A stretch of DNA of 64,000 nucleotides from an uncultured virus (IMG/VR IMGVR_UViG_3300028800_000070) (taxonomy: Duplodnaviria > Heunggongvirae > Uroviricota > Caudoviricetes). Position numbers and translations under genes: made by a program. The notes under the pieces are model-generated. The model did not search any database and had not been told where the DNA came from. It saw only the letters and a list, made by a program, of their open reading frames with translations. Positions 1 to 64,000 of the stretch are shown here, piece by piece. Numbering within the stretch: the stretch's first letter is position 1; each line of letters starts with the position of its first letter. The stretch lies in IMG/VR virus record IMGVR_UViG_3300028800_000070; one strand, 5' to 3'.

Positions 1-114
1 TAGATTATGCGTACCCATAAAACCAAACCCCTTATCAACCGCCTCAAGGGGAGGAATTATTTTATCTTGAACTACTTTTAATTCTGTTTTATATTCCATA
101 TTAGTCCGAATAAT

Positions 115-558
115 CTATCTTTTTATGCTCAGTAACTCAGTGATTCTATTTTCCATCTCTTTCTCATTGTCAAATCTTTCGACATCTTCAAAAAGCTGTT
201 TACCCGCCAATTGATAGATTTCCCAAAAGTAATTGTCTTGTATAGATAATCCGTTTGGAAAAGACAAAACTGCCGAAATAAGATATTTGCCTTTTTTGTA
301 ATGCCTTTGCTCAACAACCCATGGAGCCATTATTAACGGGACAGATTTATTGACGGGATCAATATAACTCTGAATACAACCTCTTCTGTCTCCGTTTGTA
401 CTCTCTCTGCCCTCAGCTCCGTAGACTCCCGAAGCCCAATGTTTTGCTGGACGGAATTTAATACCGTTTCCAATATCTCGCCACATGGTCGCCTCGAAGT
501 AAATCGGTTCGTATGGTGACTTGTGATCTTTATCAACTATGTATGTTTTATAAATCAT
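115..558 (-). CDS. hypothetical phage early protein
   Basis: 147-aa ORF in a tightly packed minus-strand run; no recognised motif. Confidence 0.6.
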   Translation of the reverse strand: MIYKTYIVDKDHKSPYEPIYFEATMWRDIGNGIKFRPAKHWASGVYGAEGRESTNGDRRGCIQSYIDPVNKSVPLIMAPWVVEQRHYKKGKYLISAVLSFPNGLSIQDNYFWEIYQLAGKQLFEDVERFDNEKEMENRITELLSIKR

Positions 559-589
559 ATTTCATGCCTAAAAAGAGCTACTCGTTGAA

Positions 590-772
590 CTAATCAACCA
601 ACTCTCCTTCATCCTCTTTCAATAACGCATATCTAAATTTTCTTTTTTGTTTCATAGGGATTTTTATTTTATAAACATTTTCAATAATCGGTTGCTCTTC
701 ATCAAGTTCATAGATTTTGCCCTCTTCAAGATTTATTTCTGGTTTATTAATAAGTGCTTTTAGATAAGTCAT
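590..772 (-). CDS. hypothetical protein
   Basis: 60-aa ORF whose start overlaps the upstream stop (ATGA coupling). Confidence 0.55.
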   Translation of the reverse strand: MTYLKALINKPEINLEEGKIYELDEEQPIIENVYKIKIPMKQKRKFRYALLKEDEGELVD

Positions 773-1110
773 AGCTCGCTATCAATTGTTTCTTTAGCCG
801 CCTCATACCCCCAACATGTCCATGTCTCAATTCCTACTCGATTCAATGCAACATGCCACGCATCTTGTTCTTTCGTTAAATTATTTTTTCCCACCTTCAT
901 CTCAATACAAATTGCTTTCTTCTTCGTCAAAATAATCAAATCAGGAAATCCAGGATTCAAACCAGCTTTCTTATTTTTCACTTTCTGTCCCCAGCTCGGT
1001 GTCCATGTTGAGTTAGGAATAGATGTATACATTACAATTTTTCCTTGATTCTTAAGAATATCGAGATATTCGACTACCAGACATTGTGTTTGATATTCAG
1101 AAAGTTTCAT
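769..1110 (-). CDS. VRR-NUC family nuclease (putative Holliday junction resolvase)
   Basis: GLNPGFPDL...IEMK...Q..W PD-(D/E)xK signature. Confidence 0.85.
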   Translation of the reverse strand: MKLSEYQTQCLVVEYLDILKNQGKIVMYTSIPNSTWTPSWGQKVKNKKAGLNPGFPDLIILTKKKAICIEMKVGKNNLTKEQDAWHVALNRVGIETWTCWGYEAAKETIDSEL

Positions 1111-1131
1111 ATATTATCCCCTTTATGGGGG

Positions 1132-1455
1132 TTATTTAAGCCAGCATTTCGCTAAACAGTATCTATTACCTTTTTTAGATGTTCCCTTCTTAGATCCACA
1201 ATTCTCGCAAACATCTTCAAATTGTTCTACTGGAACAGATTTCTTAACTTCGTTATCCTTAAGAGCTTCCTTGTTTGTCTCAGCGTTCCAGCTAGGTTGA
1301 AGATCATTATTAATAGCCCAATCTATTGATGCCATCGCGTTTATCAATAATGGTTTTACTTCTATTTCCGGATCACGTTTTGTTAACAGAATACTAAATC
1401 CTTTGTAATAAAACTGAACTGTTATACTTTGTGTTGATTCCATTCCGCTTGTCAT
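1132..1455 (-). CDS. hypothetical protein with C-terminal Cys cluster
   Basis: CENCG...YCLAKCW. Confidence 0.55.
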   Translation of the reverse strand: MTSGMESTQSITVQFYYKGFSILLTKRDPEIEVKPLLINAMASIDWAINNDLQPSWNAETNKEALKDNEVKKSVPVEQFEDVCENCGSKKGTSKKGNRYCLAKCWLK

Positions 1456-1609
1456 AATTAGTCTGTATGCCTATGATACGTCCTTTCTATAGAATTATCT
1501 ATTTCTACTTCAACCATTTTGTCATATTCTTCCCGTTCTTCTTGCTCCATTGCTAACTCACTTGAGCTTTTAATTCCGTACCAAGCCTTTAATTGTTCTT
1601 GTGTAAATA

Positions 1610-1825
1610 TCATATTGTTTTGTTTGGCATATCATCTAATGACGCGCCGTTTTCTAATGCTAAATCAATGTCAGATTTATCTTTCATGAACTGACTTCCT
1701 CTATCCAGCCACCCTGATAGATATGCAAGATTAATAGCCGTATCTAATTTAGTAATATCTTTTACCTCTAATCGTAGCATCACTCCTGTTTCAATTACTA
1801 ATTTTTTAAGTTCTTTCTCTGACAT
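1610..1825 (-). CDS. hypothetical protein
   Basis: 71-aa ORF directly after the RHH gene. Confidence 0.5.
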   Translation of the reverse strand: MSEKELKKLVIETGVMLRLEVKDITKLDTAINLAYLSGWLDRGSQFMKDKSDIDLALENGASLDDMPNKTI

Positions 1826-1826
1826 A

Positions 1827-1964
1827 CTATTTATCCTTTAAATATTCCTCTATTAATTTTCTGATAATATCAGCAACCGTAGTGTTCTTCTGAGCAGCAA
1901 TCACATTCAATCGTGTACGCTGATCTGCTAAAACGTATAACTGTATTGGTTTAACTTCTCTCAT
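1827..1964 (-). CDS. ribbon-helix-helix (CopG/Arc-like) regulator
   Basis: Hand-translated 45 aa MREVKPIQLYVLADQRTRLNVIAAQKNTTVADIIRKLIEEYLKDK; not in the ORF track. Confidence 0.7.
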   Translation of the reverse strand: MREVKPIQLYVLADQRTRLNVIAAQKNTTVADIIRKLIEEYLKDK

Positions 1965-1999
1965 GTCTATATGATATCATGATTTAATTCATTTGTCAA
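1965..1999 (-). promoter_or_regulatory. sigma70 promoter, leaderless
   Basis: TTGACA-17nt-TATCAT-6nt-ATG. Confidence 0.75.
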
Positions 2000-2229
2000 T
2001 ACCCCAGTTTAGTAATCAGTTTCGCGCGTGCTTCATAATATTTTTTCATCGCCGGCGAATTTGTCTGCTTCCACAGTTTCCTTAGTTCATCTAAACGAGA
2101 GCTTTGTACTTTACCGTAATTTTTCTCCTGCCAATCGTTTTTATGTTCTTCTGAACACCATTCACTCTCCTGTATATTCTTACAGCGTGTTTGTATATCC
2201 TGGTAATCTGTTTGATAATAACATTGCAT
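1996..2229 (-). CDS. small Cys/His protein, homolog of 46140..46358
   Basis: Shared QCY...RC...WCS.EH...W...NY pattern. Confidence 0.65.
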   Translation of the reverse strand: MQCYYQTDYQDIQTRCKNIQESEWCSEEHKNDWQEKNYGKVQSSRLDELRKLWKQTNSPAMKKYYEARAKLITKLGY

Positions 2230-2449
2230 AATATATTAAAAGGAATTCGCTTCGCTCATATTATTTTAATCTAACGATAATGTTACCCTTGTTGATAGAG
2301 AGCAAGGGAATGTCACCCCCCCTCCCCCTCATTACAAGGCGTTGGTTATTGTTACCCCCGTTGCCGATGTTGTACAAGTGCGGCTCTTGGTATCACAATC
2401 AAGCTAGTCCGTTTTTATTCACAAACCTCTCTAGGAAAACGGCGGCTGC

Positions 2450-2578
2450 TTAGTCTGCTCCCCCCGATATAATTAGTTCTTTAATAAATTCGGCAGCTAT
2501 TCTAATTAAACGAGGATTTGGTTCACCACGATATGTTTCGTCGATTATTTCCTGAAGTAGTATTTCTATTTTTGTCAT
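2450..2578 (-). CDS. 42-aa ORF downstream of the structured leader
   Basis: Hand-translated MTKIEILLQEIIDETYRGEPNPRLIRIAAEF...; ATG abuts the U-tract of the hairpin. Confidence 0.5.
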   Translation of the reverse strand: MTKIEILLQEIIDETYRGEPNPRLIRIAAEFIKELIISGGAD

Positions 2579-2670
2579 AAAAAAATCCCCTTAGCGATGG
2601 GTGCTTACTGGGTAAGGTGCTCCCAAACCCATCACTAAAAGGATTTCTGCACCCTGTTCGTAAGCATTAA
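2579..2670 (-). ncRNA. structured leader RNA (attenuator/antisense-like)
   Basis: 20-bp stem 2583-2602/2627-2646; all three mismatches are G-U pairs on the minus strand; followed by U7 and ATG. Confidence 0.6.
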
Positions 2671-2997
2671 TATTATACATTATTATTCAAATAATGCAAG
2701 CTCTATTTGTCCTTTTCGGACTATTCTAAAAGTTTCTCTATCAAAATAGTAATCTAAAGAATTAGCTCTCTTTTCTTCCTTTCGAGTATATGGTTTACGG
2801 ATTTTAAGATATGCTTTCTTTTTCAGTTCTATTTTCTGTTTTTGTAAATCTTTAATTGTCATAACTTCCTCCTCTGCAAATAATACAAATATCATTTTTA
2901 TTTAAGGTAGTTATTCCTCGTTCTTTATTGCATGATTTACATTTCTTAAATCTAAGCTTATTAGGATATTTAATATTAATATATTTTATTTCCATAA

Positions 2998-3555
2998 TTA
3001 AATTCCAAAACGACGGCCACAACTCCACATTTTAAATGAGTTTCCCGATTCAGTATATATCTGATAAGCCATACGGATATTGATATCAGGATTAAAGAGA
3101 AACTTTGCATTAACTCCTTGCCAATATTCATTAATCTGAAAAACGCCAATATCTCTTGATCCTACAGGGAAATTACCAGCAGTATTTACCGCATTAGGAT
3201 TTAGGGCATGATTCTCGCAGGAAAGCAACTTAAATGCTTTAGGAGCACTACTACCAAATACTTGGTTTATCTCCTCTGTAATCTCATTATGCGGCTCTAC
3301 AGGGGATTGTATGATCGCTGTAGGAATGGGAGTAACAGGTACATAAATCCTAGTATTTGCATCCGCAGAGAGTGGAGAGACAAAGTTACCCTTTCTTTGT
3401 CCCTCCGCCATATGACCGAAATAAATAACAGGTAACAGAAAGAGCATAATTACTGCTACCTCTTTGTAGCCCTTAAATTGAAATCCTTTTCGTTTTGTTT
3501 CGTATTGATTGCTTCCTAGTAAATTTTTCATATTAGTCTTAAAATGACTTACCAT
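2998..3555 (-). CDS. membrane-anchored lytic transglycosylase / lysozyme-fold protein
   Basis: N-terminal hydrophobic segment; CEN..LNPNA.N, D.GVFQIN and W..C motifs; start may be 3531. Confidence 0.75.
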   Translation of the reverse strand: MVSHFKTNMKNLLGSNQYETKRKGFQFKGYKEVAVIMLFLLPVIYFGHMAEGQRKGNFVSPLSADANTRIYVPVTPIPTAIIQSPVEPHNEITEEINQVFGSSAPKAFKLLSCENHALNPNAVNTAGNFPVGSRDIGVFQINEYWQGVNAKFLFNPDINIRMAYQIYTESGNSFKMWSCGRRFGI

Positions 3556-3634
3556 AGCTCTTTAGTCATTACACTGTGTTTCCGCTCGTTTATCATGCCT
3601 AGTCATTTTTTCCCATTTGAACATAGGGCATTTC

Positions 3635-3913
3635 CTAAAGTGCTTCTAACTGGTTTAATAATTGTGTTTTTAGTTCTTCGTCTTTTAATTCTTCTGAAGA
3701 TTGCATCGCATACCATATTTGATAGCGAGATGTTTTAATTCCTAATACATGTTCCGTTTTAATAATTTCCGAAAGAATTACATAATCTCCGAATAGTGCA
3801 AAGTTTCTCTTTTTCCTAAAAGCTCTGAACATTGCTGAAATACTTCGATTTTTATTAACTCTAAATAATTTGTCAGCATCTTTCATGATCCAGTTTGAAT
3901 TTTGATATTGCAT
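3635..3913 (-). CDS. hypothetical protein
   Basis: Start re-assigned to the ATG right after the RHH stop (MQYQNSNW). Confidence 0.5.
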   Translation of the reverse strand: MQYQNSNWIMKDADKLFRVNKNRSISAMFRAFRKKRNFALFGDYVILSEIIKTEHVLGIKTSRYQIWYAMQSSEELKDEELKTQLLNQLEAL

Positions 3914-3914
3914 A

Positions 3915-4064
3915 TTATTTATTTTCCTTTTCTTCGGGTAAATTATCAATAAACATTCTCAACATTTTACCAATTGACTTACCGGTATAAAAACTAACTA
4001 ATTTAAGTTTCTTAAACTGTTCCTCTGTCATTAAAAACGTAAATGGTTTATTTATCTTTTCCAT
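3915..4064 (-). CDS. ribbon-helix-helix-like regulator
   Basis: Hand-translated 49 aa MEKINKPFTFLMTEEQFKKLKLVSFYTGKSIGKMLRMFIDNL... Confidence 0.65.
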   Translation of the reverse strand: MEKINKPFTFLMTEEQFKKLKLVSFYTGKSIGKMLRMFIDNLPEEKENK

Positions 4065-4099
4065 GTTTATATATTAACATATTTATATACATATGTCAA
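4065..4099 (-). promoter_or_regulatory. sigma70 promoter, leaderless
   Basis: TTGACA-17nt-TAATAT-6nt-ATG. Confidence 0.75.
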
Positions 4100-4276
4100 G
4101 TACCAAAATAGCTCTATGCTATAATGATTTCGCGGCATGAGTTATTATTATCGCCCAACATGGAAGGAGCGGCTTATGTCGTTATTTGATATTATTAGTT
4201 TTATTATTCTATTACTATTTTATGCGTTTGTAATAGGATTTGTTTTACATGGAACGATTATTTATTTTCAGGAAGG

Positions 4277-4507
4277 TTGGAGATATTTTTCATTATGAGT
4301 AAAAGGGAAATAATTTGGTATATTATTTGTTTTCTTGCGGGAGTGATTCTTTTCTTCATTTTCCCAAAAGATAGTGCGCCTGTTATTATTACCCCTCCCA
4401 TTCCGACAAGATATATTCTTAATCAGAATACGAATCACGGAATAACTTGTACAACATACGGATCCACCGATAATAATATCCCTTCTCCGATATGTATTAA
4501 ACAATGA
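4277..4507 (+). CDS. small membrane-anchored protein
   Basis: One TM segment then a short domain with two Cys; convergent on the late genes. Confidence 0.5.
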   Translation: MEIFFIMSKREIIWYIICFLAGVILFFIFPKDSAPVIITPPIPTRYILNQNTNHGITCTTYGSTDNNIPSPICIKQ

Positions 4508-4509
4508 GG

Positions 4510-5625
4510 TTAAAAATGAAGACTAAGTCCACCTTTCCCATCCGAAATAATAGTAGCTCCGGAAAGAGTAATATTCCCTTTAAAATTAAATGCAGGAGGA
4601 TTTGTCGCTACTGGTTGTGTCGGGTGGGTTGGCGGTGGTGTAGGTATACTTGGCGAGACTGGTTCAACTGCGACTGATTGAAAAGCTTTCGCTAATGCTA
4701 AGCCCTTAGGATTTAATGTGACACTATCTCCATCTATCATTAAAATTCCCTCCTGGGGCGTATCAAAGAGATTCCATAAGTTTAATCCATTGAGTATACC
4801 CATTTTAAGAGCCGGATATAATATTTGAGTAAAGGCATCGGCAAGCATTTGAGGATTAGCTGCTTGCGTAGAACCATCATTAGGATTTCTCGTATCTGCG
4901 ATTTCTTGAAGGAAAATAGGGTAAGATTTTGTGCCATATTTATTATTCAAATTATTAATCATCGTAGCCAGATTTGCAATCCAAGTGGCCGAATCAGTAA
5001 TATTTGCATCCGGATAGTAATCAACGACAAAACCACCTTGCGCTTGTACGTCTATTTGAGAATACCATCCACTCGGCGCTTCACTCTCATTAATTGTAGT
5101 ATGAGAAGTAATCTTTATTCCATTTTGCGTAGACCATGTATTAACAGCACTAATAAGCCCTGTATAAAAATTACTCCATGAATCAGTCACATTTCTTCCG
5201 AATCCATTGGATTCTCCTTCAAATTCAGGGAAGTAAGCCGCAATGTCACCATCTTTTAAATGAGCTTTGTGGGTTATTAAATGACTGACGGCTTCGTTAA
5301 TCCAATATTCGGCGGTATTCGGTTGGAAAGGGAAATTGTAAATCCCTTCTCCGTAACAATCAGTTGAACGAATAATTGCATTAAACCCCGCGGCATGAAT
5401 GGTGTCTAAAAGAAAATCAGTAAATGCTTCCGGAGTTCGTGGACTTGGTTTATTTCCATATCCTGTGAATTGAGCATCGCTATTAATTGGAACAGCAATC
5501 GAAACATGCGTTACGCCGGGAAAATTGTTTTTAACAAGGTTAATGACGTTTTGGAATAGAGTATCAGAGGTTTGATTGTTCACTACATCTTTAGTGAGCT
5601 TCATTGGATCAAGGGAGAGAATCAT
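4510..5625 (-). CDS. putative glycoside hydrolase (clan GH-A-like TIM barrel) with Pro/Thr tail
   Basis: beta/alpha alternation, FPEFE and VDYY...IFLQEIA Glu motifs, LNLWN. Confidence 0.5.
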   Translation of the reverse strand: MILSLDPMKLTKDVVNNQTSDTLFQNVINLVKNNFPGVTHVSIAVPINSDAQFTGYGNKPSPRTPEAFTDFLLDTIHAAGFNAIIRSTDCYGEGIYNFPFQPNTAEYWINEAVSHLITHKAHLKDGDIAAYFPEFEGESNGFGRNVTDSWSNFYTGLISAVNTWSTQNGIKITSHTTINESEAPSGWYSQIDVQAQGGFVVDYYPDANITDSATWIANLATMINNLNNKYGTKSYPIFLQEIADTRNPNDGSTQAANPQMLADAFTQILYPALKMGILNGLNLWNLFDTPQEGILMIDGDSVTLNPKGLALAKAFQSVAVEPVSPSIPTPPPTHPTQPVATNPPAFNFKGNITLSGATIISDGKGGLSLHF

Positions 5626-5662
5626 ATCTTTATTATATAAGAAAGGATACTATTGTCAATAA

Positions 5663-5998
5663 TTATTCTGCTCTCCCTGTATCAGGAGCAGAAGTGGGTT
5701 GTAGAACAACTGCCGATTGTCCTGCCGTTGGACTTCCCGTTGCTGGAATAGCTGTCGGAGGGATATCAGTATTAGGAATTGTAGACGGTATTGAAGAGAG
5801 TGGAGCGGTAGAAGGTTGGATGTCTGGTGTTGGTGTACACGAAGGTGATATCGATGCTGCAGGACTCATTACAATATCACCGGTGGGTATCGGAGAAACA
5901 AAGCATGTCGTTCCATCATCGGCACATGCTCTTGTCTTAAATATTGCTAACAGAAGAAATCCTAAGCAAATAACAAATATAATTATTCCTATTTTCAT
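5663..5998 (-). CDS. secreted Pro/Thr/Ser-rich protein
   Basis: Signal-peptide-like N-terminus followed by low-complexity sequence. Confidence 0.55.
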   Translation of the reverse strand: MKIGIIIFVICLGFLLLAIFKTRACADDGTTCFVSPIPTGDIVMSPAASISPSCTPTPDIQPSTAPLSSIPSTIPNTDIPPTAIPATGSPTAGQSAVVLQPTSAPDTGRAE

Positions 5999-5999
5999 T

Positions 6000-6284
6000 T
6001 TAGTATGCCGCTATATTCTTTCTAAAAAGATAATTAATAATAAATGAAGTTGCTCCACTTCCTATGATAATTGGTATTCCGATATTGACAAGAACTTCTG
6101 GTAAATGATTGTAGGTAAAATTAATAATTGCATCTGGTACTCCCGGCACTTGATAGACGGTCACAATCAAACCAATAAGAAAACTGATTAATGATTGTAG
6201 AGCTGTCATTAATCCTTTTCCGGCTGCGCTATCAATATTTGGGCCTCGTAAGTTATTCATAGGTAAATTATTCGCTTCGCTCAT
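6000..6284 (-). CDS. putative holin
   Basis: Two TM segments, basic C-terminus, coupled to the lysin gene. Confidence 0.6.
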   Translation of the reverse strand: MSEANNLPMNNLRGPNIDSAAGKGLMTALQSLISFLIGLIVTVYQVPGVPDAIINFTYNHLPEVLVNIGIPIIIGSGATSFIINYLFRKNIAAY

Positions 6285-7309
6285 TTTTTTCCTGTAAAGA
6301 TTGAAATAATGGTATTAGCAAATTTCGTTGCATTATTAACTGTTTGTGTTTGTTGTTTTTGCGTAACGGTTATTTGTGTTTTTAAATTATCAATTGCAAC
6401 TAATATGCTTTGTTTCGTATCATCTCTCGCATTTAAATATTGGGCTATAGTTCCCATATCTGTTTGTAGTTGACCAACTTCTTGCTGCGCTTTAATTCCA
6501 TTATCAATAGCAACTGAATCCGATGATAACGTCTTTTGTAATTCGCCGGTAATAACAGAATTTGTATCTTTGCCCTGTTGCACTTCCGTTGTAAGACTTT
6601 GTACTTGTTTTGTAAGTGTTCCAATTTGTGTATTGTCATTATCAATTTGGGTTTGTAATGAATTTACTTTCGTAGTTACCTGATCCGCTTCTGTATATCC
6701 AATTTTAACAAAAGCATCATAGTTTGTCGATTTTGTGACAAGTGTATCAAAAGTAGCACTATCAACATACGTTCCGGTTGCTGGATGGGTTCCTTTATAA
6801 ATAACAAACTTTTGAATGGTTGTCGGCCAATCACCGTAAGGAGTTCCTGAGTTTAATTGTCCCGTCCATGGATCTGCTATTGTTACATTCTTCCCATCAC
6901 ATGCTACCGCAACGACAAAATGAGTCTCAAGCGTTGAAGAAGGCCCTTCAGGATTTGCATTCACTTCAAGAATTACTGACATTGTAGGGTCAGAAAGATA
7001 TGTTTCTAAAATACTCAGACTTGCGGGAGTAGTTGAATAATCAATACTCTGTTGATAAATACAATTTGCATAAAGAGATTGTAGGGCTTTGTCAGTTAAT
7101 TCATTTCCCTCTACATAGAGATTATTCGTTATAAATAATTGATTAAGTTGAAGAGGATTAATCTGATGACCGTAATAATTAGCTATCATTGCAAATGCAG
7201 TAAGATAGCATCCTGAAGTTCCTATTGTGATTGTATTATTTCCAGTTCCTAAAACCGTAGAAGCCCATTGAGGATCTCGTTGAGAATACAACTGAGGTAA
7301 AGTTCTCAT
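6281..7309 (-). CDS. putative endolysin: C39-like peptidase plus coiled coil
   Basis: YSQRDPQW, SGC, HFVV, IADP motifs; leaderless start at 7309. Confidence 0.75.
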   Translation of the reverse strand: MRTLPQLYSQRDPQWASTVLGTGNNTITIGTSGCYLTAFAMIANYYGHQINPLQLNQLFITNNLYVEGNELTDKALQSLYANCIYQQSIDYSTTPASLSILETYLSDPTMSVILEVNANPEGPSSTLETHFVVAVACDGKNVTIADPWTGQLNSGTPYGDWPTTIQKFVIYKGTHPATGTYVDSATFDTLVTKSTNYDAFVKIGYTEADQVTTKVNSLQTQIDNDNTQIGTLTKQVQSLTTEVQQGKDTNSVITGELQKTLSSDSVAIDNGIKAQQEVGQLQTDMGTIAQYLNARDDTKQSILVAIDNLKTQITVTQKQQTQTVNNATKFANTIISIFTGKK

Positions 7310-7362
7310 AAATAGATTATAACATAATTGCTGAAATAGCATTTTATGAGATAATTACAATA

Positions 7363-7394
7363 TCCTCCTACGCTCCGGCGTGGGAGGTTTTGTT
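7363..7394. terminator. GC-rich hairpin, probable terminator
   Basis: cctcctacgc-tccg-gcgtgggagg inverted repeat between genes. Confidence 0.5.
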
Positions 7395-7616
7395 TTAAAC
7401 CGTTTCTGACGGTTTATCTTCGAGAGCTTTTTGAGCGTCTTCTAATGTTTTTACCGCTTTCACGACTTCTGCATCTTGTGACTTCTCGGCAACTGCTGAT
7501 TCTGCTTCATCTACTGCGACGTAAGCTTCAACAACTGCTTGCTCTTCAGGACTAAGTTCTTTTTTAGCCTTCAGTAATGCGAATTGTTCTAAATCCGCTT
7601 GAATTTGTCTTGACAT
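7395..7616 (-). CDS. small acidic protein
   Basis: 73 aa; one of the few genes with a strong SD (AAGGAGG). Confidence 0.6.
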   Translation of the reverse strand: MSRQIQADLEQFALLKAKKELSPEEQAVVEAYVAVDEAESAVAEKSQDAEVVKAVKTLEDAQKALEDKPSETV

Positions 7617-7673
7617 ATTCCTCCTTTCTTAATATTAGAATACTCTGTTTTTATTGAAGATTTTGTAAGAAGT

Positions 7674-7964
7674 TTATTTAACAAAGAATTTTAGAACTAT
7701 TTCAATAGCAAGCACAATGCCAACGCCCGTATAAACAAGTCTTTCAAGTGTTTTAACTACTTTCTCAAGTGCCTCTAATTGTGCTTTGGTAGCGACATCA
7801 CCACGTAATTCATTTAATAAATCGAACCTTTTTTCTGCTGCGACTTCTGTTTTTCTGTTTTCTTCTTTAACCGCAATAAGAGCCGCATTGAGGGCTTTGT
7901 CCTTTTCTTCAAGAAGTTTTTCAATATGATATTTTAGTGTGTCAACTGTCCACTCGTTTTTCAT
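7674..7964 (-). CDS. coiled-coil protein with C-terminal TM (lysis-cassette type)
   Basis: Heptad pattern then LVYTGVGIVLAIEIVLKFF. Confidence 0.6.
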   Translation of the reverse strand: MKNEWTVDTLKYHIEKLLEEKDKALNAALIAVKEENRKTEVAAEKRFDLLNELRGDVATKAQLEALEKVVKTLERLVYTGVGIVLAIEIVLKFFVK

Positions 7965-8275
7965 TGTCCATTAATGCCCTTAAAGAAATATCTATGAATA
8001 TCCTGAATATCTGATTGAATATTGGTTAGCTGTACTCCCTGGTCATCTTGACGTTGCTTAATTTGAGCATCATTGAGAAGTAGTTTTTGATTTTGAATTA
8101 ATACATTTTGTTCCTGTAATGTATCAGCATCAACCGCTATTTTTAATTCCTGGTAACTAATGTTAGAAGCAATAACATAATTGATAATGCTAACGAAAGC
8201 CACAAGAACCGTTGGTACGGCTCCAATGAGGATAGGAAGCCAATGAGCTTTAAGATAAAGTTTCGCATGTTCCAT
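7961..8275 (-). CDS. N-terminal TM plus coiled-coil protein
   Basis: Hydrophobic residues 12-36 then a Gln-rich coil. Confidence 0.55.
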   Translation of the reverse strand: MEHAKLYLKAHWLPILIGAVPTVLVAFVSIINYVIASNISYQELKIAVDADTLQEQNVLIQNQKLLLNDAQIKQRQDDQGVQLTNIQSDIQDIHRYFFKGINGQ

Positions 8276-8805
8276 TATTTCTCCTCCGATGTACTTTCTT
8301 CTTTTGGGGGGAAGAGATGTTCGCGGATTGCTGTTTCATGTTCGGAATGTTTATCTAATCGTTTCCCAAAAGTACCTGCAATCTTCTCTAAAGCCTTTAC
8401 CAATGCCTCTGCTTCACTCAATGGCTTCTCAACTGGTGCTCCTGGCACTTGAGGAGATGTTAAGTTGGTAGGAGGCATATTTTGAACAGGGTGAGGTGGT
8501 AATGATTGAAATGCCTGTGCAGCGGGCGGAGGGTTTTGCATACCATTAGGCACCGGTTGTCCATTTTGTCCTAACATAGCCTCGACTTGAGGTGGTACGG
8601 GAAGTCCTCGACGTTCAAAAGCTCTTCCGACAGGGTGAGGATGTTTAGAAAGGAGACTAGCGGGCGATTTTTCCGGCATTGGAGTATTTACAGGTGGGGT
8701 CATACCTGGATCAAAATTTGGTGAACTTCCAGAAACTTGAGCAGGAGCAGGAACGCCAGCTTGGATTGACGCATTCAATTGGCCGATAGGGGTTTGTGGA
8801 TTCAT
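8275..8805 (-). CDS. Pro/Gln-rich protein, counterpart of 54700..55149
   Basis: Start re-assigned to 8805 (MNPQ) after the hairpin leader. Confidence 0.6.
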   Translation of the reverse strand: MNPQTPIGQLNASIQAGVPAPAQVSGSSPNFDPGMTPPVNTPMPEKSPASLLSKHPHPVGRAFERRGLPVPPQVEAMLGQNGQPVPNGMQNPPPAAQAFQSLPPHPVQNMPPTNLTSPQVPGAPVEKPLSEAEALVKALEKIAGTFGKRLDKHSEHETAIREHLFPPKEESTSEEK

Positions 8806-8850
8806 AAAAATGGAACACTCCAAATGGATATGTTCCTATAAAGAATTATA
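8806..8850 (-). promoter_or_regulatory. -10 box plus ACAUA-hairpin/U-tract leader (copy 1, divergent)
   Basis: TATAAT tctttata GGAACATATCCATTTGGAGTGTTCC ATTTTT ATG. Confidence 0.6.
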
Positions 8851-8924
8851 TCACAAGGGTTTGAGATAGTTAGGAGTTTTTTGATGGCATGGAACACAAA
8901 ATAATTACAAGTTAATTGTATCAT

Positions 8925-11219
8925 TTATGGTGTCCATTGTCCACCTGAGTATTGATAAGAAGCAGGCGCACCAACTATAGCTCCTGTTGATCCTCCCTGC
9001 TGTTGAGAGGCTTGAGGAATCGAAACAGAACCATTCCCTACCTGAAGAGAGGTTCCCTGATTTCCATTAGGGCCAGGAGGCATAGTAGAAGTAGCTTGTT
9101 GAGGGGAAGGTAAAGATTGTTGTGGCAATCCTTGTACCTTTTGACTAAGTTGTTGATTATATGCAGCTATAATTTGTTGTGCCGCATTATTGAGTTTTGC
9201 AGCAGCATTTGATGGAGAACCTGAATTTATTAAATCTAATTTTAGACCTGGGTAAGCTGCATCTATATCGTTAAAATATCCAGAAAGTTTTGCATAATTA
9301 TTACTTGAAGCGCCTTGCATAGTTTGTACTCCATATCCTCCAATTTCAGGAAGAGCATCTAAAAGATTCGGCTCATTCCAGTTAATCCCCGCAAAACCTT
9401 TTCCTCCCTCATTGAGTAAGGTTAATGCATCATTAATTTTTGGCAAAACCTTTTGGATAGTTCCTGTTGCATCATTAATTGGTTTAGAAGATTCAAGAGC
9501 CTGATCGTTAATTTGTAGTAGTGAATTTACTTGCCCTGCAATGGCAGCATTACCAGGATTATCTTTTATAATATTTTCTAATTGGCTTTTGTAATAATCA
9601 TGCGCTGCCTGACTAATTGCTACAGGTTGATTATTAACATCTTTAGTTGTATATGGATCTACGGAAGACCATTTTCCGTTTACCTGTTGAATAGATGCGG
9701 GATCTGTTTCTAAGTCTTGCGCTTTTACATTGCTCTGAGATATACTAGAGCCATGAGCACCAGTTTGAGTACCATCTTGGCTAGTCATGTCACCTTTCTT
9801 ATTTACGGTCTCCCCTCCTGGTTCGCTGCCTGTGGAATTTTGTCCCTGTGCAAGCGCATTAGCCGTAAGAGTCGTAGCACCAACTCCAATTAAACTTCCT
9901 GCGGTTGCTTTTGGATGTGCAGCAACACCTCCTAATATTCTTTTTACAAGTCCTGGTGGTTTTGGTTTATTCTGTTCTGCAATGGCCGCATTTGTTTCGT
10001 CTCCCATTTGTTGTGAAGCAGCTTTTGCCACATAGGGTTGCGCTTCAATCATTGCACTTTGTCTATCTAATGCATCTCCAATATCAGGATGCATTGATTT
10101 TAATGCACTGCTGGCCGTACGTCTCATTGTGAGAGCTGCCGTTTCTTCAGGTGTCGGGGTAGCATTATTATCAATCTTCTTATAAGCAGATTGAAGATAA
10201 CTATCCAAGTTTTTAATATATGTTTGCAATTGTGTATCAGATATATTATCTGGAGAAACTACATTTTTATTGCCAGCATTTATTTGATTATTTAAACTGG
10301 TAATAAGATTATCTGTAGCGTCCTGTGCGGTTTTTCCTTCCCCCGGTTTAATAGCTGCCTTTTGCATAGCAAGCGCATTATTATCTATAAGATTTTGTTT
10401 TGACATTGATTGAGGATCCGTAGCGAGAGTATTATTTATTCTTTGTGATTCTTCGGTTAATTGAAGCGGTAAATTTGCCTGTACTTCACGAGGATTATTT
10501 CCTCCAACATAATTATCTAATACCCCTTGAGCTTTATTTTGATCTTCTAAATAATAAGGGTTTTTCCTTGCTTGATCCGAGAAGTCTAACCATACAGGAT
10601 TACCACCTGTTACGGGATGAGTCCCCGTTCTATCTGTTACCTTTACAGGTTGATCCCCAACTTTTGGGAAAGGTTTTTCTATAGCCTGCTGAGTTGCAGA
10701 AGTTTGAGGGAAGGCTTCTTCTAAAGGATTAAGAGGTGTTGATTGTGGAAATGTTTTTGAAATTGTATCTTCAGGGGGAACATAAACTCCCCTTCCACTT
10801 GTAATTGGTTTCGCTTTAACTTCTGCGGTAGTCCTAGGTATCTCTGGTAATTTACCTGAGAATTTATATTGTCCTCCGTTTGCTTCTTGAGGAGGAGGTA
10901 AAGGTGCTTCAGGGGTTTTAGCTATATTTCCATGTCCATCATAGATAGGAGGAGGTTCTCCTGAAGTATCGGCATCTCCTACCATTCCCATACCTGCCAC
11001 GATTTGTGCATTTGGGCCTTCTTTTCCTGAAAGTTCATTTATAACGGGAGTATTTGCTCCTTTACTAAGAGTATTTTGTATTCCTTGAGGAGAAAGATTT
11101 TGTGCAACCTTACTTACATCCTGACCTACATCATTCGCCACTGTTCCCACTCCTTTTTCAACATCCTGAACATAAGGATTTGCTTGTGCCGCTTGAATAA
11201 AGCTATCAATTAGACCCAT
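8925..11219 (-). CDS. putative internal virion / DNA ejection protein
   Basis: 764 aa, Q/N/A/G-rich, located after the tail genes as in podoviruses. Confidence 0.55.
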   Translation of the reverse strand: MGLIDSFIQAAQANPYVQDVEKGVGTVANDVGQDVSKVAQNLSPQGIQNTLSKGANTPVINELSGKEGPNAQIVAGMGMVGDADTSGEPPPIYDGHGNIAKTPEAPLPPPQEANGGQYKFSGKLPEIPRTTAEVKAKPITSGRGVYVPPEDTISKTFPQSTPLNPLEEAFPQTSATQQAIEKPFPKVGDQPVKVTDRTGTHPVTGGNPVWLDFSDQARKNPYYLEDQNKAQGVLDNYVGGNNPREVQANLPLQLTEESQRINNTLATDPQSMSKQNLIDNNALAMQKAAIKPGEGKTAQDATDNLITSLNNQINAGNKNVVSPDNISDTQLQTYIKNLDSYLQSAYKKIDNNATPTPEETAALTMRRTASSALKSMHPDIGDALDRQSAMIEAQPYVAKAASQQMGDETNAAIAEQNKPKPPGLVKRILGGVAAHPKATAGSLIGVGATTLTANALAQGQNSTGSEPGGETVNKKGDMTSQDGTQTGAHGSSISQSNVKAQDLETDPASIQQVNGKWSSVDPYTTKDVNNQPVAISQAAHDYYKSQLENIIKDNPGNAAIAGQVNSLLQINDQALESSKPINDATGTIQKVLPKINDALTLLNEGGKGFAGINWNEPNLLDALPEIGGYGVQTMQGASSNNYAKLSGYFNDIDAAYPGLKLDLINSGSPSNAAAKLNNAAQQIIAAYNQQLSQKVQGLPQQSLPSPQQATSTMPPGPNGNQGTSLQVGNGSVSIPQASQQQGGSTGAIVGAPASYQYSGGQWTP

Positions 11220-11757
11220 TTTTACCTCCCATTGAAATATATCCTAGTGGCGTTTGTCCGGTATCACTCATCCATTTATCAAGATCATTTACTGCAACTC
11301 CATTATCTGTTGCCGAGATGAACCTATTTCCTCCCATATAAATACCCGTATGTCCATCGGGCTGATTAGGATCTGAAAAATACATTGGATCACCTGGTTG
11401 AATACCATCAAGTCCCTGTACTCCTGTTCCCTTTTGAAGATTATTCTGCCATGCCTCAAGAGCAGTTCCTCCTTGTTTTGGCATTCCTGTTGCAGCCTCA
11501 ACAAAGGACTCGCACCATCCGTCGTAAGATTGATCTCCTTCATCAGTTGATGCTTTTTGTACGTCTGATGGTTCGCTTGTTGGCATTGAAGAAGAAGGGC
11601 TTGCTCCAACGCCAAGTCCTTGTGCAACTTCCTGTAATCGTGGGTCAGTAGCATTTGAAGATGAAGGAAGAACTCCCATTTGTGAAGCTACGGCTTGCAC
11701 GTTAGGATCGGTTATTGCTGGCGTAGTAGGTGTGATGGATGGTAAATTAGGCTGCAT
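11206..11757 (-). CDS. NlpC/P60 (CHAP-like) virion peptidoglycan hydrolase
   Basis: GWCESFV...PGD...GHTGIYMGG. Confidence 0.75.
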   Translation of the reverse strand: MQPNLPSITPTTPAITDPNVQAVASQMGVLPSSSNATDPRLQEVAQGLGVGASPSSSMPTSEPSDVQKASTDEGDQSYDGWCESFVEAATGMPKQGGTALEAWQNNLQKGTGVQGLDGIQPGDPMYFSDPNQPDGHTGIYMGGNRFISATDNGVAVNDLDKWMSDTGQTPLGYISMGGKNGSN

Positions 11758-12619
11758 AGCTCAGGTTCGCCCCACTTGGTAAGGTATTGGAATTGGAAGC
11801 CAATTCAGTAGCGGGAGAGCCAACGGTGGTTTGATAAAGTTGTTGTGTTGGATTAAGTGTGTGATATTGATTTCCAATTTGTGATTCTGTAATACCTGCC
11901 TGATTTGTTGATAAGGTAGCTTGATATTGCTCTTCGGCTTGTGCCAATGCAGTCGCTTGAGACATTTCTGTTGCGCTAAGCTGTACTCCGCTCTGCATTT
12001 TTGTAATTAAGCCTTGAAGCGTGGCGGCTTGTGCTGCGTTCCAACCTTGACCCTCCGTTGCCTGATTCTGTTGGGTAAGCGTTGCATTTTCTTGTGCAGG
12101 GATAAGGTTCTGAGCATTTTGTTGAATACCGGCATTAACAAAGTTAGAAGCGAGTCCGGCCGCGGTATTGGCGTTTGCTGTAGCCGCATTTGCCTGTGGG
12201 GTAAGATAGGCTGTCTCATTAGCTATCCCATTATTTACACTGGTATTATTGATATCATATCCTCGCGCTCCGGTATAATTATCAGGAGTGGCGTTCGTTA
12301 CTTTATTCGTTAGATTAGTCGCTTCCGTTTGAAGAGCAGGGACATTATACATTTGGTTCCCCGTTTGGTAGAGAGAAGTGACGGTAGGATTACTATTAAT
12401 AACATTCTGAAGAGGTTGGACCGCCTGTGAATTTTGTCCTTGTGCAGTATTGAAATTACCTGTTACATCAGCGCTTGACGTATTTCCTGCGGCAGTTGGA
12501 TCATACGATGAGATGGCATTATTGCCTGTATTTGTTGCAGTAGACGCTTCATTGTTTGCTGCTGATTCATCAAGTGAATCATACCTATACTTAAGTCTAT
12601 CAAATTTAAAGTTACGCAT
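11747..12619 (-). CDS. putative ejection protein, homolog of 58057..58812
   Basis: A/T/N/Q-rich; shared VP.LQ, GW...A..LQ.L...SGV.L motifs; start 12619 MRNFKFDRLKYRY. Confidence 0.6.
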   Translation of the reverse strand: MRNFKFDRLKYRYDSLDESAANNEASTATNTGNNAISSYDPTAAGNTSSADVTGNFNTAQGQNSQAVQPLQNVINSNPTVTSLYQTGNQMYNVPALQTEATNLTNKVTNATPDNYTGARGYDINNTSVNNGIANETAYLTPQANAATANANTAAGLASNFVNAGIQQNAQNLIPAQENATLTQQNQATEGQGWNAAQAATLQGLITKMQSGVQLSATEMSQATALAQAEEQYQATLSTNQAGITESQIGNQYHTLNPTQQLYQTTVGSPATELASNSNTLPSGANLSYAA

Positions 12620-12666
12620 AAAAAAAGACACAAGTCAGGGACTATGTGTCTGGGATTATTATAGCA
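12620..12666 (-). promoter_or_regulatory. -10 box plus ACAUA-hairpin/U-tract leader (copy 2)
   Basis: TGcTATAAT aatccc AGACACATAGTCCCTGACTTGTGTCT TTTTTT ATG. Confidence 0.7.
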
Positions 12667-12677
12667 TCTTCTCATAA

Positions 12678-13022
12678 TTAAGAAAGAGTTGTTGATTTCC
12701 AAGCGCTTCCAGTCCATACAGATAATGAAGGGGTGTCAGTATTGAGATATTGATCTCCCGTAAATCTGCCCGATGTTGGTCTGTTTGCAGCTAAACCGCT
12801 CAACGGGAAATTACCCCATGTCGGAACTCCACCTATAACGATAAGTTGTTGTCCGGTTTTGCCAACAGGAATACGAGCAAAGCTACCATTTGCACTATAA
12901 TATAAATCGCCATCAATAACGGGTGATGAAAGGAGATGTCTAGGCTTTATAGCGGAAGGGAGAATTGATTCCTGTCCGATTGTAAGAATTAATCCTTGTC
13001 CTTGATTTTGTTTAGGATCCAT
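12678..13022 (-). CDS. small tail-associated protein, homolog of 60381..60641
   Basis: GLAANRP...TDT..LSVWTGSAWKS C-terminus. Confidence 0.6.
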   Translation of the reverse strand: MDPKQNQGQGLILTIGQESILPSAIKPRHLLSSPVIDGDLYYSANGSFARIPVGKTGQQLIVIGGVPTWGNFPLSGLAANRPTSGRFTGDQYLNTDTPSLSVWTGSAWKSTTLS

Positions 13023-16000
13023 TAAACCTGTTCCTCCGTATCGGCATTTTCATGTTCAAGTGTTAATTGCAATAAGGTAGGGCTTACTCCTCCTGTTTGG
13101 GTAAGAATTGCTCCCACTTGATATTCTCTTCCTCTCCCTCCTGAGAAAGGTGCTTTGTGGAAAAGTTGTCCGGTATTTGTTGATCCTTGTAATTCTGTAA
13201 AGGATCCTCTATTGATAGCAATTTCTGGTTGTATTCCTGCTCCCGTTGGTAAAGCTAAATAATCAGCTCGTAAATTGAAATTAAGTTTCTGATGAGAAGC
13301 GTCCCCGTCATCCTGGATAAGCGTTTGAATTTCCCCTGACGACGCAGGAGGATTAGAGAAATTCACATTATCAACACCATATGCTCCTCCATCCTGCCAG
13401 GCAACAAGAAGACTTTCGCCAACAGGAAATGTACAGCCTATGCTTACCGTATTCCCGCTATTACCCGTTGAAATGACATAATCATACGAAAGGCTCGCAG
13501 GATAATACGAGTTATATGTACCATATGAATACGTTCCTCGTTGTTGATTCGTTGAGTTAGAATTAGCAAACAATCCAAAATGAATAAGAGAACGCCACGT
13601 TGTCATAGCTCCAGGATAGACTTCTGTATATGCTCCTTCTTCAATCATTGGCATACGTTTCAACTTATTTGAATTAGCATTTCCTACATCAAAGAAATAT
13701 GATCCCTGATAGTTCATCAGATAGCCTCGATAACCGGCAAAGAAGAAAAGATTAACATCAATACCCACCATTGCGTTGATTGATCCTTCAGGTACATCAA
13801 TAAAGAAGTCAAAGGTAGGGTCAGATCCGTTCCAGAAATAGATACGGCCTGCATCAAAATCATAGATATTTCCTCCGCGCCACATACCAATTGCTAAGAA
13901 CTCTCGCCAAAAGGCAAAACATCTAACGTGCCATCCAGGAGAAAACTCAATAAAATTAGGAACATAATTCGCTCCATCCCATACCGCAAGATATCTTTCA
14001 TTACCTATAATCTCAGCACCTGTTATTACACCCCCAAGAGGTTGATACTGAAATTGAATAGCAGGATGAAATTGAGTATCGGTTACTAAGAATCCATAAT
14101 AGGAAGTATATTCCGCTGTTGAAAAATTAGACGCGGTTCCGGTAGCAATAATTCCCGAATTTGTTGGATCAGTCAAATGAGCATGATATTGTTTCCCTTG
14201 TAAGACGCGCCAAGGAGTTGCGAAAATAAATTCAACTTCGCCTCCTGTTGGAATATTTGCAGCCGCTATTGTTTGAGTATCAATTACATTATTTTGTTGA
14301 TCGTGAATCGTAACTGTCCATGCTCCTGTTCCTTTTGTTGAAACATAAAAACCAATTGATGCTTGCGGATCATTTACAGGAGCTAACGCAAGCAAATCAT
14401 CAGTATCTTCAATGATAGTTGTAGGAAGTGTATATGTCTGTCCAGTTAGATTTTGATTTACATCAATATCTAGACGCGTTGTAGGAGCCGCAAATGGTAC
14501 ATTAGTTGAATAAGTTGATGAATGATTCGTTAGATTGTTGCTGTTGGCTGTATAGTCACTACGAGAGGCTGTGTGAGCATACATTGCTTCAAGACCTGTT
14601 GAAGACGCATTAACTATAATTTGATTATTGGTAGCAATTTGGGCAGCCGATTGTATATTATTCCAAAAACGAATATCATTTAGAAGTCCATCAAAGAAAT
14701 TCGTGACGCTCGATGCTCCCTTGTTTGCTCCGATATATAATAATGCCGCATTACTCGAAATTGCTGTTTTCGTTCCGGTAAAAGTTCCTAATGATACTCC
14801 ATTAAGATAAAAAGTGCCAAGGGAAGAAGCAGCAAGCCAGCTAACAGAAAGCCGATTCCAAACAGCGGTAGTAAGAGTTGGAAGATTCGTAGTAAGATAT
14901 TCAAAAGCTGTTCCGTCATTAGATATTCCTAACCGTGCCTGAGTAGTTGTCGTCGTAACTAAAGTATTATCCTGTATTTCATTAATTGCTGGGGTTGTAG
15001 AACCTGTTACAGAAGTTAAATAATTTATATTTACTCTCCCAACTCCTCCTGCTCCTCCATTGCCCCCATTCCCAGGTGCGGCTCCTCCTGCTCCGGCATT
15101 AGCGGTAATTAATCCTGTTCCAAGGGTTGCTGTTTGGGCTTTAAGTAAAATCGATCCAGCCCCGCCTCCTCCACCAGCTCCAGCCGTCCCTCCGGCGGTC
15201 ACTCCTATATTTCCATTACTTACAATATTTCCTGTATTAGTTATTGTTACGGCATTACAAAAGATTATTCCTCCTCCATTTCCGCCTGCGCCTGATATAG
15301 AGCTATTATCTCCTGGTACGCCACCGCCCCCACCGCCACCTCCAAGATTCATTGTTGTAAGATCATTTGATCCGGTAGTCCCCCCGCCCGTACCCCCCGT
15401 ACCATCTGAGGTGCTTTGTCCATTAGCTCCGGCAGTCCCATTTCCTCCACCTGCTCCTCCTGCTCCAAAATTGTGAGCATTAACAAAGGTAAATCCTCCT
15501 CCGCCACCGTTACCATTCGCATTGAGAGAATCAGTTCCAACGCCTGCTGTTCCTTCTCCTTGATTTCCTCCTGCTTGAGAAGGAACGGGGCCTACACCTG
15601 ATCCCCCACGAAAGCCGCATCCCGATGCAGATATAATACCAACTGGAGAAAGCGTCCCGTTAGCCAGGAAGGTTAAAATACCCCCTGTTGTCCCATTCCA
15701 TGCTTTAGCCGTCCATGTCACACCGGTATTAACCATCACATTTGTATACTGTTTCACAACTAATACTTGCGCTCCCGATGTGTATGTATTACTAAGAGGA
15801 TTTTGAAGCGTAATGGTTCCCGCTGTATATCCCTGGATTGTATTTCTTTCATATTGTCCTGCATTTGTTCCTTGGGTTTGATGAATTAAAATAATCTGTC
15901 CTGCAGCAAAGCTTGCGTTGGTCGCAGAAAGATTTTGTGTACCTGAAGTTCCAGTACAAGCTGAATCAATTGGAACTTCCGTTGTATTTATTGAAATAGT

Positions 16001-16705
16001 ACGCGACCCATCACTTCCTGATCCAAAAAAGCCTGATACACCAAATAAATCGAGCTTATACCCACGCGTAGCACCTGATTCATCCCATTTGCCAAGAAGT
16101 GTCATTGAGGATCCCACTGCCGGAAGCGTATTAGCATAGAAATATGTTTCTAATGTTAGATTTCCTGTAATTTCTAATGTTCCCGAATCGGCAGCCGTAA
16201 GGTATTGAGAGGATGCAGCCACTAATGAGAATGAATTAACATTGATAGGAACTCCTCCTTGAGCTTTAAGAAAATTAGTTGAAAGCTGTGGATTATTCTG
16301 TGTTGGGCCGTATCGAGCAATTGAGGAATCATTAGGAATATAAACATAGTCATCTCCCGTAAAATAAGATAAACCGTTCCCATGATTATTAGGAATCATA
16401 CCGAGATTTGACCATGCAGCTGCATTTGTTCGTTGATAAAAATTGCCTGTATTACCAATTGCAAAAGTTGTAAGTTGTACGGGTGTACGATCCATCCATT
16501 TAATAAGATCAGTCACTACGGAACCCGATTCCTTAATTGAAGAGGGCATGAGAGTTAGGGCTTGTGGATCATCACGATAATTGATAGCACGATTAAAATA
16601 AAAAGAATTGGGAATTTGACCCGCTGCGTTTTCCTTAGGGTAATCACTAATTCCACCAGTCCAACGTTTTTGTATAAAGGGTGCATCTGATTTCTTATTT
16701 GCCAT
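13022..16705 (-). CDS. large tail structural protein with inserted LamG-like and Gly-rich domains
   Basis: 1227 aa; LYIGA...FFDGLLNDIRFWN LamG motif; GGGGG repeats; beta-rich C-terminal half; follows the adaptor gene. Confidence 0.7.
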   Translation of the reverse strand: MANKKSDAPFIQKRWTGGISDYPKENAAGQIPNSFYFNRAINYRDDPQALTLMPSSIKESGSVVTDLIKWMDRTPVQLTTFAIGNTGNFYQRTNAAAWSNLGMIPNNHGNGLSYFTGDDYVYIPNDSSIARYGPTQNNPQLSTNFLKAQGGVPINVNSFSLVAASSQYLTAADSGTLEITGNLTLETYFYANTLPAVGSSMTLLGKWDESGATRGYKLDLFGVSGFFGSGSDGSRTISINTTEVPIDSACTGTSGTQNLSATNASFAAGQIILIHQTQGTNAGQYERNTIQGYTAGTITLQNPLSNTYTSGAQVLVVKQYTNVMVNTGVTWTAKAWNGTTGGILTFLANGTLSPVGIISASGCGFRGGSGVGPVPSQAGGNQGEGTAGVGTDSLNANGNGGGGGFTFVNAHNFGAGGAGGGNGTAGANGQSTSDGTGGTGGGTTGSNDLTTMNLGGGGGGGGVPGDNSSISGAGGNGGGIIFCNAVTITNTGNIVSNGNIGVTAGGTAGAGGGGGAGSILLKAQTATLGTGLITANAGAGGAAPGNGGNGGAGGVGRVNINYLTSVTGSTTPAINEIQDNTLVTTTTTQARLGISNDGTAFEYLTTNLPTLTTAVWNRLSVSWLAASSLGTFYLNGVSLGTFTGTKTAISSNAALLYIGANKGASSVTNFFDGLLNDIRFWNNIQSAAQIATNNQIIVNASSTGLEAMYAHTASRSDYTANSNNLTNHSSTYSTNVPFAAPTTRLDIDVNQNLTGQTYTLPTTIIEDTDDLLALAPVNDPQASIGFYVSTKGTGAWTVTIHDQQNNVIDTQTIAAANIPTGGEVEFIFATPWRVLQGKQYHAHLTDPTNSGIIATGTASNFSTAEYTSYYGFLVTDTQFHPAIQFQYQPLGGVITGAEIIGNERYLAVWDGANYVPNFIEFSPGWHVRCFAFWREFLAIGMWRGGNIYDFDAGRIYFWNGSDPTFDFFIDVPEGSINAMVGIDVNLFFFAGYRGYLMNYQGSYFFDVGNANSNKLKRMPMIEEGAYTEVYPGAMTTWRSLIHFGLFANSNSTNQQRGTYSYGTYNSYYPASLSYDYVISTGNSGNTVSIGCTFPVGESLLVAWQDGGAYGVDNVNFSNPPASSGEIQTLIQDDGDASHQKLNFNLRADYLALPTGAGIQPEIAINRGSFTELQGSTNTGQLFHKAPFSGGRGREYQVGAILTQTGGVSPTLLQLTLEHENADTEEQV

Positions 16706-16708
16706 AGA

Positions 16709-17701
16709 TTATCCTGATAAGGTTACACCAAATACCTTGTAGGCTGGTTTAGTAAGAGCTTGTTTCTTTCGGATAATAACCCTGCTGTCACGATCTCTAT
16801 AACTGTTTATCATTCCAATAAGTCCTCCTACTACTTTTCTGTCGTCAAAATCTTTTGAGGGATTATCGGGATCTCCTGTATAAAACATTCTGTTATAAAA
16901 TCCAGCTGATTTGACATCTTTTTTAATACTTGCATAGTAATCTGCTGCCGTGCCCCATCCTAAAACGACATGTCCTTCTTCAGGTATTTCAGGCGTTTCA
17001 CCGATTCGGTAGCTTGCAGGGGTTACCGTAGGATATGTCCAATTCATTGGTTGCCCATTGCTCGTTCCTAACGTGAGATGCGTTGTATCGGTATAGCCTG
17101 TTATTCGATACCAGGTTCCCTGTCCATAAACTGCAGGATCATTGACGGTCAACCAGCGCCCTATCATTGCTCGGGTAAATACAGCACTTGAATTTGCGAC
17201 AATATTTGATGCATTTGTTAAAGTAATTACTCCTGAGGAAACATCGGGGATTGAAAGATTTCTATCACGATAATGATAATAAATAACACCTGTATAGGTA
17301 GCTTGAGGAATAGGCCATATCTGAAAACTATCCTGTTCTACAAAAAAGAATTGTGGAAGCGCTGATGCTTGAATTTGAATCGAATTCAACTGTTCCCAAC
17401 GAAAACGGGAGCTAATAGGTGTGAGAGGAAAATTGACTGAACCAACGGTAATATACCCACCCTCAATAGTAACAAGTCCCGGAGGGAAAGGAGTAATCTG
17501 TACATTATTAGCAGTCGTTATCGTATAAGGTTTAACCGTTTTGTAATTAACCATTTTAGCTAAGATTAACTGATATCGTTGTCCCAGGTGATAATAGAAA
17601 TTATTATCAATATTGACATCAGTTAATGGGTTGCCATTCTGGTCAACCATATTTAATGCCCGATAATGTTCAGTTCGTATGTCAGTCGTGGTAAGTCGCA
17701 T
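16709..17701 (-). CDS. putative head-tail adaptor (tail tubular A-like)
   Basis: PQFFF...IWPIP...YYHY and PEIPEEGH motifs; position. Confidence 0.6.
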   Translation of the reverse strand: MRLTTTDIRTEHYRALNMVDQNGNPLTDVNIDNNFYYHLGQRYQLILAKMVNYKTVKPYTITTANNVQITPFPPGLVTIEGGYITVGSVNFPLTPISSRFRWEQLNSIQIQASALPQFFFVEQDSFQIWPIPQATYTGVIYYHYRDRNLSIPDVSSGVITLTNASNIVANSSAVFTRAMIGRWLTVNDPAVYGQGTWYRITGYTDTTHLTLGTSNGQPMNWTYPTVTPASYRIGETPEIPEEGHVVLGWGTAADYYASIKKDVKSAGFYNRMFYTGDPDNPSKDFDDRKVVGGLIGMINSYRDRDSRVIIRKKQALTKPAYKVFGVTLSG

Positions 17702-17702
17702 A

Positions 17703-18041
17703 TTATTTCTTTCCCTTAACTTTTCTCAATATATCTAATTCTCTTTTTAAAATCTGTTTATCATCTCGCAATTCTTTCAGTTCCTCCTGTTGCTGTTGTT
17801 CAATCAACTCAAGTATCTGATCCATTCTCTCTTCGGACGCTGTGCTTTGTAGATTTTGTCCTACAATAATCACTGAAAGAAGAACAAATTGACAAAATTC
17901 TTCAACAAACCAATTAACAATCCCAATGCCTCCTGGCTGTAATGCTGCCGGAATACCGATAAAAGCAATAAGAGCAAATAAATAAGCGCACCACATTGAG
18001 CCTACCCATGAGGTTAATTTTAATGCTATCCATTTATTCAT
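17703..18041 (-). CDS. DUF1003-like membrane protein, homolog of 59662..60000
   Basis: LTSWVGSMW, two TM segments, IIVGQN then coil. Confidence 0.6.
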   Translation of the reverse strand: MNKWIALKLTSWVGSMWCAYLFALIAFIGIPAALQPGGIGIVNWFVEEFCQFVLLSVIIVGQNLQSTASEERMDQILELIEQQQQEELKELRDDKQILKRELDILRKVKGKK

Positions 18042-18066
18042 AATCGATGATACCCTTTATGGGTAT

Positions 18067-18114
18067 AAAAAAAGCTACCAGGAAGGTAGCTATGTGCTTT
18101 ATTGTATTATAACA
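18067..18114 (-). promoter_or_regulatory. -10 box plus ACAUA-hairpin/U-tract leader (copy 3)
   Basis: TGtTATAAT acaata AAGCACATAGCTACCTTCCTGGTAGC TTTTTTT ATA; the ATG is 25 nt further on. Confidence 0.7.
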
Positions 18115-18174
18115 CGAATTTATTGGACTCCATCATACTGTAAAGCATAATCTATTAAATTACCCATATATCTA

Positions 18175-18957
18175 TTATAAACCAACTCCTAAAAGTAAAC
18201 GCGTCACTAAAGTTGCTCCGCCTGCCAGTGAGCGTAAAAATGAAAGATCGGTAACGATTTGATTATTTGATGAAAGTATATATGGTTGTCCAATGGTACT
18301 ACTTGCCCATGACGCATAGCCAGTCGGTACAACAACAATAGAAGGTATAAAGGGTACACGCACAACATTTGGTATGAGATAATCCAAGGCTACTGTCGGT
18401 TGTGTAATAGTATTACTCGCAAAGAAGATAGCCTGTGGCGCTTTGAAATAAGTACTTACATTTATAGGAGCTATTAAGGAAGGATTGATATCAAATGCGG
18501 GGAAATATGGTTGTGAGATTGATTGTCCCAACCATGAAGCAATACCTGTAGGGAGGATTACTACAATAGGAGTTTTAGTAAAAGGGAATACCGGTTGTTG
18601 TGGATAGAGAGTAATATATGGCTGCCCTATTGTATTTGATAACCAACTTGCTGTTCCCCTGGGTGCAAGTGGTGCTTTAAAATATGTCCCTATTTGCATC
18701 ACGCCCGGAATAAGATATTCTAATGTCGCTGTTGGTTGTCCTATGGTTGATGAAGTAAAAAAGATGGCAACGGGTGGTTTGAAATAGGTTCCTACATTAA
18801 CGGGCGTGGGTAATTGATTTATATCAATAGATGGAAAATATGGCTGTGCAATAGAATTAGAAAGCCAAGAACCAACCCCAGTAGGAACGACAACGCTAGA
18901 GGGAAGGCGCGGAACCTTGAGGACTCCTGATATTTGAGTTGTAATGAAATTTGGCAT
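18175..18957 (-). CDS. Pro-rich repeat protein (six I-x-QP units), homolog of 50903..51370
   Basis: Repeats PTG.ASW....I.QPY and TYFK.P. Confidence 0.7.
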   Translation of the reverse strand: MPNFITTQISGVLKVPRLPSSVVVPTGVGSWLSNSIAQPYFPSIDINQLPTPVNVGTYFKPPVAIFFTSSTIGQPTATLEYLIPGVMQIGTYFKAPLAPRGTASWLSNTIGQPYITLYPQQPVFPFTKTPIVVILPTGIASWLGQSISQPYFPAFDINPSLIAPINVSTYFKAPQAIFFASNTITQPTVALDYLIPNVVRVPFIPSIVVVPTGYASWASSTIGQPYILSSNNQIVTDLSFLRSLAGGATLVTRLLLGVGL

Positions 18958-18964
18958 ATACCTA

Positions 18965-20101
18965 TTATACTATTTGTAAATCATTAGCGATAATAGGTTG
19001 ATTAATAGTTTGAGGTAAAAGAGAAGAAGTTAAAGCTCCAGGAATATAAGCAACAATTATCCCACACTCATATAAACTAACCGTTGTAACAGTAGTTGAA
19101 GTAATTTCTCCAATATCTGAGCCAGTACCAGCAGGATAAGTACTTGATCCAGCAATTTGTCTAAAAATTTTTCCGGATGTTGTTATAGAAATATTCGTTG
19201 AAACACCATTGACAATAATTTTTCCTGTTTCAGCAATAAGGGCTTTAGTAAAAACCCATCCCATGTAATCAACAATAGTAGATCCTGCAATATTAATATC
19301 TCCTACCGATTGTCCTTCAATATTATATTCTTCAGTTATTGCAGAACCGGCAGAAGTAATAGACCACCCATTTGTTGCGCTCTCTGGCCTCTCATTTTCT
19401 TGAGGAGTATGACCTGATCCATAACCGCTTCCGCCTGATCCAACTTGGGTAGTAAATCCAATCGTTGTGCCATTAGTGAAAGGTCGTTTTGCTGTTACCC
19501 AAATATTGCCAGGATCAGTAAGGGCAGTAGAATTGTCAACGTAATGATCACTCGTTCGCAAGTCCATACCCGCATTTGTGCCAGGATTGCCAATAATAAA
19601 ATCAGCAGAAGTAATATTGGCAAGTGTAGCGTTTGTTACTGTAATACTGATCGTCCCATTAACAAATATCTTCAAGGTATTAACACTACCAGAAGTGATC
19701 GTCCATGCAATAGAAATTCGATTCCACGCGCCTGTTGCTAATGTTGCTCCGTTACTTCCTATTTGACTAAGGGCAGAATTTAGCAATTGCAATGCACCGC
19801 CAGTACTCAACCCCAAACCAAAAACAACGGCTCCGTCTCCTGTTTGTTCAGAGGCAAAGAAGACTCCCGTTGAACCTGTCGGAAGTGCATTGAAATATGC
19901 CCAGAAGCTTATTCTTCCTCCCGCATCGGTAACAAAATTAGATCCAATAAGATAATCCTGATTTGCTGCTCGATATTTCATGGATTTAATATGCCCACCA
20001 TGAACAAAATCAGTAGCCACAGCAGGAGAACCTTGTGCAGCAGGCCATATATTTGTATCAAACGTTGCGTCTCCCCCTGGTTCTAAAAATTGTGTTGCCA
20101 T
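18965..20101 (-). CDS. LamG/concanavalin-like fibre or appendage protein
   Basis: ISFW...LATGAWNRISI...IFVNG; homolog of 51380..52624. Confidence 0.6.
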   Translation of the reverse strand: MATQFLEPGGDATFDTNIWPAAQGSPAVATDFVHGGHIKSMKYRAANQDYLIGSNFVTDAGGRISFWAYFNALPTGSTGVFFASEQTGDGAVVFGLGLSTGGALQLLNSALSQIGSNGATLATGAWNRISIAWTITSGSVNTLKIFVNGTISITVTNATLANITSADFIIGNPGTNAGMDLRTSDHYVDNSTALTDPGNIWVTAKRPFTNGTTIGFTTQVGSGGSGYGSGHTPQENERPESATNGWSITSAGSAITEEYNIEGQSVGDINIAGSTIVDYMGWVFTKALIAETGKIIVNGVSTNISITTSGKIFRQIAGSSTYPAGTGSDIGEITSTTVTTVSLYECGIIVAYIPGALTSSLLPQTINQPIIANDLQIV

Positions 20102-20103
20102 AA

Positions 20104-21291
20104 TTAAAAGGTTCGTATATTAGTATTGATAATTGGTTGTGGTTTATCACCGCCAGTATAGGTTGGGATGGCAACAAGAGGAGCTGTATATGTTACATAA
20201 ATTGAGCGTATACTGTTATCAGATGCAGGTGTGAAATTGGCCGGAGTTGTAAAGCTTTGACCAATCACATGTTCACCCGCTCCGGTTGAAGTATCAAGAT
20301 ATTCACCTGGCGCACCACCTGAACCTGAAGCAATCCTAAGAACCATATAACTTACTCCATTTGACATTACCGGCTGATTTGGAGCTGTCCATGTTCCCTG
20401 TTCCCAAGCCGCACCACCAAACGGCACATTGTAAGTATTACTTATTCCATTTATTAAAAGATTACCACTACTGTCCGAAATAATTCCTTTTTGCGTAGCT
20501 CCACTATTATTATTATTTTGATAAGAATTTATATTTATAATAGTTCCTGCCGGTGCTGAAACCGGTGAAAGACCATAATATTGATTAGTATTTGTAACGG
20601 AAATGTTTGTTCCGCCGATCGTTGTATATCCGAATGTAGGATCAACAATAATCGGATATAATGCAGAATTTAAAAAGTCTTGAGGAATAACAATTGAGAG
20701 AATTTGTGAATCTTCATTAATTTTAATATCGCAATATACTTGTTTCCCATTTGCATCATGAGCAATCGGTCTATAAATATGAAATGCTTTTCCTGCAGCA
20801 TAATGCTTACCACCTAAAGCTCTTTGATCTCCTGATTGTATCTTATGATAGACGGCATATGAACCTTCTACATTTTCCGGTCTATTCTCTCCCAAAAGTT
20901 TCTCTTTAGAAGTTAAAGGTAATTGATAAAAGAAATTAAGTCCTTTTGTTTGAATACTCAGTTCAATAATATTAATTTGAGGTTTTTCTTTCAATAAAAT
21001 TTCAAATTCATGACCCCGCTTATCATCATCCGCATACAAATCTTCTCGTGGATAAAAATGGGCTTCTACAGTTCCCTTTTTCCATTTAATGATATCTCCA
21101 TTTTGTTCTATTTGTCCTTTTTCCGGTTCATCATCAATTACTCCTACTGAGAAATTAACTTCATTATCCCATTTCTTTATTTTCATTCGAGGATGGAATT
21201 TATCTTGCTTTGCATCTCCTACTTCTATCTCCAAATCGCCGTGTGGATGAGGAACTGTTAAGCCATATGTTGTAGAGTTTATGTTTTGCAT
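20104..21291 (-). CDS. putative structural protein
   Basis: RPENVEGSYAVY...YPIIVDPTFGY then a beta-rich domain. Confidence 0.55.
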   Translation of the reverse strand: MQNINSTTYGLTVPHPHGDLEIEVGDAKQDKFHPRMKIKKWDNEVNFSVGVIDDEPEKGQIEQNGDIIKWKKGTVEAHFYPREDLYADDDKRGHEFEILLKEKPQINIIELSIQTKGLNFFYQLPLTSKEKLLGENRPENVEGSYAVYHKIQSGDQRALGGKHYAAGKAFHIYRPIAHDANGKQVYCDIKINEDSQILSIVIPQDFLNSALYPIIVDPTFGYTTIGGTNISVTNTNQYYGLSPVSAPAGTIININSYQNNNNSGATQKGIISDSSGNLLINGISNTYNVPFGGAAWEQGTWTAPNQPVMSNGVSYMVLRIASGSGGAPGEYLDTSTGAGEHVIGQSFTTPANFTPASDNSIRSIYVTYTAPLVAIPTYTGGDKPQPIINTNIRTF

Positions 21292-21292
21292 A

Positions 21293-21586
21293 TTATTTCC
21301 TTAAAAATATTCCTACATTCGGATTATAAATATAATCATTACTAATTGACTCCATACCTTCTGAAAAAGGAACGCATCCTTTACTTGTTTTCTGCCAGTT
21401 TCTTTGCAAACATGAACTGCACAAAAGGCCTTTACAGTAGTTACATAAGCCTACATGACGCCCTGAGCCTGGTTGATATGGCCATGTTGCTTGACAATGA
21501 GAGCATTGACGAAATTCAACTTCAATTCGTCTGCCTTGTGCATCTAAAGTTGAACCATAAGCTGAAGGTTTGTTTCCTTTGATCAC
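21293..21586 (-). CDS. small Zn-finger protein, close homolog of 52637..52930
   Basis: CSHC, CNYC, CSSC plus C; leaderless GTG start. Confidence 0.7.
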   Translation of the reverse strand: MIKGNKPSAYGSTLDAQGRRIEVEFRQCSHCQATWPYQPGSGRHVGLCNYCKGLLCSSCLQRNWQKTSKGCVPFSEGMESISNDYIYNPNVGIFLRK

Positions 21587-21612
21587 AAAGAAATTATATC
21601 ACAAAGAGGAGA

Positions 21613-22104
21613 CTATTCATCCCACGAGGCACTTGCATAAAATACGTCAGTTCCCTGAGCATACAGATAAGATAAGAAGATATTGTAAAGTGTTGTTGGT
21701 GCAATCGTCAATTCTCCACCAGGAACTGCAACCCAACGATAGCCTGCACGTTCATTGAAACCTACTGAGAGAAGAACTGAATTTGACACAAGTGATCCCG
21801 CGACGGTTGAAACGGTATAACAGGTTGCACCAGCGGCCACAGCATTCAATCCAACAAGAGGGGCAGAAGTAATCGTATTTGTCCATGTACCTTTAGTTGT
21901 TTGACGCTGCCATTGTACCTGGTAGTTATTATCCGCGGCTGCTCCACCCGGTGAGATTTCCCACTCATAGAGCTTAATGTCTTTAACCGTTGCACCTTGA
22001 GCTACCTGGATAATACCTGCCGCAGCGGTTGTAGAAGATGCTGCACCGGCTGAACCTGCACCGGTATACTTAGCAAAACGTGGAAGTAATCTTGTAAATT
22101 TCAT
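21613..22104 (-). CDS. putative structural protein with RLLPRF leader, close homolog of 52965..53498
   Basis: Very similar to the homolog from AKYTG onward. Confidence 0.7.
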   Translation of the reverse strand: MKFTRLLPRFAKYTGAGSAGAASSTTAAAGIIQVAQGATVKDIKLYEWEISPGGAAADNNYQVQWQRQTTKGTWTNTITSAPLVGLNAVAAGATCYTVSTVAGSLVSNSVLLSVGFNERAGYRWVAVPGGELTIAPTTLYNIFLSYLYAQGTDVFYASASWDE

Positions 22105-22147
22105 ATAAAAAGCTCCCCTTTGGGAGCTATGTGCTGTAGATATTATA
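22105..22147 (-). promoter_or_regulatory. -10 box plus ACAUA-hairpin/U-tract leader (copy 4)
   Basis: TATAAT atctac AGCACATAGCTCCCAAAGGGGAGCT TTTT AT ATG. Confidence 0.75.
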
Positions 22148-22150
22148 TAA

Positions 22151-22681
22151 CTAAACGAGAAGATATGTCAACCAGCCACCTACATTTGTAGCACCTGAAA
22201 GATTAAGAACAAGCGCGTTTCCCGAGGATGTTTGGAAATTACCAACAGGAGCAAAAGGAATCTGTACACCTGAATTAGAGACAAAGTTCATCGTTCCTGT
22301 TATCCCACTTCCTCCCGCGCCATCAGTAAATTTAACATTAACTGAACCCGATGCTACAATTGCTCCTGATAATACCCGTATTCTCTTTCCTCCTGTTGCT
22401 GAAATAATCGTATTATCTCCATTTGATGCTGCCGCGACTGGAGTAAAAAGAGGGGTAAGAGGAGTAATTCCGTTATAGATAGTCGATGTTTCCTCAGAGC
22501 CTCCCGTTATCGGATTGCCGCTTCCATCAACACTAGTAACAACTGCCGCTTCAAGAGACCCTACAGTAAGTCCTGATACTCCCATTCCTAATTGAGTAAC
22601 ACTATCGAGGACTAAGATTGTCCAATGCCTATTATCATCAGGCGGCCCATTTCGATTGTAGCGTGGTAAAAGTCTGTCCAT
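22151..22681 (-). CDS. putative structural protein with RLLPRY leader, homolog of 54209..54682
   Basis: AASNGDNT.I...KFTDGA...LVLNLSGA..VGG shared; leaderless start 22681. Confidence 0.7.
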   Translation of the reverse strand: MDRLLPRYNRNGPPDDNRHWTILVLDSVTQLGMGVSGLTVGSLEAAVVTSVDGSGNPITGGSEETSTIYNGITPLTPLFTPVAAASNGDNTIISATGGKRIRVLSGAIVASGSVNVKFTDGAGGSGITGTMNFVSNSGVQIPFAPVGNFQTSSGNALVLNLSGATNVGGWLTYLLV

Positions 22682-22693
22682 AAACATATTATA

Positions 22694-23320
22694 TTATTCT
22701 TCTTTATCTAATGCTAGCTGTCTTTCGCGGTTGGTAATACGGTCTTCTCTAAGATCAAGCTTCTTCTTTCGTTCCCCATCAATCGCAGCTGATCTTTCAA
22801 TAAGCGATTCTCTCTCGGTTAGTTCTTTTTCTTTCTGACTAAATCCTTCAATAACTTTTAGCTTTTTATCAAGATTTCCTTGCTCTGCTACCGCGTCAAG
22901 CTTCTTTTGTTCCCATATATCTTTCTCTTTTTGTATTTCGATAAGGATATTCTTATTTTCTTCTAATTCCCTTGTCTTAATCCGTATCTCAATATTGGCT
23001 TGGTCAATATATTTTCTTTCCTGTATAATTGCGCTTTCCTTAAGCGTTAGTTCATGCTCAGTTTGTGATAAATCCTGTTGTCGCTTAAGCATCTTTTGCT
23101 CAACTGTTTGTAAATAACGGATTTTAGCATCATAGGAAGTAAGACTATGGATATATGATTCAAGCAGTTTATAAAGATTTTCATATGCCTGCTGAATCGA
23201 TGTCAGATTCTTTGCTCTTGCAGCAATTTCTTCCTCGTCATCACCAGGCACAATGGTAGGGAATTTGGAGAAGTCAAGAGATTTAGGAGTATTTTGGAAT
23301 TTAGCAAGGTCAATATTCAT
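22694..23320 (-). CDS. coiled-coil protein
   Basis: Long E/K/R heptad region. Confidence 0.6.
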   Translation of the reverse strand: MNIDLAKFQNTPKSLDFSKFPTIVPGDDEEEIAARAKNLTSIQQAYENLYKLLESYIHSLTSYDAKIRYLQTVEQKMLKRQQDLSQTEHELTLKESAIIQERKYIDQANIEIRIKTRELEENKNILIEIQKEKDIWEQKKLDAVAEQGNLDKKLKVIEGFSQKEKELTERESLIERSAAIDGERKKKLDLREDRITNRERQLALDKEE

Positions 23321-23601
23321 AGTTTTACAAAGATTTTATCAAGCGCATTTTGGTATCTTGTTTCGTAGTGCAATCTAATTGGCCCGTCTTTCGTTATTTC
23401 AACCGTATTCTCCAAAGCAATCTTTTGTGCTAAATGCTTAGCCAAATGCCGTGCTATATATGCAGGAAAAGTAACGAGACCTCTTGAAGGCATTGTATAT
23501 TGTATTTGCATATTCTCATCATTCGTAAGAGGATAAGTAAAATCGCTTTTTAATGGATTATAGATAAGCGTTGGGGTTTCGTCTCGCGTAGTGGGAATCA
23601 T
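23317..23601 (-). CDS. hypothetical; resembles the N-terminal domain of 24400..25083
   Basis: YNPL..DF.Y versus YNPL..PF.F followed by an amphipathic helix. Confidence 0.55.
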   Translation of the reverse strand: MIPTTRDETPTLIYNPLKSDFTYPLTNDENMQIQYTMPSRGLVTFPAYIARHLAKHLAQKIALENTVEITKDGPIRLHYETRYQNALDKIFVKL

Positions 23602-23620
23602 GCTAAAGCATTCCTTTCAT

Positions 23621-24103
23621 TCATACTTTGTTTCTAAATACAGGAAGGTTTCTGTATAAGAGACATGTTTTTTCTATTCCATCTTTCGGATCAACATCTT
23701 TTGAATACCCATATTGAGCATCATTCTTCGCGAGGTTTGGATCAAGTTTCTTCTCAAGTATTTTAAAATCCTGGCTTGAGACATAGAAGGCTTTTGTTTG
23801 TTCATTCCAAATCTTATCAAGATCCTCATGTATTTCGCGTGAAGTTCTTAAATGAAAATAAGTTGGTTCAGGTTTATCGGGATGTTGACCGGCTTGTATC
23901 TCAAGCTGGAAATATAGGTCTTCAATCAGTCCCTCTAATCGTTCAATTTGTTGACACGACAGCATGAGGATAGTTAGCATTTGTTTTCTTGACCATCCTG
24001 CTTTATCAATAAGATCAACGTATTGTTCCCATTGACTTGGTGGAATAAAGACATCAAATGCTTGACTGACTTTCTGTCTGATTGGTTCTTTTATATGTGC
24101 CAT
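23621..24103 (-). CDS. hypothetical protein
   Basis: 160-aa ORF in the late cluster. Confidence 0.55.
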   Translation of the reverse strand: MAHIKEPIRQKVSQAFDVFIPPSQWEQYVDLIDKAGWSRKQMLTILMLSCQQIERLEGLIEDLYFQLEIQAGQHPDKPEPTYFHLRTSREIHEDLDKIWNEQTKAFYVSSQDFKILEKKLDPNLAKNDAQYGYSKDVDPKDGIEKTCLLYRNLPVFRNKV

Positions 24104-24106
24104 AAA

Positions 24107-24256
24107 TTAAGCTCTAAAGTAAAAGCGTTTTCCCCATCCGATGAAAACAAAATCAGCTAACAATGCAATAATTAATCCTATAAAGGGAGTATCGCCAAGA
24201 GCCAATGCCGTATGTCCTGAATTAAAAAATGTAATCGCCCAAATAACAGTAAACAT
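24107..24256 (-). CDS. small hydrophobic protein
   Basis: Hand-translated 49 aa MFTVIWAITFF...; SD-like GGGGAG upstream. Confidence 0.45.
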   Translation of the reverse strand: MFTVIWAITFFNSGHTALALGDTPFIGLIIALLADFVFIGWGKRFYFRA

Positions 24257-24257
24257 A

Positions 24258-24398
24258 TTAAATCACTCCCCTTCTATGTAAAAGATAAAGTATTATTGCA
24301 ATAATTAATAATGTCAATGGATAAATATTCCCAAGAATAAATGTCCCTACAACCCCGAAGAGAATTAAAAGAATAACGATAAATAAAATCAAATCCAT
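24258..24398 (-). CDS. small two-TM membrane protein
   Basis: Hand-translated 46 aa MDLILFIVILLILFGVVG...LLHRRGVI. Confidence 0.5.
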   Translation of the reverse strand: MDLILFIVILLILFGVVGTFILGNIYPLTLLIIAIILYLLHRRGVI

Positions 24399-24399
24399 A

Positions 24400-25083
24400 T
24401 TATGCTGAGACCTCCTTTACGAGATCCTCTTTCTTAATATGCACTTTTTCTGTACGGATTTGTGTAAGAGGTTTTTCTTCAGGCTGCTCTCCCATTGCAA
24501 GCTTCTCGATAGCTGCGGTATCTACTGGAGGGGTAATAGGAGCCGCTTTCTGGTGCTCAGAAGCTACTCTATCCATAAAACCTGCCAGAACCCTATCGTG
24601 AACAGGTGCGAAGTCTTGTGGTAAGTCTCGCTGTATCTGTTCAGGCTCTGGCTCTTCAAGGCCAAACTCTTCAACCAGGCCAATAATAACAATATTCGCC
24701 ACTTGATTGACCAACTCAGGATCATTGACTTTTGGTACTCTATCCCATATTTGCACATTCTCCTCATAATGATCCATGAACTGTTGTCCAAATTGCTTTT
24801 TCCTCAACGTCATTAGCTCATTACCTTTTGCGGCAATTTGTTCATTAATCATCTCATTACTGATTGCCCGAAGAAAGGCACGCATTAGGAACTTTTCAAA
24901 ATTCTTGTAGGATTTAGCAGGAACGGAATGCCAATAGCGGTTATACATAAAGCGGAAGGGACGATCTAAGGGATTGTAGACTTGCCAGAGATCATGGGAA
25001 GAACGCTCGACTTCACGACGGGCTATTTCCATCTCCATAGCTACTCGTTGCTTTAATTCTTCTCCTGAGAGTGGGACTGGCAT
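24400..25083 (-). CDS. hypothetical protein
   Basis: 227-aa ORF. Confidence 0.6.
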   Translation of the reverse strand: MPVPLSGEELKQRVAMEMEIARREVERSSHDLWQVYNPLDRPFRFMYNRYWHSVPAKSYKNFEKFLMRAFLRAISNEMINEQIAAKGNELMTLRKKQFGQQFMDHYEENVQIWDRVPKVNDPELVNQVANIVIIGLVEEFGLEEPEPEQIQRDLPQDFAPVHDRVLAGFMDRVASEHQKAAPITPPVDTAAIEKLAMGEQPEEKPLTQIRTEKVHIKKEDLVKEVSA

Positions 25084-25084
25084 A

Positions 25085-25495
25085 TTAGTTAATAGGCTTT
25101 CTTATTCCTGAAATTTTACCAATATTATTTACTTCACTTACTTTAGGCTGCTCAGTAGCAATTGGCTGTAATTTGAGCATAATAGGACCGAGCATATCGA
25201 AATCCTGTTGTTTTCCCGTAATCTGCGTAAGCATGTTATAGAAACCAAGGATATCTTTTTTCGATAATACTACTTTTTCTTCTTTTGCTACGAACTTTTC
25301 AACTTGGTCAGTAAAAGGTTTAAATACTAGATAATCACCATATTTTTGATTAATGTTTTTCGTAAGTTCAGCTAAAACGGTCAATTGTTTAACGGTAAAA
25401 TGAAGCGTATGGAGTGTTTCAAGATCTCTCTCAAAAATTTTCTTCTGCTCTTCTTGTTCAGGTGTTAATGGTCTGTTCGGATCGTTTGGATTCAT
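25085..25495 (-). CDS. hypothetical protein
   Basis: Leaderless TGgTATAAT-6nt-ATG. Confidence 0.6.
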   Translation of the reverse strand: MNPNDPNRPLTPEQEEQKKIFERDLETLHTLHFTVKQLTVLAELTKNINQKYGDYLVFKPFTDQVEKFVAKEEKVVLSKKDILGFYNMLTQITGKQQDFDMLGPIMLKLQPIATEQPKVSEVNNIGKISGIRKPIN

Positions 25496-25528
25496 AATAG
25501 TATTATACCATATGAGCAGAAAATGAAG

Positions 25529-25807
25529 TTATTGTGCCGTGCCAGCACGGGAGAAATCAGCAAGTACTGTTAAATCAATCCCCGTGGTTGAAGGAGTAAT
25601 AGTAAAACCTGTTTGAATTGTCCAATATTCATAATATTGTCCTGCTGCTGGATTTGTGATTACCCCTATTACCGGAGAGCCTGTTGTTCCCGTTTCATCA
25701 GATAAAGTAAGCGTACCGGTAAATCCGGTATTTACCTGAATTCTCACCTTTTTTGCTGCCATTGGGATAGCATTTAAAGCTGTTGCGGAAGTGAAATGTA
25801 CATACAT
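25529..25807 (-). CDS. small beta-rich structural protein
   Basis: Thr/Gly-rich, downstream of the capsid genes. Confidence 0.5.
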   Translation of the reverse strand: MYVHFTSATALNAIPMAAKKVRIQVNTGFTGTLTLSDETGTTGSPVIGVITNPAAGQYYEYWTIQTGFTITPSTTGIDLTVLADFSRAGTAQ

Positions 25808-25810
25808 AGA

Positions 25811-26338
25811 TTAAGCCGTACGTGTAAAGACGTATGCGGTTGCAGAAGAAAACATTAGAGTAAATCTACCAACACCGGTTATACCCGATGCAACAGTTAA
25901 TTGACCAAATGAAGCTGCTGTCGTATTTGCAGCATCTGATTTAATACCATTTGTTGCAACTGCCATAGTAACCGTATTTGCTCCCGCTGTATTATCAATA
26001 TAGAGATCAAAGACAGTCCCTTGCGTTGCTCCCAGTGCTGCTCCCAAAAGTGTACCTGTCGGAAGTGTCATGGTAACAGGTGATGCAGACGTTGAAGTGA
26101 TATATCCTGCCGCTACCTGGGCTACCGTAAGAGTTCCGGTAGCGTTCATCGCAACAGGAGTAAACGCTAACTGTCCTGTATTAAGAATAGGATTTTGGAT
26201 AATTTGCCCTGTAGGAAGAATTAACCCTGACAATCCTGACATATCCAAAGTTTGTCCAAATAAACCAGGAATCAACTTCCGTATATCAAAGTTTCCTACG
26301 TATCTTGGTAATAATCGATTGAATTTAAAGTTATTCAT
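25811..26338 (-). CDS. head decoration/fibre-like protein with RLLPRY leader
   Basis: ITSTSASPVTMTLPTG motif; MNNFKFNRLLPRY start. Confidence 0.6.
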   Translation of the reverse strand: MNNFKFNRLLPRYVGNFDIRKLIPGLFGQTLDMSGLSGLILPTGQIIQNPILNTGQLAFTPVAMNATGTLTVAQVAAGYITSTSASPVTMTLPTGTLLGAALGATQGTVFDLYIDNTAGANTVTMAVATNGIKSDAANTTAASFGQLTVASGITGVGRFTLMFSSATAYVFTRTA

Positions 26339-26359
26339 AGAGCTAATCTCAATAGAGGC

Positions 26360-27280
26360 TTAGTCTATTGAGGAGAATCCTGCAATCCAGTGACCTGATG
26401 CTGCTGGATTAATTGCTACTCCAACCTGTGTACCTGCTGATGTAAACGGATGCAATTGAACTGCTCCTGCTGTACCTGATCCTGTTGAGACTGGAGAACC
26501 TGTTAAGATAGACGTAGCATCTGAGAGCATAGCCGTCATACCGTGAGTCTGTACCCAAGCATATTGTTGTGATGCTTCACTGGTTGTAGTAGCCGCTGTA
26601 CTAGCCGTTGCCGCAAAGAGAGCAAATCCTGTTGGCATAGCGGTCACAGTGGTAGCTATCGATTGAATGACTCCTGACCATGGATTACGTGTCATACTTA
26701 CTTTAGTAGAAGTTGTCCATGCTGTGATTAATGGTCTGTCAAGATAAAGAGTGAGATTCTGTCCCGATGTACCTGTATTGTGACCATTAATCGTATATGC
26801 CCCTCCACCATCCGGAGTTGTGTAAACACTTACTTGACCGTTGACATAATCGCCAAGATTAACAGTTGTTGTTCCGTTAGTAACTGTTGCAGTTTGCTGT
26901 GCGCCTGCTCCTGCAATCGCCGTTGCAAGAACTGCCATATTAGTAAACTGAGAACTATATGCTGCACCTTGTAAAAGATTAGCTTTAACGAGTGCTGTTG
27001 CTCCTACTTTGGCGAGTCTGAACCATTGACCATTAAAGCCTGCTTGATATTGTCCTACCATTGAATCAAGGATTTCAGTACCATTTGAATTAGCATACAA
27101 ATCCATATATGCAATTTCAGGATCTGATGTCAAAGAAGCGTAGCGCGCATTCAAAGCTGAGAAATCAAGTTCTTCAAGTTTTCTATTAGTAATCCAAGCC
27201 AGTTGTTCTTTCATTGTTTGAACCGTTGGATGTACTTGTTTAAAATTGTCTAATGTATGTGTTTGTTCTTTTAAATTCAT
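26360..27280 (-). CDS. putative capsid decoration/cement protein
   Basis: Directly after the MCP; YAWVQTHG; A/T/G-rich. Confidence 0.55.
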   Translation of the reverse strand: MNLKEQTHTLDNFKQVHPTVQTMKEQLAWITNRKLEELDFSALNARYASLTSDPEIAYMDLYANSNGTEILDSMVGQYQAGFNGQWFRLAKVGATALVKANLLQGAAYSSQFTNMAVLATAIAGAGAQQTATVTNGTTTVNLGDYVNGQVSVYTTPDGGGAYTINGHNTGTSGQNLTLYLDRPLITAWTTSTKVSMTRNPWSGVIQSIATTVTAMPTGFALFAATASTAATTTSEASQQYAWVQTHGMTAMLSDATSILTGSPVSTGSGTAGAVQLHPFTSAGTQVGVAINPAASGHWIAGFSSID

Positions 27281-27281
27281 A

Positions 27282-28430
27282 TTAAACTCCTGTAATTGTA
27301 TATCCTACTGATTGACGTCGGAATGATTGTGGAATCATTTGCCCTATGCAATAGAAACGTGCAATTCTTCCTGCTTGATCCGGAATTGACATTGGTTTTT
27401 GATAGAACCATCCATTCCACTCTGAAGGTGCTTCAGTTGCTAATGCTCCTGTTCCTTCATACGCTTCATTTGTACCGAAGTCAACTTTCTCAAGAATTTC
27501 CTCATAATCTTCTGGGACTTCACTTCGGCCTTTCCAGACTAAGTATTTCTCATTAACAAACCAAAGCAAACCTGTTGTTGCGAAGTAATCACGGATAATG
27601 TATGTATCTCGGTATGAGAGTGCATTAAATCCTGCTGCTGATTTCAATTCTCCCACATTACGAGAAGCATATTCATCTCTGGTACGCATTTTGTCATAAC
27701 CAACGTCTCGATATGACTGTCTAACAAAAGGTGTTAAAAGCTGTTCATAGTCAGTAAAGATAGCTGATGGACACCAGCCGACATTTGGTGACTCTTCTGC
27801 TGCTCCCGGAGCAAGCTGTGAGTCATATTGTACTCCCATTGTTGCCAAGGTCAATTTACCTGAAGCGTAAGATGTTCTAACAGATTCGAGTGAGGTATAA
27901 GTAGTTCGTGAAAGTCCCCCAATAGTCGTTGCATTTGTACCATCATCAATAATTGCTGAAAATCCAAGAGGCTGATTAGCCAATCCTAACCCATAAATAG
28001 CTGAACCAAGCGTATTAATTGCTTGTGCTGCTGCTTTCTCATATTTAAAGGTATCAAGATTAATTATCCCAAGTGATCCTACATTAGCGAAGGATTCAAG
28101 CATGATTGAAACGACTGGTTGTGTGTAAGCTGTGTGGGTGTAAACTCCTGAAACAGAAGTAGAAACGGCTGAAGAGTTGAGCGTTTCCAGTGAAGTAAAG
28201 AATTGTCCTTGGGTATCTTGAGCGATATCATAAACAACGTATTCAGCTTTTCCTTGAAATTCACTACCTTGAGAAACGAAACGGGAATAAAGAGCAGGGA
28301 AATTAAGAACTTGGTCTACAACTTTTGTATAGATTTTCTGAAGACCTAACGGATCAACACGTCCTGGAACCGGAATACCGTCATAACGGGGATTAAGTCT
28401 ATTAAATTTTAATACAAGTGTATTTTGCAT
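27282..28430 (-). CDS. major capsid protein (HK97-fold expected)
   Basis: Position after portal and scaffold; KVVDQV, GGLSRTTY, AGFNALSY; 382 aa. Confidence 0.75.
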   Translation of the reverse strand: MQNTLVLKFNRLNPRYDGIPVPGRVDPLGLQKIYTKVVDQVLNFPALYSRFVSQGSEFQGKAEYVVYDIAQDTQGQFFTSLETLNSSAVSTSVSGVYTHTAYTQPVVSIMLESFANVGSLGIINLDTFKYEKAAAQAINTLGSAIYGLGLANQPLGFSAIIDDGTNATTIGGLSRTTYTSLESVRTSYASGKLTLATMGVQYDSQLAPGAAEESPNVGWCPSAIFTDYEQLLTPFVRQSYRDVGYDKMRTRDEYASRNVGELKSAAGFNALSYRDTYIIRDYFATTGLLWFVNEKYLVWKGRSEVPEDYEEILEKVDFGTNEAYEGTGALATEAPSEWNGWFYQKPMSIPDQAGRIARFYCIGQMIPQSFRRQSVGYTITGV

Positions 28431-28499
28431 AAAAAAAGCTCCCCTTCGGGAGCTATGTGCTGTAGATGTATTATATATTGCCTATCTAATTCTTGTCAA
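28431..28499 (-). promoter_or_regulatory. promoter plus ACAUA-hairpin/U-tract leader (copy 5)
   Basis: TTGACA-18nt-TATAAT acatctac AGCACATAGCTCCCGAAGGGGAGCT TTTTTT ATG. Confidence 0.8.
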
Positions 28500-28505
28500 C
28501 AGGTA

Positions 28506-29555
28506 TTATTTCGCTTTGAACCCTACTTCACGAGCTATTTGTTTGATTGATTTATTATGATCCCTAGCATAATTATATTTCATAATATTTGCAGGAACTT
28601 GTGGCGTGTTCTTTACTCCCGCAATAGGAGCGTTCTTCCCTGGAACTTCTGTTGGCTTTTCAGGATTAACTTTCTGTGTTGGTAGATAATGCAAGAAGAA
28701 TATCTTATTGAAAGACATGACAGGTTGTAGGTTTGCTTTTACTCTCTCTGTATTGAGTTTTATTCCGAAAGCTATAACCTTCTGTATCTCTTTCGCTGCT
28801 TCATCAGTAGTATTTGGATTATTAACTTCATTAATGTCATTGGGAGTTGGCAACAGCTTTGCGGCGTTTATTTCCTTAATATCACTAAACACTTGATTCG
28901 TATAATCGGCGAGCTTCTTATCATTCTCTGCCTTAGCGTCCGGTGGTTTGGTTTCGACAACAGGTTCTTTGGGTTGAGCTTTCATACGTTGCTCCCATTT
29001 AGCATCTGAGATACGCATTTGCTCTTCTGCAATTTCTTTCCAATCCTTCGGTACTCTATTCTCTTTTTCCCATAATGGAATAAGCTCATCAAGTTCTTTT
29101 TGTTTCTCTAATACGGATTTATCCTTATCTAATATTTCGGCAACTTTCTCCTCGAATGCTTTTCGTGTTTCTGTTCCCACTCGTGATGCCGCTTCTTCTG
29201 CTGCTTTTCGCGCAACTTCTTCGATGTTTGAAGTTTGAGGTACTTCTTCTTTCTTTCCTTCTTCCGGAAGTGTTTGTTTGACTTCCACTTTTTCAGTTGA
29301 TACAACCTCTCCTTTTTTTTCCTCTTCTGTCTCTTTTGGTTCTTCCTTTTCCTTAGCTTCCATATTAGCTAGATATTTCGCTCTTCGTTCCTTAATACTT
29401 TTCTCTTTTACATCAGAGACTATCTGACGCATGGAGCGTCCACCATCTCTTCGATAAACAAACTTGTCTTGAGCTGCTGGCGATGCTTCAGTTTTAGTTT
29501 CTTCCGCGGGTGCATCTTCGTAGCGTGGTAATAATCGTGTGAAATATGTTTTCAT
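28506..29555 (-). CDS. capsid scaffolding protein
   Basis: E/K-rich helical protein between portal and MCP; MKTYFTRLLPRY start. Confidence 0.65.
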   Translation of the reverse strand: MKTYFTRLLPRYEDAPAEETKTEASPAAQDKFVYRRDGGRSMRQIVSDVKEKSIKERRAKYLANMEAKEKEEPKETEEEKKGEVVSTEKVEVKQTLPEEGKKEEVPQTSNIEEVARKAAEEAASRVGTETRKAFEEKVAEILDKDKSVLEKQKELDELIPLWEKENRVPKDWKEIAEEQMRISDAKWEQRMKAQPKEPVVETKPPDAKAENDKKLADYTNQVFSDIKEINAAKLLPTPNDINEVNNPNTTDEAAKEIQKVIAFGIKLNTERVKANLQPVMSFNKIFFLHYLPTQKVNPEKPTEVPGKNAPIAGVKNTPQVPANIMKYNYARDHNKSIKQIAREVGFKAK

Positions 29556-29582
29556 ATAACTATTATAGCATTAGCATAGGAA

Positions 29583-31712
29583 CTACATTATACGTGGCGA
29601 TGCAACAGGTGGTTGCGTAGGCGGACTAATCGGAACTCCGCTTGTATTCCCCGCGCTTGGATTCTGTGGCATGGCAGGAGCTGGTGCTTGAGGAGCAGGT
29701 TGAGGCATAGGTTGTTGTGGGGCTGGTTGAGCAGGAGCAGGCGCACCTTGTCCTGCAACTGAAGGAATAAGAGCGCTTTGCTGAGGCAATGGCATTTGTG
29801 CTTTCATGAGCGCTTGCGCTAATGCTTCTGAGGTATCCAGTCCTTTACTCACTTTTTGTAAATAAGCGATAGGATCAGCTTTCGCAAGAATGAGCTTCTC
29901 TGTGAGTCCGTCAGGGTCAGGAAGACCCATCATGACATAAAAACTATGTGGATCTACCATTTGCATCTTCGCCATATCCATAGCGTTATTCTGCGCTTTA
30001 AGTTTATCTGTTCCGCTTGCTTTAATCTTAATCAACATTCCTTCATCCCACCCGTTTTGATGTAAGCGTTGATAGACCGCTAGCCCAGCATTACCTAACA
30101 ACCATTTAAAATGCTTAGGTGTATAGCGAAGTATCCCCCACTGTGCATCCCATTCAGCCATCCATAACGCTGCATCATTAATCGTATCTTCTACTAGATC
30201 ATCGGCACTTGTGAAATCACTTTCACGGCCTATTTGGGTATTAGTAGCAGGCGTATTATGTTGTATCTCCCCTCGTACAGCGTTTGAATGAGCGACAGCA
30301 TACATCCTATCTCGTGTCTTATCTTGATATTCATATTGATCTCGGGTTGGACGCTCAGGGGCGACAAACTCGTGCACCTCTCGTGGCGATCCTTCCACAG
30401 AAACATCCTCATTTGGTGCGTTCATATCAAGCTCTTCCACATCCGAAGGAGTTAATGCTGCTTTAGCCCAAATATGATGTCCTCTATTCTTGATTGTTTC
30501 AGCTATCTGTTTCCCTCCATCATCTACCGTTACTTGATTGCGGATATTCTGTTCAATACGCGATGTTTCATCATAGGGCTGTATTCCCCATTGATCATAG
30601 CCCATAAAATAGAACGGTTTTCGTGGAAACTTAAAATAGTTTTTGTATACTTTCTCCTGTTTTACATGCGATGGCACTTGGCCTGTCATAAGAATAGCTT
30701 GAAGCTCTTGTCCATTTAATCCTCTCTTCTCTTGCCCCTGTTTCCCCTGGTCATAGACGAAGTATCTATCCTCTCCTTCATAATCAAAGTTAGGATTCTT
30801 CATCTTGTGTAAAATAACCTTCTTATATTTCCACAACACACCATGAACTAATTCAACTTTCGTATCAGATTGACGCTTTAAGTAGTGAAACCATACTTCA
30901 CGATAACGTACCTTTGTAGCAAGAGCTGAGTAGGTTTCCATACGTCCTGGCATTAGGCCGTCTGATTCAAGCTGTGTGATAAGTTCTTCTTTCTTTTGTG
31001 GAAACTTTAAAAAGAGTTCGTGGATTGATTCATCAGGAATAATATGGGAGACAAACTGCATCTCGTCAGCATTCTTAGTTGAACAGGTATGATCAACCTC
31101 AATAAGATCTGGATGTATTGCCCCAAACTTACGATCATCAGTTGCCGGATCCCACCATGTTTTAATTACTCCGGTAAAATAGACAGGGTGATGTTTAAAC
31201 GCTAGTCCTAATACAAATCTATTTTCACGGTCTTTTACTTGTGAGTTAATGGCTTTACTGTATTGTTCAGCGAAGAGTGTTTCATCATCTGATTCGTCAT
31301 TCTCCGGCTCTACAATAAAATCAGGAAGGCGTGCCATAGCGAGCGGTTTTATTGTTCCTTCTATTTCATAGAGCACATTATCCTGAAATTTATCTTCCCA
31401 ATCTTTATAGCCATGTTCCTTTTCACGATCTAAATTCTGTCTTCCCCATAGGTAAACTTCATTTTTCTTGCGCCTCTTAAAGAGATCATATTTATCTTCA
31501 TAGAAAGTGTTGTAGTCTTTTACCCAATCATCAACGATATCACACAACTCGTCATCAGGGATATCAAGTTGAAGCGGATCTATAGGGGAGAATGAGTTAA
31601 TGCCCTCTTCATCAACATGCTTGGCAGGATCTTGATCGTCATAGCTTGCCTGCATCTTACGGCCTTCCATATTGACATCATAGCGTGGTAATAATCTGTG
31701 AAATCTATTCAT
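29583..31712 (-). CDS. portal protein (P22-like)
   Basis: 709 aa after TerL; TGVIKTWWD; Pro/Gln-rich C-tail; MNRFHRLLPRY start. Confidence 0.75.
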   Translation of the reverse strand: MNRFHRLLPRYDVNMEGRKMQASYDDQDPAKHVDEEGINSFSPIDPLQLDIPDDELCDIVDDWVKDYNTFYEDKYDLFKRRKKNEVYLWGRQNLDREKEHGYKDWEDKFQDNVLYEIEGTIKPLAMARLPDFIVEPENDESDDETLFAEQYSKAINSQVKDRENRFVLGLAFKHHPVYFTGVIKTWWDPATDDRKFGAIHPDLIEVDHTCSTKNADEMQFVSHIIPDESIHELFLKFPQKKEELITQLESDGLMPGRMETYSALATKVRYREVWFHYLKRQSDTKVELVHGVLWKYKKVILHKMKNPNFDYEGEDRYFVYDQGKQGQEKRGLNGQELQAILMTGQVPSHVKQEKVYKNYFKFPRKPFYFMGYDQWGIQPYDETSRIEQNIRNQVTVDDGGKQIAETIKNRGHHIWAKAALTPSDVEELDMNAPNEDVSVEGSPREVHEFVAPERPTRDQYEYQDKTRDRMYAVAHSNAVRGEIQHNTPATNTQIGRESDFTSADDLVEDTINDAALWMAEWDAQWGILRYTPKHFKWLLGNAGLAVYQRLHQNGWDEGMLIKIKASGTDKLKAQNNAMDMAKMQMVDPHSFYVMMGLPDPDGLTEKLILAKADPIAYLQKVSKGLDTSEALAQALMKAQMPLPQQSALIPSVAGQGAPAPAQPAPQQPMPQPAPQAPAPAMPQNPSAGNTSGVPISPPTQPPVASPRIM

Positions 31713-31761
31713 AAAAAAAGCACAAAGCCGTTAAGCTATGTGCTGTAGCAAAATTATATCA
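31713..31761 (-). promoter_or_regulatory. -10 box plus ACAUA-hairpin/U-tract leader (copy 6)
   Basis: TGaTATAAT tttgctac AGCACATAGCTTAACGGCTTTGTGCT TTTTTT ATG. Confidence 0.75.
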
Positions 31762-32214
31762 TATTACAATGTCCCGAAGTTGGTATTCCTTTTTACAATC
31801 AGGCTTACTACATGAAAAATCTGCAGGTAAAGTAAGGATCTTTTCAGGTTGTAATTGTTTCACGATATTCTGATTATATTCAAGAAGCGGCGTTCGACAG
31901 ATAAGACAATAAAAAACGGGATTATCAGGTCTTACTATAAGAGTGAGACGGGTTCTTGTTCCTTTATCAAAAGAGGATATCATCTGATAACTATAGATCT
32001 CTTTACATTTATGACATTTAGATAGAACCGCTGTGATATTCTTTGTTTCAAAACCAGGAAGAAGATTGACAATATGTCCTTTTATCTGTGCTATTCCTGT
32101 TGCACAATAAGGACAATAAAAATAGATAACTTTATCCGGCTTTTCTTTATCAGGAGCGATAACAATAGTGGTAAAGGTAAACTCTATAGACTCATCACGA
32201 ACGGTTGCTAGCAT
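31759..32214 (-). CDS. double Zn-ribbon protein
   Basis: CPYC, CHKC, CLIC, CSKPDC; leaderless start 32214. Confidence 0.65.
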   Translation of the reverse strand: MLATVRDESIEFTFTTIVIAPDKEKPDKVIYFYCPYCATGIAQIKGHIVNLLPGFETKNITAVLSKCHKCKEIYSYQMISSFDKGTRTRLTLIVRPDNPVFYCLICRTPLLEYNQNIVKQLQPEKILTLPADFSCSKPDCKKEYQLRDIVI

Positions 32215-32241
32215 GTCTCTATTATATATTAACAACAGAAA

Positions 32242-33783
32242 CTACTTTGCTTTGATTACAAATTTATCGAGATTAATCATATGATGCTCCATATTTTGTA
32301 CCGGAGTAAAGAACTTTGCCGCATTACCTCGCACCTCATCATGTCGCTTATGTACTCCTTGGAAGCCGTCAATAAGCTTTATATTCTTGAGACAATACCT
32401 ATTACCATCTCCCGCGTGATCCTCACCTTCCGTGTTAACATCCTCGGGTTTTGTCTCATCATGAATCAAATCAGGAATAGTTCTAATTGCGTTGACACAT
32501 GTTGACGACCATTGACAGAATGGTTCTCCATCAGGGCCGTCTCCCATCCAACGATCCATGTATACCCAACCGGGTATTCTATCATTGTTTGCCTTTTGGA
32601 GAATACGCCACTTATCATCGTCACTCATAAACTGATCTCTAATACTCACCGAGACCATATCATTGCCCTTATTGAAGATTGTAGGATCAGCATGTACCCA
32701 TGATATATCTGCGAGTGTTAGATCAAATCGCTTCAAGTCTCGTTTTATCTCCTTACTCCATTCTTCAGGTGATTTCTTTGTGCCATACGCTTCATAGAAG
32801 AATTTGACTCTATAAAAAGGAAAGACGTCGTTTTTATCATCTCGGTAGAATATCTTGTTAACTGTTGCAAGATGCAATGAGAAGGGCTTACTGGATCCCC
32901 AATCCATACCGCCTACAATCAATTCATCTTTCTTTGGAACGAATGGATTAATGACATGCTTTGCATAGCGCCATTTATCAAAGAACTGTCCATCAGGCGT
33001 ATCCCAATCTCCCTCTAGCAATGTCTTCTTTATCTTTATAGAGGTTGACAATCTGTCAGAATAATCAGGGTCACGCTTGACTAAGATCTGATTATCATTG
33101 AGCTTTGAGGGAATAAAGACATGCTTACGTAACTGTCCTGTTTCGTATTTGTAATCATGGACTACTTCCCTTTCACCCAGATTAACAAATCTATCTCTAA
33201 AATGAGCATGACCAATATTGCCAGGATTAGTTGCCAAGGCAGTGAAAGGTTTAAAGGTAGGATAATTAACAGTAGCACGGTTACGAGTAATAAGGTAGTC
33301 AATAATTTCAGCTGTAAACTGTGTGCTTTCATCTATGAGTAATATATCAATTTGCCAGGATTGATAGTTATACATATCCCGTGGGTCTTTACAATGACAA
33401 AACTGCATGAGTGATTTAGTGGGAAAATGCCAGCGGTGTTTCTGTTCGTTATATTTGGCTATATTTGATAAGAGTTGCGTAGAGCGTTGTATAGCTCCCC
33501 CTACTCCTTCGAGCTGAGGGAATTCACGACGGAAATAGGCTATGTTAAGACCAGGATATGCTAACGCGGCTACGAGACCGATTGCAAGTAACGTGTCAGT
33601 CTTTCCACCTCCTGCTGATCCTCCGTAGCCAATAAGATCTGCGACAGCTTGAGTGAAAGGACTCCCTGAGCTACCAGACGGGCGCAGTTCCCAATTAGTA
33701 GCAAACGGCTGGCTGAGTCCTGCGGCTTTAAGACAGACGAGTTGGCGTTCTTGCGGTTCCCAGTTGATTTCATAATTACTCAT
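32242..33783 (-). CDS. terL: terminase large subunit
   Basis: Walker A GGSAGGGKT, Walker B LLIDES, ATNPG, nuclease GMDWG and DHAGDGNRY. Confidence 0.95.
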   Translation of the reverse strand: MSNYEINWEPQERQLVCLKAAGLSQPFATNWELRPSGSSGSPFTQAVADLIGYGGSAGGGKTDTLLAIGLVAALAYPGLNIAYFRREFPQLEGVGGAIQRSTQLLSNIAKYNEQKHRWHFPTKSLMQFCHCKDPRDMYNYQSWQIDILLIDESTQFTAEIIDYLITRNRATVNYPTFKPFTALATNPGNIGHAHFRDRFVNLGEREVVHDYKYETGQLRKHVFIPSKLNDNQILVKRDPDYSDRLSTSIKIKKTLLEGDWDTPDGQFFDKWRYAKHVINPFVPKKDELIVGGMDWGSSKPFSLHLATVNKIFYRDDKNDVFPFYRVKFFYEAYGTKKSPEEWSKEIKRDLKRFDLTLADISWVHADPTIFNKGNDMVSVSIRDQFMSDDDKWRILQKANNDRIPGWVYMDRWMGDGPDGEPFCQWSSTCVNAIRTIPDLIHDETKPEDVNTEGEDHAGDGNRYCLKNIKLIDGFQGVHKRHDEVRGNAAKFFTPVQNMEHHMINLDKFVIKAK

Positions 33784-34219
33784 TCTTACTTTTAAATATC
33801 ACTGAGATAGGCTCTCCATCAACCCCTGAATGTTCGTTTTTATTTACCTGTTCATCTTTCCAACCAAAGTTATTCTTTAGGTTAAATATAGACCCTGATT
33901 GTGCTTTGCCATCCATGAGCCTTGTTTCAACATCTTCATGTATTTTCTCTCTAGCATCTTTAATAGCGTCAGAAAATTCATCCTTTTGACTATATTCAAT
34001 TAATCCTTGTCGAGATAGTCCTAAACGTCTAGCAAGCCCTGACATTGTATAGGGGGCAGGAAAAGATACAAAAAACTCTTTGCCTGTATCATCAGCTTTT
34101 TTAATTGCCCGATTATCACACCATTCAAAATATTCATTTATTATATTCTGCAATTCTTCAACTGTTGAATATTTAACAGGTCTACCTACCGGATTTGATT
34201 GTGGTTCTTCATCATTCAT
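33776..34219 (-). CDS. terS: terminase small subunit (P22 gp3-like)
   Basis: GRPVKY, TMSGLARRLG, IFNLKNNFGWKD; overlaps terL. Confidence 0.85.
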   Translation of the reverse strand: MNDEEPQSNPVGRPVKYSTVEELQNIINEYFEWCDNRAIKKADDTGKEFFVSFPAPYTMSGLARRLGLSRQGLIEYSQKDEFSDAIKDAREKIHEDVETRLMDGKAQSGSIFNLKNNFGWKDEQVNKNEHSGVDGEPISVIFKSKNE

Positions 34220-34559
34220 GTTTTTGTAATCGTATAAATACCTGTGTCAATTGACTCACTGCATTTTCTCTCGCATAAAAAAATAACTCATCTGACGTTG
34301 ATTGTTCTAATTTACTTATCGCTATATTATTATCAACAATTTTATCGTATGTTGCCATTAAGATATGTATAAATTCATGGATAATAATAGCGTCTTCATT
34401 TACCGGATCACTATCAAATCTAAATGTTATTACCGCTTTACAATATACAGGATCAGCATATGTTTGAGCATTTGCGTTAAGAGCTGCATCTTTCTTAATT
34501 TCTATATTCCAATTTTGTAAACCGAATAACTCTTGATAATATTTTATCTTTTCTTCCAT
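34212..34559 (-). CDS. small zincin-like (HExxH) protein
   Basis: IIIHEFIHI plus a downstream Glu (REN). Confidence 0.55.
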   Translation of the reverse strand: MEEKIKYYQELFGLQNWNIEIKKDAALNANAQTYADPVYCKAVITFRFDSDPVNEDAIIIHEFIHILMATYDKIVDNNIAISKLEQSTSDELFFYARENAVSQLTQVFIRLQKHE

Positions 34560-34565
34560 ATTATA

Positions 34566-34877
34566 TCATTTAGTATGTTTTTGTTGCTCTAAGATCCTTC
34601 GATGCTCTGCAAGTATAAGATCGTTGTCTAGCGTTTCTTTCATCGCCTGTCGCGCCTCACGCTTTTCAATAGGCTGATTCTTTAACCAAACCTCCTGGGC
34701 AGATGGAGGTTTGATTCTTCCCGTCGGGATAGTTTGGGTTTGTTGATGGGTAAGTTTTTTAATTACTAATTTACCATTCTCTAATATTTCTATTGTTTTA
34801 TCTTTATTCGCAGTATATCCAGCAAAATAGCCGATAAAATATATAATTACATAGGAAATTGCAAGTTCTATTATCAT
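34566..34877 (-). CDS. membrane-anchored protein, counterpart of 59038..59310
   Basis: N-terminal TM; G.I..PS motif shared. Confidence 0.55.
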   Translation of the reverse strand: MIIELAISYVIIYFIGYFAGYTANKDKTIEILENGKLVIKKLTHQQTQTIPTGRIKPPSAQEVWLKNQPIEKREARQAMKETLDNDLILAEHRRILEQQKHTK

Positions 34878-35176
34878 ATTGTTATTGGATTATATTTATA
34901 TTCCACACTATCATTTTTTTTTACTGTTGGTTCCATGTCCGATGCTAGTGCGTAGTTATCATATTCTTTAGGAAGAAGAGTTAATAATTGAGGAAGATGA
35001 GAAGTATCAGTCATATCGATAATAAGGGTACAAACATATTCAAATTTATGAACAACAAAATAAGGAGTGGCGGTTAATTTATTTCTGATAATATCGCCTT
35101 TTTTCCAACTACATTGGATTGATTTATCATATTCATATTTCCTTACTGATCCTATGTGGACACTTTTTGCTTTCAT
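34874..35176 (-). CDS. hypothetical protein
   Basis: 100-aa coupled ORF. Confidence 0.5.
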   Translation of the reverse strand: MKAKSVHIGSVRKYEYDKSIQCSWKKGDIIRNKLTATPYFVVHKFEYVCTLIIDMTDTSHLPQLLTLLPKEYDNYALASDMEPTVKKNDSVEYKYNPITI

Positions 35177-35179
35177 AAA

Positions 35180-35515
35180 TTAACCCTCTTTTTTATAATA
35201 CTGATATGCCGCGCTTGACCCTGCGTTATGATAACCAGATTCTCTAATTTCTTTATCAGAATAGCCTAACTCCTTTGCTCGTTTAACTCCATATAATTCA
35301 ACCCAACGTTTATTTAGATATCCTTTAATATGCTGTGGCTCTATATCATCAGCCATCCTGCGTCTATCTTCTTTTATTGCCTCACTCACAAACTCAGTCT
35401 GCTCTCCGGCTCTCTTTCTATTCTTGGCCGTTCCGTTTTGACATGCCTCACAAGGTAACCAGCCCCAATAAGGATCGTAAACTGCTGGGCTCTTCTGACA
35501 AATATTGCATATCAT
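35180..35515 (-). CDS. Zn-binding hypothetical, homolog of 59303..59665
   Basis: CNIC/CEAC; EF....IK.DR...A.D shared. Confidence 0.55.
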   Translation of the reverse strand: MICNICQKSPAVYDPYWGWLPCEACQNGTAKNRKRAGEQTEFVSEAIKEDRRRMADDIEPQHIKGYLNKRWVELYGVKRAKELGYSDKEIRESGYHNAGSSAAYQYYKKEG

Positions 35516-35576
35516 ACTTATTTCTTTAAAGTAATACGCAAGACTGCCACTCACGTATTACTCAAAGGAAATAAAG

Positions 35577-35657
35577 TTACTTTCTTTTCTTTTTCTCTTT
35601 TTTCTTTTTATCTTCTTTTTTATCTTCCTTCTTTTCTTTCCATTTACTTTCAGCCAT
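35577..35657 (-). CDS. 26-aa Lys-rich peptide
   Basis: MAESKWKEKKEDKKEDKKKKEKKKRK with SD AAGGAGGT. Confidence 0.55.
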   Translation of the reverse strand: MAESKWKEKKEDKKEDKKKKEKKKRK

Positions 35658-35675
35658 GATACCTCCTTTCTTTAT

Positions 35676-37316
35676 TTATTCCTCTTCAATGTCAGGGACG
35701 ATAATATTTCGAGTAGTAACTATTTCAATAGCAACTGAAACTGCATTCTTGATCGCTTCAATTGACACCTCGATTGGATCTATGATACCAGCTTTAATAA
35801 GATTTTTCACCTGTCCATCTGTCACATCAATACCGTATTCTTTTGGTTTCTTATTCATAGCAAGAGCTATCTCAACTTCATCAAATCCTGCATTAGTAAT
35901 AAGTTTCTGGAAAGGTATATAAAGAGCCTGATGGAGTATTTTATTGGTAAGAGGGTTAAAATCAGATTTTCCAGGCAAATCTATTGGAGAAATAAATGCC
36001 TCTAATGCTTTTCTTGCTTCGAGATAAACAACTTCTCCTCCTGGTACAATTCCAGTTCTCATAGCTGCTCTGGTTGCTGCTATAGAATCAATGACACGCT
36101 CCCTACGACCTTTCATTTCAACTTCCGTATTACCACCCACTCTAATTACTGCAACTCCGTCTGTGAGCTTTCCGAAGCGCGCTTTCATACGTTCCTTATC
36201 AAATCCCTCATCGAGTTCATCCATCTGTTTTTTAATTGCTTGTGCTCGTTTTTTGATATCCTCCTTGGTTCCCCTACCTCCTGTGATAATCGTATCTTCT
36301 TTAGTTGAACAAATATATTCAGCAAAGCCTAGATCATCGACCTTGATGTCTTCTAGTTTATCGCCTTTCTCCTCTGAGATAAATTTAGCATCGGTTAAGA
36401 TTGCTAGATCTTGAAGAATGTTCTTTTGGTCTTGACCCATTGAAGGAGCTTGGATACAAAGAGGAAGGATTGAATTGTTTTCGTATTTGTTTTTAAGAAG
36501 AAGAGGGGTTACATCTCCTCCAATTTCAGGGGAGATAATAACAAGAATCTTTGAGGTCTTTACAAATTCAATTAAGAAGTTTTGTATTTTAATAAAGCTT
36601 GTTATTGGTTGATCTGTTATGAGAAAATAGGCATTTTCAAGGAGTGCCTCCATTCGCTGCGGATTAGTAACAAAGAAAGGATGTATCCACCCTCTATCAA
36701 GCTGCATACCTTTTTGTATTTCAGCTGTTGTCTCTTCATTCTTTGATTCCTCTGCTGTTACAACCCCATCTTTACCAACCTTTTGAAGCGTTTCTGCAAT
36801 TATCTTGCCTAATCCTTCATCTCTAGCTGAAATAGCGGCTACCCTCATTAAATCTTTTATTCCTGAGACCGGAATCGCTTGCTCCTTAAGCTCTGAAACA
36901 ATAAGATCTTTCCCTTTATTCAATCCATTGATAAGAGACATAGGATTCGTACCTGAGCCAATCATTTTGAAGCATTCGTTAATTATTGCCTGGGCAAGTA
37001 CGATTACTGCTGTTGTCCCATCCCCTACAGTATCCCGCTGCTTCTTCGCTGCCTCTTTAAGGATCTGAGCGCTAAAGTTGATAGTTTCATCTTTAAGATT
37101 AATTGCTTCCGCAACTGAAACCCCATCGTGATTAACATTTCTAGCATACACTTCCCCTTGAGGGGTTAATTTTACATACCCGACATTTGTGCCGCGTGCT
37201 CCCAGCGTTGAGCCTACCGTATCGCCCATGATATTAACACCCATTTGGAGATTTTTGCGACATTTTTCACCCGTAATTACCTTTACCTGATTCTTTACCA
37301 TTTTAACTTCCCCCAT
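35676..37316 (-). CDS. groL: chaperonin GroEL (phage-encoded)
   Basis: TLGARG, GDGTT, GKDGVVTAEE, GMQLDRG, AVIRVGG, GIVPGG, GIIDP. Confidence 0.95.
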   Translation of the reverse strand: MGEVKMVKNQVKVITGEKCRKNLQMGVNIMGDTVGSTLGARGTNVGYVKLTPQGEVYARNVNHDGVSVAEAINLKDETINFSAQILKEAAKKQRDTVGDGTTAVIVLAQAIINECFKMIGSGTNPMSLINGLNKGKDLIVSELKEQAIPVSGIKDLMRVAAISARDEGLGKIIAETLQKVGKDGVVTAEESKNEETTAEIQKGMQLDRGWIHPFFVTNPQRMEALLENAYFLITDQPITSFIKIQNFLIEFVKTSKILVIISPEIGGDVTPLLLKNKYENNSILPLCIQAPSMGQDQKNILQDLAILTDAKFISEEKGDKLEDIKVDDLGFAEYICSTKEDTIITGGRGTKEDIKKRAQAIKKQMDELDEGFDKERMKARFGKLTDGVAVIRVGGNTEVEMKGRRERVIDSIAATRAAMRTGIVPGGEVVYLEARKALEAFISPIDLPGKSDFNPLTNKILHQALYIPFQKLITNAGFDEVEIALAMNKKPKEYGIDVTDGQVKNLIKAGIIDPIEVSIEAIKNAVSVAIEIVTTRNIIVPDIEEE

Positions 37317-37431
37317 TCCTTTAGCTTAAATCGTTTATATAATATAATATTAAATATTACCCGCATTCGTTTCCACCATGTCAAATGAGATAAATCTAAT
37401 ATTAAAGGTTCGTCAGTTTTATATATTACTT

Positions 37432-37770
37432 TCATTCTTTTCCTAAATTAAGTCTGAAATCCTCCCATTTAATTAAGAAGTACTTTTTATCATTAAGATA
37501 GGTTGTATCATAACCCCCTTCTTGGTAGATATGATAAAAATAAATTGTATCTCCGGCTTCACCATAATCAACTCCATTTAATTTCCCACCATATATACTT
37601 TCTAAATTAATACCCATCGCAATAATTTTTCCGGGTATGATACGATAACTTTCTTTTACCATGCTTATTCCTCCATTTTGCTTCTTTTCTTCCATGGGTT
37701 CTATAAGAGCAATTCCTGGACTCGGAATTAATTGAGGTTTTTTATATTTTTGTTTTACAACAGAATTCAT
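37432..37770 (-). CDS. groS: co-chaperonin GroES-like
   Basis: LIP...LIEP...GGI...GKIIAMG...GD.I...YFLIKWED; adjacent to groL. Confidence 0.75.
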   Translation of the reverse strand: MNSVVKQKYKKPQLIPSPGIALIEPMEEKKQNGGISMVKESYRIIPGKIIAMGINLESIYGGKLNGVDYGEAGDTIYFYHIYQEGGYDTTYLNDKKYFLIKWEDFRLNLGKE

Positions 37771-37934
37771 ATTTTCTTTCGCTTTGCAGCTCCTCCGATT
37801 CTTCCTGCTTTTTTCGCTTCTTCAGAAGACCATTCATGAGCATTCCCCTTGGCATGTGCGGAAATTCCTCCCTTTCGAGCAGTTTCAATTCTTTTATTCT
37901 TATTCATTGAAGCAAATCCTCTTTTTCCTGTCAT
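37767..37934 (-). CDS. KGG-motif stress-induced-type small protein
   Basis: Hand-translated MTGKRGFASMNKNKRIETARKGGISAHAKGNAHEWSSEEAKKAGRIGG... Confidence 0.75.
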   Translation of the reverse strand: MTGKRGFASMNKNKRIETARKGGISAHAKGNAHEWSSEEAKKAGRIGGAAKRKKI

Positions 37935-38229
37935 ATCTTTTCCTTTATAACACGACTATAAAATAATGTCAATAGGTGAGTTATATTATTTATAAAAAAC
38001 CTTTAATAATCCACATTATTATGACCTAGCCTTGATTAGGCTCGTAATCTTGCCCTCAAATTCTCTCTATCTTGTTGTGCTGACTGACAAAACATATTAA
38101 ACAACGGGTCATTCCGTTCAAACGAAACCGCACCGCATCTTTGACATTTACGGTATTCCTCTTGTGTTCCCTCGTCTTTTAATACTGGTGTAAATTGATG
38201 TCCTTCCATAGTTTTAATAACTTCTGTAA

Positions 38230-38472
38230 TTAGGCACGGTTAGCCTTAAATAATTTTAAAATCTCATCGGCATAATATTCATCTTGTTCTTCAAGTTTTT
38301 CTTTATCCTCAAACAAATTCAAATTCTCATTACCTCTATCATTTGCCCTATGCCTAAAGAGAATTTTTATAATTTCTTTTTTCGTTTCCATTTTACTTAA
38401 TGCACACCATGATCTATGCCATGCATTACCAATTCGATCTCCTCCGCAAGTACATCCTTTATCTTTACTCAT
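38230..38472 (-). CDS. hypothetical protein
   Basis: 80-aa ORF among short early genes. Confidence 0.45.
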   Translation of the reverse strand: MSKDKGCTCGGDRIGNAWHRSWCALSKMETKKEIIKILFRHRANDRGNENLNLFEDKEKLEEQDEYYADEILKLFKANRA

Positions 38473-38777
38473 AAAAGTAATCCTTTTTACGTGTTCGGTA
38501 TCTCAAATTTAATTTTATCCAAAATAGTTTCTATTAATGCCCAATTTGACTTTGGAATGGTAACAGTTTTCTTATTGACCTTGATTCCCTGTTTTATCAG
38601 TAAACCTACGCCCGTAATTGTTATTTTGTTTTCAATCTTATTTTCCATATTCCAGTTCTAAAAGACATAATTATTCGGATTTTATCCCAAGCATAATCAT
38701 TATATCTTTATCAGTTACCAGATGATCTTTAGGTTTTTCATTAAGCCATTGTCTAAGATCACCGGTTCGCAAGCTAC

Positions 38778-39011
38778 TCAATGCCTCTCGATATCCTTTT
38801 TGATACCATATTCGTTTTGTTTGACCTTTATATTTTTCTTCCATAGTCGGCTCTCAATTTGGTATTCTGTCGGATTTGTCCAGTTCGATTTCCAAGTTCC
38901 GCACTTGCATTTATACGGATAAGCCATGCTGTTATCTCCCTGCAATTGCTCTTTACAATTTGGGCAAGTTGGGACAAGTACCCTTCGTTTTTCCCATTTT
39001 ACTCTAGCCAT
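38778..39011 (-). CDS. small Zn-ribbon protein
   Basis: CPNC...CKC. Confidence 0.5.
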   Translation of the reverse strand: MARVKWEKRRVLVPTCPNCKEQLQGDNSMAYPYKCKCGTWKSNWTNPTEYQIESRLWKKNIKVKQNEYGIKKDIERH

Positions 39012-39030
39012 AATTAGTTCGATAAGTTGA

Positions 39031-39157
39031 TGTAGCGGGTAAGGATTTGTCTAACGGTTTTTAATCGCTTATCGTCACCTTACAATTGAGCCTGGCGTGT
39101 AGAGAACTCATGCTCTACCTCTCATTGCCCTGCGTCTACCTATTCCGCCACCGCTAC
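39031..39157 (-). ncRNA. tRNA-like element (Leu-type D arm) with a T-loop insertion
   Basis: GTAGCGG TGGCGGAATAGGTAGACGC ... GTAAGG TG[26 nt]CAAAT CCTTAC CCGCTAC. Confidence 0.6.
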
Positions 39158-39663
39158 ATCAACTTAGCCACATTGTTCGGCCTTGATTACTGCTCCGCAA
39201 TTTTTACACTGATGCAGAACACATTTACCAATTGTTGAATAACCAGTTTCACTATTAATCTTTTTTGCTAACGCAATAAGTTTCTTTTTATTTATCATTT
39301 TAATTTTAGGTTTTGGTAATTCGTTTTTCATATCGCTCATAAAATCACTTATTTATTTTCATGTTCCTCATAATGTTTTTGGCAGAAGTAAATTCTCCCA
39401 CCTTTTAACTTTTCAATATATAAAGCAGGTTTTCTGCAAAAGCTACATTCAAATGGACAATTCTCTAATTTAACAATCATAAAATCACTTATTATTTGAA
39501 CCGATAATAATAAACTCCTTTAAGAATATCCTCAAACTCATACAAATTATCAGCCCAACTCAAAATTAACAAAAGAACCAAAGGAAATAATGGAATGGCA
39601 AACAAAAGAAATAAAGTATGTCTTATTATTTGATATATTTTATCGTCAGTATGTATTTTTCCT

Positions 39664-39909
39664 TCAGTCATAAAAGTGATTCATTTTACGCATCTTCTGA
39701 ACGGCCTTTATCAATTTTGTTAATTCAAACTGTTTAACATTAGTATTCTGTGTTATCTCATCGGCAATTTCTAACGACTCTTTTATTATTGCTTCCTTCT
39801 CTTTTTCAAAAAGATCAATTATCGCATCAACGCCCTTATCTGTAACAGGCATTATGCCAGTACCATGAATGTTATATCTTGGTAATATTTCTTCGATCTT
39901 ATCTTTCAT
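39664..39909 (-). CDS. hypothetical protein
   Basis: Likely start MKDKIEEILPRY. Confidence 0.45.
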   Translation of the reverse strand: MKDKIEEILPRYNIHGTGIMPVTDKGVDAIIDLFEKEKEAIIKESLEIADEITQNTNVKQFELTKLIKAVQKMRKMNHFYD

Positions 39910-40126
39910 ATCGGTTTTAATAATCAATGTGTTTACGCTTGTGTTTCATATCTTTCGCATTTACAATCAGCTTCTTTACAATGTTCTTCTTCTCCGAAAA
40001 AATGTCTATCTATTCCATGTCCACAAGAGCAGATATGCTCACTCCAATATTCACCGCAGATTTGACAAACAGGTGGCATACTTAAAATTGATAGTTCATG
40101 ATTTTCTTTCATATTAGTTCTAATGC

Positions 40127-40381
40127 TCAATGTTCTTCGGATCTAAATTCATCCATCATTTTTTCGTAAACTTTCGGGAATCGCCTTTGCATTATATCCA
40201 ACATTTGATTTAATTCCTTTCGAGCAAGTTCATCTTCTTCGAGTTGTCGTAACGCATCTGAGAAAAACCCAGCGACCCCCGTAGGATTAACATACTTTGA
40301 AATAGTAATATATTTCAATTCATTCGAAAGTCTTTCTACCACTTTTTCGAATCTTATTCTTGCTAATTCGTAATCAATCAT
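40127..40381 (-). CDS. hypothetical protein
   Basis: 84-aa ORF. Confidence 0.5.
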   Translation of the reverse strand: MIDYELARIRFEKVVERLSNELKYITISKYVNPTGVAGFFSDALRQLEEDELARKELNQMLDIMQRRFPKVYEKMMDEFRSEEH

Positions 40382-40413
40382 ATTTCTGGTTCAACAATGG
40401 TCGTTTATTACGC

Positions 40414-40848
40414 CTAGTCAATAACGATTGTCTCTAATGGTTCTGTCCAATGCTTACCTTTCCTTTTTTTTAACTGTTCTTTTTTAAGTAACACTTCTTC
40501 TTCTGATAAAAACTTCTGGTTTATATTCGATCTTTTATTATTACAAAGCCAACAAGCCAAAACCTTGTCTTCATTATTCGGATAATCATCATATCTGCGA
40601 ATGTCAAATCTATCATAAAGGTGTTCAAGAGTCGCCATATCTCTAGGAATAGGGGAATTTCTTTTCATCTTAAAATTTCTTATTTCAGGATACCATTTGA
40701 GTTCCACATGACAATAATAACAATGCGGATCTTTCTTGAATAGAGCTTCACAGATAGATTTATTTCTCCTTGCCCGAATTGCATGAGCTTTTATTTTTTC
40801 GGTTGAAATAACAACTATTCGTTTATTCATAGTTTTAAGAACCTCCAT
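40414..40848 (-). CDS. HNH endonuclease
   Basis: CYYC...ATLEH...N.VLAC..CNNKR. Confidence 0.8.
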   Translation of the reverse strand: MEVLKTMNKRIVVISTEKIKAHAIRARRNKSICEALFKKDPHCYYCHVELKWYPEIRNFKMKRNSPIPRDMATLEHLYDRFDIRRYDDYPNNEDKVLACWLCNNKRSNINQKFLSEEEVLLKKEQLKKRKGKHWTEPLETIVID

Positions 40849-41117
40849 TATTCGGCGTTCTCAGCCTTATTTTTCTTTAGTGTAAGCACAAACATAACTG
40901 AATCCGGTTGATCTTCGGCTCGCATATAACCACCTTGACACTCGTAAATGTTTACTCCAAAAATTGAGCTATCACGGTCATACATAGTACCTCTTTTGAT
41001 AACCGTATGAATGTCATCATCCGGCGTTATCATTCTAAGTGCCTGTTTTTCGTTTTCTGTTTCAGGAGTAAACATAATTTGTTTTACTCCATCTGCTAAT
41101 AAAATTGCTGTTTTCAT
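40848..41117 (-). CDS. hypothetical protein
   Basis: 89-aa ORF. Confidence 0.5.
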   Translation of the reverse strand: MKTAILLADGVKQIMFTPETENEKQALRMITPDDDIHTVIKRGTMYDRDSSIFGVNIYECQGGYMRAEDQPDSVMFVLTLKKNKAENAE

Positions 41118-41153
41118 GTTTAAAAATATACGGCCTTATGCCTAAAAATTTAG

Positions 41154-41231
41154 TGAGGGAGACAGGATTTACACCTGCAAGGCTTTCGCCAGAGTAATTA
41201 ACTCCCTGTATGCTATTTCCAGCACTCCCCC
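41154..41231 (-). tRNA. degenerate class II tRNA-like gene, identity unclear
   Basis: Acceptor GGGGGAG/CTCCCTC, variable arm GGCGAAAGCC, T arm GCAGG-TGTAAAT-CCTGT; lacks D-loop GG and TTC. Confidence 0.5.
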
Positions 41232-41263
41232 AATTTTAATCCCATTTCTATACGCTTTTAGGC

Positions 41264-41698
41264 TCAATCAAATACGATCTTGCCCTCTTTAGTCGTTACG
41301 ATATTATCCTTAACAATTATTTTTCCAATATCTCCTTGTTCTTCGCCTGACCATTCGATTTCTCCATTTAAGACTATTTCCTTTGGTGTAAAAAACTTTT
41401 CAATAAGCCATTTCAGCCATTCAACATAAGCATAAAACTTTTCGTTTCCGTCCCATTCTAAACACCAACCATCTTCTGTCGGAACCCACTGACAAAAATA
41501 GGCATACTCATCTGGTCTTGATTTATCATCTCGCCAATCCTTTTCGGCAATATCGTCCAGCTCATTTTTCTCATCTAGCGTGAGTTGTCTATTAAACTTA
41601 AGTTTTCCGTCAAAATTTGTTGTGTAACCCATAAATTCCTTTCTACTTCTAAAAAGAATGCATTTTAGGCATAATTGTTTTCTTTTAAGTAAAGCCAC
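41264..41698 (-). CDS. conserved-looking phage hypothetical (likely start MGYTTNFDG)
   Basis: CQW...WDG.EKFY.YVEWL..L...LNG.I.W.GE pattern. Confidence 0.6.
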   Translation of the reverse strand: MALLKRKQLCLKCILFRSRKEFMGYTTNFDGKLKFNRQLTLDEKNELDDIAEKDWRDDKSRPDEYAYFCQWVPTEDGWCLEWDGNEKFYAYVEWLKWLIEKFFTPKEIVLNGEIEWSGEEQGDIGKIIVKDNIVTTKEGKIVFD

Positions 41699-42027
41699 AT
41701 TCTACCCGCTGCTTCAGCAAGGGATCTTGTGCTATTCAAGCTTTTGACAAAAGTATACATAATGCAATAATTTTTCTTCCCTGATTTCTCTATTTGAAGA
41801 TGTCCTTTACCCCATGCTGATTTTATTTTTCTTGGCAATAAATCTATTATTTCGTCTGCTGAAGGAGCAGCGCACCAACTAAATTTTGAACTTTCAAAAG
41901 GATCATTCAATAAAAGTGCATCCTCTGCGTTAGGATCTTCATTATCAATTCGGTACCAAAATCCCGCATCTTGCGGATACCCATCAGCTTTTAACTGTTT
42001 TGCTAATTTTAGTGATATTACTTTCAT
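41665..42027 (-). CDS. hypothetical protein
   Basis: SLKLAKQLK..GYPQ...AP...EI...LP. Confidence 0.55.
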   Translation of the reverse strand: MKVISLKLAKQLKADGYPQDAGFWYRIDNEDPNAEDALLLNDPFESSKFSWCAAPSADEIIDLLPRKIKSAWGKGHLQIEKSGKKNYCIMYTFVKSLNSTRSLAEAAGRMWLYLKENNYA

Positions 42028-42311
42028 GTGTAAGTTCTATTGATTTTAGGCTCTAAAATATATTCTGATGCTGCTCTTAATGCCGCCTCCCAATCATGAT
42101 AACCGTTTGCGTTAGTAACAGGATCGTAAGGATTTTCTACAAACCGGACAATTTCTTCTGCTGATTTTTTTCGCTGGTTACCTAATTCATCAGCCATTAA
42201 AGCAATAAGATCAATTTCTTTATGCTTGATGCCACTTGTGCTTTCGATAATTTTAATTATCTTAGGTATCCAAGACTCTCTTCCTGTCCATTTATGCTTC
42301 ATATAATTCAC
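42024..42311 (-). CDS. hypothetical protein
   Basis: Coupled ORF. Confidence 0.5.
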   Translation of the reverse strand: MNYMKHKWTGRESWIPKIIKIIESTSGIKHKEIDLIALMADELGNQRKKSAEEIVRFVENPYDPVTNANGYHDWEAALRAASEYILEPKINRTYT

Positions 42312-42666
42312 AACATCTAAAAAAAGTTGACCGTTTTACTTTATGAACATCTCCTTGTTCGCCAACAATCATTAACCTATTCTTTGATGTTTGCTTAAAA
42401 ATAGAAAGTATATCCCCCTTTTTTCTTGAAAAGATACAACATAAAGTTTTAAACTCTTCCTTAACAATATATTTATCTTCTTGCATAATTCTTTTTGCAT
42501 TTTCTAATATTTTATCTCTAGGTTCCATTCCGAGCATTTCTTTAAAACCAGACTCAGCCCAAAAATAATCCAAATCCATTAATAGATTAAATAATTTAGT
42601 CGTTTTTAACACTTCTTTTTCAATCTTAATCATGGCTACATTGATTGCATCTTTTTTATAAATCAT
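42292..42666 (-). CDS. hypothetical protein
   Basis: Coupled ORF. Confidence 0.5.
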   Translation of the reverse strand: MIYKKDAINVAMIKIEKEVLKTTKLFNLLMDLDYFWAESGFKEMLGMEPRDKILENAKRIMQEDKYIVKEEFKTLCCIFSRKKGDILSIFKQTSKNRLMIVGEQGDVHKVKRSTFFRCCELYEA

Positions 42667-43007
42667 TTTTCTTTTTACATTCAGGCACTTTCCCCGAGTA
42701 TTTTAATAAATAAGATGTGCTCCATCCACAATTAAGACAAATTGAGAAACCATTACCATCATCTACTAATTTATGTTTTGCTAAATCTATCGTTTTTGAC
42801 ATATTTTACTTCAAAGAATCTATCTTTTACCGCCCTCTACTTCTTCGACTTTAAACTCTTGAACCTCATATAATCCGTTAACAGGGTTTTGATATCGACA
42901 TTTTACAAAGCTGCTTCCCGCAAAATGAACAACCACTACCATTTGTTGCTTACTTGCTTTATGTTTAACTATATCTCCAATTTCCATAATTCTAGTCATA
43001 AAATGAG

Positions 43008-43208
43008 CTACTTTTCGGACTTGTCCTCCAATTTCTCTGCAAATTTTACTTCAAAAGGTGCAATCACATGATGAATATGTCTGGTAGTTAAAATTTTAGA
43101 TAGCTCAAACGCATCGACTTGACTTACTTCGTTTTTATCTATTTGGATGATATAAAACTTTTCTCTATCCAAACCTTTTATATTTTCGACTGTAATTTTT
43201 TGTTTCAT
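43008..43208 (-). CDS. hypothetical protein
   Basis: Coupled to the recombinase stop. Confidence 0.45.
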   Translation of the reverse strand: MKQKITVENIKGLDREKFYIIQIDKNEVSQVDAFELSKILTTRHIHHVIAPFEVKFAEKLEDKSEK

Positions 43209-44137
43209 ATTTTCCTAGCTCCATGATATTTCAAGTGGGCATTTCTCAACTCATCGTCACTTGTGTGCATATAAATCTGTGTGGTATTTAGACTAGCATG
43301 TCCCAACATCTCTTTAATCTGTACCAAGTTTGCCCCATTTCTCAAAAGACCCGAAGCGAATGAGTGCCTAAGAGTATGCGGTGTTGCATCCACTGGAATA
43401 CCAGCAAGTTTGATGTAACTTTTGACCATTCTTTCTATCGAACTAACGGAAAGTCGCATTTTTTCCCCATTTTGATCCCTTTTTTGCGAATATCTCACAA
43501 AAAGTGGCTTAAAATTATCTTTTTCTCTAATATTCAAATATTTCTCAATCCACTTTGCACAATCATCTGAAACAAAGACCAAGCGTTCCTTACTACCTTT
43601 GCCGATAATAGAAAACTCTTTGCGTGTCAAATTAACACTGTCACGATTAAGATTGAACAATTCCGATACCCTCAACCCTGTACTGTAAAATAACTCAAGA
43701 ATTGCCCGATCTCGCAAACCCCATGAGGTTTTTATATCCGGCATTGCCAGTAATTTTTCAACTTGCGAGGAATCTAGGAATTTTGGTGAGCGTGAGTGAG
43801 TCTTTGGCAGCTCTATTTTTGAAGGAGCGATTACTTGAACGTCATTTTTAATAAGAAAGTTTAAGAAAGAGCGTAAACAAATTACGTAGTGATTCTGTGA
43901 AACCTTAGCAAGTTTGCCTCCCCTAACATTCTCTTTTTCAGATAAGTAAACCCTAAATGCGCTAATCTTTGGCATGTCTAAATCTTCAATGGTAGAATTT
44001 GGGTAATTTTGGTCAAACCATTGTCGAAATGTCCTGAGATACCGTCTGTACTCACGGATTGTGAGTTTACTGGAATTTTTCTCGACATCAAGGTATCTTA
44101 AAAAATCGTCTATGTGTGTTTGTAAATTATTTTTCAT
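43205..44137 (-). CDS. xerC: XerC/D-like tyrosine recombinase
   Basis: RDRAILELFYSTGLRVSEL, GKGSKER, TPHTLRHSFA, MLGH..LNTTQIY; complete catalytic set. Confidence 0.9.
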   Translation of the reverse strand: MKNNLQTHIDDFLRYLDVEKNSSKLTIREYRRYLRTFRQWFDQNYPNSTIEDLDMPKISAFRVYLSEKENVRGGKLAKVSQNHYVICLRSFLNFLIKNDVQVIAPSKIELPKTHSRSPKFLDSSQVEKLLAMPDIKTSWGLRDRAILELFYSTGLRVSELFNLNRDSVNLTRKEFSIIGKGSKERLVFVSDDCAKWIEKYLNIREKDNFKPLFVRYSQKRDQNGEKMRLSVSSIERMVKSYIKLAGIPVDATPHTLRHSFASGLLRNGANLVQIKEMLGHASLNTTQIYMHTSDDELRNAHLKYHGARKI

Positions 44138-44490
44138 AATCCTTTTATGCCTAAAACGGTAGCAACCTCACTGGGATCTGTAACAATCGCTGCGATACCA
44201 CCTTGATCTTTGACTCGTTGTATAAAATCGACCTGTGCTGGTGTTGCACGATTTCTGGTCTTTGGTGTTTTAACTTCAAGTGCAATAAATTTGCCAGTTC
44301 CAGGTTGTATCGCGAAAATGTCACTAAACCCTGGTAATCCAAACCTAATAAATCGTTGCTGTCCTGCTTTGTTCTCATATCTTGTCGCTCCCGTATTGTT
44401 TCTCCATACAAAATAACCTTGGTATCTGAGCAGGTCGATTATGCTATCTTGTATTTTGTGTTCTGATATTTCGGGCAGTTGTGTTTTCAT
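44134..44490 (-). CDS. VRR-NUC family nuclease
   Basis: EHKIQ, GFSDI, ALEVK, Q.DF...GG.A. Confidence 0.85.
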   Translation of the reverse strand: MKTQLPEISEHKIQDSIIDLLRYQGYFVWRNNTGATRYENKAGQQRFIRFGLPGFSDIFAIQPGTGKFIALEVKTPKTRNRATPAQVDFIQRVKDQGGIAAIVTDPSEVATVLGIKGL

Positions 44491-44717
44491 TTATGTAATT
44501 TCGCTCTCTCATCATTCTGACAATCCCAACAGAGAACCTTTCCGAACGCTCGCTTTGAAAAATCCATCTGATTAGGCTTCACGTTTGTAACGCATCTACC
44601 AAGATTTCTTTGTCCCTCGCATTGATTATATTCTCCCCCTACGTAAGGACTGACTACTTCTTCTAATGATTTGTTATACGCTCCTTGTGGGAGGCGTGAA
44701 CTTCTGTGTTGTATCAT
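44487..44717 (-). CDS. small Cys protein
   Basis: C...C...FS...FG..LC..CQ. Confidence 0.5.
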   Translation of the reverse strand: MIQHRSSRLPQGAYNKSLEEVVSPYVGGEYNQCEGQRNLGRCVTNVKPNQMDFSKRAFGKVLCWDCQNDERAKLHK

Positions 44718-44776
44718 AATTTTTAACCTCTAGGCAGCTTTTATCCTTGCGAATACAAGCCACCTGCAAGTTAAAC

Positions 44777-45475
44777 TTACGCTTCTTCTTCAACAAAATC
44801 TCGATCAAGTACTAATCCGTACTCAAGAGCTTTTTGCTGCATTTCTTCTATATATTCAGGCTCAAGTTCATCATCGAGCTTAAAGTTTGCTACATAGAAT
44901 TTACCCTTATCGTTTTCAATTTTCTCACTACTGAGATTGATTGAAAATCTCCATGTTTTATCAAGCTGCATGTCCTTAAACTGTGACAATAATCGTCCCC
45001 AGTTTGAAAAACTTGTTACAGAAAGACTCAAGATAAACAATTTATTATCTGGTACTGTGCATCCAAGAATTGCGAGTCTTTGAGAAGGGGTTTTGACACC
45101 ATCTCTCTCAAACTCTCTATTCTCACGTTTTGCACGTAAGATAACAAACTTCATGGTTCCATAGTTTTTGAGACTATCTGACATCAAATAGGTTCCTGGC
45201 ATAGACTCTTTACCCGACTTATCTTCAGTCTTTTGTGATGTTGGCTGTATAAGCCTCAACCAGGGCAACTTAATCAGCGACATGGCCGATTGGTCTATTC
45301 CTGCTACATCAGACGGCCCTTCGGCAATCTGTGACGTTGGAGCAAGTGCCTGATGAGAAGTCTGAACTGTGAGTTTATGTTCCTTACTAATATTTGAGTC
45401 ATCTGATAATTCTGGTTGACTCGCCGATTCTTCTATTGATTCATCAATTAATTTTTCTTCGTTTTTATTTTTCAT
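44777..45475 (-). CDS. putative ssDNA-binding/recombination protein
   Basis: LPWLRLIQPTS...PG...NDKGKFY, acidic C-terminus; SD GGAGGTG. Confidence 0.45.
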   Translation of the reverse strand: MKNKNEEKLIDESIEESASQPELSDDSNISKEHKLTVQTSHQALAPTSQIAEGPSDVAGIDQSAMSLIKLPWLRLIQPTSQKTEDKSGKESMPGTYLMSDSLKNYGTMKFVILRAKRENREFERDGVKTPSQRLAILGCTVPDNKLFILSLSVTSFSNWGRLLSQFKDMQLDKTWRFSINLSSEKIENDKGKFYVANFKLDDELEPEYIEEMQQKALEYGLVLDRDFVEEEA

Positions 45476-45486
45476 ATGTTCACCTC

Positions 45487-45684
45487 CTATCTTTTCATCA
45501 TTACGCTGTCATAATCTTGTGGCTCTACTAATTCCTGTACACACTCTTTCGCAAGCTCATACATTTCTTCTGCATCAAGGTTTGTTACCCAACTATCAAA
45601 ATCATCAGGCATATCATCATCTAAGCCTTCATATTGTTTTGCGTGTACGTTTCGTAAATAATCTTCAAAACTTGTTATTTTCAT
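45487..45684 (-). CDS. small acidic protein
   Basis: 65 aa, D/E-rich. Confidence 0.5.
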   Translation of the reverse strand: MKITSFEDYLRNVHAKQYEGLDDDMPDDFDSWVTNLDAEEMYELAKECVQELVEPQDYDSVMMKR

Positions 45685-46139
45685 ATTATTTCATGAACCT
45701 CTTATGCATCTCGTAATCTTCTTGTATCTGATCCCGTTGCCCGAGTTTATACGCTATATCCATACAACTCTTTAAATATTCCGCTTGCTCAGGGTCTAGT
45801 TGCAAAGTGTTTACTGTATCTTTAATATGTCTTTTAAGCTTCTCGTTCATATAGTTTTTCTAAAAAAGTTACTACTTCTATAATATTTTCCTCCGCTTGG
45901 AGGCGTCTACCTCTCTTCAAAAGCGCAAGTGCTTCTCTTAATTTATCTATTGTCCAATTATTCTGAATCATATATCAAGCCTATTCTTACACCTCGGGCA
46001 AGCCTTCGGTTCTTTCTTTCGTGACATCCATTTGTACCCACACTTTCGGCATTGTGTCGCTTTTGCCATTGATGTTTCTTCTGTTTTCATATCTCTGTTT
46101 TATATTACTACTATTACTATCTATTGTCAAGGGGCAATA

Positions 46140-46358
46140 TTACAGTAATTCTTGTTGTTTTTCAAATTTTTTCGATTTTCCCATCTCTTTTAGACGCTTT
46201 TGCATTTCTTCTACTGATAATTTATGTTCACCTTTTGGCCGAAAATCTTGATAATTTTCGCTTTTCCAAACTTGCTCATGCTCGGAAGAACACCAACAAT
46301 CGGCTTGCTCGCGCGCGCATCTTTTTCCTTCTTTGTCTGTGAAATAACATTGATACAT
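46140..46358 (-). CDS. small Cys/His protein, homolog of 1996..2229
   Basis: QCY...RC...WCS.EH. Confidence 0.65.
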   Translation of the reverse strand: MYQCYFTDKEGKRCAREQADCWCSSEHEQVWKSENYQDFRPKGEHKLSVEEMQKRLKEMGKSKKFEKQQELL

Positions 46359-46908
46359 ATATAGTAAAAGGTACTACGTATTATTATAAAAAAGATAAAT
46401 CTTTTTAGGTAAATTCATTGGCCCCCTTACCCCCATAATGGAGATAAATTCGGCCGATGTTTTTTTAAAAGAGAGGCTTCCTTCGACACTTTCGGATTTA
46501 CGCTCATCACGACCTACATGACTGTATCGTTTTTGTTTAGCCGCCTCTCAGGCATCAGGCTTGTCTTTATGCCAATTAATTACCCATACCTCTACGGGCA
46601 GACTACAACGTCAATTAGACTCGCTTTTGGCTATACCCTTACGAGTTTGGGATAATTACCCATTCATTGTCATTCCATTCCTTTGTGACGTATCCTGCTT
46701 GCTCACAAAGCGTTTTAAATATCTCAGGAGACCACCCATGATTTATAGGTTTATCAATCTCTATAGTACCGACAAAATATTTTTTTGTTCCCATTTTTAT
46801 GTATTCATTCATTTGACTTTCTCGTATAAATAATGTATTCTAACGGGCAAGAACCACGCTTAAAAAATAAGCGTTTGTTTTTCACACAATTACTGATTTA
46901 TCAGTCAA

Positions 46909-46948
46909 CAAAAAGTCTCGTCCCGTCCAAAAGTGGTTGAGACTTTTT
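46909..46948. terminator. bidirectional terminator-like hairpin
   Basis: aaaaagtctc...gagacttttt. Confidence 0.5.
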
Positions 46949-47117
46949 AGTCTAATTTAATAACATCTTGATATTTCCAGGAGTCGAAATGAATAATATA
47001 CGTTTTATCTTCGTCTTTGAGAATGTTCCTTTTATTAACTTTGGGTAATCCAGTATGAACCGGACATTTGAGGTTTATTATTCCTTCTTTAATTCGTTTA
47101 CATTTACATTTTTCCAT
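46947..47117 (-). CDS. small ORF downstream of the structured leader
   Basis: Start re-assigned to MEKCKC, abutting the U-tract. Confidence 0.5.
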   Translation of the reverse strand: MEKCKCKRIKEGIINLKCPVHTGLPKVNKRNILKDEDKTYIIHFDSWKYQDVIKLD

Positions 47118-47230
47118 AAAAAAACACCTTTTCGGGAGAGGTAAGGTCGATGAAGACACTTTGGTAAGTTCCCTTACCAAACCCTCGAAAAAGTGTTTTT
47201 TATCTTCATCTAGACCCTGATTACCAAGTC
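47118..47230 (-). ncRNA. structured leader RNA (attenuator/antisense-like)
   Basis: Outer stem about 47119-47138/47182-47201, perfect 9-bp inner hairpin, upstream complementary boxes. Confidence 0.6.
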
Positions 47231-47371
47231 AGGCCACTGTCAATTCAGTGAATATTTTTATAGTTGCAGTCTTTCCTTACGGGCAACTTATGATTATTTT
47301 ATAACTCTATTTTTCATATTTGTCAATGGTTATAGTAATTTATACCCCGTGTCTATAGTATTATTCAGCCT

Positions 47372-47399
47372 CACATTATAATGTAAACATTACGATGTG
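47372..47399. other. candidate tyrosine recombinase (dif/att-like) site
   Basis: CACATTATAAT GTAAAC ATTACGATGTG, an intergenic 11-6-11 imperfect palindrome. Confidence 0.45.
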
Positions 47400-47492
47400 G
47401 ACAAAATGTTTATAACACTTCCTGTAACCACTTGCGGATCTCAATTAAGACCGTAATGGTTGAAATTACTGCTGTATATCCAATTAAAATAA

Positions 47493-47636
47493 TCATCGCA
47501 TCAAGTATACCAAGGTTAGGATCATTCCGACAACTAACATTAGGATAAAGCCACTGATGAAAGCGTCTAGGGCTGAGAGAATAACCCGCTTTTTGGTTAC
47601 TCTTGTGTTGACGTGGGCGTAATCAATCGTCCTCAT
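47493..47636 (-). CDS. small membrane protein
   Basis: Leaderless start 47636; C-terminal TM. Confidence 0.55.
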   Translation of the reverse strand: MRTIDYAHVNTRVTKKRVILSALDAFISGFILMLVVGMILTLVYLMR

Positions 47637-47671
47637 ATAAGTATGGTAGAGTAATATTACTCTTCTGTCAA
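47637..47671 (-). promoter_or_regulatory. sigma70 leaderless promoter with palindromic operator
   Basis: TTGACA-17nt-TACCAT-6nt-ATG; perfect 16-bp palindrome AGAGTAATATTACTCT at 47648-47663. Confidence 0.75.
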
Positions 47672-48117
47672 TACTCAAAATAAAGGGGTCTACTCGCCCA
47701 GATGTAAACCCCTAAAAAAGAAAAAGTAACTAAAGAAATTGTAGCATATTCATAAACCGAATAATTCCCCAACTTTTCACGAAAATGTGGCTTAACTATA
47801 TCAATTTCTTACAAAACTCTTTTCACATCACAGCTAGAATATATTTATGCTGTTTTATATCGCCATAGGATTAATCGCCTATTTTGTCACGAGCTGGACA
47901 TACGGAAAGTCTAAAAAGAAAAAACACAAGGGATTGTGGTTTTAAGCGTGGATAAAAAGAGTGCCTCCGAGGGCAATAAGGACACAAACAATGATAAGGA
48001 TTACATGAAATATTTCATGGGCTTTAGGATCTTTTATGAGTGCGTCAATAACAATCTTGAAAAGAAAGTATACTAATACTGCTAAAAGAAATGAGTCGAT
48101 TATGCTGTTTCCTATTG

Positions 48118-48453
48118 TCATGCTGTTGGTGTCGTTGTTTCAGTTGAAACCGCTGCTGTAGTAGTCGTAGTAACAGGAGTGGTCGGGGGTACATCCTCAT
48201 AAATTAAATTCTTCAAATCTGTCTTGACTTCAAAAAGTGAATGTTCAAAAAAGTAAAATGCTGATAGAAGAGCCATAAATCCACTGATTGCCGTTGAGAT
48301 ATCGGTTGCGGTTGGATTAGTCGAAGAGGCATCGGGATGCACGATCATGCTGGCAAAACCGATAAGAAAACCAATTATTGACCCAAATTTTAATTTTGTA
48401 GTTGATTCCATAGGTAACAACTCTAGTATGGTACTCCAAGTATTCATTGTCAA
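48118..48453 (-). CDS. putative holin
   Basis: Two TM segments, coupled to the lysin gene. Confidence 0.55.
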   Translation of the reverse strand: MTMNTWSTILELLPMESTTKLKFGSIIGFLIGFASMIVHPDASSTNPTATDISTAISGFMALLSAFYFFEHSLFEVKTDLKNLIYEDVPPTTPVTTTTTAAVSTETTTPTA

Positions 48454-49640
48454 GTCTTCGTAACAAACAAGCCAAGAAACTTATCCAACAAATTTCTACT
48501 TTTGACTACTTGGGTTTTAACATTGGCTATTGCCTGTTCCAAAACATCAAGCCGATTAAAACGATTGTCCAGATAGGCTATCACTCGATCCGCAATACCA
48601 TCGTCTTGTGGATTGCCCTCTAAATCAACAACCTGTAAATTGTTTTCTTTCAAGAAGTCATTAAGTCCATGTTGCAAGATCCAGTCTACAATGTTTTTAA
48701 ATCCATTCTCCCACGTTGTGAGCGTTTTATCAGAAGCGACTTCGCTCTCTGGCGTTTTCTGGTTTCCCCGTAATGTGACAATTTCTTTAATAATCTCGTC
48801 ATGAAGTTGGGAGTCTGTTTGACTGGTATCCGATAAGTTGAGTTCATTAGCGATATTGTCCATATATCCAGTATAGGTACTTGCTACTTTTTCTGCATCT
48901 GAAGCCTTTTGAGCATAATCAAAATCTTCCGTTTCCAAAGCGACCACTTTACCTTTATTTTGAGTATTTTCGGTTGATAGCTCACTGTAGTTAGATTGTA
49001 ACGTATTATATTTATCTTGCAAAGTTTCAAGATTTCCCTCAAGTAAATTATATTGTGCTATGGGTACATACAATCCATCCTGCACATTGTGGAATGTGTC
49101 AAAGACCACCTGATTACTTGCTTCGTTCGTCGGATCAAGTCCATAGGTGTTGAGTCCACTTGTGTTAAGAACCGCTGTTGTAGGGGATTGTGTGGCGTTT
49201 AGAGCGGGTATATTTATCGGGTGTAACCACCTGATATTTTGCGCTGAATAATTATATGTTTGCTGATGTGGAGTTGAGCCTTCAGGATCGTTCTGTTCAA
49301 GAAGCGTCATTGTATGCACATCGGCTGTTATAACAACGCCACAATGTCCAAGATAGGTAGTAACTCCGTCTGTCGTGACAGGGCCGTATGGTTCACCTAA
49401 GACCGCAATATCTCCAGGAACAGGAAAATTGTCAAGAGTATTAGTGATAACGGAAAAAAGACTAGGATTAGCATTTGTTGGAAGATCAATAGCGTTGCCA
49501 TATAAGTGATTAGTATTCAATCCTAGCATATCGAGCCAGACCTCGATTTCACCCACACACTGTCCGATATTTGCGGAAGTATCACCAACTCCTGTCTTTC
49601 CAGTAGTGGTTGCGATTAATTGTTGTAATAGTTCATCCAT
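48450..49640 (-). CDS. putative endolysin: CHAP domain plus coiled coil
   Basis: GQCV, GNAID, PGDI, GHCGVV, LEQN. Confidence 0.75.
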   Translation of the reverse strand: MDELLQQLIATTTGKTGVGDTSANIGQCVGEIEVWLDMLGLNTNHLYGNAIDLPTNANPSLFSVITNTLDNFPVPGDIAVLGEPYGPVTTDGVTTYLGHCGVVITADVHTMTLLEQNDPEGSTPHQQTYNYSAQNIRWLHPINIPALNATQSPTTAVLNTSGLNTYGLDPTNEASNQVVFDTFHNVQDGLYVPIAQYNLLEGNLETLQDKYNTLQSNYSELSTENTQNKGKVVALETEDFDYAQKASDAEKVASTYTGYMDNIANELNLSDTSQTDSQLHDEIIKEIVTLRGNQKTPESEVASDKTLTTWENGFKNIVDWILQHGLNDFLKENNLQVVDLEGNPQDDGIADRVIAYLDNRFNRLDVLEQAIANVKTQVVKSRNLLDKFLGLFVTKT

Positions 49641-49987
49641 AATGGCAGCCTCTCTAGCATAGCTTATACTTGACAAGAATTACCCTGCTCGATAATTCTT
49701 TCAAGCTCGCCCAGTCAAGTAAAAACTATGTTTGATTATGTAGCTTACCAATTCTATCAAATCACAACTCATCCTACTATTCCTGAAATGATAGTTTGGA
49801 TTGCTCTTCGTCTGTTATGCTGGAAGCGTGGAGAAAGAAATCGAAAATATTGGGAGAAAGTTTATAAACGAAATGAGCTATGGAAACGAAAAGGGAAAAA
49901 ATAATTGTTAGTATTCTCATAGGTCTCATTATTGTACTCTACTACCAATAAGATAATGATGTCAATTATATCTGTTATAATTAGATG

Positions 49988-50467
49988 ATGAAAAGTCTGA
50001 TAATTACTCAACGTTCAGGAAGAAAATTTGAAGTACTCTTGGACAATGAAGATTATAAAAAAGTCAAACAACACAAATGGTTTCTTCATGATAAAAGAGG
50101 TTATGTTAGTGGGAAGGTAGGAGAGGAAAATATCTTATTACATAGATTTATTATGAAGCCTCCTATAAATATGTTGGTAGATCATATTAATCATAACCCA
50201 TTAGACAATCAAAAAAGCAATTTAAGAGTATGTACAAAATCTCAAAATTGTGCTTGGAAAAACATGAAGCTTGCTACTCTTTATAGAGGTATAGCTAAAA
50301 GTTATCATGGCTGGACAGCAGGTATTACTAGAGATCAAAAACGTTTCTATCTGGGTTATTATAAAACTCCTGAACAAGCTACCCATGCGTATAATGAAGC
50401 AGCAATAAGATTATTTGGAGAGTTTGCTGTTCTAAATGAAATTACAGTCTATCAATGCAAAACGTGA
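49988..50467 (+). CDS. HNH-AP2 homing endonuclease
   Basis: LHRFIM...VDHINHNPLDNQKSNLR; YRGI...YLGYY...AYNEAA..LFGEFA.LN. Confidence 0.85.
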   Translation: MKSLIITQRSGRKFEVLLDNEDYKKVKQHKWFLHDKRGYVSGKVGEENILLHRFIMKPPINMLVDHINHNPLDNQKSNLRVCTKSQNCAWKNMKLATLYRGIAKSYHGWTAGITRDQKRFYLGYYKTPEQATHAYNEAAIRLFGEFAVLNEITVYQCKT

Positions 50468-50711
50468 AGTTATCGTTATTAGCGCCTTACTTTGTATAAA
50501 TTTTGTTTTGTGGTTTATAAATCAAGAATTATCAAGTAATCTTTATATTCCAACGCCACAATATCAAAAAAACTTAAATCAAATTGCTAAATTTATACAG
50601 TCAAATAATATACTCAACTTAGAATTATTACACCTAGAATCATACAGCTATATTGAACAGGTAGCCACAAAAGAGGGGTTTGTTCCAGCAAGTTTTATGG
50701 ATTTACGTTAG
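50436..50711 (+). CDS. FtsL-like bitopic coiled-coil protein
   Basis: TM, short coil, then S...IEQVA...GF.P. Confidence 0.45.
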   Translation: MKLQSINAKREVIVISALLCINFVLWFINQELSSNLYIPTPQYQKNLNQIAKFIQSNNILNLELLHLESYSYIEQVATKEGFVPASFMDLR

Positions 50712-50902
50712 GGTGTTTAAAACGATTATGACTCAACTTTCCAACTGCTCTTTCGAAACCCCGTTTGCATTGAGGACAATAATACTTCAATATTTCCTCA
50801 TATTTTCCAAGCAATTCCTTGTATGCGTATTCTAAATTAGTGACAGGATGTTGCGTATTTTTTTTGTACAATAGCCTCAGAATATTCATAATTCTAATTA
50901 TA

Positions 50903-51370
50903 TCAGATAGGGTAACTCCATCCATGAGAAAATCCTTGTAATTTGACGGCCTTTGTTGAACCACTTGGAGGGGTGTAAATAAAGAAAGCTGGCGGTTGCA
51001 TGAGGACAGGAACAGTAATCGGTTGACTGATTGTACGACTTGCCCATGATGCAAAACCTGTTGGAACAACTACAATAACAGTAGGAACCTTTATAAAAGG
51101 AAACGCTGGCTGTTGCGGATAAAGAAGTACAAGAGGACTACTAATTGTATTTTTTAACCAACTTGCTACTCCTGTTGGGGGAAGGGGTCTTTTGAAATAT
51201 GTTCCCACATTTACTGGATAACTGTTTTGGTTTGGGTCATAGGGAGTAAAAAACGGTTGAGAAATCGGTTTACTTAACCAGGATGCTTCACCAGATGGAG
51301 GTAAGGGAGGCTTAAAATACGTTGCGGTTTTAATGACTCCTGGTATCTGAGTAGTAATGAAATTTGGCAT
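50903..51370 (-). CDS. Pro-rich repeat protein (three SW....IS[QS]P units)
   Basis: MPNFITTQI start identical to 18175..18957. Confidence 0.7.
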   Translation of the reverse strand: MPNFITTQIPGVIKTATYFKPPLPPSGEASWLSKPISQPFFTPYDPNQNSYPVNVGTYFKRPLPPTGVASWLKNTISSPLVLLYPQQPAFPFIKVPTVIVVVPTGFASWASRTISQPITVPVLMQPPAFFIYTPPSGSTKAVKLQGFSHGWSYPI

Positions 51371-51379
51371 ACTGTAATT

Positions 51380-52624
51380 TTATACCAATTGTATATCATT
51401 ACCAATAATCGGTTGACTGATAGGCTGACTGAGCAATGAGGCGATACCTGTAGGCAAAGAAGCAGGAGCATGGTCTACATATGCCCATATATTTGTCACG
51501 TCAATTGCATTTGTATGTGCTGTTGTTAATTTGTAACCTATTTGCATAGTAGCAAGTGTTGTTTCTGTCCACGGATTACTATCAGGATCATTATATAAAA
51601 CAAGTGAATTTGCAGGAGTACACGTTGTCCATGTTGTCGAATCTGGATCAATTGATGCACCTGACGCAATCGTTCCTGCTGACGTTTTCTCACATTGAAT
51701 TTCAAAAGCAGTTGTCAAGTCTACTGTATTATTACGATATCGTGCCATAACCTGTACGCAATTGACGGTATCAGTGCCAATCGAAGGATCAATACATTTA
51801 AATAAATCCTGCTGACTAAGAACAGTTGATCCATTAAAAGAAGTCGCATCATTAGGTGTTGTCTCATTAACTCTGGTGAAGTTATTTGCACTTCCCGCTG
51901 TGCCTCCAGTTTGCGTAGCCCATGAATTTGCATCTCCTGCTGCATTTGGTGTAATTCTTGTTATAGCTCCTATTCCTGGGTATCCATTCTGGTTTGTTCC
52001 TGAAGAATCATTGATTGCAAGATCATCAATAAACCATGTTCCTGTAGCGTTATTTCCTAATACTTGATCTCCAATTAACGTAAACCCATTGGGTACACCA
52101 CCATTCCCTGTTGTCAAAATGCTTTCAGTTCCCGTTGCAAACACTACACCGTTCAAACGTGCTTCGCATACTGTCGACCCTAGTCCTCCTGTATCATCAA
52201 CATGCAGTTCAACTAGATACCATGTATTCAATGCGAGTACTGAACTGTTAGAACCGATTTGAGTAAATCCACCACTTGTGTCTCCATAAGCAAGCCCAAG
52301 AGTACCATTGGTGTTGGTGAATATATAGGCAAAAATAACCGCATTATTAGAGTCTGCCAATAAACAAACACTATTATCAACCCCAGTAACATTAGCACTT
52401 TTATTAAAGTAAAAACGAATATACTGCGAATGAGAATTGGAGTTTTGTACTTGAAAAATATCTGTTCCACCTGCTGTAGGAGCTACTTTTAATGCGTAAG
52501 TTCCCGTTCTAACCGTACCTGTTTGTATGCTTAAACCACCACCTTGCGTGACTGTGACAGAATTAGCCTCAACGCCATTCGTTAATGTATTTGTTTCAAA
52601 ACCAATCGAATATTGTCGAGCCAT
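51380..52624 (-). CDS. LamG/concanavalin-like fibre or appendage protein
   Basis: QIGSN...L..NTWY..E; C-terminus ISQPIIGNDIQLV. Confidence 0.6.
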   Translation of the reverse strand: MARQYSIGFETNTLTNGVEANSVTVTQGGGLSIQTGTVRTGTYALKVAPTAGGTDIFQVQNSNSHSQYIRFYFNKSANVTGVDNSVCLLADSNNAVIFAYIFTNTNGTLGLAYGDTSGGFTQIGSNSSVLALNTWYLVELHVDDTGGLGSTVCEARLNGVVFATGTESILTTGNGGVPNGFTLIGDQVLGNNATGTWFIDDLAINDSSGTNQNGYPGIGAITRITPNAAGDANSWATQTGGTAGSANNFTRVNETTPNDATSFNGSTVLSQQDLFKCIDPSIGTDTVNCVQVMARYRNNTVDLTTAFEIQCEKTSAGTIASGASIDPDSTTWTTCTPANSLVLYNDPDSNPWTETTLATMQIGYKLTTAHTNAIDVTNIWAYVDHAPASLPTGIASLLSQPISQPIIGNDIQLV

Positions 52625-52636
52625 AAGTAAAATATA

Positions 52637-52930
52637 TCATTTTCTAACAAATATCCCTACTGTTGGATTGTAAATATAATCTCTACTTGTGGCTTCCATA
52701 CCTTCAGAAAACGGTACGCACCTGTTATCTACCTTATACCATTCTCGTTGAAGACATAAGGTACACAAAAGGCCAGTACAAAATGAACATACGCCTACGT
52801 GTCTACCTGAGCCTGGTTGATACGGCCATGTTGCCTGACAATGACTGCATTGACGAAATTCCTGCTCAACTCTGCGTCCTTTTGCATCTAAAGTGGAACC
52901 ATAAGCACTTGCGCGATTTCCTTTAATCAT
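52637..52930 (-). CDS. small Zn-finger protein
   Basis: Close homolog of 21293..21586. Confidence 0.7.
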   Translation of the reverse strand: MIKGNRASAYGSTLDAKGRRVEQEFRQCSHCQATWPYQPGSGRHVGVCSFCTGLLCTLCLQREWYKVDNRCVPFSEGMEATSRDYIYNPTVGIFVRK

Positions 52931-52964
52931 TAAAAAAAGTATACCATAAAGAGGAGATTAGAGG

Positions 52965-53498
52965 CTATTCGTCGTAGGAAATTGAGGCATAAAAGACATC
53001 AGACCCCTGCGCATACAGATATGACAAGAAGATATTGTACAACGTAGTCGGAGCGAGTGATAATTCCCCTCCTGGTACTGCAACCCAGCGATATCCTGCA
53101 CGTTCATTAAATCCAACAGACAAAAGAATTGAGTTAGAAACAAGAGATCCTGCAACGGTTGAAACTGTGTAGACAGTTGAATTAGAAGCTAAAGCGTTAG
53201 GCCCTGCTAATGCTGCTGGAGTAATTGTATTTGTCCATGTACCCTTCGTTGTTGCCCGTTGTAATGCAACTTGATAGTTATTGTCTGCTGCTGCACCTCC
53301 AGGGGAAATTTCCCATTCATACAGCTTTACATCTTTAACAGTTGCTCCTTGTGCGAGTTGGATTATTCCCGCGTTTGCGGTAGTTGAATTAGCGGCTCCT
53401 GCACTTCCTGAACCTGTGTATTTTGCTTTGTAGGTTCTGTCGATTTTATCGACTCCTAGACAGATTTTTAGAGATAAGCCTTTATTGAAGTTAAGCAT
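52965..53498 (-). CDS. putative structural protein
   Basis: Close homolog of 21613..22104 with a different N-terminal extension. Confidence 0.7.
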   Translation of the reverse strand: MLNFNKGLSLKICLGVDKIDRTYKAKYTGSGSAGAANSTTANAGIIQLAQGATVKDVKLYEWEISPGGAAADNNYQVALQRATTKGTWTNTITPAALAGPNALASNSTVYTVSTVAGSLVSNSILLSVGFNERAGYRWVAVPGGELSLAPTTLYNIFLSYLYAQGSDVFYASISYDE

Positions 53499-53522
53499 AT
53501 TATAGAATAAGTGTAGAGGTTT

Positions 53523-54209
53523 TTATAACGGGTTGTCAATGGGATTTCTCCAAAAAGCTAATACCTTTTCAATATTGGCTATCTTCTCCTCAGTCGTAAA
53601 AAGATATTCATGGAACAAAAACTCGCCAGGATTACCGCACTTTGTTAACATCTCCTTGAAGGTTGTAAACTTTAGCCCATACTTTGCTATGTTTCGAGAC
53701 ACCACATAATCATCAATAAAATGCTTTTTATCAGGTTGGATATTACGCTCGGCAATTGTTGGGAAAATGTTTGCTAGTGCCTCATCTAACGTAAGATCAT
53801 CTAACGGTTTCCATAGATCAAGGCATAAATTCGAGGCAACAGTAAACCAATTACCAGCTCCAATATTACGGCCATCACGTCTGAAGTACTTATCATATCG
53901 CCATCTAACAGGCGCAAAATCTACACCACAAGTGAGAACGGTATCACGGGGCAATATTTCTGTTATGTCAAATGTGTCAGGATGAATGAGAGCATCAGAA
54001 TCGATGAGAATTGACCAATCATTATCCTTCGCTAGTTCATAGATTTGTAGTTTTTCATAAACAATAGGAAAGTCAGGGAATTTACGTTCAGTTATGATAT
54101 GAAAATCAGCTCCTATTTTCTTAGCATAACCTTCGATAAAGGGATAGGTTTTTGAAGTTATTTCTTTTGAGTAGTCGTTTATATTGAGGGTAAAAACAGT
54201 CTTTTTCAT
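53523..54209 (-). CDS. putative GT-A glycosyltransferase
   Basis: YAKKIGADF, EKL, ILIDSDALI (DxD). Confidence 0.6.
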   Translation of the reverse strand: MKKTVFTLNINDYSKEITSKTYPFIEGYAKKIGADFHIITERKFPDFPIVYEKLQIYELAKDNDWSILIDSDALIHPDTFDITEILPRDTVLTCGVDFAPVRWRYDKYFRRDGRNIGAGNWFTVASNLCLDLWKPLDDLTLDEALANIFPTIAERNIQPDKKHFIDDYVVSRNIAKYGLKFTTFKEMLTKCGNPGEFLFHEYLFTTEEKIANIEKVLAFWRNPIDNPL

Positions 54210-54682
54210 TATGCTATCCAATATGAAATACTCCCTCCAACCCCAACCGCACCGGATAAATTAAGCACAAGTCCCGTGTTAGCTGATCCCTTCCACAAGT
54301 ATCCAGGAGGACTGACTGAGTTACCACCACCTGCATTTTGAATACCGTACATCAAGCCATTCAAGAGTGTCCCTGCTGCTCCATCGGTAAACTTTGCGTT
54401 GACCGTTCCACTAAAGGAGATATTCCAAGCATAGACATAGATAGATTTTCCTGCTCCCCCTGCTGCGATAACTGTATTATCTCCATTGCTTGCTGCTGCT
54501 ATTCCTACGACTTGGGGAGTGATTGCAGGATTGATTGGGTTGCCACTTGAGTCAACTTGCTCAAGAAATATAGCCCCTGTCGCGGAATTTCCCTCTACTG
54601 CGAATGGATTACTTGTTGCAGAATCAATGGCTGTTAATGAAGGCTTTGCGTTGCTGTCAGGTGCGCCTGATGTTCTTCCCAT
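54209..54682 (-). CDS. putative structural protein
   Basis: Homolog of 22151..22681 lacking the RLLPRY leader; leaderless. Confidence 0.65.
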   Translation of the reverse strand: MGRTSGAPDSNAKPSLTAIDSATSNPFAVEGNSATGAIFLEQVDSSGNPINPAITPQVVGIAAASNGDNTVIAAGGAGKSIYVYAWNISFSGTVNAKFTDGAAGTLLNGLMYGIQNAGGGNSVSPPGYLWKGSANTGLVLNLSGAVGVGGSISYWIA

Positions 54683-54699
54683 AAGAAAATTATATCAGA

Positions 54700-55149
54700 T
54701 TAGAAAGGAGATTGACCAAAAGGATTACCCTGTTGGTTCATTGGAGAGCTTGCAGGGCTAGAAGGTGCGCCAAAGACTCCTTGACCCATGTTTTGTGCTG
54801 GTGCTTGATTCATTGGCATTTGTGGTGCTTGGGGTGTTGCCGGTTGGATACTTGCTCCTTGCTGCACTTTCAGCTTTTGTTTTTCCAGTTGGTTATTACT
54901 CTTCAATTGTTCGACCAATGCCGAAGTTATCATATCTGACTGATTTTGAGGGACGTATTTTTGAGCTGTAGTTTTTGGAGTGGTAGGAACCGTACTTTTT
55001 TTATCCATAGCTGAGGTTGGCATAGGTTGAGGAACCGCACCAGAAGCCATTGGTGCTTGTGGACTAACCTGTTGTAATTGTGGTACGGGCGCACCGCCTG
55101 AACGCCTACCGATTGCTGCTTGTACTGCTGGTGAAAGTCCAGGATTCAT
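54700..55149 (-). CDS. Pro/Gln-rich protein
   Basis: Leaderless TGaTATAAT-6nt-ATG. Confidence 0.6.
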   Translation of the reverse strand: MNPGLSPAVQAAIGRRSGGAPVPQLQQVSPQAPMASGAVPQPMPTSAMDKKSTVPTTPKTTAQKYVPQNQSDMITSALVEQLKSNNQLEKQKLKVQQGASIQPATPQAPQMPMNQAPAQNMGQGVFGAPSSPASSPMNQQGNPFGQSPF

Positions 55150-55447
55150 AACAAAATTATATCAGATTTTATCTATTATATGGAATAGAATCTACAAAAA
55201 AGCCCTGTATGGGTGAAAACAAAGGCTAGGAAAAGGATACCTAACAGGATGCAAGCTGCAACGAAAAGATAATCTTTCTTTAACATATTAACTGTATTAT
55301 ACCAAACTACTTGACATAACTCTACCATTATGATACTATAAGCCCTGAAATGGATGTGATTATTTATGCAAACACTAAAAGATATATTAATTATCGCTTT
55401 TCAACTTTTGACGCTTGGCTCTTTTGACAAGCCATATTGTGCTTAAT

Positions 55448-57583
55448 CTACTGTGGAGTTGCAGGAAGCGTATTAGGATCATTACTTGCTTGTAATGCCT
55501 GTAAAATCTGTTGAGATTCAGGTGTGACAATCTGAAAATCTGCTGGTTTCCCCATTGCTTGTGTATATTGATTATTTAACGTATCTAGTCGTGATCCCAT
55601 GAGTTGAATTGTAGCGTTAAGATTCGCTTTGAATTGCGCTGGACTCATATTCGGATTGAGACTTTTTTGTACTTCTGCTATCTCAGTATCGGTTGCTCCG
55701 CTTGACTTGTAGATTTTAGCAACCTCTCCACTAACCGCATTTGCAATCGTTTCAAAGCTCGTTGTTTGAGGATTACCCATATTGTATGAAATGCTGTTTT
55801 TAATTGAGTTGATAGCTGGAAAATTAGTATTACCCATAGAACCAGAAGCATTTGATAAAGCATAAAGATGACCAATTGCCGTATTGATTGCTTGAATATT
55901 CTTACCCGTAGTCCCACTTGTGTAATCATCTCGCAACTTTTGTTTAACTGGAAATTGTGTAGAGTCATAACTTGGATCAGCTTGGCTGGCAAGACTAATG
56001 ATTTGCTGTCTTTCGTTGTTCTTAAGTGAAGTCAATTTAGTTGGATCAAGTTTGTAATTGACGATCTGGTATAACAGGTTACGCGTGTTGTCATCAATCG
56101 GTGCGCCATTTACTGTATATCCCTTAAGGAAACTGTCTGGCGGTGCGCTTGGTGTGCCTGTTGTTGCAGGAAGGGCTTGACTTCCTGAGCTATTTATGGT
56201 AGAGTTATCACCAGTAAATGCCGCTTGCGGCGAGGAAGGAAGTGTATTACTTTGGTTTGGATTATTATTGCTATTGTTGCCTTGTTCACTGTTCCCTTGT
56301 GGGGATCCTGGATTGACGGGGAGTAACCCTGATGTACCTGCTCCTAACCCTGTTGCAACCCCTTTACCTATTGGAGTTGCCAATCCTGTCCCTGCATTAG
56401 TGAGAGTGCTTGTAAGAGCTTTTGCTACAACTGGATTTGCCAATGCTTTTCTTGCGCCTGTAAATGCGGCATAACCTGCGACTGATCCAAGTGGCCCTCC
56501 GACTGAACCCGCTGCTGCTCCAAGACCTCCCAGTAACATATTAGATACACTTAATGGCCCTGCACTACTTCCTTGACCTACTCTCTTTTCTGCTATATTT
56601 GATATGTTGTAAAGTTTGCGTAAATTTTGCCCTACAGCTTGTAGGGATTCCCCATTTGGCCCCACCGTATTTGAAGCATCTGCCGTATCATAAGCAGTAT
56701 TTCTCAAAACATCTCCTACTACTCGATTTACACCCCAAGGAGCTGAACCGAACTGACTATCTTTTGTTGCGTTATCAAATGCCTGTCTTTCTGTATTAAG
56801 ATCAGCCAGAGTAGTAACTTTACCACTTGCTATTTTATCCATAACATTTCCCAAGGCATCGTCAACTTGAGAAGCTAACGCCTGATCGGAAGGAACAGAG
56901 CTATTTTTTAAGGCTTCTATTGCGGCTGTTCCACGAGAAAGCAGAGCATCTTGATTTAAGGGAACATTGTTATTTTTAGCAATTGAATCAAAAGTATCTT
57001 GTACTTTATTTATTCCATTTGTTAATCCTTCTGTATTCGTTCCAGCTATTCCATGTTTTGTTAATGTATCCGCAACAGACTCACTATTTTTTATCTTTAG
57101 TGCGTTTTGTTGTAATCGGGTTAAGTTTAATCCATTCGTAGCTTCTGCCTCCCCAAGTTTACCAAGCACACCACCTGCTAATTTTCCTACTCCAAGTCCC
57201 GTAACTCCACCTACTGCGCCTGCTGCTCCTTGTTCAGCTACATCTGCTCCAATTGGTTGACCCGTAAATACGTCTTTAAGTGCTTCCCCTCCTGCCTGTC
57301 CTATTGCTGCTCCTCCAACTTCTGACACTCCTGTTTCACCTAAGCCTGGCACAAGTCCTCCTGCTATACCACCAACAACTCCGCCGATTGTAGGCAATAA
57401 ATCTGTAAATCCATTACCTTTTTGCTGTGCTGGTTGTTGACTCTGTTGTGGTGTTGCTTGTGGTTGATCTGTTAATTGATAATTATTTCCTGCTTTCTGT
57501 TGTTGTGCGAGAAACTGATTTATTTGGTCAGGAGTATAGCCTTGTTTTTGAGCCTCTTGAAATGAGAAATTATAATTTGGCAT
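55448..57583 (-). CDS. putative DNA ejection / internal virion protein
   Basis: 711 aa, Gly-zipper segments, helical C-terminus. Confidence 0.6.
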   Translation of the reverse strand: MPNYNFSFQEAQKQGYTPDQINQFLAQQQKAGNNYQLTDQPQATPQQSQQPAQQKGNGFTDLLPTIGGVVGGIAGGLVPGLGETGVSEVGGAAIGQAGGEALKDVFTGQPIGADVAEQGAAGAVGGVTGLGVGKLAGGVLGKLGEAEATNGLNLTRLQQNALKIKNSESVADTLTKHGIAGTNTEGLTNGINKVQDTFDSIAKNNNVPLNQDALLSRGTAAIEALKNSSVPSDQALASQVDDALGNVMDKIASGKVTTLADLNTERQAFDNATKDSQFGSAPWGVNRVVGDVLRNTAYDTADASNTVGPNGESLQAVGQNLRKLYNISNIAEKRVGQGSSAGPLSVSNMLLGGLGAAAGSVGGPLGSVAGYAAFTGARKALANPVVAKALTSTLTNAGTGLATPIGKGVATGLGAGTSGLLPVNPGSPQGNSEQGNNSNNNPNQSNTLPSSPQAAFTGDNSTINSSGSQALPATTGTPSAPPDSFLKGYTVNGAPIDDNTRNLLYQIVNYKLDPTKLTSLKNNERQQIISLASQADPSYDSTQFPVKQKLRDDYTSGTTGKNIQAINTAIGHLYALSNASGSMGNTNFPAINSIKNSISYNMGNPQTTSFETIANAVSGEVAKIYKSSGATDTEIAEVQKSLNPNMSPAQFKANLNATIQLMGSRLDTLNNQYTQAMGKPADFQIVTPESQQILQALQASNDPNTLPATPQ

Positions 57584-57584
57584 A

Positions 57585-58055
57585 TTAATACCCAGCAGGT
57601 GTTGCTGTTACGTTCAATTGTGGAGCTTTGAACATATCAGCTATCTGTGAGCCAAGCCAGGGAGTGTTATTTTGTGGCTGTTGTGCAAGTTGGTTGCCTT
57701 GGTTTAACTGACTCATACCTGCGGCCTGTGGAATACTCACACTTACCTGTGGTTTTGTCTGAGTCTTACCTGGCTTCATGGTTTTGTTAAGTACATCGTT
57801 GCCATTTCCTAATTGTGGAGCACCAGGAGTAGTAGCATTTGGATCAGTTGGGCCTTGTAAAGTCATGTCGCCTGTTGTTGAAGCTGCCGCATTCTTCTTG
57901 TTTGCCGCCTGTACAGCCATTTGATTTGCTAAAGCTGCGTTATATTGATTAGCCAAAAAGGGATTAATTCCACCTAATGCTGAAGGGTCAACAATTTTTG
58001 TTTCCCCTGTTTGATTATTTGTTATTTGTACTTGTCCTGATGGTAAAATTGTCAT
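57585..58055 (-). CDS. putative internal virion protein
   Basis: Q/N/P-rich; start MTILPSGQ directly after the upstream stop. Confidence 0.5.
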   Translation of the reverse strand: MTILPSGQVQITNNQTGETKIVDPSALGGINPFLANQYNAALANQMAVQAANKKNAAASTTGDMTLQGPTDPNATTPGAPQLGNGNDVLNKTMKPGKTQTKPQVSVSIPQAAGMSQLNQGNQLAQQPQNNTPWLGSQIADMFKAPQLNVTATPAGY

Positions 58056-58056
58056 A

Positions 58057-58812
58057 TTAAGTCCATGCTGATCCTGTTGTTGCTTGTCCGTTTTGATACA
58101 CCCCAACATCACTAGAAGTAATCATTGTTGGTGTAGCTGCAAGAGTTTTTAAAGAGTCTTCAAAGGTCTGTTCTTGTTGCGCTAAACTTTCCAAATTATC
58201 TTGCTCGTCTTTTGTTAATGTTACTCCTGCCGATTGATTAGCAAGAAGTACTTGTAACTGTTGCGCGTTTTCAGTTGTCCAGCCTGTCATTTGCATTGCA
58301 CTTGTTACGTTCTCATCACTGAATGCTTGCGTCCAAGGTAAAAGTTGCTTAGTTTCCTGTGCAGACCCAGCGGCAACTTGTTGTGAAGCGTTAGTTTCTG
58401 CTGTCCCAAGATTAGTATTAGCTCGTGATTCATCTGTTGTTGCTGTTGCGAGTTGCGCTTGTAAAGGCGTTGTCATGTTTTGTTCAGCGGCAGTTTTTTG
58501 TCCATCTGTAAGAATACTCTGTTGACTTGCTTGCCCAACTGTTTTGCCTACATTTGCGATTTGTGTATTGAGTTTATCCTCAGTTGCTTGGTCGTTTGAA
58601 ACTTCTCCTTGCAACTGAGGGACACCAAATTGACTATTTGCCGTATTAGTCATTGACTGAACGGTTGGCTGTGAATTGATCGCATTTGTATAGCCTGTTT
58701 CTAAGTTGTTATACGTACTTTGAATTTGTGGAACAGGCGAAGGAGTTCCCGTAAAGGAAACATTTGCGCTTGTATCTTCAGTGATTGGGGTGGTGCCATC
58801 TCCTGTTGCCAT
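58057..58812 (-). CDS. putative ejection protein
   Basis: Homolog of 11747..12619; leaderless TACAAT-6nt-ATG. Confidence 0.6.
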   Translation of the reverse strand: MATGDGTTPITEDTSANVSFTGTPSPVPQIQSTYNNLETGYTNAINSQPTVQSMTNTANSQFGVPQLQGEVSNDQATEDKLNTQIANVGKTVGQASQQSILTDGQKTAAEQNMTTPLQAQLATATTDESRANTNLGTAETNASQQVAAGSAQETKQLLPWTQAFSDENVTSAMQMTGWTTENAQQLQVLLANQSAGVTLTKDEQDNLESLAQQEQTFEDSLKTLAATPTMITSSDVGVYQNGQATTGSAWT

Positions 58813-58877
58813 AAAATAATTGTAGCACGTTTCACAACTTGAAAAAATAGTGTATCTACTCTACAATAGGTAGAGTT

Positions 58878-59063
58878 ATGACCAATATCAGTAGAAGGGG
58901 TTTTGCCTCACTATCACCAGAGAAAAGAAGAACAGTAGCTCGCATGGGTGGCTTACGTGCTGCTCAACTTGGTAAAAGTCACCGCTTCACCCATGAGCAA
59001 GCTGTGGAAGCAGGAAAGAAAGGAAAGAAAAAGCCTTATGGAACAATTACTGATAATCTTTGA
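58878..59063 (+). CDS. KGG-motif stress-induced-type small protein
   Basis: RGFASLSPEKRR.VARMGG...H.FT.E.A.EAGKKG. Confidence 0.75.
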   Translation: MTNISRRGFASLSPEKRRTVARMGGLRAAQLGKSHRFTHEQAVEAGKKGKKKPYGTITDNL

Positions 59064-59310
59064 TAGTTTATTATTTCTTTTGGTTGGTTGGTTCTTGGGT
59101 AGACATCCTGAAAAGGTCAAGCTGATAGAGAAAATACCTGATAACCCAGAGGAAACCAAAAAACCCAATGGGTTACACGGGGTTCCTGTTAAGTCAGGGG
59201 TTATTGATTATCCAAGTCAGGCTGATATTGATTACACTGGCTCAGAAGAAGAGAAAACAGATAAAGAACGTGAGAGGATTTTTAATAGAGATTTTACACC
59301 AAATGCCTAA
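59038..59310 (+). CDS. membrane-anchored protein
   Basis: MEQLLII TM; counterpart of 34566..34877. Confidence 0.55.
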   Translation: MEQLLIIFDSLLFLLVGWFLGRHPEKVKLIEKIPDNPEETKKPNGLHGVPVKSGVIDYPSQADIDYTGSEEEKTDKERERIFNRDFTPNA

Positions 59311-59665
59311 TTTCTACTGTTACAATCATAATGAAGAACACTTCGCCTCTGGTTGGCATGGGAAGCCAGTGAAAACAGAAAAGGGAATTGAAATCCAACA
59401 TTTTTGTAATGAAAATATAACTTATCCTGAATTTACAACACAAAAGATTAAAGATGAACGAGTTGAATTTGCGAACGATCAACTGCAAAGAACTAGAGGC
59501 GGAGAATGGTCACGGGAGTTTTTTGAAGCACACCCCCAGGTTACAAAACAGATGTTAAAAGACAAGGCCATAACAAAAAAAGATATTAAAAATTCCAAAT
59601 ATGTCTGGCGTTCAGATGTCAAGGGAGTCACCAAAAAGGTGGATGCAGAGGCATTAATTAAATGA
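59303..59665 (+). CDS. hypothetical, homolog of 35180..35515
   Basis: EFTTQKIKDERVEFAND. Confidence 0.55.
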   Translation: MPNFYCYNHNEEHFASGWHGKPVKTEKGIEIQHFCNENITYPEFTTQKIKDERVEFANDQLQRTRGGEWSREFFEAHPQVTKQMLKDKAITKKDIKNSKYVWRSDVKGVTKKVDAEALIK

Positions 59666-60000
59666 AAAACATTAACGAAAGATTTACTGTCATGTCCTAT
59701 GCTATTACTGATTGGTGCGGTCAATGGTATGTAACCGCTATCGGTATGGTTGCTCTTATTGGTTGGATTGCGCTAGGTTCTCCAATGCACTATTCAGATA
59801 CATGGCAACTTGTAGCAAACACTCCAACAACATGGATTGAGTTATTTTTAGGTTTTTTTACCTTAGCTGCTGCCAATCGCAATGACAAACGTAGTAAACA
59901 ATTAATAGATCAACAGAACGAATTACTTAGGAAAATAGCTAATCTTGAACAACAATTACTACAAAAAGAAGAAAGCATAGAAGTAGAAATAAAAGGTTGA
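59662..60000 (+). CDS. DUF1003-like membrane protein
   Basis: ITDWCG, two TM segments, AANR then coil. Confidence 0.6.
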   Translation: MKNINERFTVMSYAITDWCGQWYVTAIGMVALIGWIALGSPMHYSDTWQLVANTPTTWIELFLGFFTLAAANRNDKRSKQLIDQQNELLRKIANLEQQLLQKEESIEVEIKG

Positions 60001-60031
60001 CAATTGTAGAGTAACTATAGTATTATTATCC

Positions 60032-60388
60032 GTGTCAGGAAAAACAGAAAAAGCCATTAGAAAGTTAGCAAAACAGGAACTAGAAAAACGCATGCAATCA
60101 AACGGACAACCACCACAAAGACAAGTCAACATTTTAGATGAACTTGTAAAATTCATAACAACCTCTGAGATACTAACAGGCGCAAAACCAGACTCAATAA
60201 CTTTGACAGATGCAGTATATAACGCGTATGTGCAAACTGCTCAAAATAACGCTGAAGATTTGGGATTAAACCCAGGATTTAAAACAGGAGAGCCAACATT
60301 TCTAGGGGTAAAACTAATTAAGAAATCACCACTTATTGTACCTGCAGCACCATCAATTGTAACCCCACCAACAGAGCCAACTAACTAA
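60032..60388 (+). CDS. hypothetical protein
   Basis: GTG start after a TTGACA-18nt-TATTAT promoter. Confidence 0.55.
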   Translation: MSGKTEKAIRKLAKQELEKRMQSNGQPPQRQVNILDELVKFITTSEILTGAKPDSITLTDAVYNAYVQTAQNNAEDLGLNPGFKTGEPTFLGVKLIKKSPLIVPAAPSIVTPPTEPTN

Positions 60389-60641
60389 AAGCACTTCCAG
60401 ACTTCCAAGCTGTTCCAGTCCAAAAGCTCATCACAAAAGTATCTGTAGCGAAATATAAAACTATCTCATTCGTTGTCACAGGTCTATCGGCTGCCAACCC
60501 AAATTTTACCATCGTATAGCCAGCCTTTAAATTTCTCTGTCCAATTATTCCGGCAGGTAAAGTCTTTGGAGTCATTGACGGAACCACTGGCTGTTGTGGT
60601 GTTACTACGGGTTGAGATGATAAAAGGTTAGTATCCGTCAT
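60381..60641 (-). CDS. small tail-associated protein
   Basis: GLAADRP...ATDT..MSFWTGTAWKS. Confidence 0.6.
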   Translation of the reverse strand: MTDTNLLSSQPVVTPQQPVVPSMTPKTLPAGIIGQRNLKAGYTMVKFGLAADRPVTTNEIVLYFATDTFVMSFWTGTAWKSGSAFS

Positions 60642-61246
60642 GTATTTATAGGCTGAGTTAATGCTTTTTCTATTGACCAACGATACCTAATTCTACTTCT
60701 TAAAGAGGAATAACCGATATTCAAAAACTTTGCCCACCCTGCTATTGTCTTTGTTTGTCCTTGAAATGTGAGTAAATGAATATGGCCTTGTCGATGATTG
60801 TTATTTTGTTCTTTACGTGTTGACCACTTACAATTAGCAAGTTCATAATTACCATCATTATCTATTCTGTCTATAGTTAGAATATCACTGTAACCATTCC
60901 GCATATCTTCCCAAAAGTTCTCAAATTTCTGCCATCGTTCACAAACAGTAATTCCACGGCCTCCGTAATATTTATATTGATGATGATCGGGATTTTGACA
61001 GCGAGTTTTCATATCTGCCCATATTTGATATTGTCTACTTTTATACAATCCATGAGAAGTTTTTAATTCTCGATTCAGACATCCACAGGATTGAGTAAAC
61101 CCACCTTTTAAATGATAATAATCTATCTCTTTTATATTCCCACAATCACATTTACAGAGACAAATTCTACGGCTACTTTTTATATACTGTTTGAGTACCA
61201 GTAATCTACTGAACTGTTGCCCTGTTAAGTCTATAGCTCTTCTCAT
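60638..61246 (-). CDS. free-standing HNH-type homing endonuclease
   Basis: DLTGQ.F.RL, CKCDCG, SCGC, YGGRGITVCERW, TIDRIDNDGNY; absent between the homologous genes at 13022. Confidence 0.8.
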   Translation of the reverse strand: MRRAIDLTGQQFSRLLVLKQYIKSSRRICLCKCDCGNIKEIDYYHLKGGFTQSCGCLNRELKTSHGLYKSRQYQIWADMKTRCQNPDHHQYKYYGGRGITVCERWQKFENFWEDMRNGYSDILTIDRIDNDGNYELANCKWSTRKEQNNNHRQGHIHLLTFQGQTKTIAGWAKFLNIGYSSLRSRIRYRWSIEKALTQPINT

Positions 61247-61265
61247 ATAAGTATATCTTATTATA

Positions 61266-64000
61266 TCACGCTTGGCGTTCATCATCCAATGTGTCACTTT
61301 CAAGAGTCGATTGTGTAAATGCAACTGACTGGCTTGTGTTTACCCAATCGACAGCGAATTGTGCTTCCTTTACTCTTTGATTAATTGTACCTCGGATATC
61401 ACTTGCTCCTGCATTACTTTGTGTTTTTAAAGGAATCCAACTACTTGCTCTATCTGGCTTCCATTTAAGGCTTACGCTTTGTCCAGCAACCAGTGGTAAG
61501 AAGTCTTGTCTAAATACAAATGGTAATTTCTTAGAAGCTACACTCCCAAGATCGGTAATAAGATATTCAACCGTTCCTGTTGGATATGGATCAGCATCTT
61601 CATCAATGACATCAATCCCAAAAGTGTTACTATTCTGAAATCCTGCATACAGCTTACCATCTCTCGCAATAAGGCATCCTACTTTTACCATGTTATTTGT
61701 GTTGTCTCCAATAGACAACGGGTTATCAAAGCCTACACTCATGGGATCTTGATCTGTATATTGACCATAACTATAAATACCATTATGAATAGTTGAAGAA
61801 TTACTGTTAAGTGCAGCACCAATTCTATTAATCCCGTTCCACATTGTCATGGCTCCTGGCGCAATCTCAACCGTGTCACCCAGAGCAACATTAGGTAATC
61901 TAAAGGCAACAGTAGCATCCGTACGGGCTGTATATCTGAAGGTTGATGGATAACCAGTATACTCAAGCATTGTCCCTTTATATCCTGCTGCTATCAGTAA
62001 CCCACCTTGAGTGCCAATCATGGCATTAACCCCACCTTGCGAGACTAAAAGACTATCAATATATGTATCAGACTCACCATCCCAGAAGAACAAAATACCC
62101 CTGTCACTATCAGTAATTTGATTACCAAACCACATACCAATAACAATATATTGCTGCCAGAAAGTCAGACTTCGGATTCGATAACCAGAGGGGAAAATAA
62201 GACGGGCTGGATTATACACATTTCCTGCCTGTAATGTGGCTAAATACCTCTCGTTTGCGATACAAGTAAAGTTTTGAAACTGTACTGCCATATGGTAAAT
62301 ATCATCAACAAGTATTTGGAAATAGGTTGCAAGGTACGCTGTTCCTAATTGTGAGGCTGTTCCAGTAACAACTTTACCATCATTAACAGTTGAGGTTACA
62401 TGAACATGATAATCAGCGTTTAAAACAATTCGCTCAGAATTTGGGAATTTAAACTCATAAATACCAGTTTGCAAATCAGCGTTAAGAACAGTCATTGTCG
62501 CCACAACATCGTTTAACTCATCATGTACCGTTACTGTCCAGTTACCAGTTCCTACCGTATCAATATCAAGAGCAAGCGATTTGAATGGCTCTTTGGTAGG
62601 AGTAAAAGGAAGTTTGTTTGCTGTTGCTTCGCTCAGTGAGGTCAATAATGTATACGTAAATCCAGTGTTACTTAAAAGTACATCCTGATCGCCACGAATT
62701 GTCACACCTTTAAAAGCTACATCTGTTGAATACGTTGGAGTATTATTGCCAGTCAAGGTATTGTTTGCGCTCGTCTGTACATCTGTCAACGCTCCATCAA
62801 ACGGATAGTAAGCCACTAAGTTATCTTCAGCTCCCGACAATACTTGGTTGTAATAAGCGGATATTTCAGCGGCACTTCTTACATCAGCCCAAATACGCAC
62901 ATCATCTATCAAACCATCATAAAAGCCTGTCTTTGCACTACCACTATTCACATAACAACCAATACCAAAGATTGCAGCGTTTTGATTGATTGCTGTTTTC
63001 GTGCCTATTTTTGTGCCTATTGGTTGAGCATTTTCATAAAAAATAGCAGTCGAAGTAGACGATTGCCAAGAGACACTATAGAATTTATACACTTCCGTAA
63101 AATCATCAATGCTTTGTGTGTATGTTTCAAAAGTTGAATCATCAGAAGAAATATAGAGCCTGAGAGCGTAACCATTAGCTAATCCCAGGTTATTATCTTG
63201 AATTGCATTAAATGTAGGCAACGTAGTTCCCGTGGGTGTAGACGAGAAATAATCAATAACAACACGACCATCTGATCCAGCAGGAAGTACTCCAGATGCC
63301 TGTCCACCTGTTGCTGTAATAGTATTCGTTCCCACATTAGGTGCTGATTGTATTCTAAGATAAACAAAGCCTCCGGCTCCTGCTGCTGAATAATGTCCAT
63401 CATTCCCGTCTTGATGCGCATTTCCACCATTTGCCTGAATTAAACCAGTACCAGTCATACTTGCCCCTGTTATATAAACTCCTCCACCACCACTTGAGCC
63501 TCCCCATACGTCAATTGATTCACGACCTGCACCACCACCAGCCGCACCATAAAGAAATGTTGTTAAATCTGATGCATCAGGTGCGATATTTCCTGCCTGC
63601 CCAACAATGTATCCCGCTCCGCGACCATACCCATTATTTCCTGTATTTGCGTGTCCTGCTGAACCTCCACTGGCTGTACCCCCCGAGCTATTTGTATTTT
63701 CTCCACCACCACCAGCTGATCCATTAGATGAGGTTGATCGAATACCAACTCCTACTTCTGACTCACCTTGATATCCTGGAACATTAACACCACCGACACC
63801 ATTACCACCTCTGAAACCACCACCCGTTGCACCCGTATTAGAACTGGTAAACGTACCATTTGCTACAATATTCCCATTTCTTGTAAAAATACCATTATAT
63901 AGAAATGCTAAAAGTCCTCCGGTTGTTCCATTCCACGCTTTTGCTGTCCATGTAACACCAGTATTTATCGTAACGTTTATATATTGTTTCAAGACTAATA
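61266..64000 (-). CDS. large tail structural protein (5' end outside the window), homolog of 13022..16705
   Basis: Identical NTGVTWTAKAWNGTTGG, NERYLA, PGAMT; LamG YDGLIDDVRIW. Confidence 0.8.
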   Translation of the reverse strand, partial: LVLKQYINVTINTGVTWTAKAWNGTTGGLLAFLYNGIFTRNGNIVANGTFTSSNTGATGGGFRGGNGVGGVNVPGYQGESEVGVGIRSTSSNGSAGGGGENTNSSGGTASGGSAGHANTGNNGYGRGAGYIVGQAGNIAPDASDLTTFLYGAAGGGAGRESIDVWGGSSGGGGVYITGASMTGTGLIQANGGNAHQDGNDGHYSAAGAGGFVYLRIQSAPNVGTNTITATGGQASGVLPAGSDGRVVIDYFSSTPTGTTLPTFNAIQDNNLGLANGYALRLYISSDDSTFETYTQSIDDFTEVYKFYSVSWQSSTSTAIFYENAQPIGTKIGTKTAINQNAAIFGIGCYVNSGSAKTGFYDGLIDDVRIWADVRSAAEISAYYNQVLSGAEDNLVAYYPFDGALTDVQTSANNTLTGNNTPTYSTDVAFKGVTIRGDQDVLLSNTGFTYTLLTSLSEATANKLPFTPTKEPFKSLALDIDTVGTGNWTVTVHDELNDVVATMTVLNADLQTGIYEFKFPNSERIVLNADYHVHVTSTVNDGKVVTGTASQLGTAYLATYFQILVDDIYHMAVQFQNFTCIANERYLATLQAGNVYNPARLIFPSGYRIRSLTFWQQYIVIGMWFGNQITDSDRGILFFWDGESDTYIDSLLVSQGGVNAMIGTQGGLLIAAGYKGTMLEYTGYPSTFRYTARTDATVAFRLPNVALGDTVEIAPGAMTMWNGINRIGAALNSNSSTIHNGIYSYGQYTDQDPMSVGFDNPLSIGDNTNNMVKVGCLIARDGKLYAGFQNSNTFGIDVIDEDADPYPTGTVEYLITDLGSVASKKLPFVFRQDFLPLVAGQSVSLKWKPDRASSWIPLKTQSNAGASDIRGTINQRVKEAQFAVDWVNTSQSVAFTQSTLESDTLDDERQA

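What the first reader, a model, noticed from the sequence alone, without database searches (positions are those of the whole stretch)
8806..31761. Six ultra-short late-gene leaders: -10 box, ACAUA hairpin, U-tract, then AUG with no Shine-Dalgarno
Seen on the minus strand before starts 31712, 28430, 22104, 18041, 12619 and 8805: TATAAT, 6-8 nt, a conserved (A/G)(G/A)CACAUAG-like head with invariant ACAUA, a hairpin, 5-7 U, then AUG almost immediately (18041 is the exception). Two folds occur. In 31713, 12620 and 8806 the head pairs into a long stem whose sequence co-varies (AGCACA/UGUGCU, AGACACA/UGUGUCU, GGAACA/UGUUCC). In 28431, 22105 and 18067 the head is free and the stem starts at AGCU. 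A terminator-shaped element directly behind its own promoter implies conditional read-through. Four of the six precede proteins with the RLLPRY-type leader. Inference: a late-gene switch (antiterminator or RNA-binding-protein site), an SD-independent translation element, or a source of about 30-nt RNAs. The Zn-ribbon genes at 31759 and 21293 are candidate partners.
Basis: partly seen in the sequence, partly recalled or inferred. Interest (0 to 1): 0.82.

Follow-up and report, generated by a model that had tools for sequence, protein, structure and literature searches.

The report
Switchable terminator leaders before phage genes
Six structural genes of an uncultured phage each begin with a strong promoter followed at once by a transcription stop signal whose base can instead fold into a tiny conserved hairpin, which looks like a very compact, previously undescribed on/off switch for late genes.

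Summary
The six sites are real and non-random. Each is an exact TATAAT, a predicted start 0-2 nt before a 3-bp mini-hairpin with loop ACAUA, a canonical intrinsic terminator, 5-7 U, then AUG. The new point: the "conserved head" is the 5' half of a mini-hairpin whose 3' arm is the base of the terminator stem, so the two folds exclude each other. Its stem covaries inside the window (AGC/GCU, GAC/GUC, GGA/UCC) and across 22 related phage contigs (45 of 64 sense-strand terminators; shuffles at most 23). Loops are uniform within a phage and differ between phages. 400 kb of a Patescibacteria-type genome bin and 150 other genomes of that phylum lack the element. Best reading (0.45): a default-off attenuator opened by a loop-specific, probably phage-encoded RNA-binding factor that holds the mini-hairpin, as in RAT/BglG or ANTAR P2 switches, but far smaller and fused to promoter and start codon. 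No factor was identified, no RNA data exist, and a constitutive stabiliser/translation-leader role is not excluded. "No Shine-Dalgarno" holds for three of six sites; "invariant ACAUA" holds only in this phage. The same phage also uses many leaderless genes (-10, 6 nt, ATG).

The parts
31710..31758 (-). Element before the 709-aa portal-like gene: -10 TATAAT 31758-31753 (TGa before it); predicted +1 at 31746; mini-hairpin AGC 31744-31742 / loop ACAUA 31741-31737 / GCU 31736-31734; long-stem terminator 31744-31719; U-run 31719-31713; ATG 31712-31710
   Evidence: model R1 E 0.024
28428..28499 (-). Element before the major capsid gene: -35 TTGACA from 28499, -10 28475-28470; predicted +1 at 28463; mini-hairpin AGC 28461-28459 / ACAUA 28458-28454 / GCU 28453-28451; terminator stem-loop 28454-28437; U-run 28437-28431; ATG 28430-28428; GGAG-like stretch inside the 3' arm
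   Evidence: (E 1.3e-5)
22102..22171 (-). Element before a 163-aa protein: -35 TTGACA from 22171, -10 22147-22142; predicted +1 at 22135 (first base of the mini-hairpin); AGC 22135-22133 / ACAUA 22132-22128 / GCU 22127-22125; terminator 22128-22111; U-run 22111-22107; ATG 22104-22102
   Evidence: (E 3.4e-4)
18039..18111 (-). Element before a 112-aa protein: -10 18111-18106 (TGt); predicted +1 at 18099; AGC 18098-18096 / ACAUA 18095-18091 / GCU 18090-18088; terminator 18091-18073; U-run 18073-18067; second hairpin 18066-18050; ATG 18041-18039
   Evidence: E 3.8e-6
12617..12663 (-). Element before a 290-aa protein: -10 12663-12658 (TGc); predicted +1 at 12651; GAC 12650-12648 / ACAUA 12647-12643 / GUC 12642-12640; long-stem terminator 12651-12626; U-run 12626-12620; ATG 12619-12617
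   Evidence: E 0.27
8803..8850 (-). Element before a 176-aa protein: -10 8850-8845 (TGa); predicted +1 at 8838/8837; GGA 8836-8834 / ACAUA 8833-8829 / UCC 8828-8826; long-stem terminator 8836-8812; U-run 8810-8806; ATG 8805-8803
   Evidence: not recovered by model R1 at E<=1
31759..32214 (-). Candidate only: 151-aa protein with two Zn-ribbon-like modules (four CxxC), leaderless-type start (TATAAT + 6 nt + ATG 32214), directly upstream of the first element; conserved at this position in relatives
   Evidence: 17 of 22 loci, 24-36% identity; pLDDT 88; no fold or family match
35180..35554 (-). Candidate only: small protein (likely start at Met 35515) with N-terminal C4 Zn ribbon and a conserved basic region, in the conserved block chaperonin - this gene - small terminase
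   Evidence: 11 loci; pLDDT 74; no family or fold match

Best explanation
Each site is a 37-40-nt (64 nt at 18041) composite leader of a structural gene: a host sigma-70-type promoter, then RNA that can take two exclusive folds. By default it forms a canonical intrinsic terminator (GC-rich stem, 5-7 U), so RNA polymerase stops about 29-34 nt after starting, just before the AUG, and transcripts coming from the gene upstream stop there too. A trans-acting factor that reads the A/U-rich pentaloop (ACAUA here), most likely a phage-encoded RNA-binding protein made earlier, clamps the 3-4-bp mini-hairpin at the 5' end. That takes away the bottom 3-4 pairs of the terminator stem, leaves a 3-4-bp stub separated from the U-tract, and lets polymerase run into the gene. 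In half of the sites it would also help free a GGAG-like stretch and the AUG region. Shown: the sequence anatomy, the two competing folds, covariation, lineage specificity, loop uniformity per phage. Inferred: transcription start, termination, existence and origin of the factor, the timing role.
For: Anatomy. Start site calibrated internally: 11 genes of the same strand have a -10 box exactly 6 nt before ATG, which puts +1 at the 7th base after TATAAT; at five of six elements that base is A, and the mini-hairpin starts 0-2 nt later at all six. Competing folds: mini-hairpin alone -0.3 to -0.8 kcal/mol, terminator -11 to -13; forcing the mini-hairpin costs about 7-9 kcal/mol and leaves a 3-4-bp stem cut off from the U-run. 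Covariation: within the window AGC/GCU x4, GAC/GUC, GGA/UCC with constant loop. In window plus 22 related loci, 45 of 64 dereplicated sense-strand compact terminators have a >=3-bp (29 a >=4-bp) mini-hairpin ending on the stem base; flank shuffles mean 12.6, max 23 of 1000; flank swaps mean 18.5, max 28; antisense terminators 4 of 14. On the unselected 64-row alignment 65.9% of cells pair against 44.6% shuffled, covariation 0.502 against 0.192 (0 of 500), slid registers 0.13-0.19. Every late terminator has its own unit, including second units of tandem terminators that lack their own -10 (L007-9, L015, L016, L021). The capsid gene, the most needed late product, lies behind one or two such terminators in 22 of 22 loci. 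Loops are identical in 47% of within-phage pairs against 10% between phages (0 of 5000 label shuffles), as expected for a co-evolving reader. Lineage specificity: exact TATAAT within 30 nt upstream of a terminator 39 of 64 against 3 of 141 in 400 kb of a Patescibacteria-type bin; ATG within 3 nt of the U-run 26 of 64 against 1 of 141; mini-hairpins there at background (28 of 109); model R1 gives 37 hits, all on the sense strand (17 not in the seed), in 315 kb of phage DNA, 3 weak hits in the 400 kb, and 1 of 151 genomes of that phylum, on a phage-like contig.
Against: No transcript data: start, stop and read-through are all inferred (one search lists no RNA holder). No factor found: 104 window ORFs have no CAT, ANTAR, Q, NusG-like or Com family match; the two conserved Zn-ribbon candidates have no informative fold match. 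The mini-hairpin is only 3-4 bp. 19 of 64 terminators fail the strict test (several are long-stem sites where it lies inside the stem), and in the complete 39.8-kb relative 2 of 5 element leaders show no clear mini-hairpin. Many structural genes next to the gated ones have ungated leaderless promoters, so this is not a general late switch. Related sequences are not independent, which inflates shuffle-based significance. The 'host' control is a metagenome bin whose link to the phage rests on binning.
Confidence: 0.45

Rival explanations
1. No switch: the hairpin is a constitutive, multi-purpose leader. It ends the upstream transcription unit and protects its 3' end; as a 5'-proximal stem-loop it protects the downstream mRNA from 5'-end-dependent decay; the U-run is an SD-independent, A/U-rich ribosome landing site. 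Polymerase that has just left the adjacent promoter reads through often enough.
For: The predicted 5' end lies 0-2 nt before the mini-hairpin or long stem. ATG abuts the U-run in 26 of 64 lineage terminators against 1 of 141 in the bin, which points to a translation role. 3 of 6 sites have no SD-like stretch and the phage plainly tolerates SD-less starts (11 leaderless genes). A paper's discussion (passage read, PMC12641178) lists RNase J, PNPase and RNase III among factors retained in Patescibacteria, so 5' hairpins could matter. Ungated leaderless promoters sit among the same structural genes.
Against: It gives no reason for X to covary with the first bases of the stem in the short-stem class, where X would be single-stranded at equilibrium, nor for loop uniformity per phage. 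Stems of 6-8 GC-rich pairs followed directly by 5-9 U are textbook strong terminators; placing one or two of them between the capsid gene and its promoter in 22 of 22 loci would waste most transcripts unless they are overcome.
Confidence: 0.25
2. Processive or polymerase-directed antitermination: the conserved +1 to +13 segment is a loading site (DNA or nascent RNA, like qut, put or nut) for a factor that makes polymerase terminator-resistant, or a phage protein modifies polymerase globally (like P23-45 gp39 or Xp10 P7) and the mini-hairpin serves something else.
For: Strong constitutive promoter plus immediate terminator is the lambda PR'-tR' logic (recalled). Phage proteins that bind host polymerase and suppress intrinsic termination are known (abstracts seen in listing: PMC3351154, PMC6624301). 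The element sits in the initially transcribed region at 5 of the 6 spacings expected for a start-linked site.
Against: A processive system needs one loading site per operon, yet here each terminator carries its own unit, including tandem second units with no promoter. The stem sequence varies between sites of one phage while pairing is kept, which fits an RNA hairpin and not a DNA site. A -10-like TAnnnT pause element follows the start at only 1 of 6 sites (31712, read). No Q-family or NusG-like protein found.
Confidence: 0.12
3. The promoters mainly make abundant 29-34-nt RNAs (5' single-stranded head plus terminator hairpin plus U-tail, the shape of a minimal base-pairing sRNA or a protein decoy).
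For: Predicted products from +1 to the end of the U-run are 29-34 nt (coordinates); consensus-strength promoters.
Against: Only the 5-nt loop is constant between sites of one phage, too short for a seed. Position directly before the start codons of orthologous structural genes is conserved across relatives. The window holds only one exact complement of CACAUAG on sense RNA (10029-10035).
Confidence: 0.05
4. Ordinary terminators of the upstream genes with chance -10-like words nearby.
For: All six lie in intergenic gaps after co-directional genes.
Against: Exact TATAAT within 30 nt upstream in 39 of 64 lineage terminators against 3 of 141 in the control; 7 against 1.23 expected for the motif pair; two perfect 12-of-12 promoters.
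Confidence: 0.03

Closest known systems
RAT / BglG-SacY-LicT (CAT-domain) antitermination
   Same: A protein-stabilised RNA hairpin in the leader partly overlaps the 5' arm of an intrinsic terminator and excludes it (PMC12591593, passages read; PMC3369936, passages read).
   Different: RAT is a ~30-nt imperfect palindrome read in its stem by a CAT dimer. Here the hairpin is 11-13 nt with a conserved loop and a free-varying stem, no CAT/PRD protein is encoded in the window, it occurs 5-6 times per phage genome before structural genes, and it is fused to promoter and start codon. That review contains no occurrence of the word 'phage'.
ANTAR (AmiR/NasR/EutV) leaders
   Same: [quoted passage not shown] Several terminators in one gene cluster each carry the motif.
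   Different: ANTAR needs two hairpins (P1 and P2) with A1 and G4 in both loops. Here there is one hairpin per terminator, a pentaloop with A1 but U (or C) at position 4, and no ANTAR-domain protein.
Lambdoid late switch (PR', tR', Q) and N/boxB
   Same: Constitutive strong late promoter followed closely by a terminator that makes a short RNA until an antiterminator appears; N reads a small pentaloop hairpin (both recalled, not tested).
   Different: Q and N act processively from one site per operon and their sites do not overlap the terminator. Here every terminator has its own overlapping hairpin; no Q-family protein was found; 1 of 6 sites has a -10-like pause word.
Mu Com / mom translational activation
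   Same: A small Zn-finger protein binds a hairpin next to an inhibitory stem that hides the start region (recalled). Here the terminator's 3' arm hides GGAG-like bases at 3 of 6 sites, and conserved Zn-ribbon proteins are the only candidates.
   Different: Com acts on translation only, at a single gene; no Com family match.
Thermus phage P23-45 programme
   Same: Host polymerase throughout, -10-only promoters, leaderless transcripts (recalled) and a phage antiterminator, gp39 (abstract seen, PMC3351154).
   Different: gp39 binds polymerase and needs no RNA element; no terminator-in-leader architecture is known to me there.

Membership tests
Intrinsic (Rho-independent) terminator | GC-rich stem-loop followed directly by a U-run | tested here: met
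   6 of 6 sites: stems of 7-11 pairs, loops 3-5, 5-7 U at 0-1 nt. Activity as a terminator not testable here.
Sigma-70-type promoter | -10 TATAAT with -35 TTGACA at 16-18 nt or TGn extension | tested here: met
   Exact TATAAT 6 of 6; TTGACA at 18 nt 2 of 6; TGn 4 of 6. Start site not testable with these tools.
RAT / CAT-domain antitermination | Antiterminator hairpin overlaps the terminator's 5' arm | tested here: met
RAT / CAT-domain antitermination | About 30-nt imperfect palindrome with internal loops | tested here: not met
   Hairpin is 11-13 nt, 3-4 pairs; definition from PMC12591593
RAT / CAT-domain antitermination | Cognate CAT/PRD protein | tested here: not met
   No such Pfam match in 104 window ORFs; the host genome is unknown
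ANTAR leaders | Two stem-loops P1 and P2 upstream of the terminator | tested here: not met
   One mini-hairpin per terminator; upstream of it lies the promoter
ANTAR leaders | Loop residues A1 and G4 | tested here: not met
   A1 present; position 4 is U in ACAUA and U or C in most relatives; definition from PMC3369936
ANTAR leaders | Distal stem of the last hairpin overlaps the terminator's proximal stem | tested here: met
ANTAR leaders | ANTAR-domain protein | tested here: not met
   None among 104 ORFs
Lambda Q / qut | Q-family protein and a sigma-dependent -10-like pause element after the start | tested here: not met
   No Q family; TAnnnT within the first 15 nt at 1 of 6 sites (read). Definition recalled.
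Lambda N / nut | One boxA-boxB site per operon acting processively | tested here: not met
   One unit per terminator, overlapping it. boxA not searched. Definition recalled.
Any Rfam family | Covariance-model match | tested here: not met
   0 matches at gathering score for the whole window and 0 at E<=1 for 8000-32500

The most novel reading that the evidence does not exclude
A new class of phage regulatory module, so far seen only in one lineage of uncultured phages that bin with Patescibacteria/Saccharibacteria. It is a 'mini-RAT': a 3-4-bp pentaloop hairpin at the very 5' end of the mRNA, read by a phage-specific Zn-ribbon RNA-binding protein of unknown fold (the conserved 151-aa or the ~111-aa protein). 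The protein individually unlocks each terminator placed between a consensus promoter and the start codon, and at the same stroke exposes the start region. Transcription antitermination and SD-poor translation initiation would thus be switched together within 40 nt.
Probability: 0.3. Interest if true: 0.8.

Novelty: new variant of a known kind. Interest (0 to 1): 0.62.

Why it matters
If the reading holds, this is the smallest antiterminator/terminator switch described, and a rare case of passive, site-by-site RNA-binding antitermination used by a phage to gate structural genes. It comes from phages of a bacterial group (Patescibacteria-type hosts, by binning only) whose gene regulation is almost unstudied. 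The module is about 40 nt, self-contained (promoter, switch, terminator, start codon) and comes in phage-specific loop variants, which would make it attractive as a set of orthogonal parts. It also gives a concrete, testable handle for finding a new RNA-binding protein family. The parallel finding that the same phage, and a candidate host bin, use -10 + 6 nt + ATG leaderless starts widely bears on gene calling in such genomes.

Tried and rejected
Expression data: no RNA holder listed for window 22000-31800 (15 DNA runs only); read laying was not used because DNA contigs cannot show RNA ends. Known RNA families: none. Near-identical phage records: none by megablast; the large terminase reaches at most 33% identity to named phages. 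Earlier notes of this scan: nothing. Factor hunt: Pfam on 63 + 41 ORFs and PHROGs on 30 gave no regulator. p151: word-index search found only itself and one 76% relative that a source names 'PIN domain' protein, a weak Mut7-C Zn-ribbon match (E 0.0077), Foldseek best E 0.1, VIA best Z 2.3. p124: Atlas best 0.86, unnamed viral clusters, Foldseek best E 1.8. Anti-start-codon or initiator-anticodon mimicry: the loop holds CAUA, complementary to the UAUG at the start. Rejected because relatives with ACACA, AUUUA or AAUUUA loops keep AUG. Start inside the hairpin so that own transcripts escape termination: rejected, because the predicted +1 lies 0-2 nt before the mini-hairpin and 8-11 nt before short stems. 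Dimeric DNA-binding site: rejected, because the arms differ between sites of one phage and the centre is not palindromic. N4-type DNA hairpin promoter: no polymerase gene seen, and tandem units lack a -10. Polymerase recycling after termination (PMC6978380, listing and abstract only): the promoter lies upstream of the terminator, so recycling would be futile. A wider mini-hairpin search window picked up the terminator itself and was discarded for that purpose. Literature: searches found no description of such an element; subscription journals are largely outside that library.
Full report
THE OBSERVATION. Each site has an exact TATAAT, 6-8 nt, a head ending in ACAUA, a hairpin, 5-7 U, then AUG at 0-2 nt. 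At 18041 the AUG comes 25 nt later, after a second small hairpin. TATAAT-N4-12-ACATA occurs 7 times against 1.23 expected (0 of 100 shuffles reach 7). The seventh hit, at 29567, is something else (see the fourth section). Two promoters match TTGACA-18-TATAAT in 12 of 12 positions and four have a TGn extension. The simple terminator scan finds no other convincing minus-strand terminator in the structural region.

WHAT THE WINDOW IS. It is a phage with no close named relative. It encodes a large terminase at 32242-33783, a capsid protein at 27282-28430, small terminase, a GroEL-like chaperonin, integrase and VRR-NUC. The terminase reaches at most 33% identity to named phages. The capsid protein finds 18 IMG/VR contigs (48-76% identity). 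It also finds 4 contigs in genome bins: a Saccharibacteria bin (77%), a Patescibacteria bin (65%), a Scalindua bin and a Terriglobia bin. The host is therefore only guessed. No whole genome is held. All 15 sequencing runs that hold the DNA are rhizosphere metagenomes and none is RNA.

THE NEW ANATOMY. In the 'free head' sites the head reads AGC-ACAUA-GCU, and GCU is the first three bases of the terminator stem. In the long-stem sites the same unit sits inside the 5' arm: AGC-ACAUA-GCU, GAC-ACAUA-GUC, GGA-ACAUA-UCC. So all six share a 3-bp mini-hairpin with a constant pentaloop and a covarying stem. Its 3' arm is also needed for the base of the terminator. The mini-hairpin alone is worth -0.3 to -0.8 kcal/mol. 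Forcing it costs about 7-9 kcal/mol and leaves a 3-4-bp stub separated from the U-run. [quoted passage not shown]

WHERE TRANSCRIPTS SHOULD START. Eleven genes on the same strand have a -10 box exactly 6 nt before ATG: 58812, 55149, 54682, 52624, 32214, 29555, 25495, 22681, 18957, 7309 and 5625. These are leaderless-type starts. They calibrate +1 as the 7th base after the hexamer. At five of the six elements that base is A, and the mini-hairpin begins 0-2 nt later at all six. Terminated products would be 29-34 nt. The same pattern TGnTATAAT-N6-ATG occurs 6 and 13 times in the two Patescibacteria-type bins, against 0 for the reversed control.

RELATIVES. I collected compact hairpin-plus-T-run sites without regard to any upstream pairing. 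Window plus 22 loci give 92 sites, 75 of them on the coding strand.
- Of 64 dereplicated sense-strand sites, 45 have a >=3-bp and 29 a >=4-bp mini-hairpin (loop 5-7 nt) whose 3' arm starts within 1 nt of the stem base.
- Shuffled flanks give a mean of 12.6 (max 23 of 1000) and 3.5 (max 9). Flanks swapped between sites give 18.5 (max 28) and 6.3 (max 14). Antisense terminators give 4 of 14.
- Several misses are long-stem sites where the unit lies inside the stem.
- On a MAFFT alignment of all 64, with no row selection, the four proposed pairs are 65.9% paired against 44.6% shuffled. Covariation is 0.502 against 0.192 (0 of 500), and slid registers give 0.13-0.19.
- On 20 chosen seeds the three inner pairs hold in 20 of 20 with GC, CG, AU and UG types. 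This set was selected, so it is only illustrative.
- Related sequences are not independent, so these numbers overstate significance somewhat.

LINEAGE SPECIFICITY. Exact TATAAT lies within 30 nt upstream of the terminator in 39 of 64 lineage sites, against 3 of 141 in 400 kb of chromosome-size contigs of the Patescibacteria bin. ATG follows the T-run within 3 nt in 26 of 64 against 1 of 141. Mini-hairpins there are at background level (28 of 109 with >=3 bp, 10 with >=4 bp). A covariance model of the unit (R1) finds 37 matches at E<=1 in 315 kb of phage-lineage DNA. All are on the sense strand: 20 are seeds and 17 are not, and 5 of the window's 6 are recovered with no extra copy. It finds 3 matches with E of 0.49 or worse in the 400 kb. 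Among 151 genomes of that phylum it matches one genome, on the phage-like contig itself (strict filters, so 'not found in those searched').

THREE COMPARATIVE FACTS THAT SPEAK FOR A REGULATED STOP.
- The capsid gene lies behind such a terminator in 22 of 22 loci (21, L013).
- Four lineages (L007-9, L015, L016, L021) have two terminators in tandem there. The second has its own mini-hairpin but no -10, so the unit works as RNA and independently of the promoter.
- Loops are uniform within a phage and differ between phages: ACAUA x6 here; ACACA in L001 and L010/11; AAUUUA in L016; A..UUUC in L015. Identical loops make up 47% of 87 within-phage pairs against 10% of 1188 between-phage pairs (0 of 5000 label shuffles, loops transcribed by hand).

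A complete 39.8-kb relative shows the same two architectures: five element leaders (portal, capsid and three other structural genes) and six leaderless starts. Two of its five elements lack a clear mini-hairpin.

MECHANISM. I commit to a default-off attenuator opened by a loop-specific trans factor, probably phage-encoded (confidence 0.45). The supporting features are one unit per terminator, a sequence-free stem with a sequence-specific loop, phage-specific loops, and absence from the candidate host. Together they fit passive, local antitermination by an RNA-binding protein better than a processive (Q/N-type) or polymerase-directed (gp39/P7-type) system. At 28430, 22104 and 8805 the 3' arm also contains a GGAG-like stretch 8-9 nt before AUG (recalled generic anti-SD), so translation may be unmasked together with transcription. 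The title's 'no Shine-Dalgarno' holds for the other three sites only.

EVIDENCE AGAINST THIS READING.
- No factor was identified.
- The 151-aa double Zn-ribbon protein sits just upstream of the first element, is itself leaderless, and is conserved in place in 17 of 22 loci. The ~111-aa Zn-ribbon/basic protein is conserved in 11 loci. Both are positional candidates only. Their models (pLDDT 88 and 74) match no solved fold.
- Ungated leaderless promoters sit among the gated genes, so this is not 'the' late switch.
- Without RNA ends, a constitutive role as 3'/5' stabiliser plus U-rich translation leader remains a serious rival (0.25).

COMPARISON AND NOVELTY. It works like RAT/BglG and above all like the P2 hairpin of ANTAR leaders, and its logic resembles lambda PR'-tR'. 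It fails the defining features of each family: size and CAT protein for RAT; two hairpins, G4 and the ANTAR domain for ANTAR; the Q protein, pause element and processivity for Q. It matches no Rfam family. Seven literature searches found no description. The 2025 review of RNA-binding antiterminators does not contain the word 'phage'. I file it as a new variant of a known kind. No supplementary files were consulted.

Noticed in passing
window minus strand, starts 58812, 55149, 54682, 52624, 32214, 29555, 25495, 22681, 18957, 7309, 5625 (also 52930 with TATACT and 21586 with GTG): Leaderless-type gene starts: a -10 box (mostly TGnTATAAT) exactly 6 nt before the start codon. Several imply shorter ORFs than the longest frame (32214 not 32235; 22681 not 22687; 7309 not 7342). 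The same pattern is enriched in two Patescibacteria-type bins (6 and 13 hits against 0 for the reversed control).
   Followed up: partly
N-termini of the proteins starting at 31712, 29555, 28430, 26338, 22681, 22104, 12619: Seven virion-region proteins share an N-terminal F-x-R-L-(L/N/K)-(P/Y)-R-(Y/F) motif within the first 9-17 residues. It occurs behind element, leaderless and internal starts alike, so it is a peptide signal (propeptide or capsid-targeting signal?), not part of the RNA element.
   Followed up: no
window 18175-21586 and 50903-52930: Paralogous modules: 97-aa Cys-rich proteins (21293-21586 and 52637-52930) and proteins starting MPNFITTQ (18957 and 51370), each next to 395/414-aa fibre-like genes. 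VRR-NUC also occurs twice (769-1110, 44134-44490). The window may hold more than one related module or a genome larger than the ~40-kb relatives (a source contig of 81.6 kb is on record).
   Followed up: no
window 35676-37770: GroEL-like chaperonin (546 aa, Pfam Cpn60 E 7e-53) preceded by a 112-aa protein. Both are conserved in the 39.8-kb relative; from its position next to the chaperonin the smaller one may be a co-chaperonin, though no family search matched it.
   Followed up: partly
window 37300-48100: Early-looking region packed with small ORFs, many with paired CxxC motifs (e.g. 45968-46090, 38778-39011, 39349-39480, 42656-42802); almost none is shared with the 39.8-kb relative.
   Followed up: partly
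window 18050-18066 (minus strand): Second hairpin AUACCC-AUAAA-GGGUAU between the U-run and the AUG of the 18041 gene, the only element with a long spacer.
   Followed up: no
window 7364-7387 (+ strand): Strong terminator-like hairpin (10 pairs, 7 GC) followed by a T-rich tail on the strand opposite to all neighbouring genes.
   Followed up: no
L007/L008/L009 3560+3602, L015 9914+9961, L016 9925+9971, L021 88+126: Two terminator units in tandem directly before the capsid gene in four related lineages.
   Followed up: partly
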